A stretch of 42,357 nucleotides of DNA from a virus. Taxonomy: Duplodnaviria > Caudoviricetes. The stretch is from positions 1-42,357 of the IMG/VR virus record IMGVR_UViG_3300020414_000780, one strand, 5' to 3'. How positions within the stretch are numbered: the stretch's first letter is position 1; every line of letters begins with the position of its first letter. Shown here one piece after another: positions 1 through 42,357 of the stretch. The notes below the pieces were generated by a model that saw only the letters and a list, made by a program, of their open reading frames with translations, ran no database searches and had not been told where the DNA came from. The translations under genes and the position numbers were made by a program.

Positions 1-219
1 AAGCGTATGAACGCTGTGCTGAACCCCAGTGCTACCAGTCGTCGTGTTGATCCTGACACCTTTGATGAGCAGGAAGAGGTTGTGATGAAGTCACGCCAAC
101 AACAGCGTGAAGAGGAGCGTGTGGTTGACAAGGGTTTCAATGCACCCGACATCACTCCTAGCAACTCCAGTGATGATGACGATGCACTGTCATACTTCCA
201 AAGACTTGCTGAAGAGTGA
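1..219 (+). CDS. gp32: ssDNA-binding protein gp32, C-terminal fragment (5' truncated)
   Basis: Acidic tail ending DDDDALSYFQRLAEE is typical of cyanomyophage gp32; frame open from position 1; synteny with gp53/gp48. Confidence 0.9.
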   Translation, partial: KRMNAVLNPSATSRRVDPDTFDEQEEVVMKSRQQQREEERVVDKGFNAPDITPSNSSDDDDALSYFQRLAEE

Positions 220-242
220 GCAAAATCGACTTTTAGTTTCAT

Positions 243-274
243 AAATTGCCGGAAAAAAATCCCGGCAATTTTTT
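243..274. terminator. Intrinsic terminator between convergent gp32 and gp53, probably bidirectional
   Basis: Perfect 10-bp inverted repeat AAATTGCCGG (243-252) / CCGGCAATTT (262-271) followed by a T run. Confidence 0.8.
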
Positions 275-284
275 CCTACAGGGG

Positions 285-950
285 TCAACGAGGGGACAAA
301 ATCCTCAAGTTGACTCCTTTTTTAGTGCGTTTATCGATAAACTGAGAACTATCGGTATATGTCATGATTTCTCGCAAATCGTCTATAACCGTTTGTAGGT
401 ATTCTTTCCTTAAAACAAAAATCGTGCGTTTTTTGTCATTTAGAGCAATTTCGTAATCTAGGTTAGATACCGATTTTACCAAACCAGCACCTGCAAGCGA
501 AATTCGGATATTATCGTAAGTATACGAAAATGCGAAGTTTTCATCAACTATCATCCCACCAGTCAAAAGTAGATCTCCACCAGGATCTCTGATTTCGCGA
601 GTTTCCCAATGATGCACTTCTGTCAGTTCTTTCTCAGTATACTTAGCAGAGAGATATTCATAAAAATCTCCCTGTGTAACAGGCCATTCATTTCGAACAT
701 CTAGAATATTATTAGATAATAGGATTACCCAGTCTAAATCTGCCCTTCCATACATTTTTTCAGCAACGGTATCTGGTCTATCATCACCTACAATCGTAAA
801 CTGACCAAAAGTAAGAGCATTACGAAATAGATCTTCCCGAATCTTAGCACGACGGAAGATATTTTTGACTTTTACGTAATCGGTGCTGGAAGTACGACTG
901 TCGGTAAACGACTGGAGCAGTAGATCTGAAAACTGGTCGAAGTATGCCAT
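285..950 (-). CDS. gp53: Baseplate wedge subunit gp53
   Basis: MAYF start, KNIFRR, RPDTVAEKMYG...DWVILLSNNI...EWP LysM-like gp53 motifs. Confidence 0.9.
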   Translation of the reverse strand: MAYFDQFSDLLLQSFTDSRTSSTDYVKVKNIFRRAKIREDLFRNALTFGQFTIVGDDRPDTVAEKMYGRADLDWVILLSNNILDVRNEWPVTQGDFYEYLSAKYTEKELTEVHHWETREIRDPGGDLLLTGGMIVDENFAFSYTYDNIRISLAGAGLVKSVSNLDYEIALNDKKRTIFVLRKEYLQTVIDDLREIMTYTDSSQFIDKRTKKGVNLRILSPR

Positions 951-2437
951 TAGAATCCGATGTCTTCGCTGTTTAGAGGTTCTATACCTTTGACTGGGCT
1001 ACCAAAATCTTGGAACATATCTTGGAGTGATGGATCCTTACCATCATCCGCATCATAATCTTGAGCAAAGATTGGTGTTAACTCCGTAAAATTGAGTGTC
1101 ATTGATGACAAAACGGGTTGAGATCCTGCCTTCGAATCTTTATATGACTGATACTCCCCTTGTGGAGCAAAGTTAACCGTGCACTCGGTTAATGCACAAA
1201 TTTTGAATATATTTAGACCACGAATGCGTTCATTTCCAGTTCTATAACGAATCCGGAACACATCAGGAGAACCGAGGAAGATTAGATCGTTATTTTCTCC
1301 TCTTCTTGGCATCATTCCACGTCTGAAAAATCTCATGATTCTTCTAACTTCTGTTGCTTCTGCTTCACCATTTGGAGCAAACTCAAAGTTAAACTCAAAA
1401 TCTCTTAGTTTAGGACCATTGAATAGAAGTTCTAAGTTTGGGTTGATTGCATTACCAGATGCACGAGCAATAAACTGGTTAGGATCAACGTTAATGCCAA
1501 TTTTACCTAGACCATATTTTGCAGCAAGTGCTGTTAATAGTGTTCCTGTTCCACCAGTTGTACCTGTCGTACCAAGGATACTAGCAGCACCGCTAAGTAG
1601 ATCGTTCGCCAGTTCCTTTGTTGCACCGAAAAAGTTACCCTGTAGAAGCGGTTGTGCCGCATTGGTTGCAGTGTTAAAGGCAGCAGCAGTAAAAGCGTTC
1701 GCACTATCTGCACCCCAGTTCACTCCGTTTGTGAAGGCGAGCTGATTTGGGATTGGTAGTTTTACTAGTCCACGAAACTCTGAGATATTATTATTCCTTC
1801 GAAGACCGTTAATTAGAAATCCTGAAGAAACATTACTACCACGACCAGTTGCTGATCCAAACATGTTCTCTTGTGGAGGACTATAACTAAACATCTCAAT
1901 GATCATATGATCTTGAGAAAACTGGGGTTGATTGTAGGCATCAATCGGATATTTTAACGCTTTTGCTTTATCAAAATCCGGTAGTGCAGGCGCTGAACTG
2001 ATAACTCGTTTTGGATCAAATCCTCCCAAAGCCATCGTGGCAATTGGTTCTCTCTTCTGAGTTGCAAGCGGAGCAGGTGGAGTAAAGTTCGGAGCTTGTG
2101 GAGTTCCGGGAATATAAGGTACAGTTGCAGTCCAAACTGCACCTTGACCAGATTGATTAGCGTACTGGTTTGCTTCGGTTGCTAGTCCTAGGCTGTTGAC
2201 TTGTGCCTTTAACATTGATAGACTTATCTGAAAATCCTGTAGGTAACCACTGGATTTTGCAAGTTCTTTAAACTTGGCATCGCTAGGTTCAAAGACATTA
2301 GCGGGCGTGCTATCGTCGAAGATGGCAAATGGTCTTAAAAAGTCTTTAGTGGTAAGACGATAGAATCCACTATACTTTCTTCCCCTATATTCAAACTGAA
2401 ACTTTTGATAGGGTCTATTTTGAATGAAAGTGTTCAT
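950..2437 (-). CDS. gp48: Baseplate tail-tube cap gp48
   Basis: LKYP, LPIP, INPNLELLFNGPKLRDFEFNFEFAP, CALT, LNFTELTPI motifs; synteny. Confidence 0.85.
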   Translation of the reverse strand: MNTFIQNRPYQKFQFEYRGRKYSGFYRLTTKDFLRPFAIFDDSTPANVFEPSDAKFKELAKSSGYLQDFQISLSMLKAQVNSLGLATEANQYANQSGQGAVWTATVPYIPGTPQAPNFTPPAPLATQKREPIATMALGGFDPKRVISSAPALPDFDKAKALKYPIDAYNQPQFSQDHMIIEMFSYSPPQENMFGSATGRGSNVSSGFLINGLRRNNNISEFRGLVKLPIPNQLAFTNGVNWGADSANAFTAAAFNTATNAAQPLLQGNFFGATKELANDLLSGAASILGTTGTTGGTGTLLTALAAKYGLGKIGINVDPNQFIARASGNAINPNLELLFNGPKLRDFEFNFEFAPNGEAEATEVRRIMRFFRRGMMPRRGENNDLIFLGSPDVFRIRYRTGNERIRGLNIFKICALTECTVNFAPQGEYQSYKDSKAGSQPVLSSMTLNFTELTPIFAQDYDADDGKDPSLQDMFQDFGSPVKGIEPLNSEDIGF

Positions 2438-2832
2438 TTGTAGATGCTCCTACCACTGATGGAGATTTCTGCACCCCCTAGATTTCTTACAAACTCTTCA
2501 GCGGGCAGCAGTGCCGCTTTTTCCCATTCTGATGCTGCCACGTCTAAAAACAAACTTCTAACATTAGATTTCAAGTATTTATGGAACCCCGCCGACCCGA
2601 AGAGGAACCCTTTGTAATCTCCGACTCCGGACTCCTTGATCTCCCGGATATACTCTATGATTCCTACGCGATCCTTTGGTTTATAGTAATGTATATTGGT
2701 ACCGAAGAAGACCTCGTTCTCTTCGAGAACCATGACGACTAAAGGAGATTTGTCGTAATATGGAAGTTCTTGAGCAGTTTTTGCTTCGTATCTAAACATC
2801 ATAAGATTACCGACTGTGATGTCGGATGTCAT
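2434..2832 (-). CDS. gp2: DNA end protector gp2-like protein (start likely ATG at 2832, not 2970)
   Basis: MFRYEAKT..LPYYDKSPLV, GTNIHY, HKYL, EWEKAALLPAEEF motifs; directly downstream of gp4. Confidence 0.75.
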   Translation of the reverse strand: MTSDITVGNLMMFRYEAKTAQELPYYDKSPLVVMVLEENEVFFGTNIHYYKPKDRVGIIEYIREIKESGVGDYKGFLFGSAGFHKYLKSNVRSLFLDVAASEWEKAALLPAEEFVRNLGGAEISISGRSIYK

Positions 2833-2854
2833 CTCTGATTCTGGTAGTTGGGAT

Positions 2855-3289
2855 TTAAATTCCAAGTTCTTTTTCGGTGAAGATTTGAAACTCCCATAAT
2901 CTATCTTCGCAGTAGTCTTTTGCTGCTTTCCACTTTGCCTGGTTCTTGGCGTATTCGTAGACCTCAGCAACGTATTGCTTAGTCCGTGTTTTCTGTTTTC
3001 GTGGTTCTTTTACTTGTTTCGCCGGTTTGATTTCTATCAAACTTTCTTTCACTTTCCCACTTCTATCAGCATATTTGATGTAAAAATCTGGGAAATATCT
3101 ATGGTACTTATTATCTATGGGAGACTTATACGGTATGACAATCTCTTCAGATGACCACTTTAGAATACGTTCATTCAAGTCACAATATCTCATAAACTTA
3201 AGTTCCCATAGAGATCGATAAACAATGCCCGTAGGATCACCTTTGTATTTTTGGGGGTGAGACGGTTTAAACTTCCCCTTGTATGACAT
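2855..3289 (-). CDS. gp4: Head completion nuclease-fold protein gp4
   Basis: MSYKGKFKP..P.KYKGDPT.IVYRSLWE, WSSEE, HRYFPDF, IEIKP, NQAKW motifs. Confidence 0.92.
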   Translation of the reverse strand: MSYKGKFKPSHPQKYKGDPTGIVYRSLWELKFMRYCDLNERILKWSSEEIVIPYKSPIDNKYHRYFPDFYIKYADRSGKVKESLIEIKPAKQVKEPRKQKTRTKQYVAEVYEYAKNQAKWKAAKDYCEDRLWEFQIFTEKELGI

Positions 3290-3297
3290 ACATAGTA

Positions 3298-3305
3298 TAT
3301 AAATA
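3298..3305 (+). promoter_or_regulatory. T4-type late promoter TATAAATA
   Basis: Exact consensus 12 nt before ATG at 3318; a TCTAAATA variant on the minus strand at 3311-3318 could serve gp4. Confidence 0.8.
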
Positions 3306-3317
3306 TCGACTATTTAG

Positions 3318-4103
3318 ATGTCAGCGGAGAACAACGTCCCAAACATCATGAACTCTGGTAGATATAGACTACCCACGGAGGTTCTGCTTAGCGGCGGGAC
3401 TGAAGGTGGTATTGGAAATATCATTCCAGCGTATACTAATACGTATGATGTTTATGTTAAGTTTAATACCGCTAATGGAAAGTTAGTGGAGCATATTAAA
3501 AAGCAAGGATTCGAGAGTGGTGGAGATATTGGGTCGTATCTTTCGCTATTTTGTAGTGAGGCAGTATTGCCAGGATCCTCTATTGAAACACAGGAGATTT
3601 CTGGTCTCCGTCAAGGTGTAAAGACTTCATATGCAACATACAGAGCACATCCACAGATCAATCTGACATACTATACTCAAAAAGATTACTATACTAATGC
3701 AGTATTTGATGGTTGGATGGATTTCATCTCACCAGTAAACTTTAGTAATAAAACTACGGTGGGCAATAGTATTGATGACGGTAATGCATATATTACCTCA
3801 TCGCTCAATGATGCTGCAGCATATCGTAGAATGAGATACCCTGAGGAGTATAAGTGTGAGATGCAGGTTTCTGTTTTTCCTAACGAATACTTGAATAGGG
3901 GAGATCGACTTAAGGAGATTAGTATTAATGCTGCGGAGTCTTCTACTCCATCTACGATGACATATTTTATCAAGAATGCTTTCCCGACGAATATCGTGTC
4001 TGCACCGCTTGAATATGGAGATGCGGCACTGTTAAAAACAACAGTTACCTTCGCCTATGACTTCTATGTTACTCGAAGATATAAGGCTCAGACTAACCTA
4101 TAA
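3318..4103 (+). CDS. Tail-tube-like baseplate protein (gp19/gp54 family)
   Basis: CSEAVLPG, FDGWMDFI, YPEEYK, NAFPTNI..L.YG, VTFAYD tube-fold motifs; position before gp26. Confidence 0.7.
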   Translation: MSAENNVPNIMNSGRYRLPTEVLLSGGTEGGIGNIIPAYTNTYDVYVKFNTANGKLVEHIKKQGFESGGDIGSYLSLFCSEAVLPGSSIETQEISGLRQGVKTSYATYRAHPQINLTYYTQKDYYTNAVFDGWMDFISPVNFSNKTTVGNSIDDGNAYITSSLNDAAAYRRMRYPEEYKCEMQVSVFPNEYLNRGDRLKEISINAAESSTPSTMTYFIKNAFPTNIVSAPLEYGDAALLKTTVTFAYDFYVTRRYKAQTNL

Positions 4104-4106
4104 ATA
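4099..4106 (+). promoter_or_regulatory. Late promoter TATAAATA
   Basis: Exact consensus upstream of gp26. Confidence 0.8.
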
Positions 4107-4126
4107 TATCACTGACGTTAAATATT

Positions 4127-4855
4127 ATGCCACTACCAAAGGTTTCTACACCTTCATATGAGTTGAAACTCTTGTCTACAGGCAAGAATATTAAGTACAG
4201 ACCATTTCTCGTTAAGGAAGAAAAAGTTCTTCTGATTGCTCTAGAAAGTGGTGATAAAAAGCAGATTAACTCTGCGATTAAAGATGTACTTAAGTCATGC
4301 ATTTTATCTCGTGGTGTCAAGGTTGATGAACTTCCTACGTTCGAACTAGAGTATCTTTTCCTGAACATCCGAGGAAAATCTGTTGGCGAATCTGTAGAAC
4401 TTATTGCAGTTTGTCAGGATGATGGTGAAACTCAAGTTCCTATTAAGATCAACATTTCTGATGTTGAGTTGATCATCCCAGAAGGTCATACTGATACCAT
4501 TGATCTTGGTGAAGGACTGTTCATTCAGTTCAAATATCCATCAATGCAGCAGTTTATCGATAATAACTTTGCAATCTCTAAAGAGACTGATAAAGAAGTA
4601 ATCGATCAAGCATTTAAATCTGTTGTTGCATGTATCGATCAGATCTATACTAAAGACGAGTCCTGGTCTGCAAGTGATTGTACCGATAAAGAGTTGACTT
4701 CTTTTATCGAGCAACTAAACTCAGCACAGTTTAAGGAAGTTGAAAACTTCTTTGCAACAATGCCTAAACTGTCTTATACAACTAGCATTACTAACCCTAA
4801 TACTGGGGTTGAATCTGTGATTGTTGTTGAGGGTTTGTCTAGTTTTTTCGCGTAA
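4127..4855 (+). CDS. gp26: Baseplate hub subunit gp26
   Basis: MPLPK..TP.YEL, YRPFLVKEEK.LL.A, EYLFLNIRGKSVGE, FF.TMPKL. Confidence 0.92.
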   Translation: MPLPKVSTPSYELKLLSTGKNIKYRPFLVKEEKVLLIALESGDKKQINSAIKDVLKSCILSRGVKVDELPTFELEYLFLNIRGKSVGESVELIAVCQDDGETQVPIKINISDVELIIPEGHTDTIDLGEGLFIQFKYPSMQQFIDNNFAISKETDKEVIDQAFKSVVACIDQIYTKDESWSASDCTDKELTSFIEQLNSAQFKEVENFFATMPKLSYTTSITNPNTGVESVIVVEGLSSFFA

Positions 4856-5037
4856 TGCTATATCATAATAGTCTTGATGAATACTTCGAGACTAACTTTG
4901 CTCTCCTACAGTATCATAACTGGAGTTTGACAGAGATTGAAAATCTCATGCCCTGGGAGCGGCAGATTTACATTAACTATCTTATGAACTACCTTGAGAA
5001 ACAACGTCTGGAAGTAGCGCAAGCACAAAATGCCTAG
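4855..5037 (+). CDS. gp51: Baseplate hub assembly catalyst gp51
   Basis: YFETNFALLQYHNWSLTEIENLMPWERQIY motif. Confidence 0.9.
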   Translation: MLYHNSLDEYFETNFALLQYHNWSLTEIENLMPWERQIYINYLMNYLEKQRLEVAQAQNA

Positions 5038-6712
5038 GATTACTGGGGATGTAATTCCAAAATCTAAACTGTTTCCGATGGCGGATCCTGAACGCCAGGA
5101 ACGTGCTATTCTTCCTCTTCGTAAGAGGATGTCGCTTGCTGCAGAAAAGTTAGAAGGTATAAAGAAGAAAGAGTCAGAAGAAGTATCTCCTAAGACGATC
5201 CGTGAGATTGGTAGGGTCGTCTTAGAGATGGAGAAAGTTAATGGCAATCTAGAAGCAATCGAAAAAAGAGTTGCCCTAGACATTAAAGCTAAGAAAGAAC
5301 TATTTGATAAGGAAAAGAAACTTATCAAGGATGAAGAGGAAGAAGTTAAGAATCTCCGTGTAGGATTGTTTGATTTAAGATCTAAAATTGCCCTGATTGC
5401 AGGAGCAGCAGCATTTAAATCCTTCAGTGAAGGTAAGGTTGGGCAAGGATTCCAAAACCTGGGTGTTGCTGGTTTGTCGATGGCACCAGAGATTCTGGAA
5501 AAGGGTGCTGGTTTTGGGTTGGGCGCATTGGGATTACGTGGTATAATGGGGGGTGCAAAACAAAACGTTGGTGCAAATCCCACACCATTGACAGGGACCA
5601 CCAACAATATTGGGAGATCCAAAATGAAATTGCCGCGACTTCGTGGTAGAGCTGGTGTCGCTTTAGGTGCGACTGCATTGCTTGGGGGACTTGCCCTAGG
5701 TGGTGCTCCTGCTGATGCAGCAGAAGACAGACTAACAGAACTAACAAGAAGAGAAACAGGTCAATCACTTATTGCAGAACCAGATGTTGAACGATTTAAT
5801 GGATTGATTGACAAGTTCAGTGCAATCCTTGATCGATTCATTCCGATCAATAAGAAAGAAAGTGCAGATAAACTCAACGACGAGAATGCTGATTTAACAG
5901 GGAGACAGATAGGTACTCCTTATCAGATTTCTCAAAGCACTCCACAAGTTCCGTTTGTAGACGAAAAAACATCACTAGAAGAACTTGGCATCACTCAGGA
6001 ACAATACAATGCACTAAAACAAGGTGTTGCTGATGTTGAAGGTGCTCGATACAACCAGATGGGTGGATCTAGCATGGCTTTTGCTGGTCGATATCAAATG
6101 GGACGACCAGAGATTGACTCAGCATCTAGGATTATTGGCATAACTCCTCCTACAACTCAAGAGTATCTCAACAATCCAGAGTTGCAAGAAAGGATCTACA
6201 TGGGTAGAACTTTATACATGCATCGTCAGATGTTGAAGTTGTCTCCAAAATATCGTCAAATGGGTCCTGTCGAGCGTGTTAAGATGCTTGGTGCCGGACA
6301 ACTCGGTGAAGGTAATCTTCAAAGACTCATTGAAAGAGGAGAAGTATTCCGTGATGGATTTAATACTCCAATCACTAAGTTCTCAGATGCTGTTGAAAGA
6401 AGACTAAATCAGATTGATAAGGTTGATCTGGGTGATAGAGGTAGTGTTGGTGATCCTCTTTCGAGTGCCGTCGCAATGCGTCCAGTCGAGACTCCATTAA
6501 ATAATCTTCAGAATATTGTGGATTCTTTTGATAATGCCATGGATGGTCAAGCAACTGGATCTGGTGATCCTATTGTATTGCAACTTCCTGGGCAAACTAA
6601 AGTTGTGAGCCCAAAGAAAGCTGGTCCACGTTCACCTGATATCGTTGCTTCTTCGAAATTTAGTGGTAGTTTTGATCATTTTACCTCTAACGCTATCCTG
6701 GGTGTAGGATGA
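5030..6712 (+). CDS. Tape-measure/hub-like virion protein with a lysozyme-like domain
   Basis: Coiled-coil N-terminus, Gly/Ala-rich hydrophobic segments, then VEGARYN...AGRYQM...QE lysozyme-like signature. Confidence 0.55.
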   Translation: MPRITGDVIPKSKLFPMADPERQERAILPLRKRMSLAAEKLEGIKKKESEEVSPKTIREIGRVVLEMEKVNGNLEAIEKRVALDIKAKKELFDKEKKLIKDEEEEVKNLRVGLFDLRSKIALIAGAAAFKSFSEGKVGQGFQNLGVAGLSMAPEILEKGAGFGLGALGLRGIMGGAKQNVGANPTPLTGTTNNIGRSKMKLPRLRGRAGVALGATALLGGLALGGAPADAAEDRLTELTRRETGQSLIAEPDVERFNGLIDKFSAILDRFIPINKKESADKLNDENADLTGRQIGTPYQISQSTPQVPFVDEKTSLEELGITQEQYNALKQGVADVEGARYNQMGGSSMAFAGRYQMGRPEIDSASRIIGITPPTTQEYLNNPELQERIYMGRTLYMHRQMLKLSPKYRQMGPVERVKMLGAGQLGEGNLQRLIERGEVFRDGFNTPITKFSDAVERRLNQIDKVDLGDRGSVGDPLSSAVAMRPVETPLNNLQNIVDSFDNAMDGQATGSGDPIVLQLPGQTKVVSPKKAGPRSPDIVASSKFSGSFDHFTSNAILGVG

Positions 6713-8361
6713 ACTTTAACAAGATCCTAAAAGTAAGCACAAAGATTCAAACTAAGTCTCTTAGTGTCAGTAAACTGTTTGGCACTTCGGCAGATGTGGA
6801 GTCTGCTGCTTCTAGACGGATCTTGGTCCTCAAGAAAAAGTTACTAGAGGAGAAAAAACTTACATATAAGTCACTCCTACAATCCTTACAGAAGAAAGAA
6901 GATAAGGATAATGGAATCTTTCAAGGTGTACTGGGTGCCCTTGGGTTAGGTGGTCTTGCAAGGGGTCTGCGTGGTCTTAAACCACCAAAGGGTTCAGCAC
7001 CTCCTGTAGTGCGTCCTACAAGGGGTCTAGGACGCCTTGGACGCCTTGGACGCTTTGGTGGACGAATCAGAGGAGGAGCAGGACCGCTGCAACTGCTGTT
7101 TGCTGGTCTGGACTATGCTGGGCGTCGTGGAGAAGGTCAGACGCAAACACAGGCGATTTCAGGCACTGCTGCGGGCACTGCTGGAGCAATCGCGGGTGGT
7201 GTCATCGGTCAGGCGCTAATACCGATCCCTGGTGTAGGATTCGTTGCCGGTAGTTTGCTGGGTGGTATGCTCGGCGGCGCTATATCAGATAAAGTAACTG
7301 GTGTAGATGAAAGAAGAAAAGAAGAAGAGCGTAGAGTTATAGTTGGTGCTCCAACATTATTCTCAGGATCTTTAGATAAGTTTGATCGTGTCATCAATAA
7401 GTTTGCCGCATATGTAAACGGTCTTTCTGAGGCATGTGGTTGTGATGAAATAGAAGAAGAACTTGACATTGATGATGCTAGCACAGGAGGTATAAGACCA
7501 ACTACACCAAGAACTGGATTTCTTGATGGTGTCTTAAGAAGATTTGCCTTGGATGATGAAGGTATGGTAAACCTTTATGAGAGATATTATGAACAACCAG
7601 ATGCGACAGATAAACTACTTGAAAATTTTAATATCGATCCAACGTTCCGTCCACTAATCGAAGCTATAATCCAGGGCGTTGCCATGGGTATTGGGCGTGG
7701 TAAAGGCATGAGACCGCCTATTGTGAAACCACCATTGGCAAGACCTGGTAGTCCTGTCATTATTACACCACCACCAAAAGTCACAACTCCTAAAACTCCT
7801 GTTACACCAAGACCCACTAACCCTATACAAAAGAAACTACCACAAAGACGAGTAGAAATAGACAAAACATTCCAACAAAACACTCCTAGGGATCTTCGTG
7901 GTTCTGACGATGCTGCAAGAAGAGCACAGCAGGATGCTATGCGAGACATGAAAAATCTTGACGCGAAAAATACAGAGTTTGTTCGTGACCTGATGGGTAG
8001 AAGACCAACAGGTGGTGTGAAACCAGAACAAGGTCCACAACAGCGACCCGAGGTTACTAAGTTTAACGATGGTAATGTTCTTTCAAATGAACCTTTAAGA
8101 GGAGTTGAAGGTAGATTGAGGCAAGAATATCCTGGTCAAAATATTCAGGATTTGTTGAATCCTAAGAGACCGTCACTAAAACAACAAATCAAAAACGTGA
8201 AAAAGTATGGTGATCAGTCTTCAATCCTGTTTGACAGTAACAATACTATCATTAACGGTGGTGGACCTACTGGTGGTGATAGCATTGCATTTGTCAATAT
8301 TGATCCCTCTGAGGTTGCTGATAAATACACCCAAATGCTTCAGGCGTCTAGGTTCGGTTAA
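6709..8361 (+). CDS. Tape-measure-like (gp29-like) virion protein
   Basis: GTAAGTAGAIAGGVIGQALIPIPGVG glycine-zipper segment typical of these cyanophage proteins; position between gp51 and hub gene. Confidence 0.5.
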   Translation: MNFNKILKVSTKIQTKSLSVSKLFGTSADVESAASRRILVLKKKLLEEKKLTYKSLLQSLQKKEDKDNGIFQGVLGALGLGGLARGLRGLKPPKGSAPPVVRPTRGLGRLGRLGRFGGRIRGGAGPLQLLFAGLDYAGRRGEGQTQTQAISGTAAGTAGAIAGGVIGQALIPIPGVGFVAGSLLGGMLGGAISDKVTGVDERRKEEERRVIVGAPTLFSGSLDKFDRVINKFAAYVNGLSEACGCDEIEEELDIDDASTGGIRPTTPRTGFLDGVLRRFALDDEGMVNLYERYYEQPDATDKLLENFNIDPTFRPLIEAIIQGVAMGIGRGKGMRPPIVKPPLARPGSPVIITPPPKVTTPKTPVTPRPTNPIQKKLPQRRVEIDKTFQQNTPRDLRGSDDAARRAQQDAMRDMKNLDAKNTEFVRDLMGRRPTGGVKPEQGPQQRPEVTKFNDGNVLSNEPLRGVEGRLRQEYPGQNIQDLLNPKRPSLKQQIKNVKKYGDQSSILFDSNNTIINGGGPTGGDSIAFVNIDPSEVADKYTQMLQASRFG

Positions 8362-9611
8362 TGTCGCAAAATCTAGCTGGACATAAGATTACTCGTCTGG
8401 TTGTAGAGTCACCTGATGGGGAACGTAGACAATCTCTTGCACCACAATCCGGTCTCATTGCTTTCTATGAGAACGTAACAGATTCTAGTGTCCACTTAGA
8501 AGTTGACATTCAGGATACCTATGGATTCCTTAATCAACTACCAATCAGGGCAGGATCGAAGTTATACATTACTATTACCCATCCAAGTGGTGAGTTTAGG
8601 TACGAAGAGTTTCCACTAATCATTAGTGATATTAAAGGACAAGTAAACTCAGCAAAGCGAGAACAGTATACTCTAGTATGTGAGACTGCTGGAGCATTCG
8701 ATAACCATATGGTTAGAGTCTCTAGAAAATATAAAGGTAAGATCTCAAATAGTATCAAAAAGATTCTGAAGCAGGAACTCCTGGTTTCTGATGATCGAAT
8801 CGTTATGGTTGAGGACAGTGCCAATGAATATGATTTCATGGGCAACTACAGGAAACCACTATTCACTTGTACTTGGTTATGTTCTAAGGCTAGAACTGGT
8901 AGCAGTTCGTTAACAACTGGTAGTGCTGGATTCCTGTTTTATGAGACTATGGATGGATATAACTTTAGGGCAATCGATACCATTTTGTCTAACACTGAGG
9001 ATGTACCATTCTTCTACTATTCGCAGTCAACGGATGGTCTAGATCCTAGAAATAGTTTCCGTATGACTTCTCCGCCAGCATGGTCCTCAAGTCATGATTT
9101 GCTGAACAAGTTAAGGCGCGGAGCGTATAAGAGTGCTAACATGTACTTTGACATCAATACTCGTGGTGTTACGGAACATCTTTATGATTACCGTAAGACT
9201 GTAAAGGAGAACATGATCTCTATCTCTAATGATGAGGCAAATATCCCAGAGAATTATATTGATCGTCCATCCCGCAGAATGTTATCCATCCTTGATGCCG
9301 GATGTATTGCCGATAAAGGTGATTTAACATCACCACAAGATCAACCATTCTATCAATCACAAGCAGCAGCAAGGTATTCTTCTCTATTTTCACAGTCACT
9401 AGAGATCACTGTACCAATGAACCTAGCATTACGTGCTGGGCAAATGGTACAGTGCGAAGTTCCTAAGATAAATACACAAAAAGCAGATCTGGGCAAGAAT
9501 CCAAGTTCCGGATTCTACATGATTAGATCATTGTCCCACAAGTTTTCGGGTGCTGACGCTGATGTGACTGCTTTGAGCTTGGTTAGAGATTCCTACAGAG
9601 AGCTATCATGA
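8361..9611 (+). CDS. Baseplate hub protein (gp27-like)
   Basis: YEN, GFLFYETMDGYNFRAID, ITVPMNLALRAGQ, SGFYMIRSLSH motifs; upstream GATAAATA at 8320. Confidence 0.65.
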   Translation: MSQNLAGHKITRLVVESPDGERRQSLAPQSGLIAFYENVTDSSVHLEVDIQDTYGFLNQLPIRAGSKLYITITHPSGEFRYEEFPLIISDIKGQVNSAKREQYTLVCETAGAFDNHMVRVSRKYKGKISNSIKKILKQELLVSDDRIVMVEDSANEYDFMGNYRKPLFTCTWLCSKARTGSSSLTTGSAGFLFYETMDGYNFRAIDTILSNTEDVPFFYYSQSTDGLDPRNSFRMTSPPAWSSSHDLLNKLRRGAYKSANMYFDINTRGVTEHLYDYRKTVKENMISISNDEANIPENYIDRPSRRMLSILDAGCIADKGDLTSPQDQPFYQSQAAARYSSLFSQSLEITVPMNLALRAGQMVQCEVPKINTQKADLGKNPSSGFYMIRSLSHKFSGADADVTALSLVRDSYRELS

Positions 9612-9835
9612 AAGACATTGAAACTCACATTGAGAAGGATCGCGAGATCCTTGCAAACCCAATGACATCAGCGCAACAGCGCAGACACATTGAGGGGGAA
9701 CTAGAAGAGCTAGAAGCCTACGCAAAAAACCACGCAAAAGAAATCGCAGATGGTGATCATCACGATCCCACACCACTAGAACTATACTGCGACTCTAATC
9801 CCGACGCCGACGAGTGTCGTATCTATGAAGACTAA
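9608..9835 (+). CDS. cp12: CP12 Calvin-cycle inhibitor (auxiliary metabolic gene)
   Basis: C-terminal PTPLELYCDSNPDADECRIYED CP12 signature. Confidence 0.92.
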   Translation: MKDIETHIEKDREILANPMTSAQQRRHIEGELEELEAYAKNHAKEIADGDHHDPTPLELYCDSNPDADECRIYED

Positions 9836-10489
9836 ATGAGCACACTTATTTGCAACCTCCCCAGTGAACATGTTTATGTCCGTAAGGAGTATTTGAGAGA
9901 CCACCAAGACGGACATGGAGAGTTTGTAGAAGGCGTCTGGGTTACGGCAAAGTCTGTACCCGGACGTGCTTTTTATTTTGAGACATACTTGCCTGAGTAT
10001 GCGGCAATGTATGATAAACTACCAATCAGTGCGTTTGTTTCTAAACCAGAGTTACCTAGTCCTGATCTAGATCTACCTAACCTACAGTTCTGGAACTGTA
10101 TGGACTATGGTGTAACGGCAATCACCAAACAAATCACAGGTTCTGCTGATTACGAGATATATACTAGGGATTTTGGTCATATTAAGGGCACATACATCTG
10201 TACCCTAGATAACTATCATCATGATCCGGATGTGATTGACTATAGCACTGCTGAAACACCAGCAGAACACAAGTCACACAACCTAATCGAACTAGAGAAT
10301 GGTCAGTTTGCTTTGTATCCTAACAATAGGATGCGAATCTATGACAATAGTTTGACACCAGCAGAACCTAAGATGCCTGACTTCAAGGTATCTACCAGAA
10401 TCTATGAGGTTGAGTCTGGGCATAGACAAGATGGTCTAGGCGATCAATCAGAATACTTCTGGAAGACTTCCCAAGAACGCGATGCTTGA
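9836..10489 (+). CDS. Conserved cyanophage hypothetical protein
   Basis: Long ORF abutting its neighbours; NLP..VYVRKEYL, YDKLPISAF, GQFALYPNNR motifs recalled from cyanomyophages. Confidence 0.7.
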   Translation: MSTLICNLPSEHVYVRKEYLRDHQDGHGEFVEGVWVTAKSVPGRAFYFETYLPEYAAMYDKLPISAFVSKPELPSPDLDLPNLQFWNCMDYGVTAITKQITGSADYEIYTRDFGHIKGTYICTLDNYHHDPDVIDYSTAETPAEHKSHNLIELENGQFALYPNNRMRIYDNSLTPAEPKMPDFKVSTRIYEVESGHRQDGLGDQSEYFWKTSQERDA

Positions 10490-12500
10490 TCAAACGTTTC
10501 CCAAGGTAAATTTTGTAGGAAAAGACGGACTTCAGTGGTTTATTGGTCAAGTAACCACTGATGAATCTTGGCGTGATTTTAGTATTAAGTATGGATATCG
10601 TGCAAAGGTTCGTATCTTGGGAGCACATCCTCCTGGTATAGAAGTAAAAGACGAGGAGTTGCCTTGGGCACACTTCCTTACACCATCAGTATTTGGAAGT
10701 GGTAAGCAGTTTGGTGGTACAAGTTTTGCCCTTCGTGGTGGTGAAACTGTAGTAGGATTTTGGTTAGACGGTGAGGATGGTCAGATCCCAATCATTTGGG
10801 GTTCATTGTTTAGTGGTCAGAATGAAGAGAATGCAGTTGCTTGGGAAGAAGTTCTTAAGAAAGGTGGATCGTTCTTTAAACCTATTGATAATCCAGAGAC
10901 TTTAAGACTTAGTGCTGGAAATAGTAGAACAGACGGTGGTAAAACAAGAAACAACGGGGTCACACGACCACAAAGAGGTGAAACTCCTGACGGTGGAGAA
11001 TCAAGACAGTCAGTTCAGGATGAGAAACCGATTGTAGTCTCGGTTGCCAAGGAATGTAAGGCAGGACAGGGATTCATGTCCGATGTTGCAAGAGTTCTTG
11101 CATCATTTGTTGAGGTTACTAACGGACTCAAAGAGTTTAAATCTGGTTATATTGATCCAGTTCTAGGACTTATTTCAGATATTCCTGCACTAATCCGACA
11201 AGCATCTAGTATTATCTCTGGAGCATTTGCAAGTTTGTTTAGACTTGCTCGTAAGTTTTTGTTTGAAGAGATCTATAAGATTGTTGAGAGTATCATTGAC
11301 TTCCTAGTACCAGAAAGTTTCCTCAAAGATATTGCTATCAAGAAGGCGGTTGATACTATCTTTTGTGTGATCGAGAATATAATCAAAGGCATTACAAACT
11401 TTGTTTCCGACTTCCTTACACAGATGATCGGCAAGTTTGCAAACCTACCACTATGTGCTGCAGAAGGATTCATCGGTGGTTTGATCAACAATATCACTAA
11501 CCAGATTCTAAAAGCGATTGGTCCTGCCATGGGTGCAATCAATGATATTGTTGGTGGTATTGGAACGTTTATGAGTTATGTTGATAAGGCAGTAGGATAT
11601 GCACAGGCAGGACTCAAGATCTTGTCTTGTGAAGGTGACATCTGTCCACCAGAACCATATGACTGGGCAACTAACTTCGGACCAGTTAAAAAGGATGTTG
11701 CAAACTTCCAGAATGCACTTAATGCATCAGGTAAACTATCAAACCTTAACGAGGACGTTCAAAATACTATCGGCAGTTGGTTTGGTGAATCTGAAGCAGA
11801 TATTGCAGCTGGTGGTGAAGCAGCACAGGCACTTGCTGGTGGATGTAACCCATATGTATTGGAATGTGGACCACCAACTATCGAGATCTTCGGTGGTGGT
11901 GGTCTAGGTGCTGCTGCAAACGCCGTTGTTAATAGTTTCGGTAATGTTGTCGGTGTTGATATGACAGACTTTGGTGTGGGTTATAGTAGTAACCCATTCG
12001 TATCGATTGTTGACTCTTGTGGAAATGGTAGGGGTGCTACAGCAACACCTGTAGTGGAAGATGGAAGGGTAGTTAATATCATTATTGATGACCCTGGTAA
12101 TGGTTATCTACCAGCTCCAGGTACTCAACTACCAGAGGAATCTACTGGTGGATCTTCTGATACTGATGGTAATGATACGATTGGTGAGGTAGATGATATT
12201 TCAGTTATCTCTCCTGGTACTGGATATAGTGATGGTGATACTATTACAGGAACTGGTCCTGATGGAGAACCTATCGTGATTGCACCAGTGTTGACAGAAG
12301 ATGGTGAAATCGTTGGTGGTACAGTCAAGTCTGGTGGATTTGGTATAGATACCATCCCAGATCTAACGATAAATACGTCAACTGGTAATGGTGCATTCAT
12401 CAGACCAGTATTGAAGTTTACCCGTGTAAGCAAGGTTAAGAAGAGAACAATACCTTCTAATGCTAAGTTGATTCGTGTCGTGGATTGTGTTGCTAGATGA
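10482..12500 (+). CDS. gp5: Baseplate hub/spike gp5, N-terminal OB-fold part; no T4-lysozyme domain evident
   Basis: FVGKDGLQWFIGQV, R.KVRILG.H, LPWA, GETVVGFWLDGEDGQIP gp5/VgrG OB-fold motifs. Confidence 0.85.
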   Translation: MLDQTFPKVNFVGKDGLQWFIGQVTTDESWRDFSIKYGYRAKVRILGAHPPGIEVKDEELPWAHFLTPSVFGSGKQFGGTSFALRGGETVVGFWLDGEDGQIPIIWGSLFSGQNEENAVAWEEVLKKGGSFFKPIDNPETLRLSAGNSRTDGGKTRNNGVTRPQRGETPDGGESRQSVQDEKPIVVSVAKECKAGQGFMSDVARVLASFVEVTNGLKEFKSGYIDPVLGLISDIPALIRQASSIISGAFASLFRLARKFLFEEIYKIVESIIDFLVPESFLKDIAIKKAVDTIFCVIENIIKGITNFVSDFLTQMIGKFANLPLCAAEGFIGGLINNITNQILKAIGPAMGAINDIVGGIGTFMSYVDKAVGYAQAGLKILSCEGDICPPEPYDWATNFGPVKKDVANFQNALNASGKLSNLNEDVQNTIGSWFGESEADIAAGGEAAQALAGGCNPYVLECGPPTIEIFGGGGLGAAANAVVNSFGNVVGVDMTDFGVGYSSNPFVSIVDSCGNGRGATATPVVEDGRVVNIIIDDPGNGYLPAPGTQLPEESTGGSSDTDGNDTIGEVDDISVISPGTGYSDGDTITGTGPDGEPIVIAPVLTEDGEIVGGTVKSGGFGIDTIPDLTINTSTGNGAFIRPVLKFTRVSKVKKRTIPSNAKLIRVVDCVAR

Positions 12501-13045
12501 CAGACAAAGTACCAGTAACTATAAGTGATCCTGAAGCAGGTTTTCTCCATATTGGAGTTGACAATAAGGATCTAAAGACTAACAGAAGAAAGCATGTTCA
12601 ACTTGCTGGTGGATCTGGTTCCAGTCTTCGCATTTTCGAAGATGGTGGATGGGAACTGCGTGCAGTAAGTAACAAGAAAGGATCTAACATCATTACACAG
12701 GGTGAGGGTCCACTCAACATCTATTCTGATGGGGATCTTAATATCAACTGTGGAGGTAAGTTTAGCGTAAAGGCAGACTCTATTGTAATGGAGACGACAT
12801 CTGCTGATAACGGTATTGTTATGAACTCCAAGAAGAACATCCGTTTGGATGCAGATAATAATCTAGTTCTTATTGGAACCAATGTGACAACAACGGCATC
12901 TCAAACCTTACTATCACACTCAACAGGATGGAATATCCTATCAGGTTCTCCTGTTGTTATCTTTGAGAAAAAAACTAAGTTGATCCCCACAAGTGTCAAC
13001 GATCTGGTTGAAAGTCTAATCAGCAACATCGTATTAGGAGTATAA
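12497..13045 (+). CDS. gp5 C-terminal-like beta-helical spike protein
   Basis: Repeating short beta strands (LNIYSDGDLNINCGGKFSVKADSI); overlaps gp5 by ATGA. Confidence 0.55.
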   Translation: MTDKVPVTISDPEAGFLHIGVDNKDLKTNRRKHVQLAGGSGSSLRIFEDGGWELRAVSNKKGSNIITQGEGPLNIYSDGDLNINCGGKFSVKADSIVMETTSADNGIVMNSKKNIRLDADNNLVLIGTNVTTTASQTLLSHSTGWNILSGSPVVIFEKKTKLIPTSVNDLVESLISNIVLGV

Positions 13046-13890
13046 TGGAAGCACCAGAGATTTCTTCACAAAAAGTATACATTGGTCCTACCATTCCACT
13101 CAAGACTGATCAGTCTCTACTGACATTGAATGGTAAGATCCCATTTGATGGCACGTTAGCAGTATCAGGTACAGCATTTTTTGGTGCTCCCACTAACATC
13201 GGATTTGCCCGTGCTGTTGTAAATATCGGTCCTGCTATTCCACCATTTTCTCCAGGTATTCCAACACTTGGTCTAGATGTAACTGGTGGCACACAGCACA
13301 CCGGTTATATGAATAACCTTGGTCTGAGCAACTTCTTCGGTGTTTCTAATAACACTGGTTTATGGAATGCGATTGGTATCAAGAACATGATTGGTTTGTT
13401 CAGTCGTGTTGGCAAGGCAGTTGAGGTAGGTGGTAAGACAGCAGCAGAACCTAAGAACACTACAGCAGCACTGAAACAAACACTTCCATCGCCATCAGGT
13501 GATCTGGTAGGTTTCTGGAAGTTTAACGGCACACCACTAGCATTTCTACACAGTCATTCTGATGCTAGACTGAAGACTAATGTCAAACCTCTTACCAGTT
13601 CTCTGAGTAAAGTATTGGCACTCCAGGGTGTTACTTTTGATTGGACACACTGGGATCAAAAACGCAACTATCCAGGCACACAAATAGGTTTCATTGCACA
13701 AGAAGTCGAAAAAGTCGTTCCTGAAGTTGTTATAGATAGTACGATTGACGGAAACGACGGCAAACGTATGGAAGTCAAGGGTGTCAAGTACGAAAACCTT
13801 GTAGCACTCTTAGTCGAAGCAATCAAAGAACAAAACACACGTATTGAACATTTAGAATCATGCTTACAGCGTCTGGAGTCGTCACAGTAG
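13045..13890 (+). CDS. Virion protein with C-terminal intramolecular chaperone (Peptidase S74) domain
   Basis: SDARLKTNV...L.GVTFDW...IGFIAQEVEKVVPEVV...V.YENLVALLVEAIKEQ. Confidence 0.8.
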   Translation: MEAPEISSQKVYIGPTIPLKTDQSLLTLNGKIPFDGTLAVSGTAFFGAPTNIGFARAVVNIGPAIPPFSPGIPTLGLDVTGGTQHTGYMNNLGLSNFFGVSNNTGLWNAIGIKNMIGLFSRVGKAVEVGGKTAAEPKNTTAALKQTLPSPSGDLVGFWKFNGTPLAFLHSHSDARLKTNVKPLTSSLSKVLALQGVTFDWTHWDQKRNYPGTQIGFIAQEVEKVVPEVVIDSTIDGNDGKRMEVKGVKYENLVALLVEAIKEQNTRIEHLESCLQRLESSQ

Positions 13891-14174
13891 ACGGCATCAT
13901 TGAGTTTCCTGAAGAATGGAAAGGCAAGATCAAGGTTGAGACTATCAATGTCCAGTTGACTGCGGTGGGAACGGCGCAGGAACTGTATGTGGACCGTATT
14001 GAGTGGGGAACCCGTGCCATCATCCGTAGCGGTGCTGGCGGGTCTCTGAGGGCATACTACACCGTTACTGCTGAGAGCTTGACTCCTGAACCAGCACCTG
14101 CTAAAATAAATACTTCCAAGGCAAGCACCCCTAATGCGTCGTCCAAAGCAAGAAGAAACAGTCAATCTGATTGA
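13860..14174 (+). CDS. Small virion-associated beta domain protein
   Basis: IEFPEEWKG.I..ETINVQLTAVG..QELYV..IEWG...YYTV.AE resembles a C-terminal domain of cyanophage structural proteins. Confidence 0.6.
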   Translation: MLTASGVVTVDGIIEFPEEWKGKIKVETINVQLTAVGTAQELYVDRIEWGTRAIIRSGAGGSLRAYYTVTAESLTPEPAPAKINTSKASTPNASSKARRNSQSD

Positions 14175-14328
14175 GGTGGACATTTTGAGCCGTACCTTTG
14201 CCATGTACGGTGACAAAGGGTCTTGTCGTGAGATCCTTTGTGATACTATTGATCAGTTCATGAGCGTACTGGAGGTTGTTCGTGACAACGAAGATAGCAC
14301 AGAGGTCGTCTATGTCTCGGGGATCTGA
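14134..14328 (+). CDS. Small hypothetical protein
   Basis: ORF downstream of AATAAATA (14105-14112); C.TIDQFMSVLEVVR motif. Confidence 0.65.
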   Translation: MRRPKQEETVNLIEVDILSRTFAMYGDKGSCREILCDTIDQFMSVLEVVRDNEDSTEVVYVSGI

Positions 14329-14497
14329 GGAACCAAAAAAACAAATACGTTGTCCTCTGTGCGGTCATATCTCCCACAATAGGATCGAGTTCGGGTCTCA
14401 TGTCAGACGGTGTAAAGCTATGTCTGATGATGCTACCAAGTTTGACTGGGATCCAAAACATAAACTAAAACGCAAGAGAAACCCAAAGCGTAAATAG
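14312..14497 (+). CDS. Small basic C2HC zinc-finger protein
   Basis: ATG at 14312; C-x2-C-x12-H-x3-C (CPLC...H VRRC); Lys/Arg-rich tail. Confidence 0.55.
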   Translation: MSRGSEEPKKQIRCPLCGHISHNRIEFGSHVRRCKAMSDDATKFDWDPKHKLKRKRNPKRK

Positions 14498-14522
14498 TTA
14501 CTAGTCACTTCTAGTAACTCTA

Positions 14523-14681
14523 ATGGACAAGCATACTATAGAGAACTGGCAAAGAGTAAAGGAAGCATTGGAAAATGCGAATAAAACTGATTCCTACTTC
14601 TACGTCAGAGCTTGTGCCATTGTACGTGGCGAAAAAGATCCTATGATCCCACCTAAAGTGGAAGAAGATCACTCCAAGTAA
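14523..14681 (+). CDS. Small hypothetical protein, 52 aa (not in ORF track)
   Basis: Manual translation MDKHTIENWQRVKEALENANKTDSYFYVRACAIVRGEKDP... resembles a common cyanophage small ORF. Confidence 0.7.
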   Translation: MDKHTIENWQRVKEALENANKTDSYFYVRACAIVRGEKDPMIPPKVEEDHSK

Positions 14682-15415
14682 AAACCAGTATAGTCAGAGT
14701 TTTGTAAGTCTACGATTGCTTGTTCTTTCTCATCAATCTCTTCATTTAACTGACTAATAGCGTTATCATATCCATATCGTTGAAGTTCATATTCAGCACG
14801 ATCTTGCTTCAGGTTATTGACTGCCTGTTGGATAGGATCTCTTTGTGCTCTCAATGTCACGATTTGTGATTCCAATGAGGTGACTGATGATGCATATCCA
14901 GAGCATTCAGTGTTCTCATCATCACCCAATCCGGTTGTTCTAAGAAAATAGAATGTTCCGATTCCAGTGGTAGTAATACCCGTGTATGTTCCCATACCAA
15001 TGTGACTACTTGTCATCACACTGTTTGATTCTGCGAACGGATTATCACCAGAGAAAGACCAGTTATATCTTCTAACTTGATCCTGCACAATCACAACCAC
15101 TGGTGTTTCATCATCGCCAGCATACGTTGCACATCCAACTGCTGCTGCACCAGTATATACATTTAAAATCTGTGTTTGAAGATCTTGAATCAGTCCGTTG
15201 ATTCTTAGAACTTCTGTGTCAAGACCTTTAGTTGCTGGACTATATCTATCGATTACAACGTCTAAATTTTCAATCCTGGCAAGGGAGTTTCCTTCACTAT
15301 CTTTGACATCATATCCCTTCTTGGTCTCATTGATCTGTTCAATATTAGTACGCTTATTTTTAATATCTTCGCGGTAAGTTTCAATCAGTGCTTCAGTCTT
15401 CGGACCAATAGCCAT
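14669..15415 (-). CDS. Late coiled-coil (probably virion) protein; start likely MAIGPK at 15415
   Basis: Minus-strand TATAAATA at 15444-15451 lies upstream of this ATG; GIGT motif; coiled-coil ends. Confidence 0.65.
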   Translation of the reverse strand: MAIGPKTEALIETYREDIKNKRTNIEQINETKKGYDVKDSEGNSLARIENLDVVIDRYSPATKGLDTEVLRINGLIQDLQTQILNVYTGAAAVGCATYAGDDETPVVVIVQDQVRRYNWSFSGDNPFAESNSVMTSSHIGMGTYTGITTTGIGTFYFLRTTGLGDDENTECSGYASSVTSLESQIVTLRAQRDPIQQAVNNLKQDRAEYELQRYGYDNAISQLNEEIDEKEQAIVDLQNSDYTGFYLE

Positions 15416-15417
15416 GG

Positions 15418-15451
15418 TATAAATACATTGAAATAGGTGTTGGTATTTATA
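15418..15451. promoter_or_regulatory. Face-to-face late promoters: TATAAATA (+, 15418-15425) and TATAAATA (-, 15444-15451)
   Basis: Two exact consensus boxes between divergent genes. Confidence 0.8.
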
Positions 15452-15455
15452 GGCT

Positions 15456-18400
15456 ATGCCGCTGAGTAGACTAGAGAACTTTCTCAAGAATGTTCAAGGA
15501 AATGTCATCTATGTCAACCCCCTTGAACTAGATGCAACCGACGATATTAGTAATACTGGTAACTCCAGAGCACGTCCTTTCAAGACGATTCAGCGTGCGC
15601 TGATCGAGTCTGCGAGATTTTCGTACCAGATTGGTAAAGATAACGATAAATTTGACAAAACTACAATCCTGGTGTCTCCAGGTGTGCACTACATTGATAA
15701 CCGTCCAGGTTATGCAATCGACACAAGTGGAAATATTACTGACGTAAATGGTACGGTAAAAACCATTGACCAGTTTTCTGCTGGTACTAACTTTGATATC
15801 AATAATCCAAATAATGTATTACATCACTTCAACTCTGTTGATGGTGGTGTTATTCTGCCTCGTGGTACATCCATCGTTGGTCAGGATCTAAGAAAGACAA
15901 AGATCCGTCCTAAGTTTGTTCCAAACCCACTGAATGATAGCATCAAACCTAGCACGATCTTCCGTGTTACTGGTGCATGTTGGTTCTTTGGATTTACATT
16001 CTTTGATGGAGATCCTAACGATCGTGTTTACAAGGATTATACTGTAAGCACATTCAAACCAGACTTCTCACACCACAAACTAACCTGCTTCAGGTATGCT
16101 GATGGTGTCAATGAAATCACAGGTAAGGGTAATACTGACCTAGACATGTATTACTATAAGCTTACTCAAGCTTATGGTGCAAGTTCTGGTCGTGCACTAC
16201 CAAACTATCCTGCAAATACAGACTTTGAGAAGACCATCGACGAATGTAGAATCGTTGGTGCTATCTCCCAGATTGGTGACATCCAGATCACCGATCTATA
16301 CTCTGGATTGAACCCAACAGATCCTACTGCAACTTCTATCGTTACGGTAGAAACTAGCACTCCACACCAACTAGAAGTAGCGACACCTATTCTTATCTTT
16401 GGTGTTGATAATGCGGAGTATGATGGAAGTTTCCTCGTTACATCTGTTCCTTCCTCAACCAAGTTTACATACGCACTATCCAATCCACCAGTATCTACAT
16501 CAACTCCAAGTCTTGTAGGTAAGCAAGCATTTGTAACGATTGAAAGTGATAGTGTTCAGTCTGCTTCTCCATATATTTTCAACTGTTCGGTAAGATCTGT
16601 ATTCGGTCTTAGCGGCATGGATTGTGATGGTGATAAGGCAACTGGATTTAAGTCCATGGTTGTTGCCCAGTTCACTGGTGTCTCCCTGAACAAGGATGAC
16701 GACGCATACGTTAAGTATAACCCCACTACAGGCGTCTGGGAGGATCAAGCAACCCTAGGTACTAGTGTATCCCTACACACGGACAGTTTAGCGCGTCACA
16801 AACCCGACTGGGAGAACTTCCACGTCCGTGTTGCAAACAACGCCATCATTCAGGCAGTTTCGGTATTCGCTATCGGATATGCTCAGCACTTCCTGTCTGA
16901 GGCAGGTGGTGATATGTCTATCACCAACTCTAACTCTAACTTTGGTGCTAAATCGTTTGAGTCTGATGGTTTCCGTCCTGAAGCATTTACTAAGGATGAT
17001 ACTGCATATATCACATCGATTAAACCACCTGAGCGTATCAGTAAGAATGATCAGACGATCAACTTTAAGTCTATTGCCACAGTAAAAACTGCTACTGCAA
17101 GCACAGACACTAAACTATACATTGATGGGTTTGAACAGATCACCAATGTTCCAGAAACCACCATCAATAAGTATAAACTAGGTGCTAAGGTTGGTGATAA
17201 GATCTCGGTCAACATCGAGAGTCTTGTTTATGATGCCGACATTCTAATGCCGGTTCCTTTCAATGATCCAGACCGCAGAGTATCTGCTATTAAAGAGATC
17301 AAAGTTGGTAGAACATCTGGCATCAACTCTATCACAGGTAATACATTTACTCTACAGGAAGAACATAGTTTCTTGCCAGGTGAGTCGATCAGAATCATCT
17401 CTGATGATGGTTCTCTCCCTGATGGTCTAGATCACAATAGACTGTACTATGCCATTACTGATTCTCTAAATGCAGACCAGATCAGGATTGCAACCACTGA
17501 GACTAATGCATTGTCTAATGCTAGCCTTGTTGGTATCAACAACATTGGTGGCAGTCTAAGGATTATTTCTGCTGTATCTGACAAAGTTGCTGGTGATCCA
17601 GGTCACCCAGTACAGTTTGATGCTGATGGTTGGTACGTCAATGTTGGTGCAGGTAACTCACTACGAGCAGCGATTGTTTCTAACCAGGGATCACTTGTTC
17701 CTAAGACAAGAGTATCAACTCTAACCAGAAAACCAGACACCAGACTTAACAGAAACAAGGTCTACATGCCTAGACTTGTTATTCCTAAGTCTACGCCATT
17801 GGCATCACCACCGCAGAATGGATTCACTCTGCAGCAGACAGGTTCTATCATTGATGATACCAACTATCAGAATGATAATACCAGTCTAACATCTGAACTC
17901 GATATGAGAGCAGATGGTGCTATTATCAATGCATCATGGAGTTCTAATGTTGGTGTAGTTACTTGTCAGAATCCACATAGACTGAAGGTTGGTCATCAAG
18001 TACAGGTCTATCGTCTAAAGTCTGATAACAATGAGTCTGGTACAGATAACACCGGATTCAATGGTAAGTTTAACGTTCTAGGCGTTACTGATAGTAAGAC
18101 ATTCACTATTGGTATCAACACTGATCCAGGTGGTATCTCTACAATCACTGGCACCACTCCATATACAAGGAATGATGCATCTATTGTTGGTTCTGGTAGA
18201 ACCAGCATCCCATACTTTGTGAAGCGTGGGGTAGATAATGACTTCCAGATCTTCAATGCTTATGATATCCAAGAGTATAAGAAGGACATCCAAGATGGTG
18301 TTTATGATCTTCTACTCAAGGGATATGTTGCACAACCAGAGGTAACACCTTTCAACGTAGATAACAACAAGTTCTCTGTCAAGACTGGATACTTGTTCCC

Positions 18401-21014
18401 AAGGATTGATAGAGATAATCCTGTTGATGATCCAGCACCAACTAAATCTTATGCACAAAGAGATGATATTGGTGTTGTAGAACCAAGTGATCCAAAGAAC
18501 TCTACCTCTAGAGAAAACATTGAGTCCTTGATTGAAGAACTCGGTGTTGGTATTGGTATTACTGGTGCTAGTGTAAGTGGCACAGATTTGACTATCAATA
18601 CACTGGTAGACCACAACCTTAATGGTATTAAGGCATTCACACTTTCTTCGAATGGATCTAATCTAGGATCTGGTTCTGGTATTACTGAGAACTACTTTAA
18701 CGTACAACTAGAAGGTGGTGCTGGTAAGGGTGCTACTGCTAATGTTACCATCAATGCTTCTGGTCAGGTAGCATCTGTTTCGATTGTTGATCATGGTTCT
18801 AACTACAGCATCAATGATATTCTGACAATCAGAGGTATCCCAGATCAAGGTAGTCCTACTGAAGCAAGTATCACTGTAAGTGAGATTGACAATAGAATCG
18901 GTGATGTTGTTCAGATTGTTGGTGTTGGTAGTGAATCCTATAATGGTCTATTCAAGATCACAGCGATTCCAAGTTCCAAAGAGATTACCTACACTGGTGA
19001 TGCAGTCGATGCAGTAGCACAATCTGGTGGTTATGTCTATCATGCTGGTATTTCTACCGGAGTAACTTCTATTGCATGTGATGCCCTAACAGGTATTGCA
19101 ACAGTCATCATTGAGAAAGATCTCGGATTCGATAAAGGAGACTTTATTGTTATCGAAGGTTGTACTGGTGATTCTGCTGTCTATAACGGCACACATTACA
19201 TCCAAGATCGTATTGGTACTGGTCAAGAACTGTCAGTCTTTGTTGGATTCCCTGGTGTCATTCCTGCTCCAGCAATGGCAGGTACAGTTAGTGCATATTC
19301 TGATGGTATTGCACGCCGTGGCGAAGATAGACTCGTCCACATTTATGGTGGTGCTCATACTTATCTCAACACTTCTGGATTTACAGCAACATCAACAACC
19401 ATCGCACTAGAAGATAGTTCTATGATCAACAGGGGTGACTTCCTGTTGATTGGTGATGAGATTATTAGAGTCTCAAATACTAATGCCACCACTGTTATTC
19501 GTGGTGCAATGGGAACTAATGCTGTTGCACATGATAATGGTGTTGCTGTTAAGAAGATTAAGGTTATCCCTACAGAGACTAGAAGATATTCTATCCTCCG
19601 TGGTTCCGGTCATACATTTGAATATGTCGGATTTGGTCCAGGTAACTATTCTACTGCAATGCCGCAGACACAGGATAGAATCCTAACCGACGAGCAGAAA
19701 CTTCTATCTCAGTCAGTACAAACTAGAGGTGGTCTAGTTGCATACACTGGTATGGATGATGTGGGTGATTACTACATCGGACAGACTAGAATCGATGTTT
19801 CTACTGGTGAAGTTGAGTTCCTTGGTGGTGATGAGACATTCATCGAAGAGGAAGAGGTTGCTACATTCCTAGAACTAGATGAACTGATTGTTAACAATAA
19901 CCTATACAGTAACGGTAACACTGAGGTTATTGACATCCTCCTAAGAGGTAACCGTGGTGGTAACCTTGGTGCTAGTGTTTATGTTGGCATCTCGCAGAAT
20001 ACACCTCCAGAGTCTGATGGTCAGAACAACATTCTGTTCAAAGTTACTCCTACTTCTGGTAGTAATGCTGGTTGGGTTAAGACATCAACAGGATGGAGAA
20101 GATTTGCTCCAGTTTCACAATCACTATACAGTGATAGTTACAAGTTTGATGATCTAAACGCTGGTATCTCCACATTTACAAATGTAGATGTAACAACTCT
20201 TGACTCCACTGGTGCTGTTGACGTTGGCACTACATTGAATGTGGGTAGCAATATCACTGGTGGTGGTAATATCACAGTCACTGGTGATGTTAATGCTAAT
20301 GATGGTGACTTCAGTGGTAATATTGATGCAGTAGATGGTGACTTCACTGGTGACATTACTGCTGTAGATGGTACCTTCAGTGGTGCACTATCTGCACTGT
20401 CTGCCACGATCACAAACGCAATCACTGCTGGTTCTGCTGCCATTACTGGTGCACTTAGTGCTGGTTCTGCTACCATTTCTGGTGCAATCAGTGCTGCTTC
20501 TGGTAGTATTTCCGGTGCACTATCATCTGGAAGCATGAGCACAGGTGCACTTACTGCATCTAGTTTGAACAACCACAATATTCCTGGTGGTTCTGATACT
20601 CTTGCACGTATTAGTGATATTCCTTCTGAACTAGAAGGTGATGGAACTACTATCGTTGTTACTGGTGGTCAGATCTCCATTCCTAATAACTTCTTAGGAT
20701 CAGAGCACATCTCTGGTCAAAGTGGTAATGCACCAGTCTTTGGTGTTCGTGCTTTTGGTAGGATTACTGGAAACAGTGGTAGTTTGTCATACGGTCAAAA
20801 TGTTGCTAGCTCTGCCAGAACAGGCACAGGAACATATCGAGTCACATTATCTAATGGACCAGGAAACAATGACTTTACAGTTATTGCTACTGCAGAAGGT
20901 GATGATGATATGATCTACATTACCGACAGGAGCACTAATCAGTTTACTGTCCAGATTCGAAGTGACGGTGGCGATAAACAAAACAATGCTTTCCACTTCA
21001 TGGTTATCTTCTGA
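15456..21014 (+). CDS. Large virion structural/tail-fibre-like protein (1852 aa)
   Basis: MPLSRLENFLKN start, RPFKTIQRAL, PRGTSIVGQDLRKT, SGHTFEYVGFG.GNYST motifs; 10-residue repeats and fibre-tip-like C-terminus. Confidence 0.8.
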   Translation: MPLSRLENFLKNVQGNVIYVNPLELDATDDISNTGNSRARPFKTIQRALIESARFSYQIGKDNDKFDKTTILVSPGVHYIDNRPGYAIDTSGNITDVNGTVKTIDQFSAGTNFDINNPNNVLHHFNSVDGGVILPRGTSIVGQDLRKTKIRPKFVPNPLNDSIKPSTIFRVTGACWFFGFTFFDGDPNDRVYKDYTVSTFKPDFSHHKLTCFRYADGVNEITGKGNTDLDMYYYKLTQAYGASSGRALPNYPANTDFEKTIDECRIVGAISQIGDIQITDLYSGLNPTDPTATSIVTVETSTPHQLEVATPILIFGVDNAEYDGSFLVTSVPSSTKFTYALSNPPVSTSTPSLVGKQAFVTIESDSVQSASPYIFNCSVRSVFGLSGMDCDGDKATGFKSMVVAQFTGVSLNKDDDAYVKYNPTTGVWEDQATLGTSVSLHTDSLARHKPDWENFHVRVANNAIIQAVSVFAIGYAQHFLSEAGGDMSITNSNSNFGAKSFESDGFRPEAFTKDDTAYITSIKPPERISKNDQTINFKSIATVKTATASTDTKLYIDGFEQITNVPETTINKYKLGAKVGDKISVNIESLVYDADILMPVPFNDPDRRVSAIKEIKVGRTSGINSITGNTFTLQEEHSFLPGESIRIISDDGSLPDGLDHNRLYYAITDSLNADQIRIATTETNALSNASLVGINNIGGSLRIISAVSDKVAGDPGHPVQFDADGWYVNVGAGNSLRAAIVSNQGSLVPKTRVSTLTRKPDTRLNRNKVYMPRLVIPKSTPLASPPQNGFTLQQTGSIIDDTNYQNDNTSLTSELDMRADGAIINASWSSNVGVVTCQNPHRLKVGHQVQVYRLKSDNNESGTDNTGFNGKFNVLGVTDSKTFTIGINTDPGGISTITGTTPYTRNDASIVGSGRTSIPYFVKRGVDNDFQIFNAYDIQEYKKDIQDGVYDLLLKGYVAQPEVTPFNVDNNKFSVKTGYLFPRIDRDNPVDDPAPTKSYAQRDDIGVVEPSDPKNSTSRENIESLIEELGVGIGITGASVSGTDLTINTLVDHNLNGIKAFTLSSNGSNLGSGSGITENYFNVQLEGGAGKGATANVTINASGQVASVSIVDHGSNYSINDILTIRGIPDQGSPTEASITVSEIDNRIGDVVQIVGVGSESYNGLFKITAIPSSKEITYTGDAVDAVAQSGGYVYHAGISTGVTSIACDALTGIATVIIEKDLGFDKGDFIVIEGCTGDSAVYNGTHYIQDRIGTGQELSVFVGFPGVIPAPAMAGTVSAYSDGIARRGEDRLVHIYGGAHTYLNTSGFTATSTTIALEDSSMINRGDFLLIGDEIIRVSNTNATTVIRGAMGTNAVAHDNGVAVKKIKVIPTETRRYSILRGSGHTFEYVGFGPGNYSTAMPQTQDRILTDEQKLLSQSVQTRGGLVAYTGMDDVGDYYIGQTRIDVSTGEVEFLGGDETFIEEEEVATFLELDELIVNNNLYSNGNTEVIDILLRGNRGGNLGASVYVGISQNTPPESDGQNNILFKVTPTSGSNAGWVKTSTGWRRFAPVSQSLYSDSYKFDDLNAGISTFTNVDVTTLDSTGAVDVGTTLNVGSNITGGGNITVTGDVNANDGDFSGNIDAVDGDFTGDITAVDGTFSGALSALSATITNAITAGSAAITGALSAGSATISGAISAASGSISGALSSGSMSTGALTASSLNNHNIPGGSDTLARISDIPSELEGDGTTIVVTGGQISIPNNFLGSEHISGQSGNAPVFGVRAFGRITGNSGSLSYGQNVASSARTGTGTYRVTLSNGPGNNDFTVIATAEGDDDMIYITDRSTNQFTVQIRSDGGDKQNNAFHFMVIF

Positions 21015-21052
21015 TAACAATAAATACCAATAACGTAGGAGTGACTTAAGGG

Positions 21053-23422
21053 ATGGCATCTGTCAATAAGAAGTTTAATGTTGACATTGGTCTCCAGGTT
21101 GGAGACGAAGCCCTTCACGTAGAAGCAGATACGAGCAGGACCGGTGTTGGTAAAACTAACCCCGGTTATGTTCTTGATGTTGCTGGAACTGCAAACTTTG
21201 ATGGTGTTGTTGCTGCTGGTCAGGTTGGTGTTGGTTCTACACAACCAGTATATGACTTAGATGTTGCAACAGACGCTAGGATAAAAGGTCGTCTATTTGA
21301 CACCAATGATGTTGCTGGTAACAACCAACAGGCACTTATTTCTGTTGGTACTGCTATATCGTGGACTGATCTTGCTGAGATCGAAACTAATGCTGCTGGT
21401 CTAACACACCAAGTACAGTATAGAAAAGCAAACGGCAAGTTTGGTGGTGCAGACGAGTTCTATTATGATGATAATAATGATCGTGTAGGTATTGGTACCA
21501 CACAACCAGAGTATTTGTTCCAAGTACAAAGACCAGCAGGTGATAGTTCCAATGGTTTTGTACAGATTGGTGGTACATTCCTTGACTCGTTTGGTGGTGT
21601 AGGTCTTGCTAAGTCCACACTGATTGCAACCGAGGAAGGTGAACTTCAGTGGGTTGGTGCTGGTGTATCAGAGTTTAATGTCATCTTCGTTACTGAAGAT
21701 GGTGATGATCTGAGAGATGGTCTAACACTTGCCAAGTCCAAGAGAACTATCAAGTCAGCACTATCAGTTGCAGTTGAAGGACAACTAGTTAAAGTATCTC
21801 CTGGTGTTTATCGTGAAGATAACCCAATCAGTATGCCTAGAAACACCACCGTTGACGGTGATGATCTAAGAAATACTCAGGTTATTCCGATTAACGATGG
21901 TAAAGATCTATTCCAGGTAGATAACGGTTGCTTTGTTCAGAACCTATCGTTTATTGGTTCTGCTAGCACGGGTGCAATGATTGCATACCATGAACCAAGA
22001 GAAAATATTCATACCTTTATTAGTGCTGACGCTGGTGCTATTGCTGTTGGTGATTGGGATACCAAGATAACACCTACCTTCGCCGTTTATGGTCCGAAGT
22101 CAGGTATCATGACTGTCACGGTTCCTGAGGACCATGGTATCGAAGCAGGTGTTACTCAGGTTGGTTTTGCAACTGCAAGTCTAGACTTTACATGTAGGTC
22201 TGATAATAACAATAAAGTTTATAGTCATCCTCGTGTTGGCGAACCACTAGAAGGTGTACTTGTATCAGTATCTGCTACAACTACCACATCATTCACTGCT
22301 GATGTAGGTATTGCTGGTATTGGTTCTGAGTATGTTGGATTTATTACTCAGTCTCCTTATATTAGGAACTGCACAAACTTCGTACCAGATTCTATTGGTA
22401 TGAAGATTGATGGTAATAAGGCAGCAAACCTTAAGTCCATGGTTGTTGACTCCTACACACAGTACAATCAGGGCGGCATTGGTGTATCGATCACCAACAA
22501 TGGTTATGCTCAGTTGGTTTCGATCTTTACGATCTGTGATGATATTGCTATCTACTGTGGTGCTGGTGGTCAGTGTGACCTAACAAACTCTAACAGTTCG
22601 TTTGGTAATAAGGGTCTAGTTGCTCAAGGTATTGGTACCGTATCATATACGGGATCACTTAACGTTGAGATGGTCGAAGAGGATAACATTATTACTGTCT
22701 CTGGTCTAGGTACACAAAGACCATTCTCTGGTCAGGTATTCTATGTCGGAGAACTATTCCAGAATGTTATTCGTGTTGATGTAACTAACGCTGGTGCAGG
22801 TTATACTGCTGCGAATCCTCCAAAAGTATCGATCAGCGATCCATCTGGTCCAGGTGGTATTAAAGCAGACGCTGTTGCCAATGTTTCTGGATTTGGATCA
22901 GTTACATCTATTGATTTGATTGCTAATGGTAGACAGTATCGTGAAGATGATAGTGTTACAGTAACAATCGATCCACCAACATCAGGACTAACTACAGCAT
23001 TTGCAAGTGCTGTTCTAGGTCCTACTTACTATACTATAAATAGTGTCACTACCCCTACTGCAGGTGTGTCTACTATTACAGTAGACCAAGTTATTCCTGC
23101 AAATGTTGGTGTTGGATCAACTGTTCCGTTTGCAAATCAGTCTCTGATCCTTGCATCTTCACACTCGTTTGAATATATCGGAACTGGTGTAACAATCGCG
23201 ATTGCTAGACCTAACCAAGGTGGTATTACTAGACCTGAAAATCAGGTTCTATCACTGGAAGGAGGAAAGGTAGTTCATACATCAACCGATGAACGAGGAA
23301 ACTTCTTGATCGGTGATGATTTTACCATTAACCAGCAGACAGGAACTATTACTGGAGACGCTTTTAACAAGAGTATCCAGGCAACACTTACACCACTAAT
23401 CATTTCTCTTGGAGGAGGTTAA
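21053..23422 (+). CDS. Virion structural protein, beta-helix/tail-fibre-like
   Basis: VGIGTTQP repeats, GDDLRNT, QSPYIRNCT, SMVVDSYTQYNQGG, SSHSFEYIGTG (paralogous to the preceding gene); AATAAATA at 21019. Confidence 0.75.
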   Translation: MASVNKKFNVDIGLQVGDEALHVEADTSRTGVGKTNPGYVLDVAGTANFDGVVAAGQVGVGSTQPVYDLDVATDARIKGRLFDTNDVAGNNQQALISVGTAISWTDLAEIETNAAGLTHQVQYRKANGKFGGADEFYYDDNNDRVGIGTTQPEYLFQVQRPAGDSSNGFVQIGGTFLDSFGGVGLAKSTLIATEEGELQWVGAGVSEFNVIFVTEDGDDLRDGLTLAKSKRTIKSALSVAVEGQLVKVSPGVYREDNPISMPRNTTVDGDDLRNTQVIPINDGKDLFQVDNGCFVQNLSFIGSASTGAMIAYHEPRENIHTFISADAGAIAVGDWDTKITPTFAVYGPKSGIMTVTVPEDHGIEAGVTQVGFATASLDFTCRSDNNNKVYSHPRVGEPLEGVLVSVSATTTTSFTADVGIAGIGSEYVGFITQSPYIRNCTNFVPDSIGMKIDGNKAANLKSMVVDSYTQYNQGGIGVSITNNGYAQLVSIFTICDDIAIYCGAGGQCDLTNSNSSFGNKGLVAQGIGTVSYTGSLNVEMVEEDNIITVSGLGTQRPFSGQVFYVGELFQNVIRVDVTNAGAGYTAANPPKVSISDPSGPGGIKADAVANVSGFGSVTSIDLIANGRQYREDDSVTVTIDPPTSGLTTAFASAVLGPTYYTINSVTTPTAGVSTITVDQVIPANVGVGSTVPFANQSLILASSHSFEYIGTGVTIAIARPNQGGITRPENQVLSLEGGKVVHTSTDERGNFLIGDDFTINQQTGTITGDAFNKSIQATLTPLIISLGGG

Positions 23423-23424
23423 TA

Positions 23425-23763
23425 ATGGCAGCGATTCCACTTAATAAATTCCGAACTATTACTCATACTCTGACTAATACTTCGGTTGGTATCTACACCT
23501 GCCCACCGGGTGTTGCTGCTCTTATCATCTATGGCAACGTTGCTAACGTTGGTACTGGAACATCTGTGACTGAGTTCACAGTAGAACATACTAGGGACTC
23601 TATTGATACGCCTATTGTTCAGCGTGCACAGATTCCTAGTCAGGACGCAATGTCATTTATTGAAGGTCGTCTGGTTCTTGAGACTGGAGATATTCTCAAG
23701 ATCAAAGGTGAAACTGTCAACACTATGCAATGTGTTATTAGTATCCTAGAGAACGCGAAGTAA
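23425..23763 (+). CDS. Small virion structural protein
   Basis: LNKFRT..., IYTCP.G, GRLVLETGD, ISILE motifs; tight operon spacing. Confidence 0.7.
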   Translation: MAAIPLNKFRTITHTLTNTSVGIYTCPPGVAALIIYGNVANVGTGTSVTEFTVEHTRDSIDTPIVQRAQIPSQDAMSFIEGRLVLETGDILKIKGETVNTMQCVISILENAK

Positions 23764-24362
23764 TGCCTAGACTGCTATCCGGTAGAGTTGGAGTTACTAG
23801 TTTTGCGGGTCTATCAACGTCCCGCAATCAGTACACTAATGGTGCACAAAAATCCTTTCTAGGTCTGGCAGAAGCAGAACCAAACCTTGGTCTATCACCA
23901 AATAACGATTATGTTTTGTTTGGTGATGCTGATGGAACAAGACGTTGGGGTCCTATCACACCACAAGGTTCTGTAGATGGTATTACAGTTCAGGATGAAG
24001 GTGTAACACCAGTTGGATTTGCTGGTTCTATCACCATCATGAACTTTCAGGGTGTCGGTGTTACCGCCATCCAATCTAAGATTGTTCAGGGTTCTGCAAC
24101 TGTTGGTATTGCCACTATTATTGTTGACCCAACAGATGATATTGGTATTGGTACCAATATTCCTGGTGCTGAAGGCATCATAGAATACCTTAATAGCAGA
24201 GTAGGTTTATCTAAAACTATCACATTGGATAGTGCAGTCATGCCAGACTCTATGAGAGCATGGACAATCTATCCTGAACTAGATATCAACTTAGGCGGAG
24301 ATCTAATCATCGGTGATGGTAAGATTTTCACTGTTGATATTCTAAACTTGGAGTCTTTGTGA
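23763..24362 (+). CDS. Virion structural protein
   Basis: LSGRV, AEPNLG, DGTRRW, GITVQDEG motifs; overlapping stop/start. Confidence 0.65.
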   Translation: MPRLLSGRVGVTSFAGLSTSRNQYTNGAQKSFLGLAEAEPNLGLSPNNDYVLFGDADGTRRWGPITPQGSVDGITVQDEGVTPVGFAGSITIMNFQGVGVTAIQSKIVQGSATVGIATIIVDPTDDIGIGTNIPGAEGIIEYLNSRVGLSKTITLDSAVMPDSMRAWTIYPELDINLGGDLIIGDGKIFTVDILNLESL

Positions 24363-24410
24363 CCCATAAATATAACTAAGAATAAGAAGTAGTATCCGCC
24401 AGGACCTGTA

Positions 24411-25691
24411 ATGTCAAAACTCCGTGTAAATACTATTGTCAACCGAGTATCTGATGATAAGGTAAGTTTTCCTTTTGGCATTGGTGTTACCAATGGCATT
24501 ATTTGCGCTGGTGTTGTAACTGCAACCGCATTTGTTGGCAGTGGACAGTCATTGACCGATGTTTCGGGTAACTTTGACATCTACAATGATGAAGGAGGAC
24601 TCGCCTTCGGGGGCATTTCATCCATCAGGGTTGGTTCTGGTATCACACTTACAGAATCTACTCCAGATATTATCAAGTTTGAACTTGGTGGTAAGATTGA
24701 AGGTGAGTTGGAGTTTGGTGCTACTTCTGGAGCGGTTGGTACTAGTACCGTTACAGCAAGTGGTAAAATCATTTCGCAGAAGCGAAACAATATCATTACT
24801 AGTCGCACTAATGATCTAACTTCTGCTGAAGCTCTTGAAGAGATTGCAGCAGAAGGATTTGCAGGTGCTCTTAGATATAATGAGGCAGATGATCTACTAT
24901 ATGTTCACGCCGAGGAAACTCTAAAACAGATTCCTTACACCAATCATGCTGGTATTTTCACAGCAACTACATTTGTTGGTCAGTTTGAAGGTGCTGGTAT
25001 TTCTACCTTCACAGACCTACATGTAGATCGTAACCTTCAAGTTACTGGCATTGCTACTATTGGCAGTATTCAAGTAGATACAGTTTCTACAACTGGTGAT
25101 GTTAGTATCCTTAACGGTGGTCGTCTTACCGCTGGTCTTGCAACTGCACTAGAGTTCAGAGCAGATGGATTCTTTGCCAACAGTGGTATTTCTACTTTCA
25201 TTGATGTTGAGGCAAGAAACCTATCTGTTGGTATTATCACAGCAAATACCATCGACGCTAACATTAATGGTGATGTAAGCAACACTACCATTGATACTGA
25301 GCACCTCACTGTTACTGGAACATTCAACTCTACAGGCATTTCTACAGTATCATTCCAACAGAGTTCAACTCTAAATGTTACTGGTGTTGCCACTGTTTCT
25401 GTACTAGATGCACTTGCTAATGGTCTATATGGAACTCCAGATGTTATCGTTGGACATGGCACAGCATATTCGTGGAAACCTGCTGCTGATAACCAGTACG
25501 ATCTAGGTGATAGCAACAACCGCTGGGCGAATGTTTACACCGCTGACATGCACTTCAATAACACTGGAACTGGTGGTAATGACGTTGATGGCAGTGAAGG
25601 TAACTGGACTCTACAAGAGGGCGCTGAGACAATCTACATGATCAACAATCTATCTGGAAAACGATACAAGATCAATCTGACAGAAGTCTAA
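24411..25691 (+). CDS. Tail-fibre-like protein
   Basis: MSKLRVNTIVNR, GVVTAT, GISTF repeats; C-terminal YDLG...RWANVYTAD...GNDVDG..GNWT.QEG domain; CATAAATA at 24365. Confidence 0.7.
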   Translation: MSKLRVNTIVNRVSDDKVSFPFGIGVTNGIICAGVVTATAFVGSGQSLTDVSGNFDIYNDEGGLAFGGISSIRVGSGITLTESTPDIIKFELGGKIEGELEFGATSGAVGTSTVTASGKIISQKRNNIITSRTNDLTSAEALEEIAAEGFAGALRYNEADDLLYVHAEETLKQIPYTNHAGIFTATTFVGQFEGAGISTFTDLHVDRNLQVTGIATIGSIQVDTVSTTGDVSILNGGRLTAGLATALEFRADGFFANSGISTFIDVEARNLSVGIITANTIDANINGDVSNTTIDTEHLTVTGTFNSTGISTVSFQQSSTLNVTGVATVSVLDALANGLYGTPDVIVGHGTAYSWKPAADNQYDLGDSNNRWANVYTADMHFNNTGTGGNDVDGSEGNWTLQEGAETIYMINNLSGKRYKINLTEV

Positions 25692-25722
25692 ATAATAGGG
25701 TAGTCAAAAATATCCTACCATT

Positions 25723-27750
25723 ATGTCGAGAGCCAGAGAACTGGCAAAAGCAGGTGGTGTACAACAACGAATCGTAGGTTTATCCTCCCACGTTGGCGTA
25801 TCTACTTTTGCCGCAGACGTAGAAATGTACCAGGACCTTACGGTTGCTGGTAATCTTAATGTGACAGGTGATCTCTCTTATGATGAGACCACAGCAACTA
25901 ATCAAAGGATCACTGGAGTAACAACAACCAAGGATCTTGTCGTTACCCAAAATGTCAACGTCAGCGGTATGCAATCCGTTGGTGCTGGTGCATCGACAAC
26001 CGCACTTGACGTTAGTGGTCACATCATTCCTAGAGAAGATGACACCTTTGATCTAGGATCCCCAACGAGAGTTTGGAGAGACGTATATATCGGTCCTGGA
26101 TCGCTATATGTTAATGGACAGAAGGTTCTTCAGGAAGATTCTTCTAACATCATCGTTTCTTGTGACGAGAACCAAAACCTAGTGTTCCAGACTTCTGGTT
26201 CTGGTGATCTAGAACTAGATCCAACTGGAACTGGTATCGTTCAGGTTAAAGGCACACTTCAGATCGAAGATGGTACTAACATTACCAACTCGGCAGGTAA
26301 CGCGATTACCTTCGGATCTGCTGTTGCTGCTAACAGTCTCATCTCAAGAACAACTAACAGCAACCTAGCACTTTCGGGTAATGGTAACGGTAACGTTGTT
26401 GTTAACGATGATCTAACTGTTAATGGTAGTCTAACGGTCGATGGCGGTAACATCGACATCAACACAAATGGTATTACTGCAACAACCATTAGTGCTAGTG
26501 GTATTACTACTTCCACAGGTGGTTTTGTTGGTAACCTAACAGGTAATGTTACTGGTAACGTAACTGGTGATCTAACTGGCGACTCCGCTGGTACACACAC
26601 TGGTGCTGTTGTAGGTAACGTAACTGGTAACCTAACCGGTAATGTAACTGGTGATGTTACAGGCGACGTTACAGGTGATGTAACTGGTAACCTAACAGGT
26701 AATAGTGCTGGTACACACACTGGTGCTGTTGTAGGTAACGTAACTGGTGATACTGCTGGTACACACACTGGTTCAGTTGTAGGTAATGTAACTGGTAACC
26801 TAACTGGTAACGTTGCATCTAGTGGTGCTAACCTATTTGGTTCTGCTATCATCTCTGGTGAGACAACTATCGGTGCTGGTCTAACAGTTTCTGGCAATGC
26901 TATTATTGCTGGTAACCTCACCGTTAATGGTACTCAGACTGTCATTAACTCAACCACGTTGACTGTAGATGATAAGACTGTTGAACTAGGTTCAGTTGAC
27001 ACCCCATCCGATTCTACCGCAAATGCTGGTGGTGTTATCCTGAAGGGTGCTACAGATCATACACTTCTCTGGTATAATGATAACGATCACTGGGAATCCA
27101 GTGAGCACTTTAACCTTGTAAGCGGCAAGTCCTACCAGATTGCTGACACCGCAGTTCTTTCTGCTACTACACTTGGTTCTGGTGTTGTTAACTCGTCGCT
27201 AACAACTGTTGGCACGATTAGTTCTGGTACTTGGCAAGGTACTGCGATTGCTAACGCTTACCTAGCAAACTCAAGTATCTCCATCGGTGGTGTTTCACTA
27301 TCTCTTGGTGATACTGACTCTACACCAGCATTTAATGGTAGTGACATCACTGCTATCAATGCCTCTAACATTGCGTCTGGTACTCTTTCTGATGATCGTC
27401 TACCTAGCACGATTACAAAGAATATCAGTGGTGGCACTGTTTCGTGTACTACACTATCTGCATCAGGTAGTGTTACACTAGGCGATTCTTCGAGTGATAC
27501 TGTTGCATTTAATGGTGTTCTATCTACGGACCTCATTCCTAATGCAAACGGTACTCTAGATCTTGGTGCTTCTGGCACACGTTTCGCTAACGTTTTCAGT
27601 TCTGACTTGGATCTATCCAACGAAGCAAAGGGTGTAAATACGGTCGATGGCACCTGGGGTTCCTACCTAATCGAAGAAGGTGAGGAGCATCTATATATTA
27701 CCAACAGAAGAAGTGGGAAGAAATTCCGCTTCATGTTGGAAGAAGTTTGA
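25723..27750 (+). CDS. Tail-fibre-like protein with GNLTGNVTG repeats
   Basis: MSRARELA start, GNLTVNGTQT..NSTT, TVGTISSGTWQG, same C-terminal domain as the previous gene; TCTAAATA at 25687. Confidence 0.75.
   Translation: MSRARELAKAGGVQQRIVGLSSHVGVSTFAADVEMYQDLTVAGNLNVTGDLSYDETTATNQRITGVTTTKDLVVTQNVNVSGMQSVGAGASTTALDVSGHIIPREDDTFDLGSPTRVWRDVYIGPGSLYVNGQKVLQEDSSNIIVSCDENQNLVFQTSGSGDLELDPTGTGIVQVKGTLQIEDGTNITNSAGNAITFGSAVAANSLISRTTNSNLALSGNGNGNVVVNDDLTVNGSLTVDGGNIDINTNGITATTISASGITTSTGGFVGNLTGNVTGNVTGDLTGDSAGTHTGAVVGNVTGNLTGNVTGDVTGDVTGDVTGNLTGNSAGTHTGAVVGNVTGDTAGTHTGSVVGNVTGNLTGNVASSGANLFGSAIISGETTIGAGLTVSGNAIIAGNLTVNGTQTVINSTTLTVDDKTVELGSVDTPSDSTANAGGVILKGATDHTLLWYNDNDHWESSEHFNLVSGKSYQIADTAVLSATTLGSGVVNSSLTTVGTISSGTWQGTAIANAYLANSSISIGGVSLSLGDTDSTPAFNGSDITAINASNIASGTLSDDRLPSTITKNISGGTVSCTTLSASGSVTLGDSSSDTVAFNGVLSTDLIPNANGTLDLGASGTRFANVFSSDLDLSNEAKGVNTVDGTWGSYLIEEGEEHLYITNRRSGKKFRFMLEEV
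26530..26812 (+). repeat. Coding tandem/direct repeats (G-[N/D]-[V/L]-T units; identical 42-bp copies at 26587-26628 and 26707-26748)
   Basis: GCTGGTACACACACTGGTGCTGTTGTAGGTAACGTAACTGGT twice, 120 bp apart; a diverged third copy from 26755. Confidence 0.9.
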
Positions 27751-27786
27751 TCTAACTCATAAATATACGAAGGAGATTAACTTAAA

Positions 27787-28338
27787 ATGGCACTATACGG
27801 TACTGGTTCGAATGTAACGAACACAACTGATGCGAGCGCCGGAACTTATGGATCCGCTAACCAAGTAGCACAGGTTACTGTAGACGCTGACCAGCGTATC
27901 AGCGGCATCACTAATGTTTCTATTACTGCAAGCATTAACGCTAACGCATCTGTTGGTGATGTAGGCACATATGCCTTCATGCAACAGTCGTCAGGTAACA
28001 CCACATACAACCCTGGTGATACCCTAGCAGGTTCTAGCTTGCGTTATTCGGACGCAACTGGTAGACTATATAACTCTACTACCCCTTCGGGTAACTGGAG
28101 ATGTATGGGTTATGACTCGGGTTCTGCTCTAGTCAACACCGGCACAGTTTCTCAGAACACTGCCTCCACGGGTAACGTTTCAGGTTCTGTTACAGGTAAC
28201 GTTTCTGTTCCTGGTAAGTCTGCTAACTTTGGCAGTGGTACTATCAACTCTGGTACTGCTTCTGTTAACGTTGCTTCTGAACTAACAGTTAACACCACAG
28301 TTGCATACTCCGCTACACTTTGGTTGCGTTACGCTTGA
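27787..28338 (+). CDS. Short tail-fibre tip-like protein
   Basis: GTYGS..QV..VTVD..RI N-terminus; VGTYAF...AGSSLRY...GNWRCMG...ATLWLRYA fibre C-terminal motif; CATAAATA at 27758 and AGGAG RBS. Confidence 0.65.
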   Translation: MALYGTGSNVTNTTDASAGTYGSANQVAQVTVDADQRISGITNVSITASINANASVGDVGTYAFMQQSSGNTTYNPGDTLAGSSLRYSDATGRLYNSTTPSGNWRCMGYDSGSALVNTGTVSQNTASTGNVSGSVTGNVSVPGKSANFGSGTINSGTASVNVASELTVNTTVAYSATLWLRYA

Positions 28339-28358
28339 TCACTTTTTGATTTTTTAAT

Positions 28359-28754
28359 ATGTCTGAATCTCCATATTATACCATTATGGATGCTCGCAAT
28401 CCCAAATGGGCAAATGAAGAACACAATGTTCTTGATATTGATGTGAATTTCATTGACATCGAGGAGGAGTGGATTCAATACACTGCTTCTCCAACCGATG
28501 TTAGTGAACATTCTCGGGAAATCTATCGTCGTGCTCTTGAAGGAGAGTATGGTGAGATTGCTGAGTACACTGATAGTAATAAATGGATCCCGGTAAATAA
28601 AACTGAGATTAAAGTTTCTACGGAGGGTCTCATTCAGATCCTCCTAGAAAAAGGTGTACTGACAGACGAAGAAGTTGATACTATTCTCGTCGAAGAAACT
28701 AATACTGTTGGATTCGCAAGAACTACCACTGATGGTATTTCTAAGATCTATTGA
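28359..28754 (+). CDS. Tail-fibre assembly chaperone-like protein
   Basis: ARNPKWANEEH..LDIDVNF...YTASP.D...HSREIY.RAL.GEYGEIAEY, typical of Tfa-like N-termini; directly follows the fibre gene. Confidence 0.65.
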   Translation: MSESPYYTIMDARNPKWANEEHNVLDIDVNFIDIEEEWIQYTASPTDVSEHSREIYRRALEGEYGEIAEYTDSNKWIPVNKTEIKVSTEGLIQILLEKGVLTDEEVDTILVEETNTVGFARTTTDGISKIY

Positions 28755-28766
28755 TTACCTTTCATA

Positions 28767-29747
28767 ATGTTTTTTGCCGATCAATCAGATAAGTGGCATC
28801 ATTCTATGCAGAGGTATCTGGGTTTACCAGATGCCTCTTTTTTGTATGGTGTTATTCCGGGTGTATGTCGCGAGGTTGTAGGTAGACGCGACTGGATGTA
28901 TACACAACCAGAATGTTTTAACTCTAACAAAGTATATGTGTGGAGTGAATACCACGCAAAGAAGTTGGAGAAGTCTAGGATGCAATCATATTATGGTGCA
29001 TGTCCATTTCTATGGGATCTTGCCAAGGTTGCAACAACAGAATCATATGAACCTGAAGGTTCGTTATTCTTTATCCCACGAGATGATCAGGTTACTATTC
29101 GTGATGCTGATTACAGAAATGTTCAGGATGCTATCAACTGGGCATCACGTCCTATTAGATTCTTATTGCCATGGCGTGAATGTGACATCTGGAAAGAATG
29201 GAAGAACTTAAAGTTGCCTAAGGATAGTGAGTTCATCCAGATGAATGATCGTGTTAATAGACAGTTTATCTTGTCACGGTTATTCTTACAGTCCGAGCAC
29301 GTTTATATTCCTTGGCCCGGCACTGACATATACTATGCTGAGTTCCTTGGTAAGCATGTGCACATATATGACAGGTTAGAATATTACCGCACAAAAACTA
29401 TTGAGGAGTCTCCACAAAGTAAGACAAAGATTCTTCGTCATCTAAAATGGGGATGGGACTATCTGAATGACACTCAGAAGAAGTTCTTCGAGTATACAAA
29501 TACGTGGAGCATCTTACCTGAGGATGATCGTGCATTTATGACTGCAAAGATGCTAGGTCTCAGTCAACTAAAATCTCCAGAAGATCTATACAATGATCTC
29601 CTGGAGATAGGATTTCTTCGTGAAGAAGATAAACAGGTTGTAAATGAAGAGTATATTACTGCCTACGAATGGTTACGCGAGAAAACGATAAAAGTTAATA
29701 ATATTAAATGTAGTGATAGGTGTACTGATATATACGCTACTATTTAA
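28767..29747 (+). CDS. Hypothetical protein, possibly glycan-modifying
   Basis: 326-aa ORF next to the sugar island; no decisive motif. Confidence 0.55.
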   Translation: MFFADQSDKWHHSMQRYLGLPDASFLYGVIPGVCREVVGRRDWMYTQPECFNSNKVYVWSEYHAKKLEKSRMQSYYGACPFLWDLAKVATTESYEPEGSLFFIPRDDQVTIRDADYRNVQDAINWASRPIRFLLPWRECDIWKEWKNLKLPKDSEFIQMNDRVNRQFILSRLFLQSEHVYIPWPGTDIYYAEFLGKHVHIYDRLEYYRTKTIEESPQSKTKILRHLKWGWDYLNDTQKKFFEYTNTWSILPEDDRAFMTAKMLGLSQLKSPEDLYNDLLEIGFLREEDKQVVNEEYITAYEWLREKTIKVNNIKCSDRCTDIYATI

Positions 29748-30094
29748 AACTGACGAAAAAAGTCACTATCATTCCACCCCTTGTCGTCGATGTAATTCAT
29801 GGCACGGGGTTTACCGAAAAACAGTGCATCGTACTCAACACCCCATTCTTTTAGTTGTCGTTCGGTAAGTTCTCGCATGTTTTTATCAGCGAGTGCTTGA
29901 TCGTTGTTCGCCTTGACCATACCTCGTGCTGTCTGTAGGTAGATCGTAGCACCTTTCATCTTCAGATCATTGACAACATTGATTCGTGAAACGATGGGTT
30001 GTGAGTTCTCAACGTCACCCATCATTTCAGTGCACAGTGTCCCATCAATATCGAAGCAGTAAACTGGTGCACCTTCCGATACGTGTTGAATCAT
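29744..30094 (-). CDS. HAD-superfamily capsule-biosynthesis-type phosphatase
   Basis: FDIDGTLC motif I, TARG, YD.LFFGKP, YIDDK. Confidence 0.85.
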   Translation of the reverse strand: MIQHVSEGAPVYCFDIDGTLCTEMMGDVENSQPIVSRINVVNDLKMKGATIYLQTARGMVKANNDQALADKNMRELTERQLKEWGVEYDALFFGKPRAMNYIDDKGWNDSDFFRQF

Positions 30095-30552
30095 GGGAGT
30101 TCGGGTAACTTGACTCCATTATACTCCATGAGCATGTAGATTGTCCAGAGGGCGTTGACTTCAAACTCGTGATAGTATCTGGATGGGATACAGATTGTGT
30201 GAATGTATGGCGTCTCGATCTTCTTAGGTGCGATGACTGTTGTAGGGATACCAAAAGCAAACTCGTCTAAGACTCTGATCATAGGCGATTGATTTCGTGC
30301 ACTGATACCTAACACCATGTCACAGTGTTGTGCAGCATATGCCATCCACTCATACTTCCAATCAATGTCATTACCAACAGCAGTAAGGTGAACACTATCA
30401 GGAGCAAAGCAGAACTTTCCTGTGTGCCGTTGTATATCAGACGCAGCATGTTGTGCAATGGCAAGATTACCACCACTGCCAATGATCGCAATGCGTGATG
30501 CTTTATCCAGCATCTTAGCACCAAGACTTATGTCAACGTTTTGCAAGTTCAT
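30091..30552 (-). CDS. SIS-domain phosphosugar isomerase (GmhA-like)
   Basis: IIGSGGNLAIAQHAASD, LTAVGND, LGISA.N.S motifs. Confidence 0.75.
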   Translation of the reverse strand: MNLQNVDISLGAKMLDKASRIAIIGSGGNLAIAQHAASDIQRHTGKFCFAPDSVHLTAVGNDIDWKYEWMAYAAQHCDMVLGISARNQSPMIRVLDEFAFGIPTTVIAPKKIETPYIHTICIPSRYYHEFEVNALWTIYMLMEYNGVKLPELP

Positions 30553-31243
30553 GCTCGATCTCTTGTATGTGCCAGGAGCGATCCACAGCCCTTATTTTAC
30601 CACATTTCAGGTCAAATGGCGACACTTGATACTTACCACAGAATCCGATGGTGTCAAGTCCACCCCAATGTTTGACAAATGTCATGTCTAAGTTTGGGAA
30701 GTCTCGTATAACATTTAGTCTATACATGTAGAGACCCAACTGTGTCACAGTGTTGGCGGTGATAATATCTGGTGTTCTCACCATATGTGTTACCACACCA
30801 TTATTGACAACCATCTTTACAACATCGTCATCAGCAATCTCATCGGGTTCTAGTTCCCGTGATGCTTGCACCATGTCACAGTCATGTGTAACACCATATT
30901 CAATCATGTCGTCAATCCATTGAGGATCAGTCAGTGGTTCATCCCCTTGTAGATTAACAATATAATCACTTTCCAGAGTTTCAGATACCTCTGCCACGCG
31001 ATGAGTGCAGGTATAGTGTCTGCCTGTGATTCGTGATTCATATCCATTGACTTCACACGTTCGTTTGATTACTTCGTCTTCAGTAGCAACAATGATATGA
31101 TCAAGGTATTTAGATTTACGAGCAATATCTGCTACTCGTAGCACCATCTCACGCCCATTGATTCGTGCAAGTGGTTTACCAGGAAACCTGCCGGATGACA
31201 TTCTAGCAGGAATAATGCAAATAATCTGTTTACCTTTGAACAT
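30533..31243 (-). CDS. kdsB: CMP-Kdo synthetase-like cytidylyltransferase
   Basis: IIPARMSSGRFPGKPLA.ING, IVATED, VNLQGDEP, VKMV, GLYMY, AVD. Confidence 0.85.
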   Translation of the reverse strand: MFKGKQIICIIPARMSSGRFPGKPLARINGREMVLRVADIARKSKYLDHIIVATEDEVIKRTCEVNGYESRITGRHYTCTHRVAEVSETLESDYIVNLQGDEPLTDPQWIDDMIEYGVTHDCDMVQASRELEPDEIADDDVVKMVVNNGVVTHMVRTPDIITANTVTQLGLYMYRLNVIRDFPNLDMTFVKHWGGLDTIGFCGKYQVSPFDLKCGKIRAVDRSWHIQEIEHELAKR

Positions 31244-31253
31244 AATGTAGGGG

Positions 31254-31282
31254 TTGACAACTTGGCGTAATCTATGTAGACT
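31254..31282 (+). promoter_or_regulatory. sigma70-type promoter pointing antisense to the 31310-32218 gene
   Basis: TTGACA (31254-31259), 17-bp spacer, TAGACT (31277-31282). Confidence 0.55.
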
Positions 31283-31309
31283 GACTCTGTTCCCGTTAAA
31301 GGGTGGGCT

Positions 31310-32218
31310 TTAGCTTAATACTTTAGGAAAGAAATCGTTAAGGACATTATAGTACCTGTCAAAGTATTTGTCCACTAGATTAGAGCATTTCATCGTCATA
31401 TCTGTCTGAACAATAGGATCAAACCACCTAGGATCATTGGAGATGAAGTCTAATGTCTTCTCTATGTTAAACTTTTCCTTGTAATCTTCGTCATTAGATA
31501 TATCTAACCATTCCCATTCACATTCGTTTTCTTCTAGACATTTGATATATGTCCTAAACTTGTGAAGTTGTTCTTTGAATAGATTCTCTACCGCTTTGAA
31601 GTCCTGTAAGAATTCTGGATTGGTGCTACCTAAAAGATCTAGCAGTAGATACTTATATCCTTGAGATTTGTATGGTATAACATGCTTATACTTCTTTAGA
31701 TCTATGTTAATAGTTTCATCTCTCATTGAGACTGTTGAACACACTAGATCAGGATCAGCATTATCAAAGATACGCTGAATGTTCTCCATGACAGGTATAT
31801 TCTTGTCTAGGTATTCTGGGATCTTGGTTGGATCAGGTATGTCTATCTCATCCCAGTTGATTGCATCTGGGTTAGTATCTTGATGCCATTCATACCATTC
31901 TTTTCGTGTTTGGAGCACATGATCTTGACTTTCAAAGATATAGTTGCCTGCCCAAAATGCAGGGATCATGGCACATGGTTGAATAAAGAACTCGTTTGAC
32001 TGTATATCTGTCTTGTCTTCGTCAAAGTCCTTGCTAAGAACTAGTGTGCGATTGTATAAGTAATCGTCTACAATCTCACCCCATGCAAAGACACACTTAT
32101 CACCTGGTGATTTTTCACCAAAGTATCTTAGTGACGTTCTACCATTGAGTTCAAATAGAGCACATGCATGATCTTTACCGAAGATCTGTGGTGCCCAGTA
32201 CATATACTTTTGAGTCAT
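31310..32218 (-). CDS. Hypothetical protein, paralog of 32218-33105
   Basis: Shares KY.YWAP..FGK.HAC, PDL.C, YKHV.PYKS, W.WLDIS..YK with its neighbour. Confidence 0.7.
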   Translation of the reverse strand: MTQKYMYWAPQIFGKDHACALFELNGRTSLRYFGEKSPGDKCVFAWGEIVDDYLYNRTLVLSKDFDEDKTDIQSNEFFIQPCAMIPAFWAGNYIFESQDHVLQTRKEWYEWHQDTNPDAINWDEIDIPDPTKIPEYLDKNIPVMENIQRIFDNADPDLVCSTVSMRDETINIDLKKYKHVIPYKSQGYKYLLLDLLGSTNPEFLQDFKAVENLFKEQLHKFRTYIKCLEENECEWEWLDISNDEDYKEKFNIEKTLDFISNDPRWFDPIVQTDMTMKCSNLVDKYFDRYYNVLNDFFPKVLS

Positions 32219-33105
32219 CAGTTCTTCACCTCAGGGTAGAGTAGATTTAGTCTTTCGCTCCGTGATATAATATATCTCTCAGCAAGTAAGTAATAGTAAT
32301 CAATACGATCTGTTCTTATCTCAGGTGACATCCATTTGTGGTCTGCCATATCATGATCAGGAATGTTTTGCAATCCAAAGTATTTGTAGTTCTCCCATTT
32401 GGATATGTCTAACCACTGCCAGTCAATATCTTGTAGTCTCAGATAATCTAGTAGTCGTTCAAAATGGACTAGACGTTGATCTAGAAAAGCGAATACTTTA
32501 GCAGTTGATAGACCATCAATGTCTAGGATTGTCAGATATTCAAACACCAGTTGCTTGAAGTCTGTGGACTTGTATGGTACAACGTGCTTGTAATCAGCAT
32601 AGTTTATATCAACATTCACGGGCAATGGTTCTTCTAAACAGATAAGATCTGGATTGAAGTCACGCACCATAATACTCAGGTTATCTAACCATGTATTGTT
32701 CTCATCTACTTTGTGCTCAGGAAATGCACAGTCTGGGATATGCTCACTAGGTAGATCATTGAGCATACGATTACGGGTTAGTTCTCCCTCAGTCATCGCT
32801 TTATTCTCATGCTGTGGGATGTATGCATGATCAGGATCACCAGCAATAAACTTGCTTCTGATACACTGTGATGTGTATATGTCTTTCTTCCTTACTGATA
32901 GTGATTCAACCTGCACTTTGCCAGGGAATCCGTGCCTATTATACTTCTCTTGGTCGATTACTGTGCCAGAGAATACTTGAAACCCTTCACCATATGTTCC
33001 ATACTTCATCGACACCTTGTTATTTGCTGCAAAGGTAAAGCAAGCATGACTCTTACCAAAGCAAGATGGTGCCCAATAAATGTATTTTGTCATAGATGTT
33101 GACAT
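32218..33105 (-). CDS. Hypothetical protein with N-terminal P-loop-like motif
   Basis: APSCFGKS fits [AG]-x4-GK-[ST] after a hydrophobic strand. Confidence 0.65.
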   Translation of the reverse strand: MSTSMTKYIYWAPSCFGKSHACFTFAANNKVSMKYGTYGEGFQVFSGTVIDQEKYNRHGFPGKVQVESLSVRKKDIYTSQCIRSKFIAGDPDHAYIPQHENKAMTEGELTRNRMLNDLPSEHIPDCAFPEHKVDENNTWLDNLSIMVRDFNPDLICLEEPLPVNVDINYADYKHVVPYKSTDFKQLVFEYLTILDIDGLSTAKVFAFLDQRLVHFERLLDYLRLQDIDWQWLDISKWENYKYFGLQNIPDHDMADHKWMSPEIRTDRIDYYYLLAERYIISRSERLNLLYPEVKN

Positions 33106-33127
33106 ATCCTATAGACCTATGTATACT
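33099..33127 (+). promoter_or_regulatory. sigma70-type early/middle promoter
   Basis: TTGACA (33099-33104), 17 bp, TATACT (33122-33127). Confidence 0.8.
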
Positions 33128-33151
33128 GGCAGGGGTTATCGCACTATCTCC

Positions 33152-33352
33152 ATGGCACAGGTTGAAATTGGCGACAAAGTAAGTTACCACGATATGTTTG
33201 GTGAAGTGGCATTTGTTGATGTGAACTATTTTTGCCTACAGATTGCAGATGAGGGATATTGTAGCGGCACACCTGTCCGTGTCTGTGTCCGGTGGGACGA
33301 TCGGTATACTGTCCACAAACCGGCACCAGCGAAGCAGGATGCATTACAATAG
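33152..33352 (+). CDS. Small hypothetical protein (start MAQVEIG)
   Basis: ATG 24 nt after the -10 box; SH3-like beta pattern. Confidence 0.6.
   Translation: MAQVEIGDKVSYHDMFGEVAFVDVNYFCLQIADEGYCSGTPVRVCVRWDDRYTVHKPAPAKQDALQ
33295..33350 (+). promoter_or_regulatory. Palindrome + -10 early promoter, copy 1
   Basis: GGAC-N12-GTCC, 30 nt, TACAAT. Confidence 0.7.
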
Positions 33353-33373
33353 TTGCATCAACAGACGAGAAGC

Positions 33374-35464
33374 ATGGTCAGCATTGAGATCAAAGGCAAC
33401 CTGGCAAGACTGCTGGCAACTGAGAACCTGATCGTTGAGCACCGTAACGTAGAGACAGCGCAGTTCAATGTTCAGACTCGTGTTCTCACTCTACCACAAT
33501 GGGATCGCGCTAGTGATACTGTCTATGATATGCTTGTCGCCCACGAGGTAGGTCATGCATTGTATACACCTACTCGCAACTGGATTGTAGAGAAAGAATA
33601 CTTTAGAGTGCCACCTGATTATGTCAACGTGGTTGAAGATGCTCGCATTGAGAAGTTGATGAAGCGTCGGTTTCGTGGTCTCAATCGTGACTTTCACTCA
33701 GGTTATCAGGAACTGAATGAGCAAGACTTCTTTGCTATTTCTGATGACGATGTTAATGCTCTGAAACCGATTGACAAGATCAATCTATACTTCAAAGTCG
33801 GTGCTTTCATTGACATTGAGTTTACTGATGAGGAGAATGACTTCATCACTCGTATCAGTAAGGCAGAGGACTTCGAAGAGGTTCTTATCATTGCCCGTGA
33901 TATTCAGGCATACACCAAGAAACTTGCACAGAAGAAGAAGGAAGAACAAGAACAACAACAGCAACAATCAGCAGGTCAGGGTACATCTCAGGATGACACT
34001 GTGCAACCTTCAGAGAGTTCTATTGATGGTGAGGAGGAGAATGATACTGAAGAGGATTCAGATGCCACTGAGGACGATCCTGGCGCTGATTATGAGGATG
34101 AAACTAGTGACACTCAACGTGCCTTTGGTGATAGTCAGCAGAGTCTAATCGGCAATGGCACTGAGATGAACTATGTGGAAGTTCCTCAGGCAAATCTTAA
34201 TCGTGCTGTAGTCAAGTTTGATACTATTCTTGAGTATTTGCGTGAGTTCTATGCTCAGCAGAATGAGATGTATCCTGACAGATATGCTCTCATGCTTGAT
34301 GAATATACTACATTCAAGCGTGATAGTTCCAAGGAAGTAAACTACCTTGTGAAAGAGTTTGAGATGAAGAAGTCTGCCGATGCTTATGCCCGTGCCACAA
34401 CTTCACGCACTGGTGTACTCAACACAGGCAAACTTCACACCTACAAGTATAACGAAGATCTCTTCAAGAAAGTGACAACCATCCCCGATGGTAAGAATCA
34501 CGGTCTGGTGTTCTTGCTTGACTGGAGTGGATCTATGTGTAACATCATGAGTGATACACTCAAGCAACTATTTCAGTTGGTGTGGTTCTGCCGTAAGGTA
34601 AACATCCCCTTCGAAGTGTATGCTTTCACCAATGATTCATGGGCACTCTCTTCAGAGTACAACTATGATGATAACATGCATACTGAACTGATGGTGAAAG
34701 AATGGAAGAACAATGAGATAACTATTGATGGATGTTTCCGTCTCGTCAATATACTCAGCAGCAGTTCTAAGAGTAAGTATAACGATGAGATGATGCAGTA
34801 TCTGTATATTGCTGGCAGATCATTTGGCAGCGGTATGCTTAACTATCCTCCTAAGTTCACCTTGTCTGGCACACCATTGAATGAGGCAATCATCACCAGT
34901 AAAGAGGTTGTCAAGCAAATGATCAAGAAACACTATCTTCAGAAGTGTCATGTCATTTGTCTCACTGATGGTGAAGGATATACACCAGCATACAATCGTG
35001 AGCGTAAATATGAGCACAGTGGTGAAGTATCCCGTGGACGTGCTCGCATTGGATATAATACTATGCTCCGCAATCGTGAGACAGGACGCACATGGAAGAC
35101 TAGTGAGTTTTCATTCACTAATGACTTGATTGAGTGCGTAAAGGATGGTCTTCCTGGTGTTAGTTTCATCGGGTTCCGTATCCTCGGACGTGGTGACATT
35201 CGTTCCTTCGCATCATACTTTGGTGATGGCACTAGTAGCACTGAAATGCAAGATGTTATCCGAAAAACTGGTAGCATCTGCATGAAACTGGACTCGTTTG
35301 ATCTTATGTTTGGCATCCCACAATCAGGACTCACTGTAGACACTGACCTAAATGTTAGTGACGATGCTAAGAAAGCAGACGTTAGTAAGGCGTTCCGCAA
35401 GATGTTCAAGAACAAGAGAACAAACAAATTTGTGCTCCAGCAGTTCGCAGACCAGATCGCATAG
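33374..35464 (+). CDS. CobT-like protein: HExxH metallopeptidase domain, acidic linker, VWA domain
   Basis: AHEVGHAL, NVVEDARIE, LLDWSGSM MIDAS, GTPL, LTDGE. Confidence 0.85.
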   Translation: MVSIEIKGNLARLLATENLIVEHRNVETAQFNVQTRVLTLPQWDRASDTVYDMLVAHEVGHALYTPTRNWIVEKEYFRVPPDYVNVVEDARIEKLMKRRFRGLNRDFHSGYQELNEQDFFAISDDDVNALKPIDKINLYFKVGAFIDIEFTDEENDFITRISKAEDFEEVLIIARDIQAYTKKLAQKKKEEQEQQQQQSAGQGTSQDDTVQPSESSIDGEEENDTEEDSDATEDDPGADYEDETSDTQRAFGDSQQSLIGNGTEMNYVEVPQANLNRAVVKFDTILEYLREFYAQQNEMYPDRYALMLDEYTTFKRDSSKEVNYLVKEFEMKKSADAYARATTSRTGVLNTGKLHTYKYNEDLFKKVTTIPDGKNHGLVFLLDWSGSMCNIMSDTLKQLFQLVWFCRKVNIPFEVYAFTNDSWALSSEYNYDDNMHTELMVKEWKNNEITIDGCFRLVNILSSSSKSKYNDEMMQYLYIAGRSFGSGMLNYPPKFTLSGTPLNEAIITSKEVVKQMIKKHYLQKCHVICLTDGEGYTPAYNRERKYEHSGEVSRGRARIGYNTMLRNRETGRTWKTSEFSFTNDLIECVKDGLPGVSFIGFRILGRGDIRSFASYFGDGTSSTEMQDVIRKTGSICMKLDSFDLMFGIPQSGLTVDTDLNVSDDAKKADVSKAFRKMFKNKRTNKFVLQQFADQIA

Positions 35465-35506
35465 TGGCACACGCCACGGATCTGAACCCCATCCATCCCC
35501 TATAAT
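35450..35506 (+). promoter_or_regulatory. Palindrome + -10 early promoter, copy 2
   Basis: GACC-N12-GGCA, 31 nt, TATAAT. Confidence 0.7.
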
Positions 35507-35530
35507 AGTCTCATCGACAGCAAAGGACAC

Positions 35531-36616
35531 ATGCCACGCACCATCAACAGCAAGCAACACATCGACGCCTTGGTTGACACCTTTGGCACAGAACTAAATG
35601 CTGATATGGTTAAGGCATACTGCAATCAGTCTGGTGTGTCTTACCAAACCATCACTAAGTATCTCAATCAGTACAAAGTTTCTCGTGGTCACTGGAATCT
35701 GACCGTTGATGAAGTTAAAGAACAACTAGAGCAAACTGTTGCTCAAGTTGGCAAGACTGAATCTGTTCACCAAAATCTCGTTCCCGCTAAAGATGATACC
35801 TTCGTCCAGTTTGGCAACTTTAGTAACCTTAAAAAGGTTATTGCGTCCCGTGCTTTCTATCCAGTCTTCATTACTGGAATGTCTGGCAACGGTAAAACGT
35901 TCGGTGTTGAGCAAGCGTGTGCACAACTCAGCAGAGAACTGATCCGTGTCAATATCACTGTAGAGACTGATGAGGATGACCTGATCGGTGGTTTTCGTCT
36001 CGTTAATGGTGAAACAGTGTGGCACAATGGTCCTGTGATTGAAGCATTGCAGCGTGGTGCTGTGTTGTTGCTTGACGAGGTAGATCTGGCATCTAATAAG
36101 ATCTTGTGCCTGCAATCTATCATGGAAGGTAAGGGTGTCTTCCTTAAAAAGATTGGTGAGTATATCAAACCCGCTGCTGGTTTCACTATCATTGCCACTG
36201 CAAACACTAAGGGCAAGGGTTCTGATGATGGACGATTCATCGGCACGAATGTACTTAACGAGGCATTTCTTGAGCGTTTCCCAGTGACATTTGAGCAGGA
36301 GTATCCTACACCTGCTGTTGAGAATAAGATGCTTCGTGCTACATGTGAAGCACTGAATGTTCCTCTCACTGGTGATGTTGAGCAGTTCATTGCCTATCTG
36401 TGTGACTGGGCAGATATTGTCCGCAAGACATTCAAAGATGGTGGCATTGATGAGATCATTTCTACACGTCGTCTTGTGCACATTATCCGTGCCTATGCTA
36501 TCTTCGGCAAGAAAATGATGGCAGTTGAGATGTGCCTAAATCGTTTTGACGAGGAGACTAAATCTTCCTTTATCCAACTTTACACCAAACTTGACGGAGA
36601 AACTGATGCAGAGTGA
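35531..36616 (+). CDS. cobS: CobS-like MoxR-family AAA+ ATPase
   Basis: GMSGNGKT Walker A, LLLDEVD Walker B, ATANTKG, NEAFLERF, ISTRRL. Confidence 0.92.
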   Translation: MPRTINSKQHIDALVDTFGTELNADMVKAYCNQSGVSYQTITKYLNQYKVSRGHWNLTVDEVKEQLEQTVAQVGKTESVHQNLVPAKDDTFVQFGNFSNLKKVIASRAFYPVFITGMSGNGKTFGVEQACAQLSRELIRVNITVETDEDDLIGGFRLVNGETVWHNGPVIEALQRGAVLLLDEVDLASNKILCLQSIMEGKGVFLKKIGEYIKPAAGFTIIATANTKGKGSDDGRFIGTNVLNEAFLERFPVTFEQEYPTPAVENKMLRATCEALNVPLTGDVEQFIAYLCDWADIVRKTFKDGGIDEIISTRRLVHIIRAYAIFGKKMMAVEMCLNRFDEETKSSFIQLYTKLDGETDAE

Positions 36617-37481
36617 ATATCTTCCTCTTAAAGAATGTTGGGTTGGGCGATGCTATTCGCCTGACCTAGTTGATGACCCTTTCGTTAAAGACATTCTCAG
36701 GGAAACTGAGGAGGATCTGGAGTTCTTTAGTGATGTTCTTACTGGTGCCGGTGTTGTTGTACGTCGTCCTGAGTATACAGAACCTGACGTAACAATCAAA
36801 CCTCAGTTGTTACATGCACGAGACCATCTTCAACGCATTGGTAACACATTCTATGTTGGTCCACGTTATCAGAAGAACATCAATGATTGGTTAAGTCTTC
36901 TTGATGGACGCATGGAGTATATCACACTGGATAATATGTGTGCTCCCAGTGTTGTCCGTGCTGATCGTGTCTATGTTGATGCTATCGGATGGACTAAGAA
37001 GCGTTTCGATTGGTTGAGTCAAGCACACAAAGACATTGAGTTTGTTTATGAACGCTTTTCTAATCGTGCTGAGGACATTGAGCGTCACACTGATGGTGTG
37101 TTCAGTGTAGTTAAGGAAGGTGTTATTATTGCAACACCATCCGCAAGAAACCTAGAGTATTGTTTCCCTGGTTGGGACATTCTCTACGTTGATATTAACT
37201 CCAGTGATCTCAAAGACATGAACTATTCTAAGGAGATTGTCTGGTCACCATCACACATCCCTGACACATATCGTCAGTGGGTAGGATACTCACCTGAGAC
37301 ATTCTTTGACGTAAACTGTCTTCAACTGGACTCCACCAAACTTATGGTCACTCGCTACAATAAGCAAGTCTTTGATTTCTTGAAGAAACACAACGTTGAA
37401 CCCATTGTAGTTCCCTTCCGGCACAGATATTTGTGGGATGGTGGTCTTCATTGCATGACATTTGATTACGAGCGAGGATAG
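36606..37481 (+). CDS. Amidinotransferase-family protein (start MQSEY at 36606)
   Basis: LKECWVG, GVVVRRP, ARD, HTDG, FDVN, FRHRY.WDGGLHCMT catalytic Cys motif. Confidence 0.82.
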   Translation: MQSEYLPLKECWVGRCYSPDLVDDPFVKDILRETEEDLEFFSDVLTGAGVVVRRPEYTEPDVTIKPQLLHARDHLQRIGNTFYVGPRYQKNINDWLSLLDGRMEYITLDNMCAPSVVRADRVYVDAIGWTKKRFDWLSQAHKDIEFVYERFSNRAEDIERHTDGVFSVVKEGVIIATPSARNLEYCFPGWDILYVDINSSDLKDMNYSKEIVWSPSHIPDTYRQWVGYSPETFFDVNCLQLDSTKLMVTRYNKQVFDFLKKHNVEPIVVPFRHRYLWDGGLHCMTFDYERG

Positions 37482-37522
37482 AATCCCTCCTACATATCTA
37501 CATAAGCACCATTCACCAACAG

Positions 37523-37663
37523 ATGAAAAGACTCTATCAACTCTACGAGATTGATGACTTTATTGATGACAAAATAGAGGAACTCTTTGAAGTTGAGGAG
37601 TACGATGATGAAGAGAGATCATCTGATCGTTATGAGCAAATGGCACAACGTCATCATGCTTGA
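37523..37663 (+). CDS. Small acidic hypothetical protein, 46 aa (not in ORF track)
   Basis: Manual translation MKRLYQLYEIDDFIDDKIEELFEVEEYDD... Confidence 0.5.
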   Translation: MKRLYQLYEIDDFIDDKIEELFEVEEYDDEERSSDRYEQMAQRHHA

Positions 37664-37688
37664 CAAATGTTCACCCATCTAGTAGAAT
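37660..37688 (+). promoter_or_regulatory. sigma70-type promoter
   Basis: TTGACA, 17 bp, TAGAAT (37683-37688). Confidence 0.7.
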
Positions 37689-37711
37689 CTAAGTCGCTTA
37701 AGTTTTCTGCC

Positions 37712-37873
37712 ATGCTGACCGAAAGAGATCTTAAATCACATGATGATCATGAGATGTTCGCTAAGTATCTTGGCATTGACTATGATACTTACTATGAGAT
37801 GATGATTGGTGCTGACGACTCATCAGAGGATCTAATGGTCGGCATAAGCAACGCTAATCAGTCAAGGCGTTGA
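37712..37873 (+). CDS. Small hypothetical protein (start MLTERD)
   Basis: ATG downstream of the promoter; FAKYLGIDY motif. Confidence 0.6.
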   Translation: MLTERDLKSHDDHEMFAKYLGIDYDTYYEMMIGADDSSEDLMVGISNANQSRR

Positions 37874-37985
37874 CACCCCACCCCAATCTGCTATAATACA
37901 AGGGTCAGGCAAGGGAAGCGGAGACGCAACCCACACAACCACAAGTAGCAGACCACTTGACACCTGACCGTCAATCTGCTACAAT
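37870..37985 (+). promoter_or_regulatory. Tandem duplicated strong sigma70 promoters
   Basis: TTGACA(37870)-16-TATAAT(37892) and TTGACA(37957)-17-TACAAT(37980), both with extended TG and shared CAATCTGCTAYAATACA. Confidence 0.85.
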
Positions 37986-38057
37986 ACACACAACAAGCGG
38001 AATGAGATGCGCCGCAACCAAAGACACTCAGTTGACAACCCTACTTCATTTCTTATC

Positions 38058-38273
38058 ATGCAAATCACCGGTTCTTCTTCTATCGCTGCTGTCACCTTCG
38101 GTGAGAACAACGCTGTTGGCGTTCAGTTCACTTCTAGCGACACTGAGTACGGTTTTGTTGCTAAGGATCAGAACGCTTTCCGTGCTTCCCTTGAGAGCAC
38201 CATTGCTGGCAAGCAATCTGTGGGCAAAATGATCGCTACTGCACGTCGCAGCGGTGACCTGACTGCCGTCTGA
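38058..38273 (+). CDS. KTSC-like small protein
   Basis: SSSIAAV.F....VGVQF...EYGF...SVGK pattern; strong codon bias; flanked by tandem promoters and a terminator. Confidence 0.6.
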   Translation: MQITGSSSIAAVTFGENNAVGVQFTSSDTEYGFVAKDQNAFRASLESTIAGKQSVGKMIATARRSGDLTAV

Positions 38274-38324
38274 TTCTAACGGTTGACAACTGAATATCTT
38301 TGCACTTTGCACGTCTTCGCAAAC

Positions 38325-38355
38325 AAACCTCCTACATATCGTAGGGGGTTTTGTT
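38325..38355 (+). terminator. Intrinsic terminator
   Basis: AAACCTCCTAC-atatc-GTAGGGGGTTT followed by TGTT. Confidence 0.7.
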
Positions 38356-38362
38356 GTATATT

Positions 38363-39052
38363 ATGAACTTCGCAGATAAGGAACAGATTCGCGATTGGTT
38401 GATAAATGGACGCTATAAGATGGCAGGAGCATATCCCCATCGTGGTTGCAGCATCGATGCAGCGGTGGGATGCACTCTCGCATGTCCTGCCTGCCGTCGT
38501 CAATGGCACAAAACTCGTGGACTGCCACCCAATGAGAATGGCAAGAATATGTGTCTCTTTGAGATACAAGCACTGAACAACTTTTACACCTGTTTTCAAA
38601 TCAACGGGCAAATCAGTGACCCTGTGATGAATCCTGACCTAGATGTGATCCTTAGATGCATACGAAACCGCACTTCTTGCAATATCCATACAGCAGCAAC
38701 GCCAAAATGGTTGGGTGAGGATCACTATAGGAAACTATTTGCTGCCAATACTAACATAAAATGGATTTTCGGCATCGACGGACTGCCCAAGGACAGTCAT
38801 CAGTATCGCGTCGGTCAGGATGGGGAAAAACTCTTTAATATGATGCTGATCGCAAAAGAGATGGGATTAGATACATGTTGGCAGTATATTGTCTTTAAAT
38901 ATAATGAGAATGACGTTGAGGAAGCAAGAGAACTAGCACACAAACATGGACTGAGTTTAGAGTTGACTATCTCGTCAAGATGGTCAGACGAGAATGATCC
39001 ATTGAGACCCACATTACCAGAGTATAGAGGTAAAACATGGCAAGATATTTGA
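38363..39052 (+). CDS. Radical SAM protein
   Basis: CTLACPAC CxxxCxxC, GQISDP, FGIDG, YRVG, WQYIVFKYNE. Confidence 0.88.
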   Translation: MNFADKEQIRDWLINGRYKMAGAYPHRGCSIDAAVGCTLACPACRRQWHKTRGLPPNENGKNMCLFEIQALNNFYTCFQINGQISDPVMNPDLDVILRCIRNRTSCNIHTAATPKWLGEDHYRKLFAANTNIKWIFGIDGLPKDSHQYRVGQDGEKLFNMMLIAKEMGLDTCWQYIVFKYNENDVEEARELAHKHGLSLELTISSRWSDENDPLRPTLPEYRGKTWQDI

Positions 39053-39375
39053 GACCGTCGTGTGTCTACGAGGACACATTTCAGTCATTTGTATCATCAG
39101 GACATATCCTACCATGCTGCTACGTTGATGGATTAGAGCATAGATGTGATGTTCTAGATCCATTGTTTAGTGAGCATTTGAAGGTCATTAACGCATGGAA
39201 CGTTGAGAACATTGTAGGATCAGATGAGTGGGTAGAGTTCTTCTATATGCTGATGAATGAACCTGAGAGAGCACCTAAAATCTGTTGGGATATGTGTCAC
39301 TCTGAAGTAGAAAATCCTATGGATTGTACTGTAACAAAACGTGAGGTTGTAGAGGGTACACATGACAGTGCATGA
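39037..39375 (+). CDS. Stand-alone SPASM/Twitch Fe-S domain protein
   Basis: PSC...SSGHILPCC...ICWDMC; overlaps the radical SAM gene. Confidence 0.75.
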   Translation: MARYLRPSCVYEDTFQSFVSSGHILPCCYVDGLEHRCDVLDPLFSEHLKVINAWNVENIVGSDEWVEFFYMLMNEPERAPKICWDMCHSEVENPMDCTVTKREVVEGTHDSA

Positions 39376-39419
39376 ACTGTCACATTGATTACATACAGTC
39401 AGGGTTATTGCACTATAAT
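39363..39419 (+). promoter_or_regulatory. Palindrome + -10 early promoter, copy 3
   Basis: Perfect TGACAG-N8-CTGTCA, 31 nt, TATAAT. Confidence 0.75.
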
Positions 39420-39443
39420 ATGTGCATACACAAAGGGAGGAAC

Positions 39444-39596
39444 ATGCCCGAAGACACCATCACAGTGGACACTGATGACTTCATTCTAGAACTTAGCAAG
39501 TCTGAGTACAAGAAAATGAAGAAGATTTGCAAGAAACTGAACATCAGTTTAAACTATTTCATCCATGAGTTTGACATCAACGTGGAGGCAGAATGA
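39444..39596 (+). CDS. Small hypothetical protein (start MPEDT)
   Basis: GGAGG RBS before ATG at 39444. Confidence 0.65.
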   Translation: MPEDTITVDTDDFILELSKSEYKKMKKICKKLNISLNYFIHEFDINVEAE

Positions 39597-39730
39597 AGGA
39601 GTTTACTGTATCAGGAATCGTCGGCGGGTTTCGTATTGAGACTAAGGTGAGTGCCACTAGTCTTCACCATGCGATCCGTGTTTTCGAATCAATGCACCAT
39701 GATGCCAGAAACGTCTATGTTCTCAACTGA
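39593..39730 (+). CDS. Small hypothetical protein, 45 aa (not in ORF track)
   Basis: GGAGG RBS and ATGA overlap; MKEFTVSGIVGGFRIETKV... Confidence 0.65.
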   Translation: MKEFTVSGIVGGFRIETKVSATSLHHAIRVFESMHHDARNVYVLN

Positions 39731-39735
39731 TCGTG

Positions 39736-39792
39736 TGACACTTCAGGAACTGGTCTACAGGTGGGTGATGAACCGGATCGGTGCCCTATAAT
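39736..39792 (+). promoter_or_regulatory. Palindrome + -10 early promoter, copy 4
   Basis: TGAC-N12-GGTC, 31 nt, TATAAT. Confidence 0.72.
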
Positions 39793-39814
39793 ATGTTCAT
39801 CAGCAAAGGACACC

Positions 39815-40084
39815 ATGAAAGTCGCGATCAACTATCCCAAACTCATCAACAAGACAATCGAACAAACTTACTACTACTATCCCGTCAAGCGTTACACTGG
39901 TGGTGTTGATGAAGATCGCGTACTTCGCATTGTCGAGTTCTCCAATGGTCTCAAATCTCAACAGGTTATTAGCACAAAAGATGCACATTATGATATTTGT
40001 GCTCGCTATCGTTCTGGAGCAGAGCATGTAGAATCTCTGAGAAACTATCCTCAACTTGTTAATCGTTTCGCCTGCGCTTGCTGA
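39815..40084 (+). CDS. Hypothetical early protein (start MKVAIN)
   Basis: AAGGA RBS; follows promoter copy 4. Confidence 0.65.
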   Translation: MKVAINYPKLINKTIEQTYYYYPVKRYTGGVDEDRVLRIVEFSNGLKSQQVISTKDAHYDICARYRSGAEHVESLRNYPQLVNRFACAC

Positions 40085-40087
40085 TTC

Positions 40088-40492
40088 ATGACCACACTCA
40101 TTGCTGAAAAGATCCACGACTATTGTGAAGAATACACTGCTATTCTTCGCTCTAGTTTCATCAAGTGGCGTATTTCTCACCACATTCACGCTATTCAAAA
40201 TGATGACTGCCCTGACTATCATGCTGACAAGATTGATGAACTTACTTCAGGTGAAGCAGAAAACGTGCCTAAGTATGAAATCACAGTCGGTAAGAAGTAT
40301 TTCAAAATCATCCTTAATGATGGATCGTCACGCTCAGTACATGCTTTCGTACACAAAGAGACAGGAGATGTGTTTAAGTCCGCTACATGGAATCGTCCCG
40401 CAAAAGATGCACGTTACAACATTCTGATCGATGAAGATCGGGAGCATTGCTTCAACTCTGTTGACCCATTCGGTTCTTATCTCTACAAATGA
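40088..40492 (+). CDS. Conserved cyanophage early hypothetical protein
   Basis: GKKYFKI...RSVHAFV.KETGDVFK.ATW..PAK.ARYNI motif. Confidence 0.75.
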   Translation: MTTLIAEKIHDYCEEYTAILRSSFIKWRISHHIHAIQNDDCPDYHADKIDELTSGEAENVPKYEITVGKKYFKIILNDGSSRSVHAFVHKETGDVFKSATWNRPAKDARYNILIDEDREHCFNSVDPFGSYLYK

Positions 40493-40686
40493 CTGACACT
40501 ATCGTTGATCGCGACCAACTGCAAAACGACCTGATTGAGAGAATCATTGATGATATGGATCTCAAAACCATGGCAGCATTGTTGTATGACATGCTAGACG
40601 ATTCTTACGACAAATATAGTGTCGATGAGATTATTGCAGAAGCAGAGGAATACTATCCAGACCTCATAGGACAGTCTGAAGACTGA
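40489..40686 (+). CDS. Small acidic hypothetical protein
   Basis: IIDDMDLKT...EYYPDL; ATGA overlap. Confidence 0.7.
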   Translation: MTDTIVDRDQLQNDLIERIIDDMDLKTMAALLYDMLDDSYDKYSVDEIIAEAEEYYPDLIGQSED

Positions 40687-40726
40687 CCACTCATGACCCC
40701 ATCAGTGCTGCTGGTGGGGTTATACT
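40669..40726 (+). promoter_or_regulatory. Palindrome + -10 early promoter, copy 5, driving the nuclease-methylase operon
   Basis: GGAC-N12-GACC, 32 nt, TATACT; GAGGA RBS. Confidence 0.7.
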
Positions 40727-40748
40727 ATGTTCAACAGCACAGAGGACC

Positions 40749-41282
40749 ATGGCAGGAGGAATCCAACCCGGCACCGTTGCCACCGATGCAAACGCTCGCA
40801 GACTTGATGAGCAATGCAAGCACCTTAAGGATGAGGTTTTTGCTGTGTTGAGTGAGATCTATCCTGATCTTACTATTCAGCGTAAACTCACAAAGGATCA
40901 GATCCCTGGCGGCATTGGTGCATGTGAACCCGATGGCGGTGCATGGTTCTACAAAGGTGTGCTGATTGCAGTATTTGAAGGTAAGAAACAACAGGATGCA
41001 GGTAATGCAATCGAGCGATGGTTCAAGAACAACTATATCAGCAAGATGATCAATCCTTCCTGTTCTTATGTCACTTTCTGCACTGGTGAAGGTGCATACA
41101 GCACTGGTGCGATTGGCAAGGGATTGAATATCGCTCACCTGAATGGATTCAATGAATACTTTCCTGGTGAGAATAGTGCATTTTTGTCAATAGACCCCTT
41201 TACTCGTGAGTTCATCAATGCTACAATGATTGAAGTAGTTGGTGAACGTATCAACGCACTCTTTCCGGAGGTGGGCGAATGA
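40749..41282 (+). CDS. EcoRI-family PD-(D/E)XK restriction endonuclease-like protein
   Basis: PDGG, EGKKQ and AGNAIER..KN match EcoRI PDGG/EAKHQ/AGNAIERSHKN. Confidence 0.8.
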   Translation: MAGGIQPGTVATDANARRLDEQCKHLKDEVFAVLSEIYPDLTIQRKLTKDQIPGGIGACEPDGGAWFYKGVLIAVFEGKKQQDAGNAIERWFKNNYISKMINPSCSYVTFCTGEGAYSTGAIGKGLNIAHLNGFNEYFPGENSAFLSIDPFTREFINATMIEVVGERINALFPEVGE

Positions 41283-42214
41283 AACCACTCTTTATGTGGG
41301 CAGGTGGGAAGACTAGAGTCATTAAACATTACTCTCAGTTTATGCCACAAGACTTCAGAACATACTATGAACCATTCTTCGGTGGTGGTGCTATGTTTGT
41401 TCATGTGATGAATAACTATAAACCAGATCATGTGGTCTTGAATGATGCTAACGAGGGCATCATCAACATCTATCGTGCTATTAGATCTGATGTTGGTGAG
41501 TTCATCAATCATCTGGAATCACTGAGTGCAAAGTATATCCCATTGAATAAAGAGGATCGCAAGAAGTTATACTATGACATAAGACATGAACATGCATACA
41601 ACTATCTGTCATGGTCACCAATACAAGAAGCGGCGACATTATACTTTCTGATGAGAACTGGATTCAATGGAATCTGGCAGATCAATAAGAACACAAACAA
41701 CAGGTTTGGTACACCATCAGGACTATTAAATCAGAAAGATGTAATCTATGACATAGAAGTTGTGAGATGGTGGCATCATGCATTGCAGAACGTTATCATC
41801 GCCAAGGGTGATTGGCGTGATGTTTGTGGTGATGATCCTACTGGATTTTTCTTCTTCGATCCTCCGTACCGTGATAGTTTCGCAGACTACGGAAATGCGT
41901 TCGATAATGATGCATTAACTGATTTAATCGATTTTGCTGACCGGCAGGAGCAAGTCTTCGTCTGCAACCGTGCCGATGACGATTATTTCGATAATATCAA
42001 CAACTCGTTAAATGTGCATTACTTTGACATCACATACACTGCGGGAAGACGTAAAAGAACTGATCAGGGTCATGCTGCAAAGAAAGCACGAGAGATTTTA
42101 CTCTATAAAGTAAAGAGAAATAATCCATTGATGGACAGTCTGCAAGGTGTCCCCTTAGCAGCACAGCAGGGGGATAACCCTGTTATGATTAGTGCAACAA
42201 AGCAAAGGACATGA
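41279..42214 (+). CDS. Dam/D12-family N6-adenine DNA methyltransferase, probably not GATC-specific
   Basis: WAGGK, YYEPFFGGGA, LND, FNG...P.G hairpin, DPPY. Confidence 0.9.
   Translation: MKPLFMWAGGKTRVIKHYSQFMPQDFRTYYEPFFGGGAMFVHVMNNYKPDHVVLNDANEGIINIYRAIRSDVGEFINHLESLSAKYIPLNKEDRKKLYYDIRHEHAYNYLSWSPIQEAATLYFLMRTGFNGIWQINKNTNNRFGTPSGLLNQKDVIYDIEVVRWWHHALQNVIIAKGDWRDVCGDDPTGFFFFDPPYRDSFADYGNAFDNDALTDLIDFADRQEQVFVCNRADDDYFDNINNSLNVHYFDITYTAGRRKRTDQGHAAKKAREILLYKVKRNNPLMDSLQGVPLAAQQGDNPVMISATKQRT
42133..42189 (+). promoter_or_regulatory. Palindrome + -10 early promoter, copy 6
   Basis: GGAC-N12-GTCC, 31 nt, TG-extended TATGAT; AAGGA RBS. Confidence 0.7.
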
Positions 42215-42357
42215 ACAGCAAGGTCGCCCAGCATCTGTCAATCCCCGAGAATCGCATCAACTATTCTTTTCACTTTCTTGATGAGTTTGGTCCTGATTTT
42301 GTAGATTACAAAAAATGTTATGATGCCATTGCAAAATGGTCTGACAAACTTGACACC
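42211..42357 (+). CDS. Hypothetical protein (3' truncated)
   Basis: ATG after AAGGAC; open to the window end (MNSKVAQHLSIPENR...). Confidence 0.65.
   Translation, partial: MNSKVAQHLSIPENRINYSFHFLDEFGPDFVDYKKCYDAIAKWSDKLDT

Follow-up and report, generated by a model that had tools for sequence, protein, structure and literature searches.

Depletion of AATT in a T4-like cyanomyovirus and its relatives tracks a gene for a minimal, predicted EcoRI-fold endonuclease carried by the phages themselves, and the explanation that we favor, with a probability of roughly two in three, is that the phage purges AATT to escape cleavage by its own predicted AATT-cutting enzyme. The DNA analyzed (here, the window) is the whole stretch of 42,357 nt. 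T4-type baseplate, tail-tube, head-closure and end-protector genes, a CobS-like ATPase gene and cyanophages as nearest relatives identify its sequence as a fragment of a T4-like cyanomyovirus (Kyanoviridae). At E<1e-60, CobS matched 460 phage records, of which 450 are named Synechococcus, Prochlorococcus or Cyanophage, and judging from these relatives the host is likely a cyanobacterium. No tRNA genes were found in the window. An 80-kb contig (G004), 99.9% identical where the two overlap, derives from the same phage.

A first-pass annotation of the window had reported an approximately 10-fold depletion of AATT, i.e., about 26 sites versus roughly 300 expected at an AT content of 58 to 60%. The exact count is 26 at 57.8% AT. 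Base composition predicts 295.5 sites, and Markov models of first and second order predict 242.8 and 172.2, respectively. Under the second-order model, AATT has the lowest score among all 256 tetramers (observed/expected ratio [O/E], 0.15; z, −14.3), and the overall O/E is 0.10 to 0.15 depending on the null model. The 45 genes of the window (40,734 nt) contain 24 AATT words, whereas 500 synonymous-codon shuffles yielded 231 ± 12 (minimum, 185; z, −17.6). The two controls proposed along with the original observation, Markov correction and codon shuffling, thus left the depletion in place, with ratios far from 1. AATA, AATC and AATG are common, as had been noticed (211, 230 and 266 occurrences), the remaining palindromes made of A and T only (TTAA, TATA and ATAT) have O/E values of 0.91 to 1.03, and GATC is not avoided (271 observed versus 210 expected from codon shuffling). 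The 80,000 nt examined of G004 contain 42 AATT sites versus 337 expected. The single GAATTC described earlier was located at 31610, and the two stretches listed as AATT free, 15653 to 23446 and beyond 35430, indeed lack any site; their length is nevertheless unremarkable, and they were rejected as special features, since 26 randomly placed sites leave a gap of at least 7.8 kb in 14% of cases (P = 0.14). The surviving sites are clustered, with 10 of the 26 lying within the first 2.9 kb, an arrangement reached in 0 of 20,000 random placements.

Avoidance acts at codon junctions through synonymous choice. The synonyms GAA/GAG, AAA/AAG and CAA/CAG are used about equally in the window genes overall, but upstream of TTN codons GAA occurs 2 times versus 42 for GAG, AAA 6 versus 46 for AAG, and CAA 0 versus 32 for CAG. 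Similarly, AAT is found 7 times and AAC 106 times upstream of T-starting codons, whereas the AAT:AAC ratio elsewhere is 399:287; downstream of A-ending codons, ATT (9) gives way to ATC (95), compared with 434:330 elsewhere. The compensating codon pairs that had been singled out as frequent all exceed expectation: GAA-CTA (18 versus 8.4), GAG-ATT (20 versus 11.2) and AAG-TTT (26 versus 8.7). In the phage of the window, each of the four xAATT words is depleted (O/E, 0.08 to 0.23), and three further nuclease-carrying contigs (G001 to G003) lack them altogether. Since every flanking base is affected, a four-base target is indicated, and the six-base candidates GAATTC, CAATTG and RAATTY were rejected on the same grounds.

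The putative nuclease gene lies near the end of the window, and its stop overlaps the start of a methylase gene by 4 nt (Table 1). Its product belongs to phrog_2400, a family annotated as of unknown function. The structure model (pLDDT, 87.7) retrieved EcoRI in all five best Foldseek rows, and a VIA comparison placed EcoRI first (Z, 14.7; rmsd, 2.8 over 156 residues), the next row scoring Z 8.4 and MunI 6.5. Pfam returned no match for the window nuclease, and its homologs scored 15 to 20 bits, versus a gathering cutoff of 22 for PF02963 (EcoRI). PDB searches with the single sequence or a close alignment found no relative of the nuclease; only the wider profile of 86 family members succeeded, matching EcoRI at E 3e-12. 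The key residues are P61-D62, E77-x-K79, Q81 and G85-N86-A87-I88-E89-R90. In the profile alignment, D62, E77, K79 and Q81 correspond to EcoRI D91, E111, K113 and Q115, and GNAIER (85 to 90) to EcoRI 140 to 145, with N86, A87 and R90 as the equivalents of N141, A142 and R145. The catalytic residues D62, E77 and K79 are conserved family-wide (in at least 90% of the 86 members), also in a lineage devoid of the methylase, N86 and R90 are invariant, and A87 is nearly so. EcoRI residues 118 to 137, a segment that helps to read the outer base pair, have no counterpart in the family. EcoRI N141, A142 and R145 are the residues described as bonding the central AT/TA pairs (PMC4081073, available text). 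The predicted fold, catalytic triad and N/A/R motif are those of EcoRI-like PD-(D/E)XK enzymes; on the structural model, the nuclease is an EcoRI relative, with EcoRI as the clear best match, and its predicted target is AATT. A TATACT box with conserved downstream bases precedes the gene and is possibly a shared promoter element, which a sigma-70 promoter scan did not list among its predictions; that it drives early expression of the nuclease would be a guess.

The methylase carries the D12 domain and the DPPY motif of Dam/D12 enzymes, and the linkage of an endonuclease gene to a methyltransferase gene is that of Type IIP restriction-modification systems. The methylase lies at most 1.5 kb downstream of the nuclease in 39 of 43 loci (L001 to L043). 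In EcoDam, R124 reads the fourth base pair and K9 helps to read the first (PMC4417163, in the part available). Alignment to EcoDam (2g1p) places M6 at the position of K9 and Q134 at that of R124, whereas L122 and P134 have retained counterparts in I132 and P146; Q occupies the R124-equivalent position in all 39 carrier methylases that were aligned. Lacking the R124-type residue with which GATC-specific Dam enzymes read the fourth, C:G pair, the window methylase is unlikely to be GATC specific. Retention of the inner AT readers together with the change of the outer-pair readers fits AATT, which the methylase presumably marks. S-RIM2, a cultured carrier, has a second, distant Dam-like gene elsewhere in its genome.

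Table 1. Features of the window, with the evidence for each
Position	Strand	Feature	Evidence or remarks
1..42357	.	Window-wide AATT depletion through synonymous codon choice	26 sites; O/E, 0.10–0.15
244..2861	.	AATT cluster (10 of the 26 remaining sites)	5′ intergenic stretch and gp53, gp48, gp2 and gp4 genes
35531..36616	+	CobS-like ATPase	phrog_249; lineage marker for controls and tree
40721..40751	+	TATACT box and conserved downstream bases before the nuclease start (candidate element)	Repeat family D1; similar copies at 39414 and 39787
40749..41282	+	Minimal EcoRI-fold PD-(D/E)XK endonuclease (predicted), 177 aa	phrog_2400, fold, profile, conservation
41279..42214	+	D12/Dam-family N6-adenine methyltransferase, 311 aa, DPPY	PF02086, E 1e-30; TIGR00571 above cutoff

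The nuclease was detected in 65 of 50,697 phage records, all of Synechococcus phages; the 60 records listed belong to S-RIM2, whose homolog is SWTG_00030, and S-BM1, and S-CREM2 carries the gene too. A comparison with relatives, also suggested at first pass, revealed that the depletion follows the cassette. The median AATT O/E was 0.38 (range, 0 to 0.72) in 42 viral carrier loci, 30 of which fell below 0.5, and 0.83 (0.54 to 1.08) in 80 control loci fetched by CobS and devoid of the nuclease within the locus, none of which did so (0/80), a contrast whose significance is overstated by near-duplicates and by the different genome regions that the loci span. Whole-contig searches of 19 of the 80 control contigs, most of them incomplete, found the nuclease in none (0/19). 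The 40 metagenome carrier loci of at least 4 kb (40 shorter ones were dropped) had a median of 0.40, with 26 of 40 below 0.5. Among cultured phages, the O/E is 0.31 in S-RIM2 (whole genome) and 0.27 in S-BM1 (80 kb sampled), versus 0.68 to 1.00 in 14 non-carriers (40 to 60 kb sampled from each). Both of these carriers have WH7803 as recorded host, as do the non-carriers S-IOM18 (0.81) and S-PM2 (1.00). In a CobS tree of 38 rows, from which S-BM1 is missing because its sampled DNA contains no CobS, five carriers occupy five separate places, requiring five changes. The sister of S-RIM2 is S-IOM18 (97/92), so that a carrier at 0.31 stands against a sister at 0.81. The sister of the window is L044/G013 (100/98); G013 is syntenic with the window, has an O/E of 0.79, and contains 96 AATT sites in 23 kb of aligned DNA, versus 14 in the window. 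No cassette was found at the syntenic site of G013, in the 2.7 kb from the shared upstream gene to the contig end. The long-term selection against an AATT-cutting nuclease proposed at first pass is supported by these patterns, which favor the phage's own enzyme over a host's as the answer to a question left unspecified there. AATT cutting itself is inferred from homology and co-occurrence, and counter-examples exist.

Split cassettes bear on both genes. In G001, G002 and G003, the nuclease is followed by an unrelated gene, and no methylase match was found on these contigs, which are 41 to 63% complete and could belong to genomes with an unlinked methylase. AATT is completely absent from their 73.9, 111.9 and 90.0 kb, where 233, 340 and 282 sites were expected, although the three records represent a single lineage (identity is 99.99% between G002 and G003; G001, 87%). 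Likewise, L333, with a nuclease but without a neighboring methylase, has 0 AATT versus 55 expected. Among the loci fetched by the methylase (79 in all, 20 of which were dropped for short flanks), those with a nuclease-family match had a median O/E of 0.47 (n = 32), and those without, 0.79 (n = 27; p = 0.0016). Of 13 carrier records analyzed at length, the window's phage apart, five are near background: S-CREM2 (0.64), the methylase of which is only 31% identical, G005 (0.69), G006 (0.82), G008 (0.63) and G011 (0.62); G034 has a value of 0.58. One lineage (L336, L338, L339, L340, L341 and G032) is undepleted (0.73 to 0.98) despite intact-looking nuclease motifs, and no methylase was found on its short contigs. 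Conversely, G036 (171.6 kb, 90% complete) has the methylase and an O/E of 0.14 in all pieces, and a sensitive profile search found no nuclease in it. In L363, its syntenic kin, the nuclease is a clean indel between the same flanks, and G036 may be a relic after nuclease loss. Four methylase loci without a nuclease match (L357 to L360) range from 0.21 to 0.25, and G041, where the same methylase is paired with an unrelated 288-aa ORF, has 0.22. These counter-examples could perhaps be accommodated by recent acquisition, unlinked methylases and relic depletion.

Other words are also underrepresented. A second depletion, overlooked in the first-pass annotation, concerns RGCY (observed/expected: AGCT, 21/95; GGCT, 7/65; AGCC, 9/41; GGCC, 2/28), reportedly the commonest methylated motif in marine myovirus-like genomes (PMC8919816, available text). 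It was rejected as a cassette-specific feature, since non-carriers show it too. The apparent depletion of TGCA (0.68, Markov) proved artifactual, with a value of 1.04 under codon shuffling. Carrier and control loci are alike in CCGG, TTAA, CATG, GTAC and TGCA; AGCT and GGCC are lower in carriers, less strongly than AATT. In sampled DNA of other cyanophages, CCGG, GTAC, TCGA or GCGC/CGCG is completely absent.

Inherited lineage composition or mutational bias, acting without any nuclease, could be invoked because all of these phages are slightly poor in many palindromes (for AATT, down to 0.68 in the cultured non-carriers). However, the depletion withstands codon shuffling and is junction specific, carriers are scattered on the tree, and the closest sister is undepleted, a contrast that largely refutes this explanation and leaves it with a very small probability. 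A host-encoded AATT restriction enzyme would be a more conventional cause, with the phage methylase as an anti-restriction shield and the nuclease as a captured passenger. Non-temperate phages commonly avoid restriction sites (PMC6286503, in the part available), and a host enzyme would accommodate both the strong depletion of the methylase-only G036 and L357 to L360 and the undepleted nuclease carriers. Nevertheless, phages that share a recorded host strain differ according to cassette status, and the catalytic residues are conserved throughout the nuclease family, the methylase-less lineage included. Moreover, when 185,579 prokaryote species genomes were scanned by pattern, a single relative emerged, located in an Aquirufa MAG on a contig of 2,951 nt; cyanobacteria yielded none, and the family was absent from the plasmids searched, scans of limited sensitivity that addressed this family only and are compatible with an AATT enzyme of another one. 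Altogether, we regard a host enzyme as improbable.

The cost could instead reside in the methyl mark, if m6A at AATT drew host Type IV nucleases or disturbed regulation, so that methylase carriers purge the site. G036 and its kin, depleted with the methylase alone, would fit this explanation, as would RGCY, a commonly methylated motif (PMC8919816, in part) that is depleted here as well as in non-carriers. Yet the zero-AATT extreme occurs where no cognate methylase was found, and AATT is near background at the majority of the 27 loci that have the methylase but no nuclease match, which makes a cost of methylation an unlikely cause of the AATT pattern.

According to the favored explanation, self-cleavage, the phage would express an enzyme that cuts AATT together with its matching methylase, and the nuclease would cut those phage AATT sites not yet protected by the adjacent methylase. 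Imperfect methylation of fast-replicating phage DNA would be the source of selection, rewording codons at each synonymous opportunity until about nine-tenths of AATT are removed. The depth of depletion would then reflect the time that a lineage has carried the cassette, loss of the methylase would be survivable only at zero AATT, and loss of the nuclease would leave a relic depletion. As for the purpose of the cassette, we tentatively rank first the cleavage of the host chromosome, which would lack protection, at an early stage of infection, so that the phage could take over the cell and salvage nucleotides; the reasons are the chlorovirus analogy and the lack of T4's denA, ndd and denB in cyanomyoviruses. 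Exclusion of co-infecting phages seems a less probable purpose, and pure selfish persistence a somewhat fainter prospect; this ranking is a matter of judgement, not of computation. The cassette occurs only in some lineages and is therefore not a universal answer to host degradation. On a broader and rather doubtful view, mobile self-encoded four-base restriction enzymes would constitute the missing host-DNA-degradation machinery of T4-like cyanophages, self-protection being achieved by genome rewriting, at the extreme with the methylase dropped and all sites erased, and the AATT cassette would be one item of a wider arsenal marked by absent CCGG, GTAC, TCGA or GCGC/CGCG.

According to the available text of a review (PMC2984593), T4-like cyanophages are without denA, ndd and denB, and their degradation of host DNA either is poor or proceeds by an undescribed method; the cassette is a concrete candidate for filling part of this gap. 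Its presence in cultured S-RIM2 and S-BM1 makes it directly testable on Synechococcus WH7803. If the self-cleavage explanation holds, site avoidance in phages can report their own enzyme rather than that of the host, which matters for avoidance-based host inference, and such viruses would gain an unrecognized way to attack host or rival DNA. Searches of the literature on restriction, methylation and cyanophages, at the level of titles and abstract openings and with subscription papers largely outside their reach, did not find a description of the cassette or of AATT avoidance in cyanophages. The available part of the S-CREM2 paper (PMC10665884) treats its methylase only as a DNA adenine methylase, and the NCBI name of the S-CREM2 protein is "restriction endonuclease."

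AATT-specific systems of the Sse9I type probably share this pairing of nuclease and methylase. The kind nearest to the nuclease is the EcoRI/RsrI/MunI/MluCI group named in PMC4081073, the available text of which describes Type II restriction genes as rare on phages. With EcoRI (Type IIP, G^AATTC; PDB 1eri and 2oxv), the nuclease shares the predicted fold, the PD...ExK signature, the Q115 equivalent and the GNAIER motif. It differs in size (177 versus 277 aa), identity (∼18%), the missing 118-to-137 segment, a score below the Pfam EcoRI cutoff, the predicted four-base target, the lytic-type phage that carries it and its Dam/D12 methylase partner. A 177-aa AATT cutter would be a minimal EcoRI relative, of use in learning how six-base specificity builds on a four-base core. 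The methylase resembles EcoDam, T4 Dam and M.DpnII in its profiles (PF02086 and TIGR00571), DPPY motif and L122 and P134 equivalents, and departs from Dam/D12 enzymes in the R124-to-Q and K9-to-M changes and in its coupling to a nuclease gene. Chlorovirus restriction-modification systems likewise combine a lytic virus, adjacent endonuclease and methylase genes and short sites; their enzymes presumably degrade the chromatin of the host, and mutual exclusion proved not to be due to them (PMC7019647, available text). They belong, however, to an unrelated virus of eukaryotic hosts that packages the enzymes in the virion, and genome-wide self-avoidance sets the cyanophage case apart. The loss of short palindromes by synonymous change in double-stranded DNA phages is the same phenomenon as that treated in PMC6286503, which in its available part pairs phages with host-encoded enzymes, whereas the depletion described here follows a phage-encoded one. 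The parts, Type II restriction-modification and site avoidance, are known; the literature searches turned up no description of their combination in a lytic-type cyanophage that avoids the predicted site of its own minimal EcoRI relative.

The Dam/D12-family methylase type of the window, which is predicted to mark AATT, also occurs with other partners (see table). In three loci, it lies downstream of an ORF of ∼290 aa for which no Pfam match was found. G041, one of the sequences compared, joins this methylase with such an ORF (288 aa) and has AATT at 0.22, which suggests a second AATT nuclease, unrelated to the EcoRI-fold enzyme. In other viruses, methylases of this type adjoin proteins of 160 to 168 aa that carry a GNAHER motif and match the MunI Pfam family. 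Several of the ORFs that separate nuclease and methylase in 17 carrier loci, i.e., loci with the EcoRI-fold nuclease gene, contain a DGQH motif, which we take to be ParB/DndB-like. No such 300- to 350-aa ORF intervenes in the window.

Features of the window and of the loci compared
Feature	Location	Content
ORF of ∼290 aa, then methylase downstream	L375:9129-9995; L356:1648-2526; L425:1933-2844
Small proteins adjoining methylase	L364:2507-2995; L404:521-1003; L411:9498-10004	160-168 aa
ORF between nuclease and methylase	L001:20614-21669 and 16 further carrier loci	300-350 aa
Methyltransferase-like ORFs	L044:13958-15323 (sister phage G013)	two, upstream of the syntenic site
AATT cluster	window 244-2861	10 of 26 remaining sites; baseplate genes gp53 and gp48 and neighbours
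Variable island	window 28767-33105	cytidylyltransferase (PF02348), SIS-like and HAD-like ORFs; three unknown ORFs, ∼300 aa each

The region of clustered AATT sites is possibly a module of more recent recombination, and the variable island likely serves surface-sugar metabolism. Window positions 35954-36147, within CobS, are unmatched in G004, the otherwise 99.9% identical 80-kb contig of the same phage, reflecting either an indel or an assembly gap.

Other tetramers are scarce as well. The observed/expected ratio of TGCA is 0.25 in G013, and G007, another sequence compared, has TGCA at 0.16 and CGCG at 0.15. Within the DNA examined of cultured cyanophages (L168-L176, L199-L202, and L219-L258), CCGG is absent from S-RIM2 (175 kb), S-BM1, and 10 of the 14 non-carriers sampled; the window retains 42 sites. 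Likewise, GTAC is wholly missing from S-SM1, TCGA from ACG-2014d, and both GCGC and CGCG from P-SSM7, while S-RIM8 has GATC at 0.17. By codon shuffling, the RGCY tetramers (AGCT, GGCT, AGCC, and GGCC) reach 0.06 to 0.15 of expectation across window 1-42357, and they are also low in the sampled DNA of most non-carrier cyanophages. According to PMC8919816, no motif is methylated more often than RGCY in the genomes of marine viruses.
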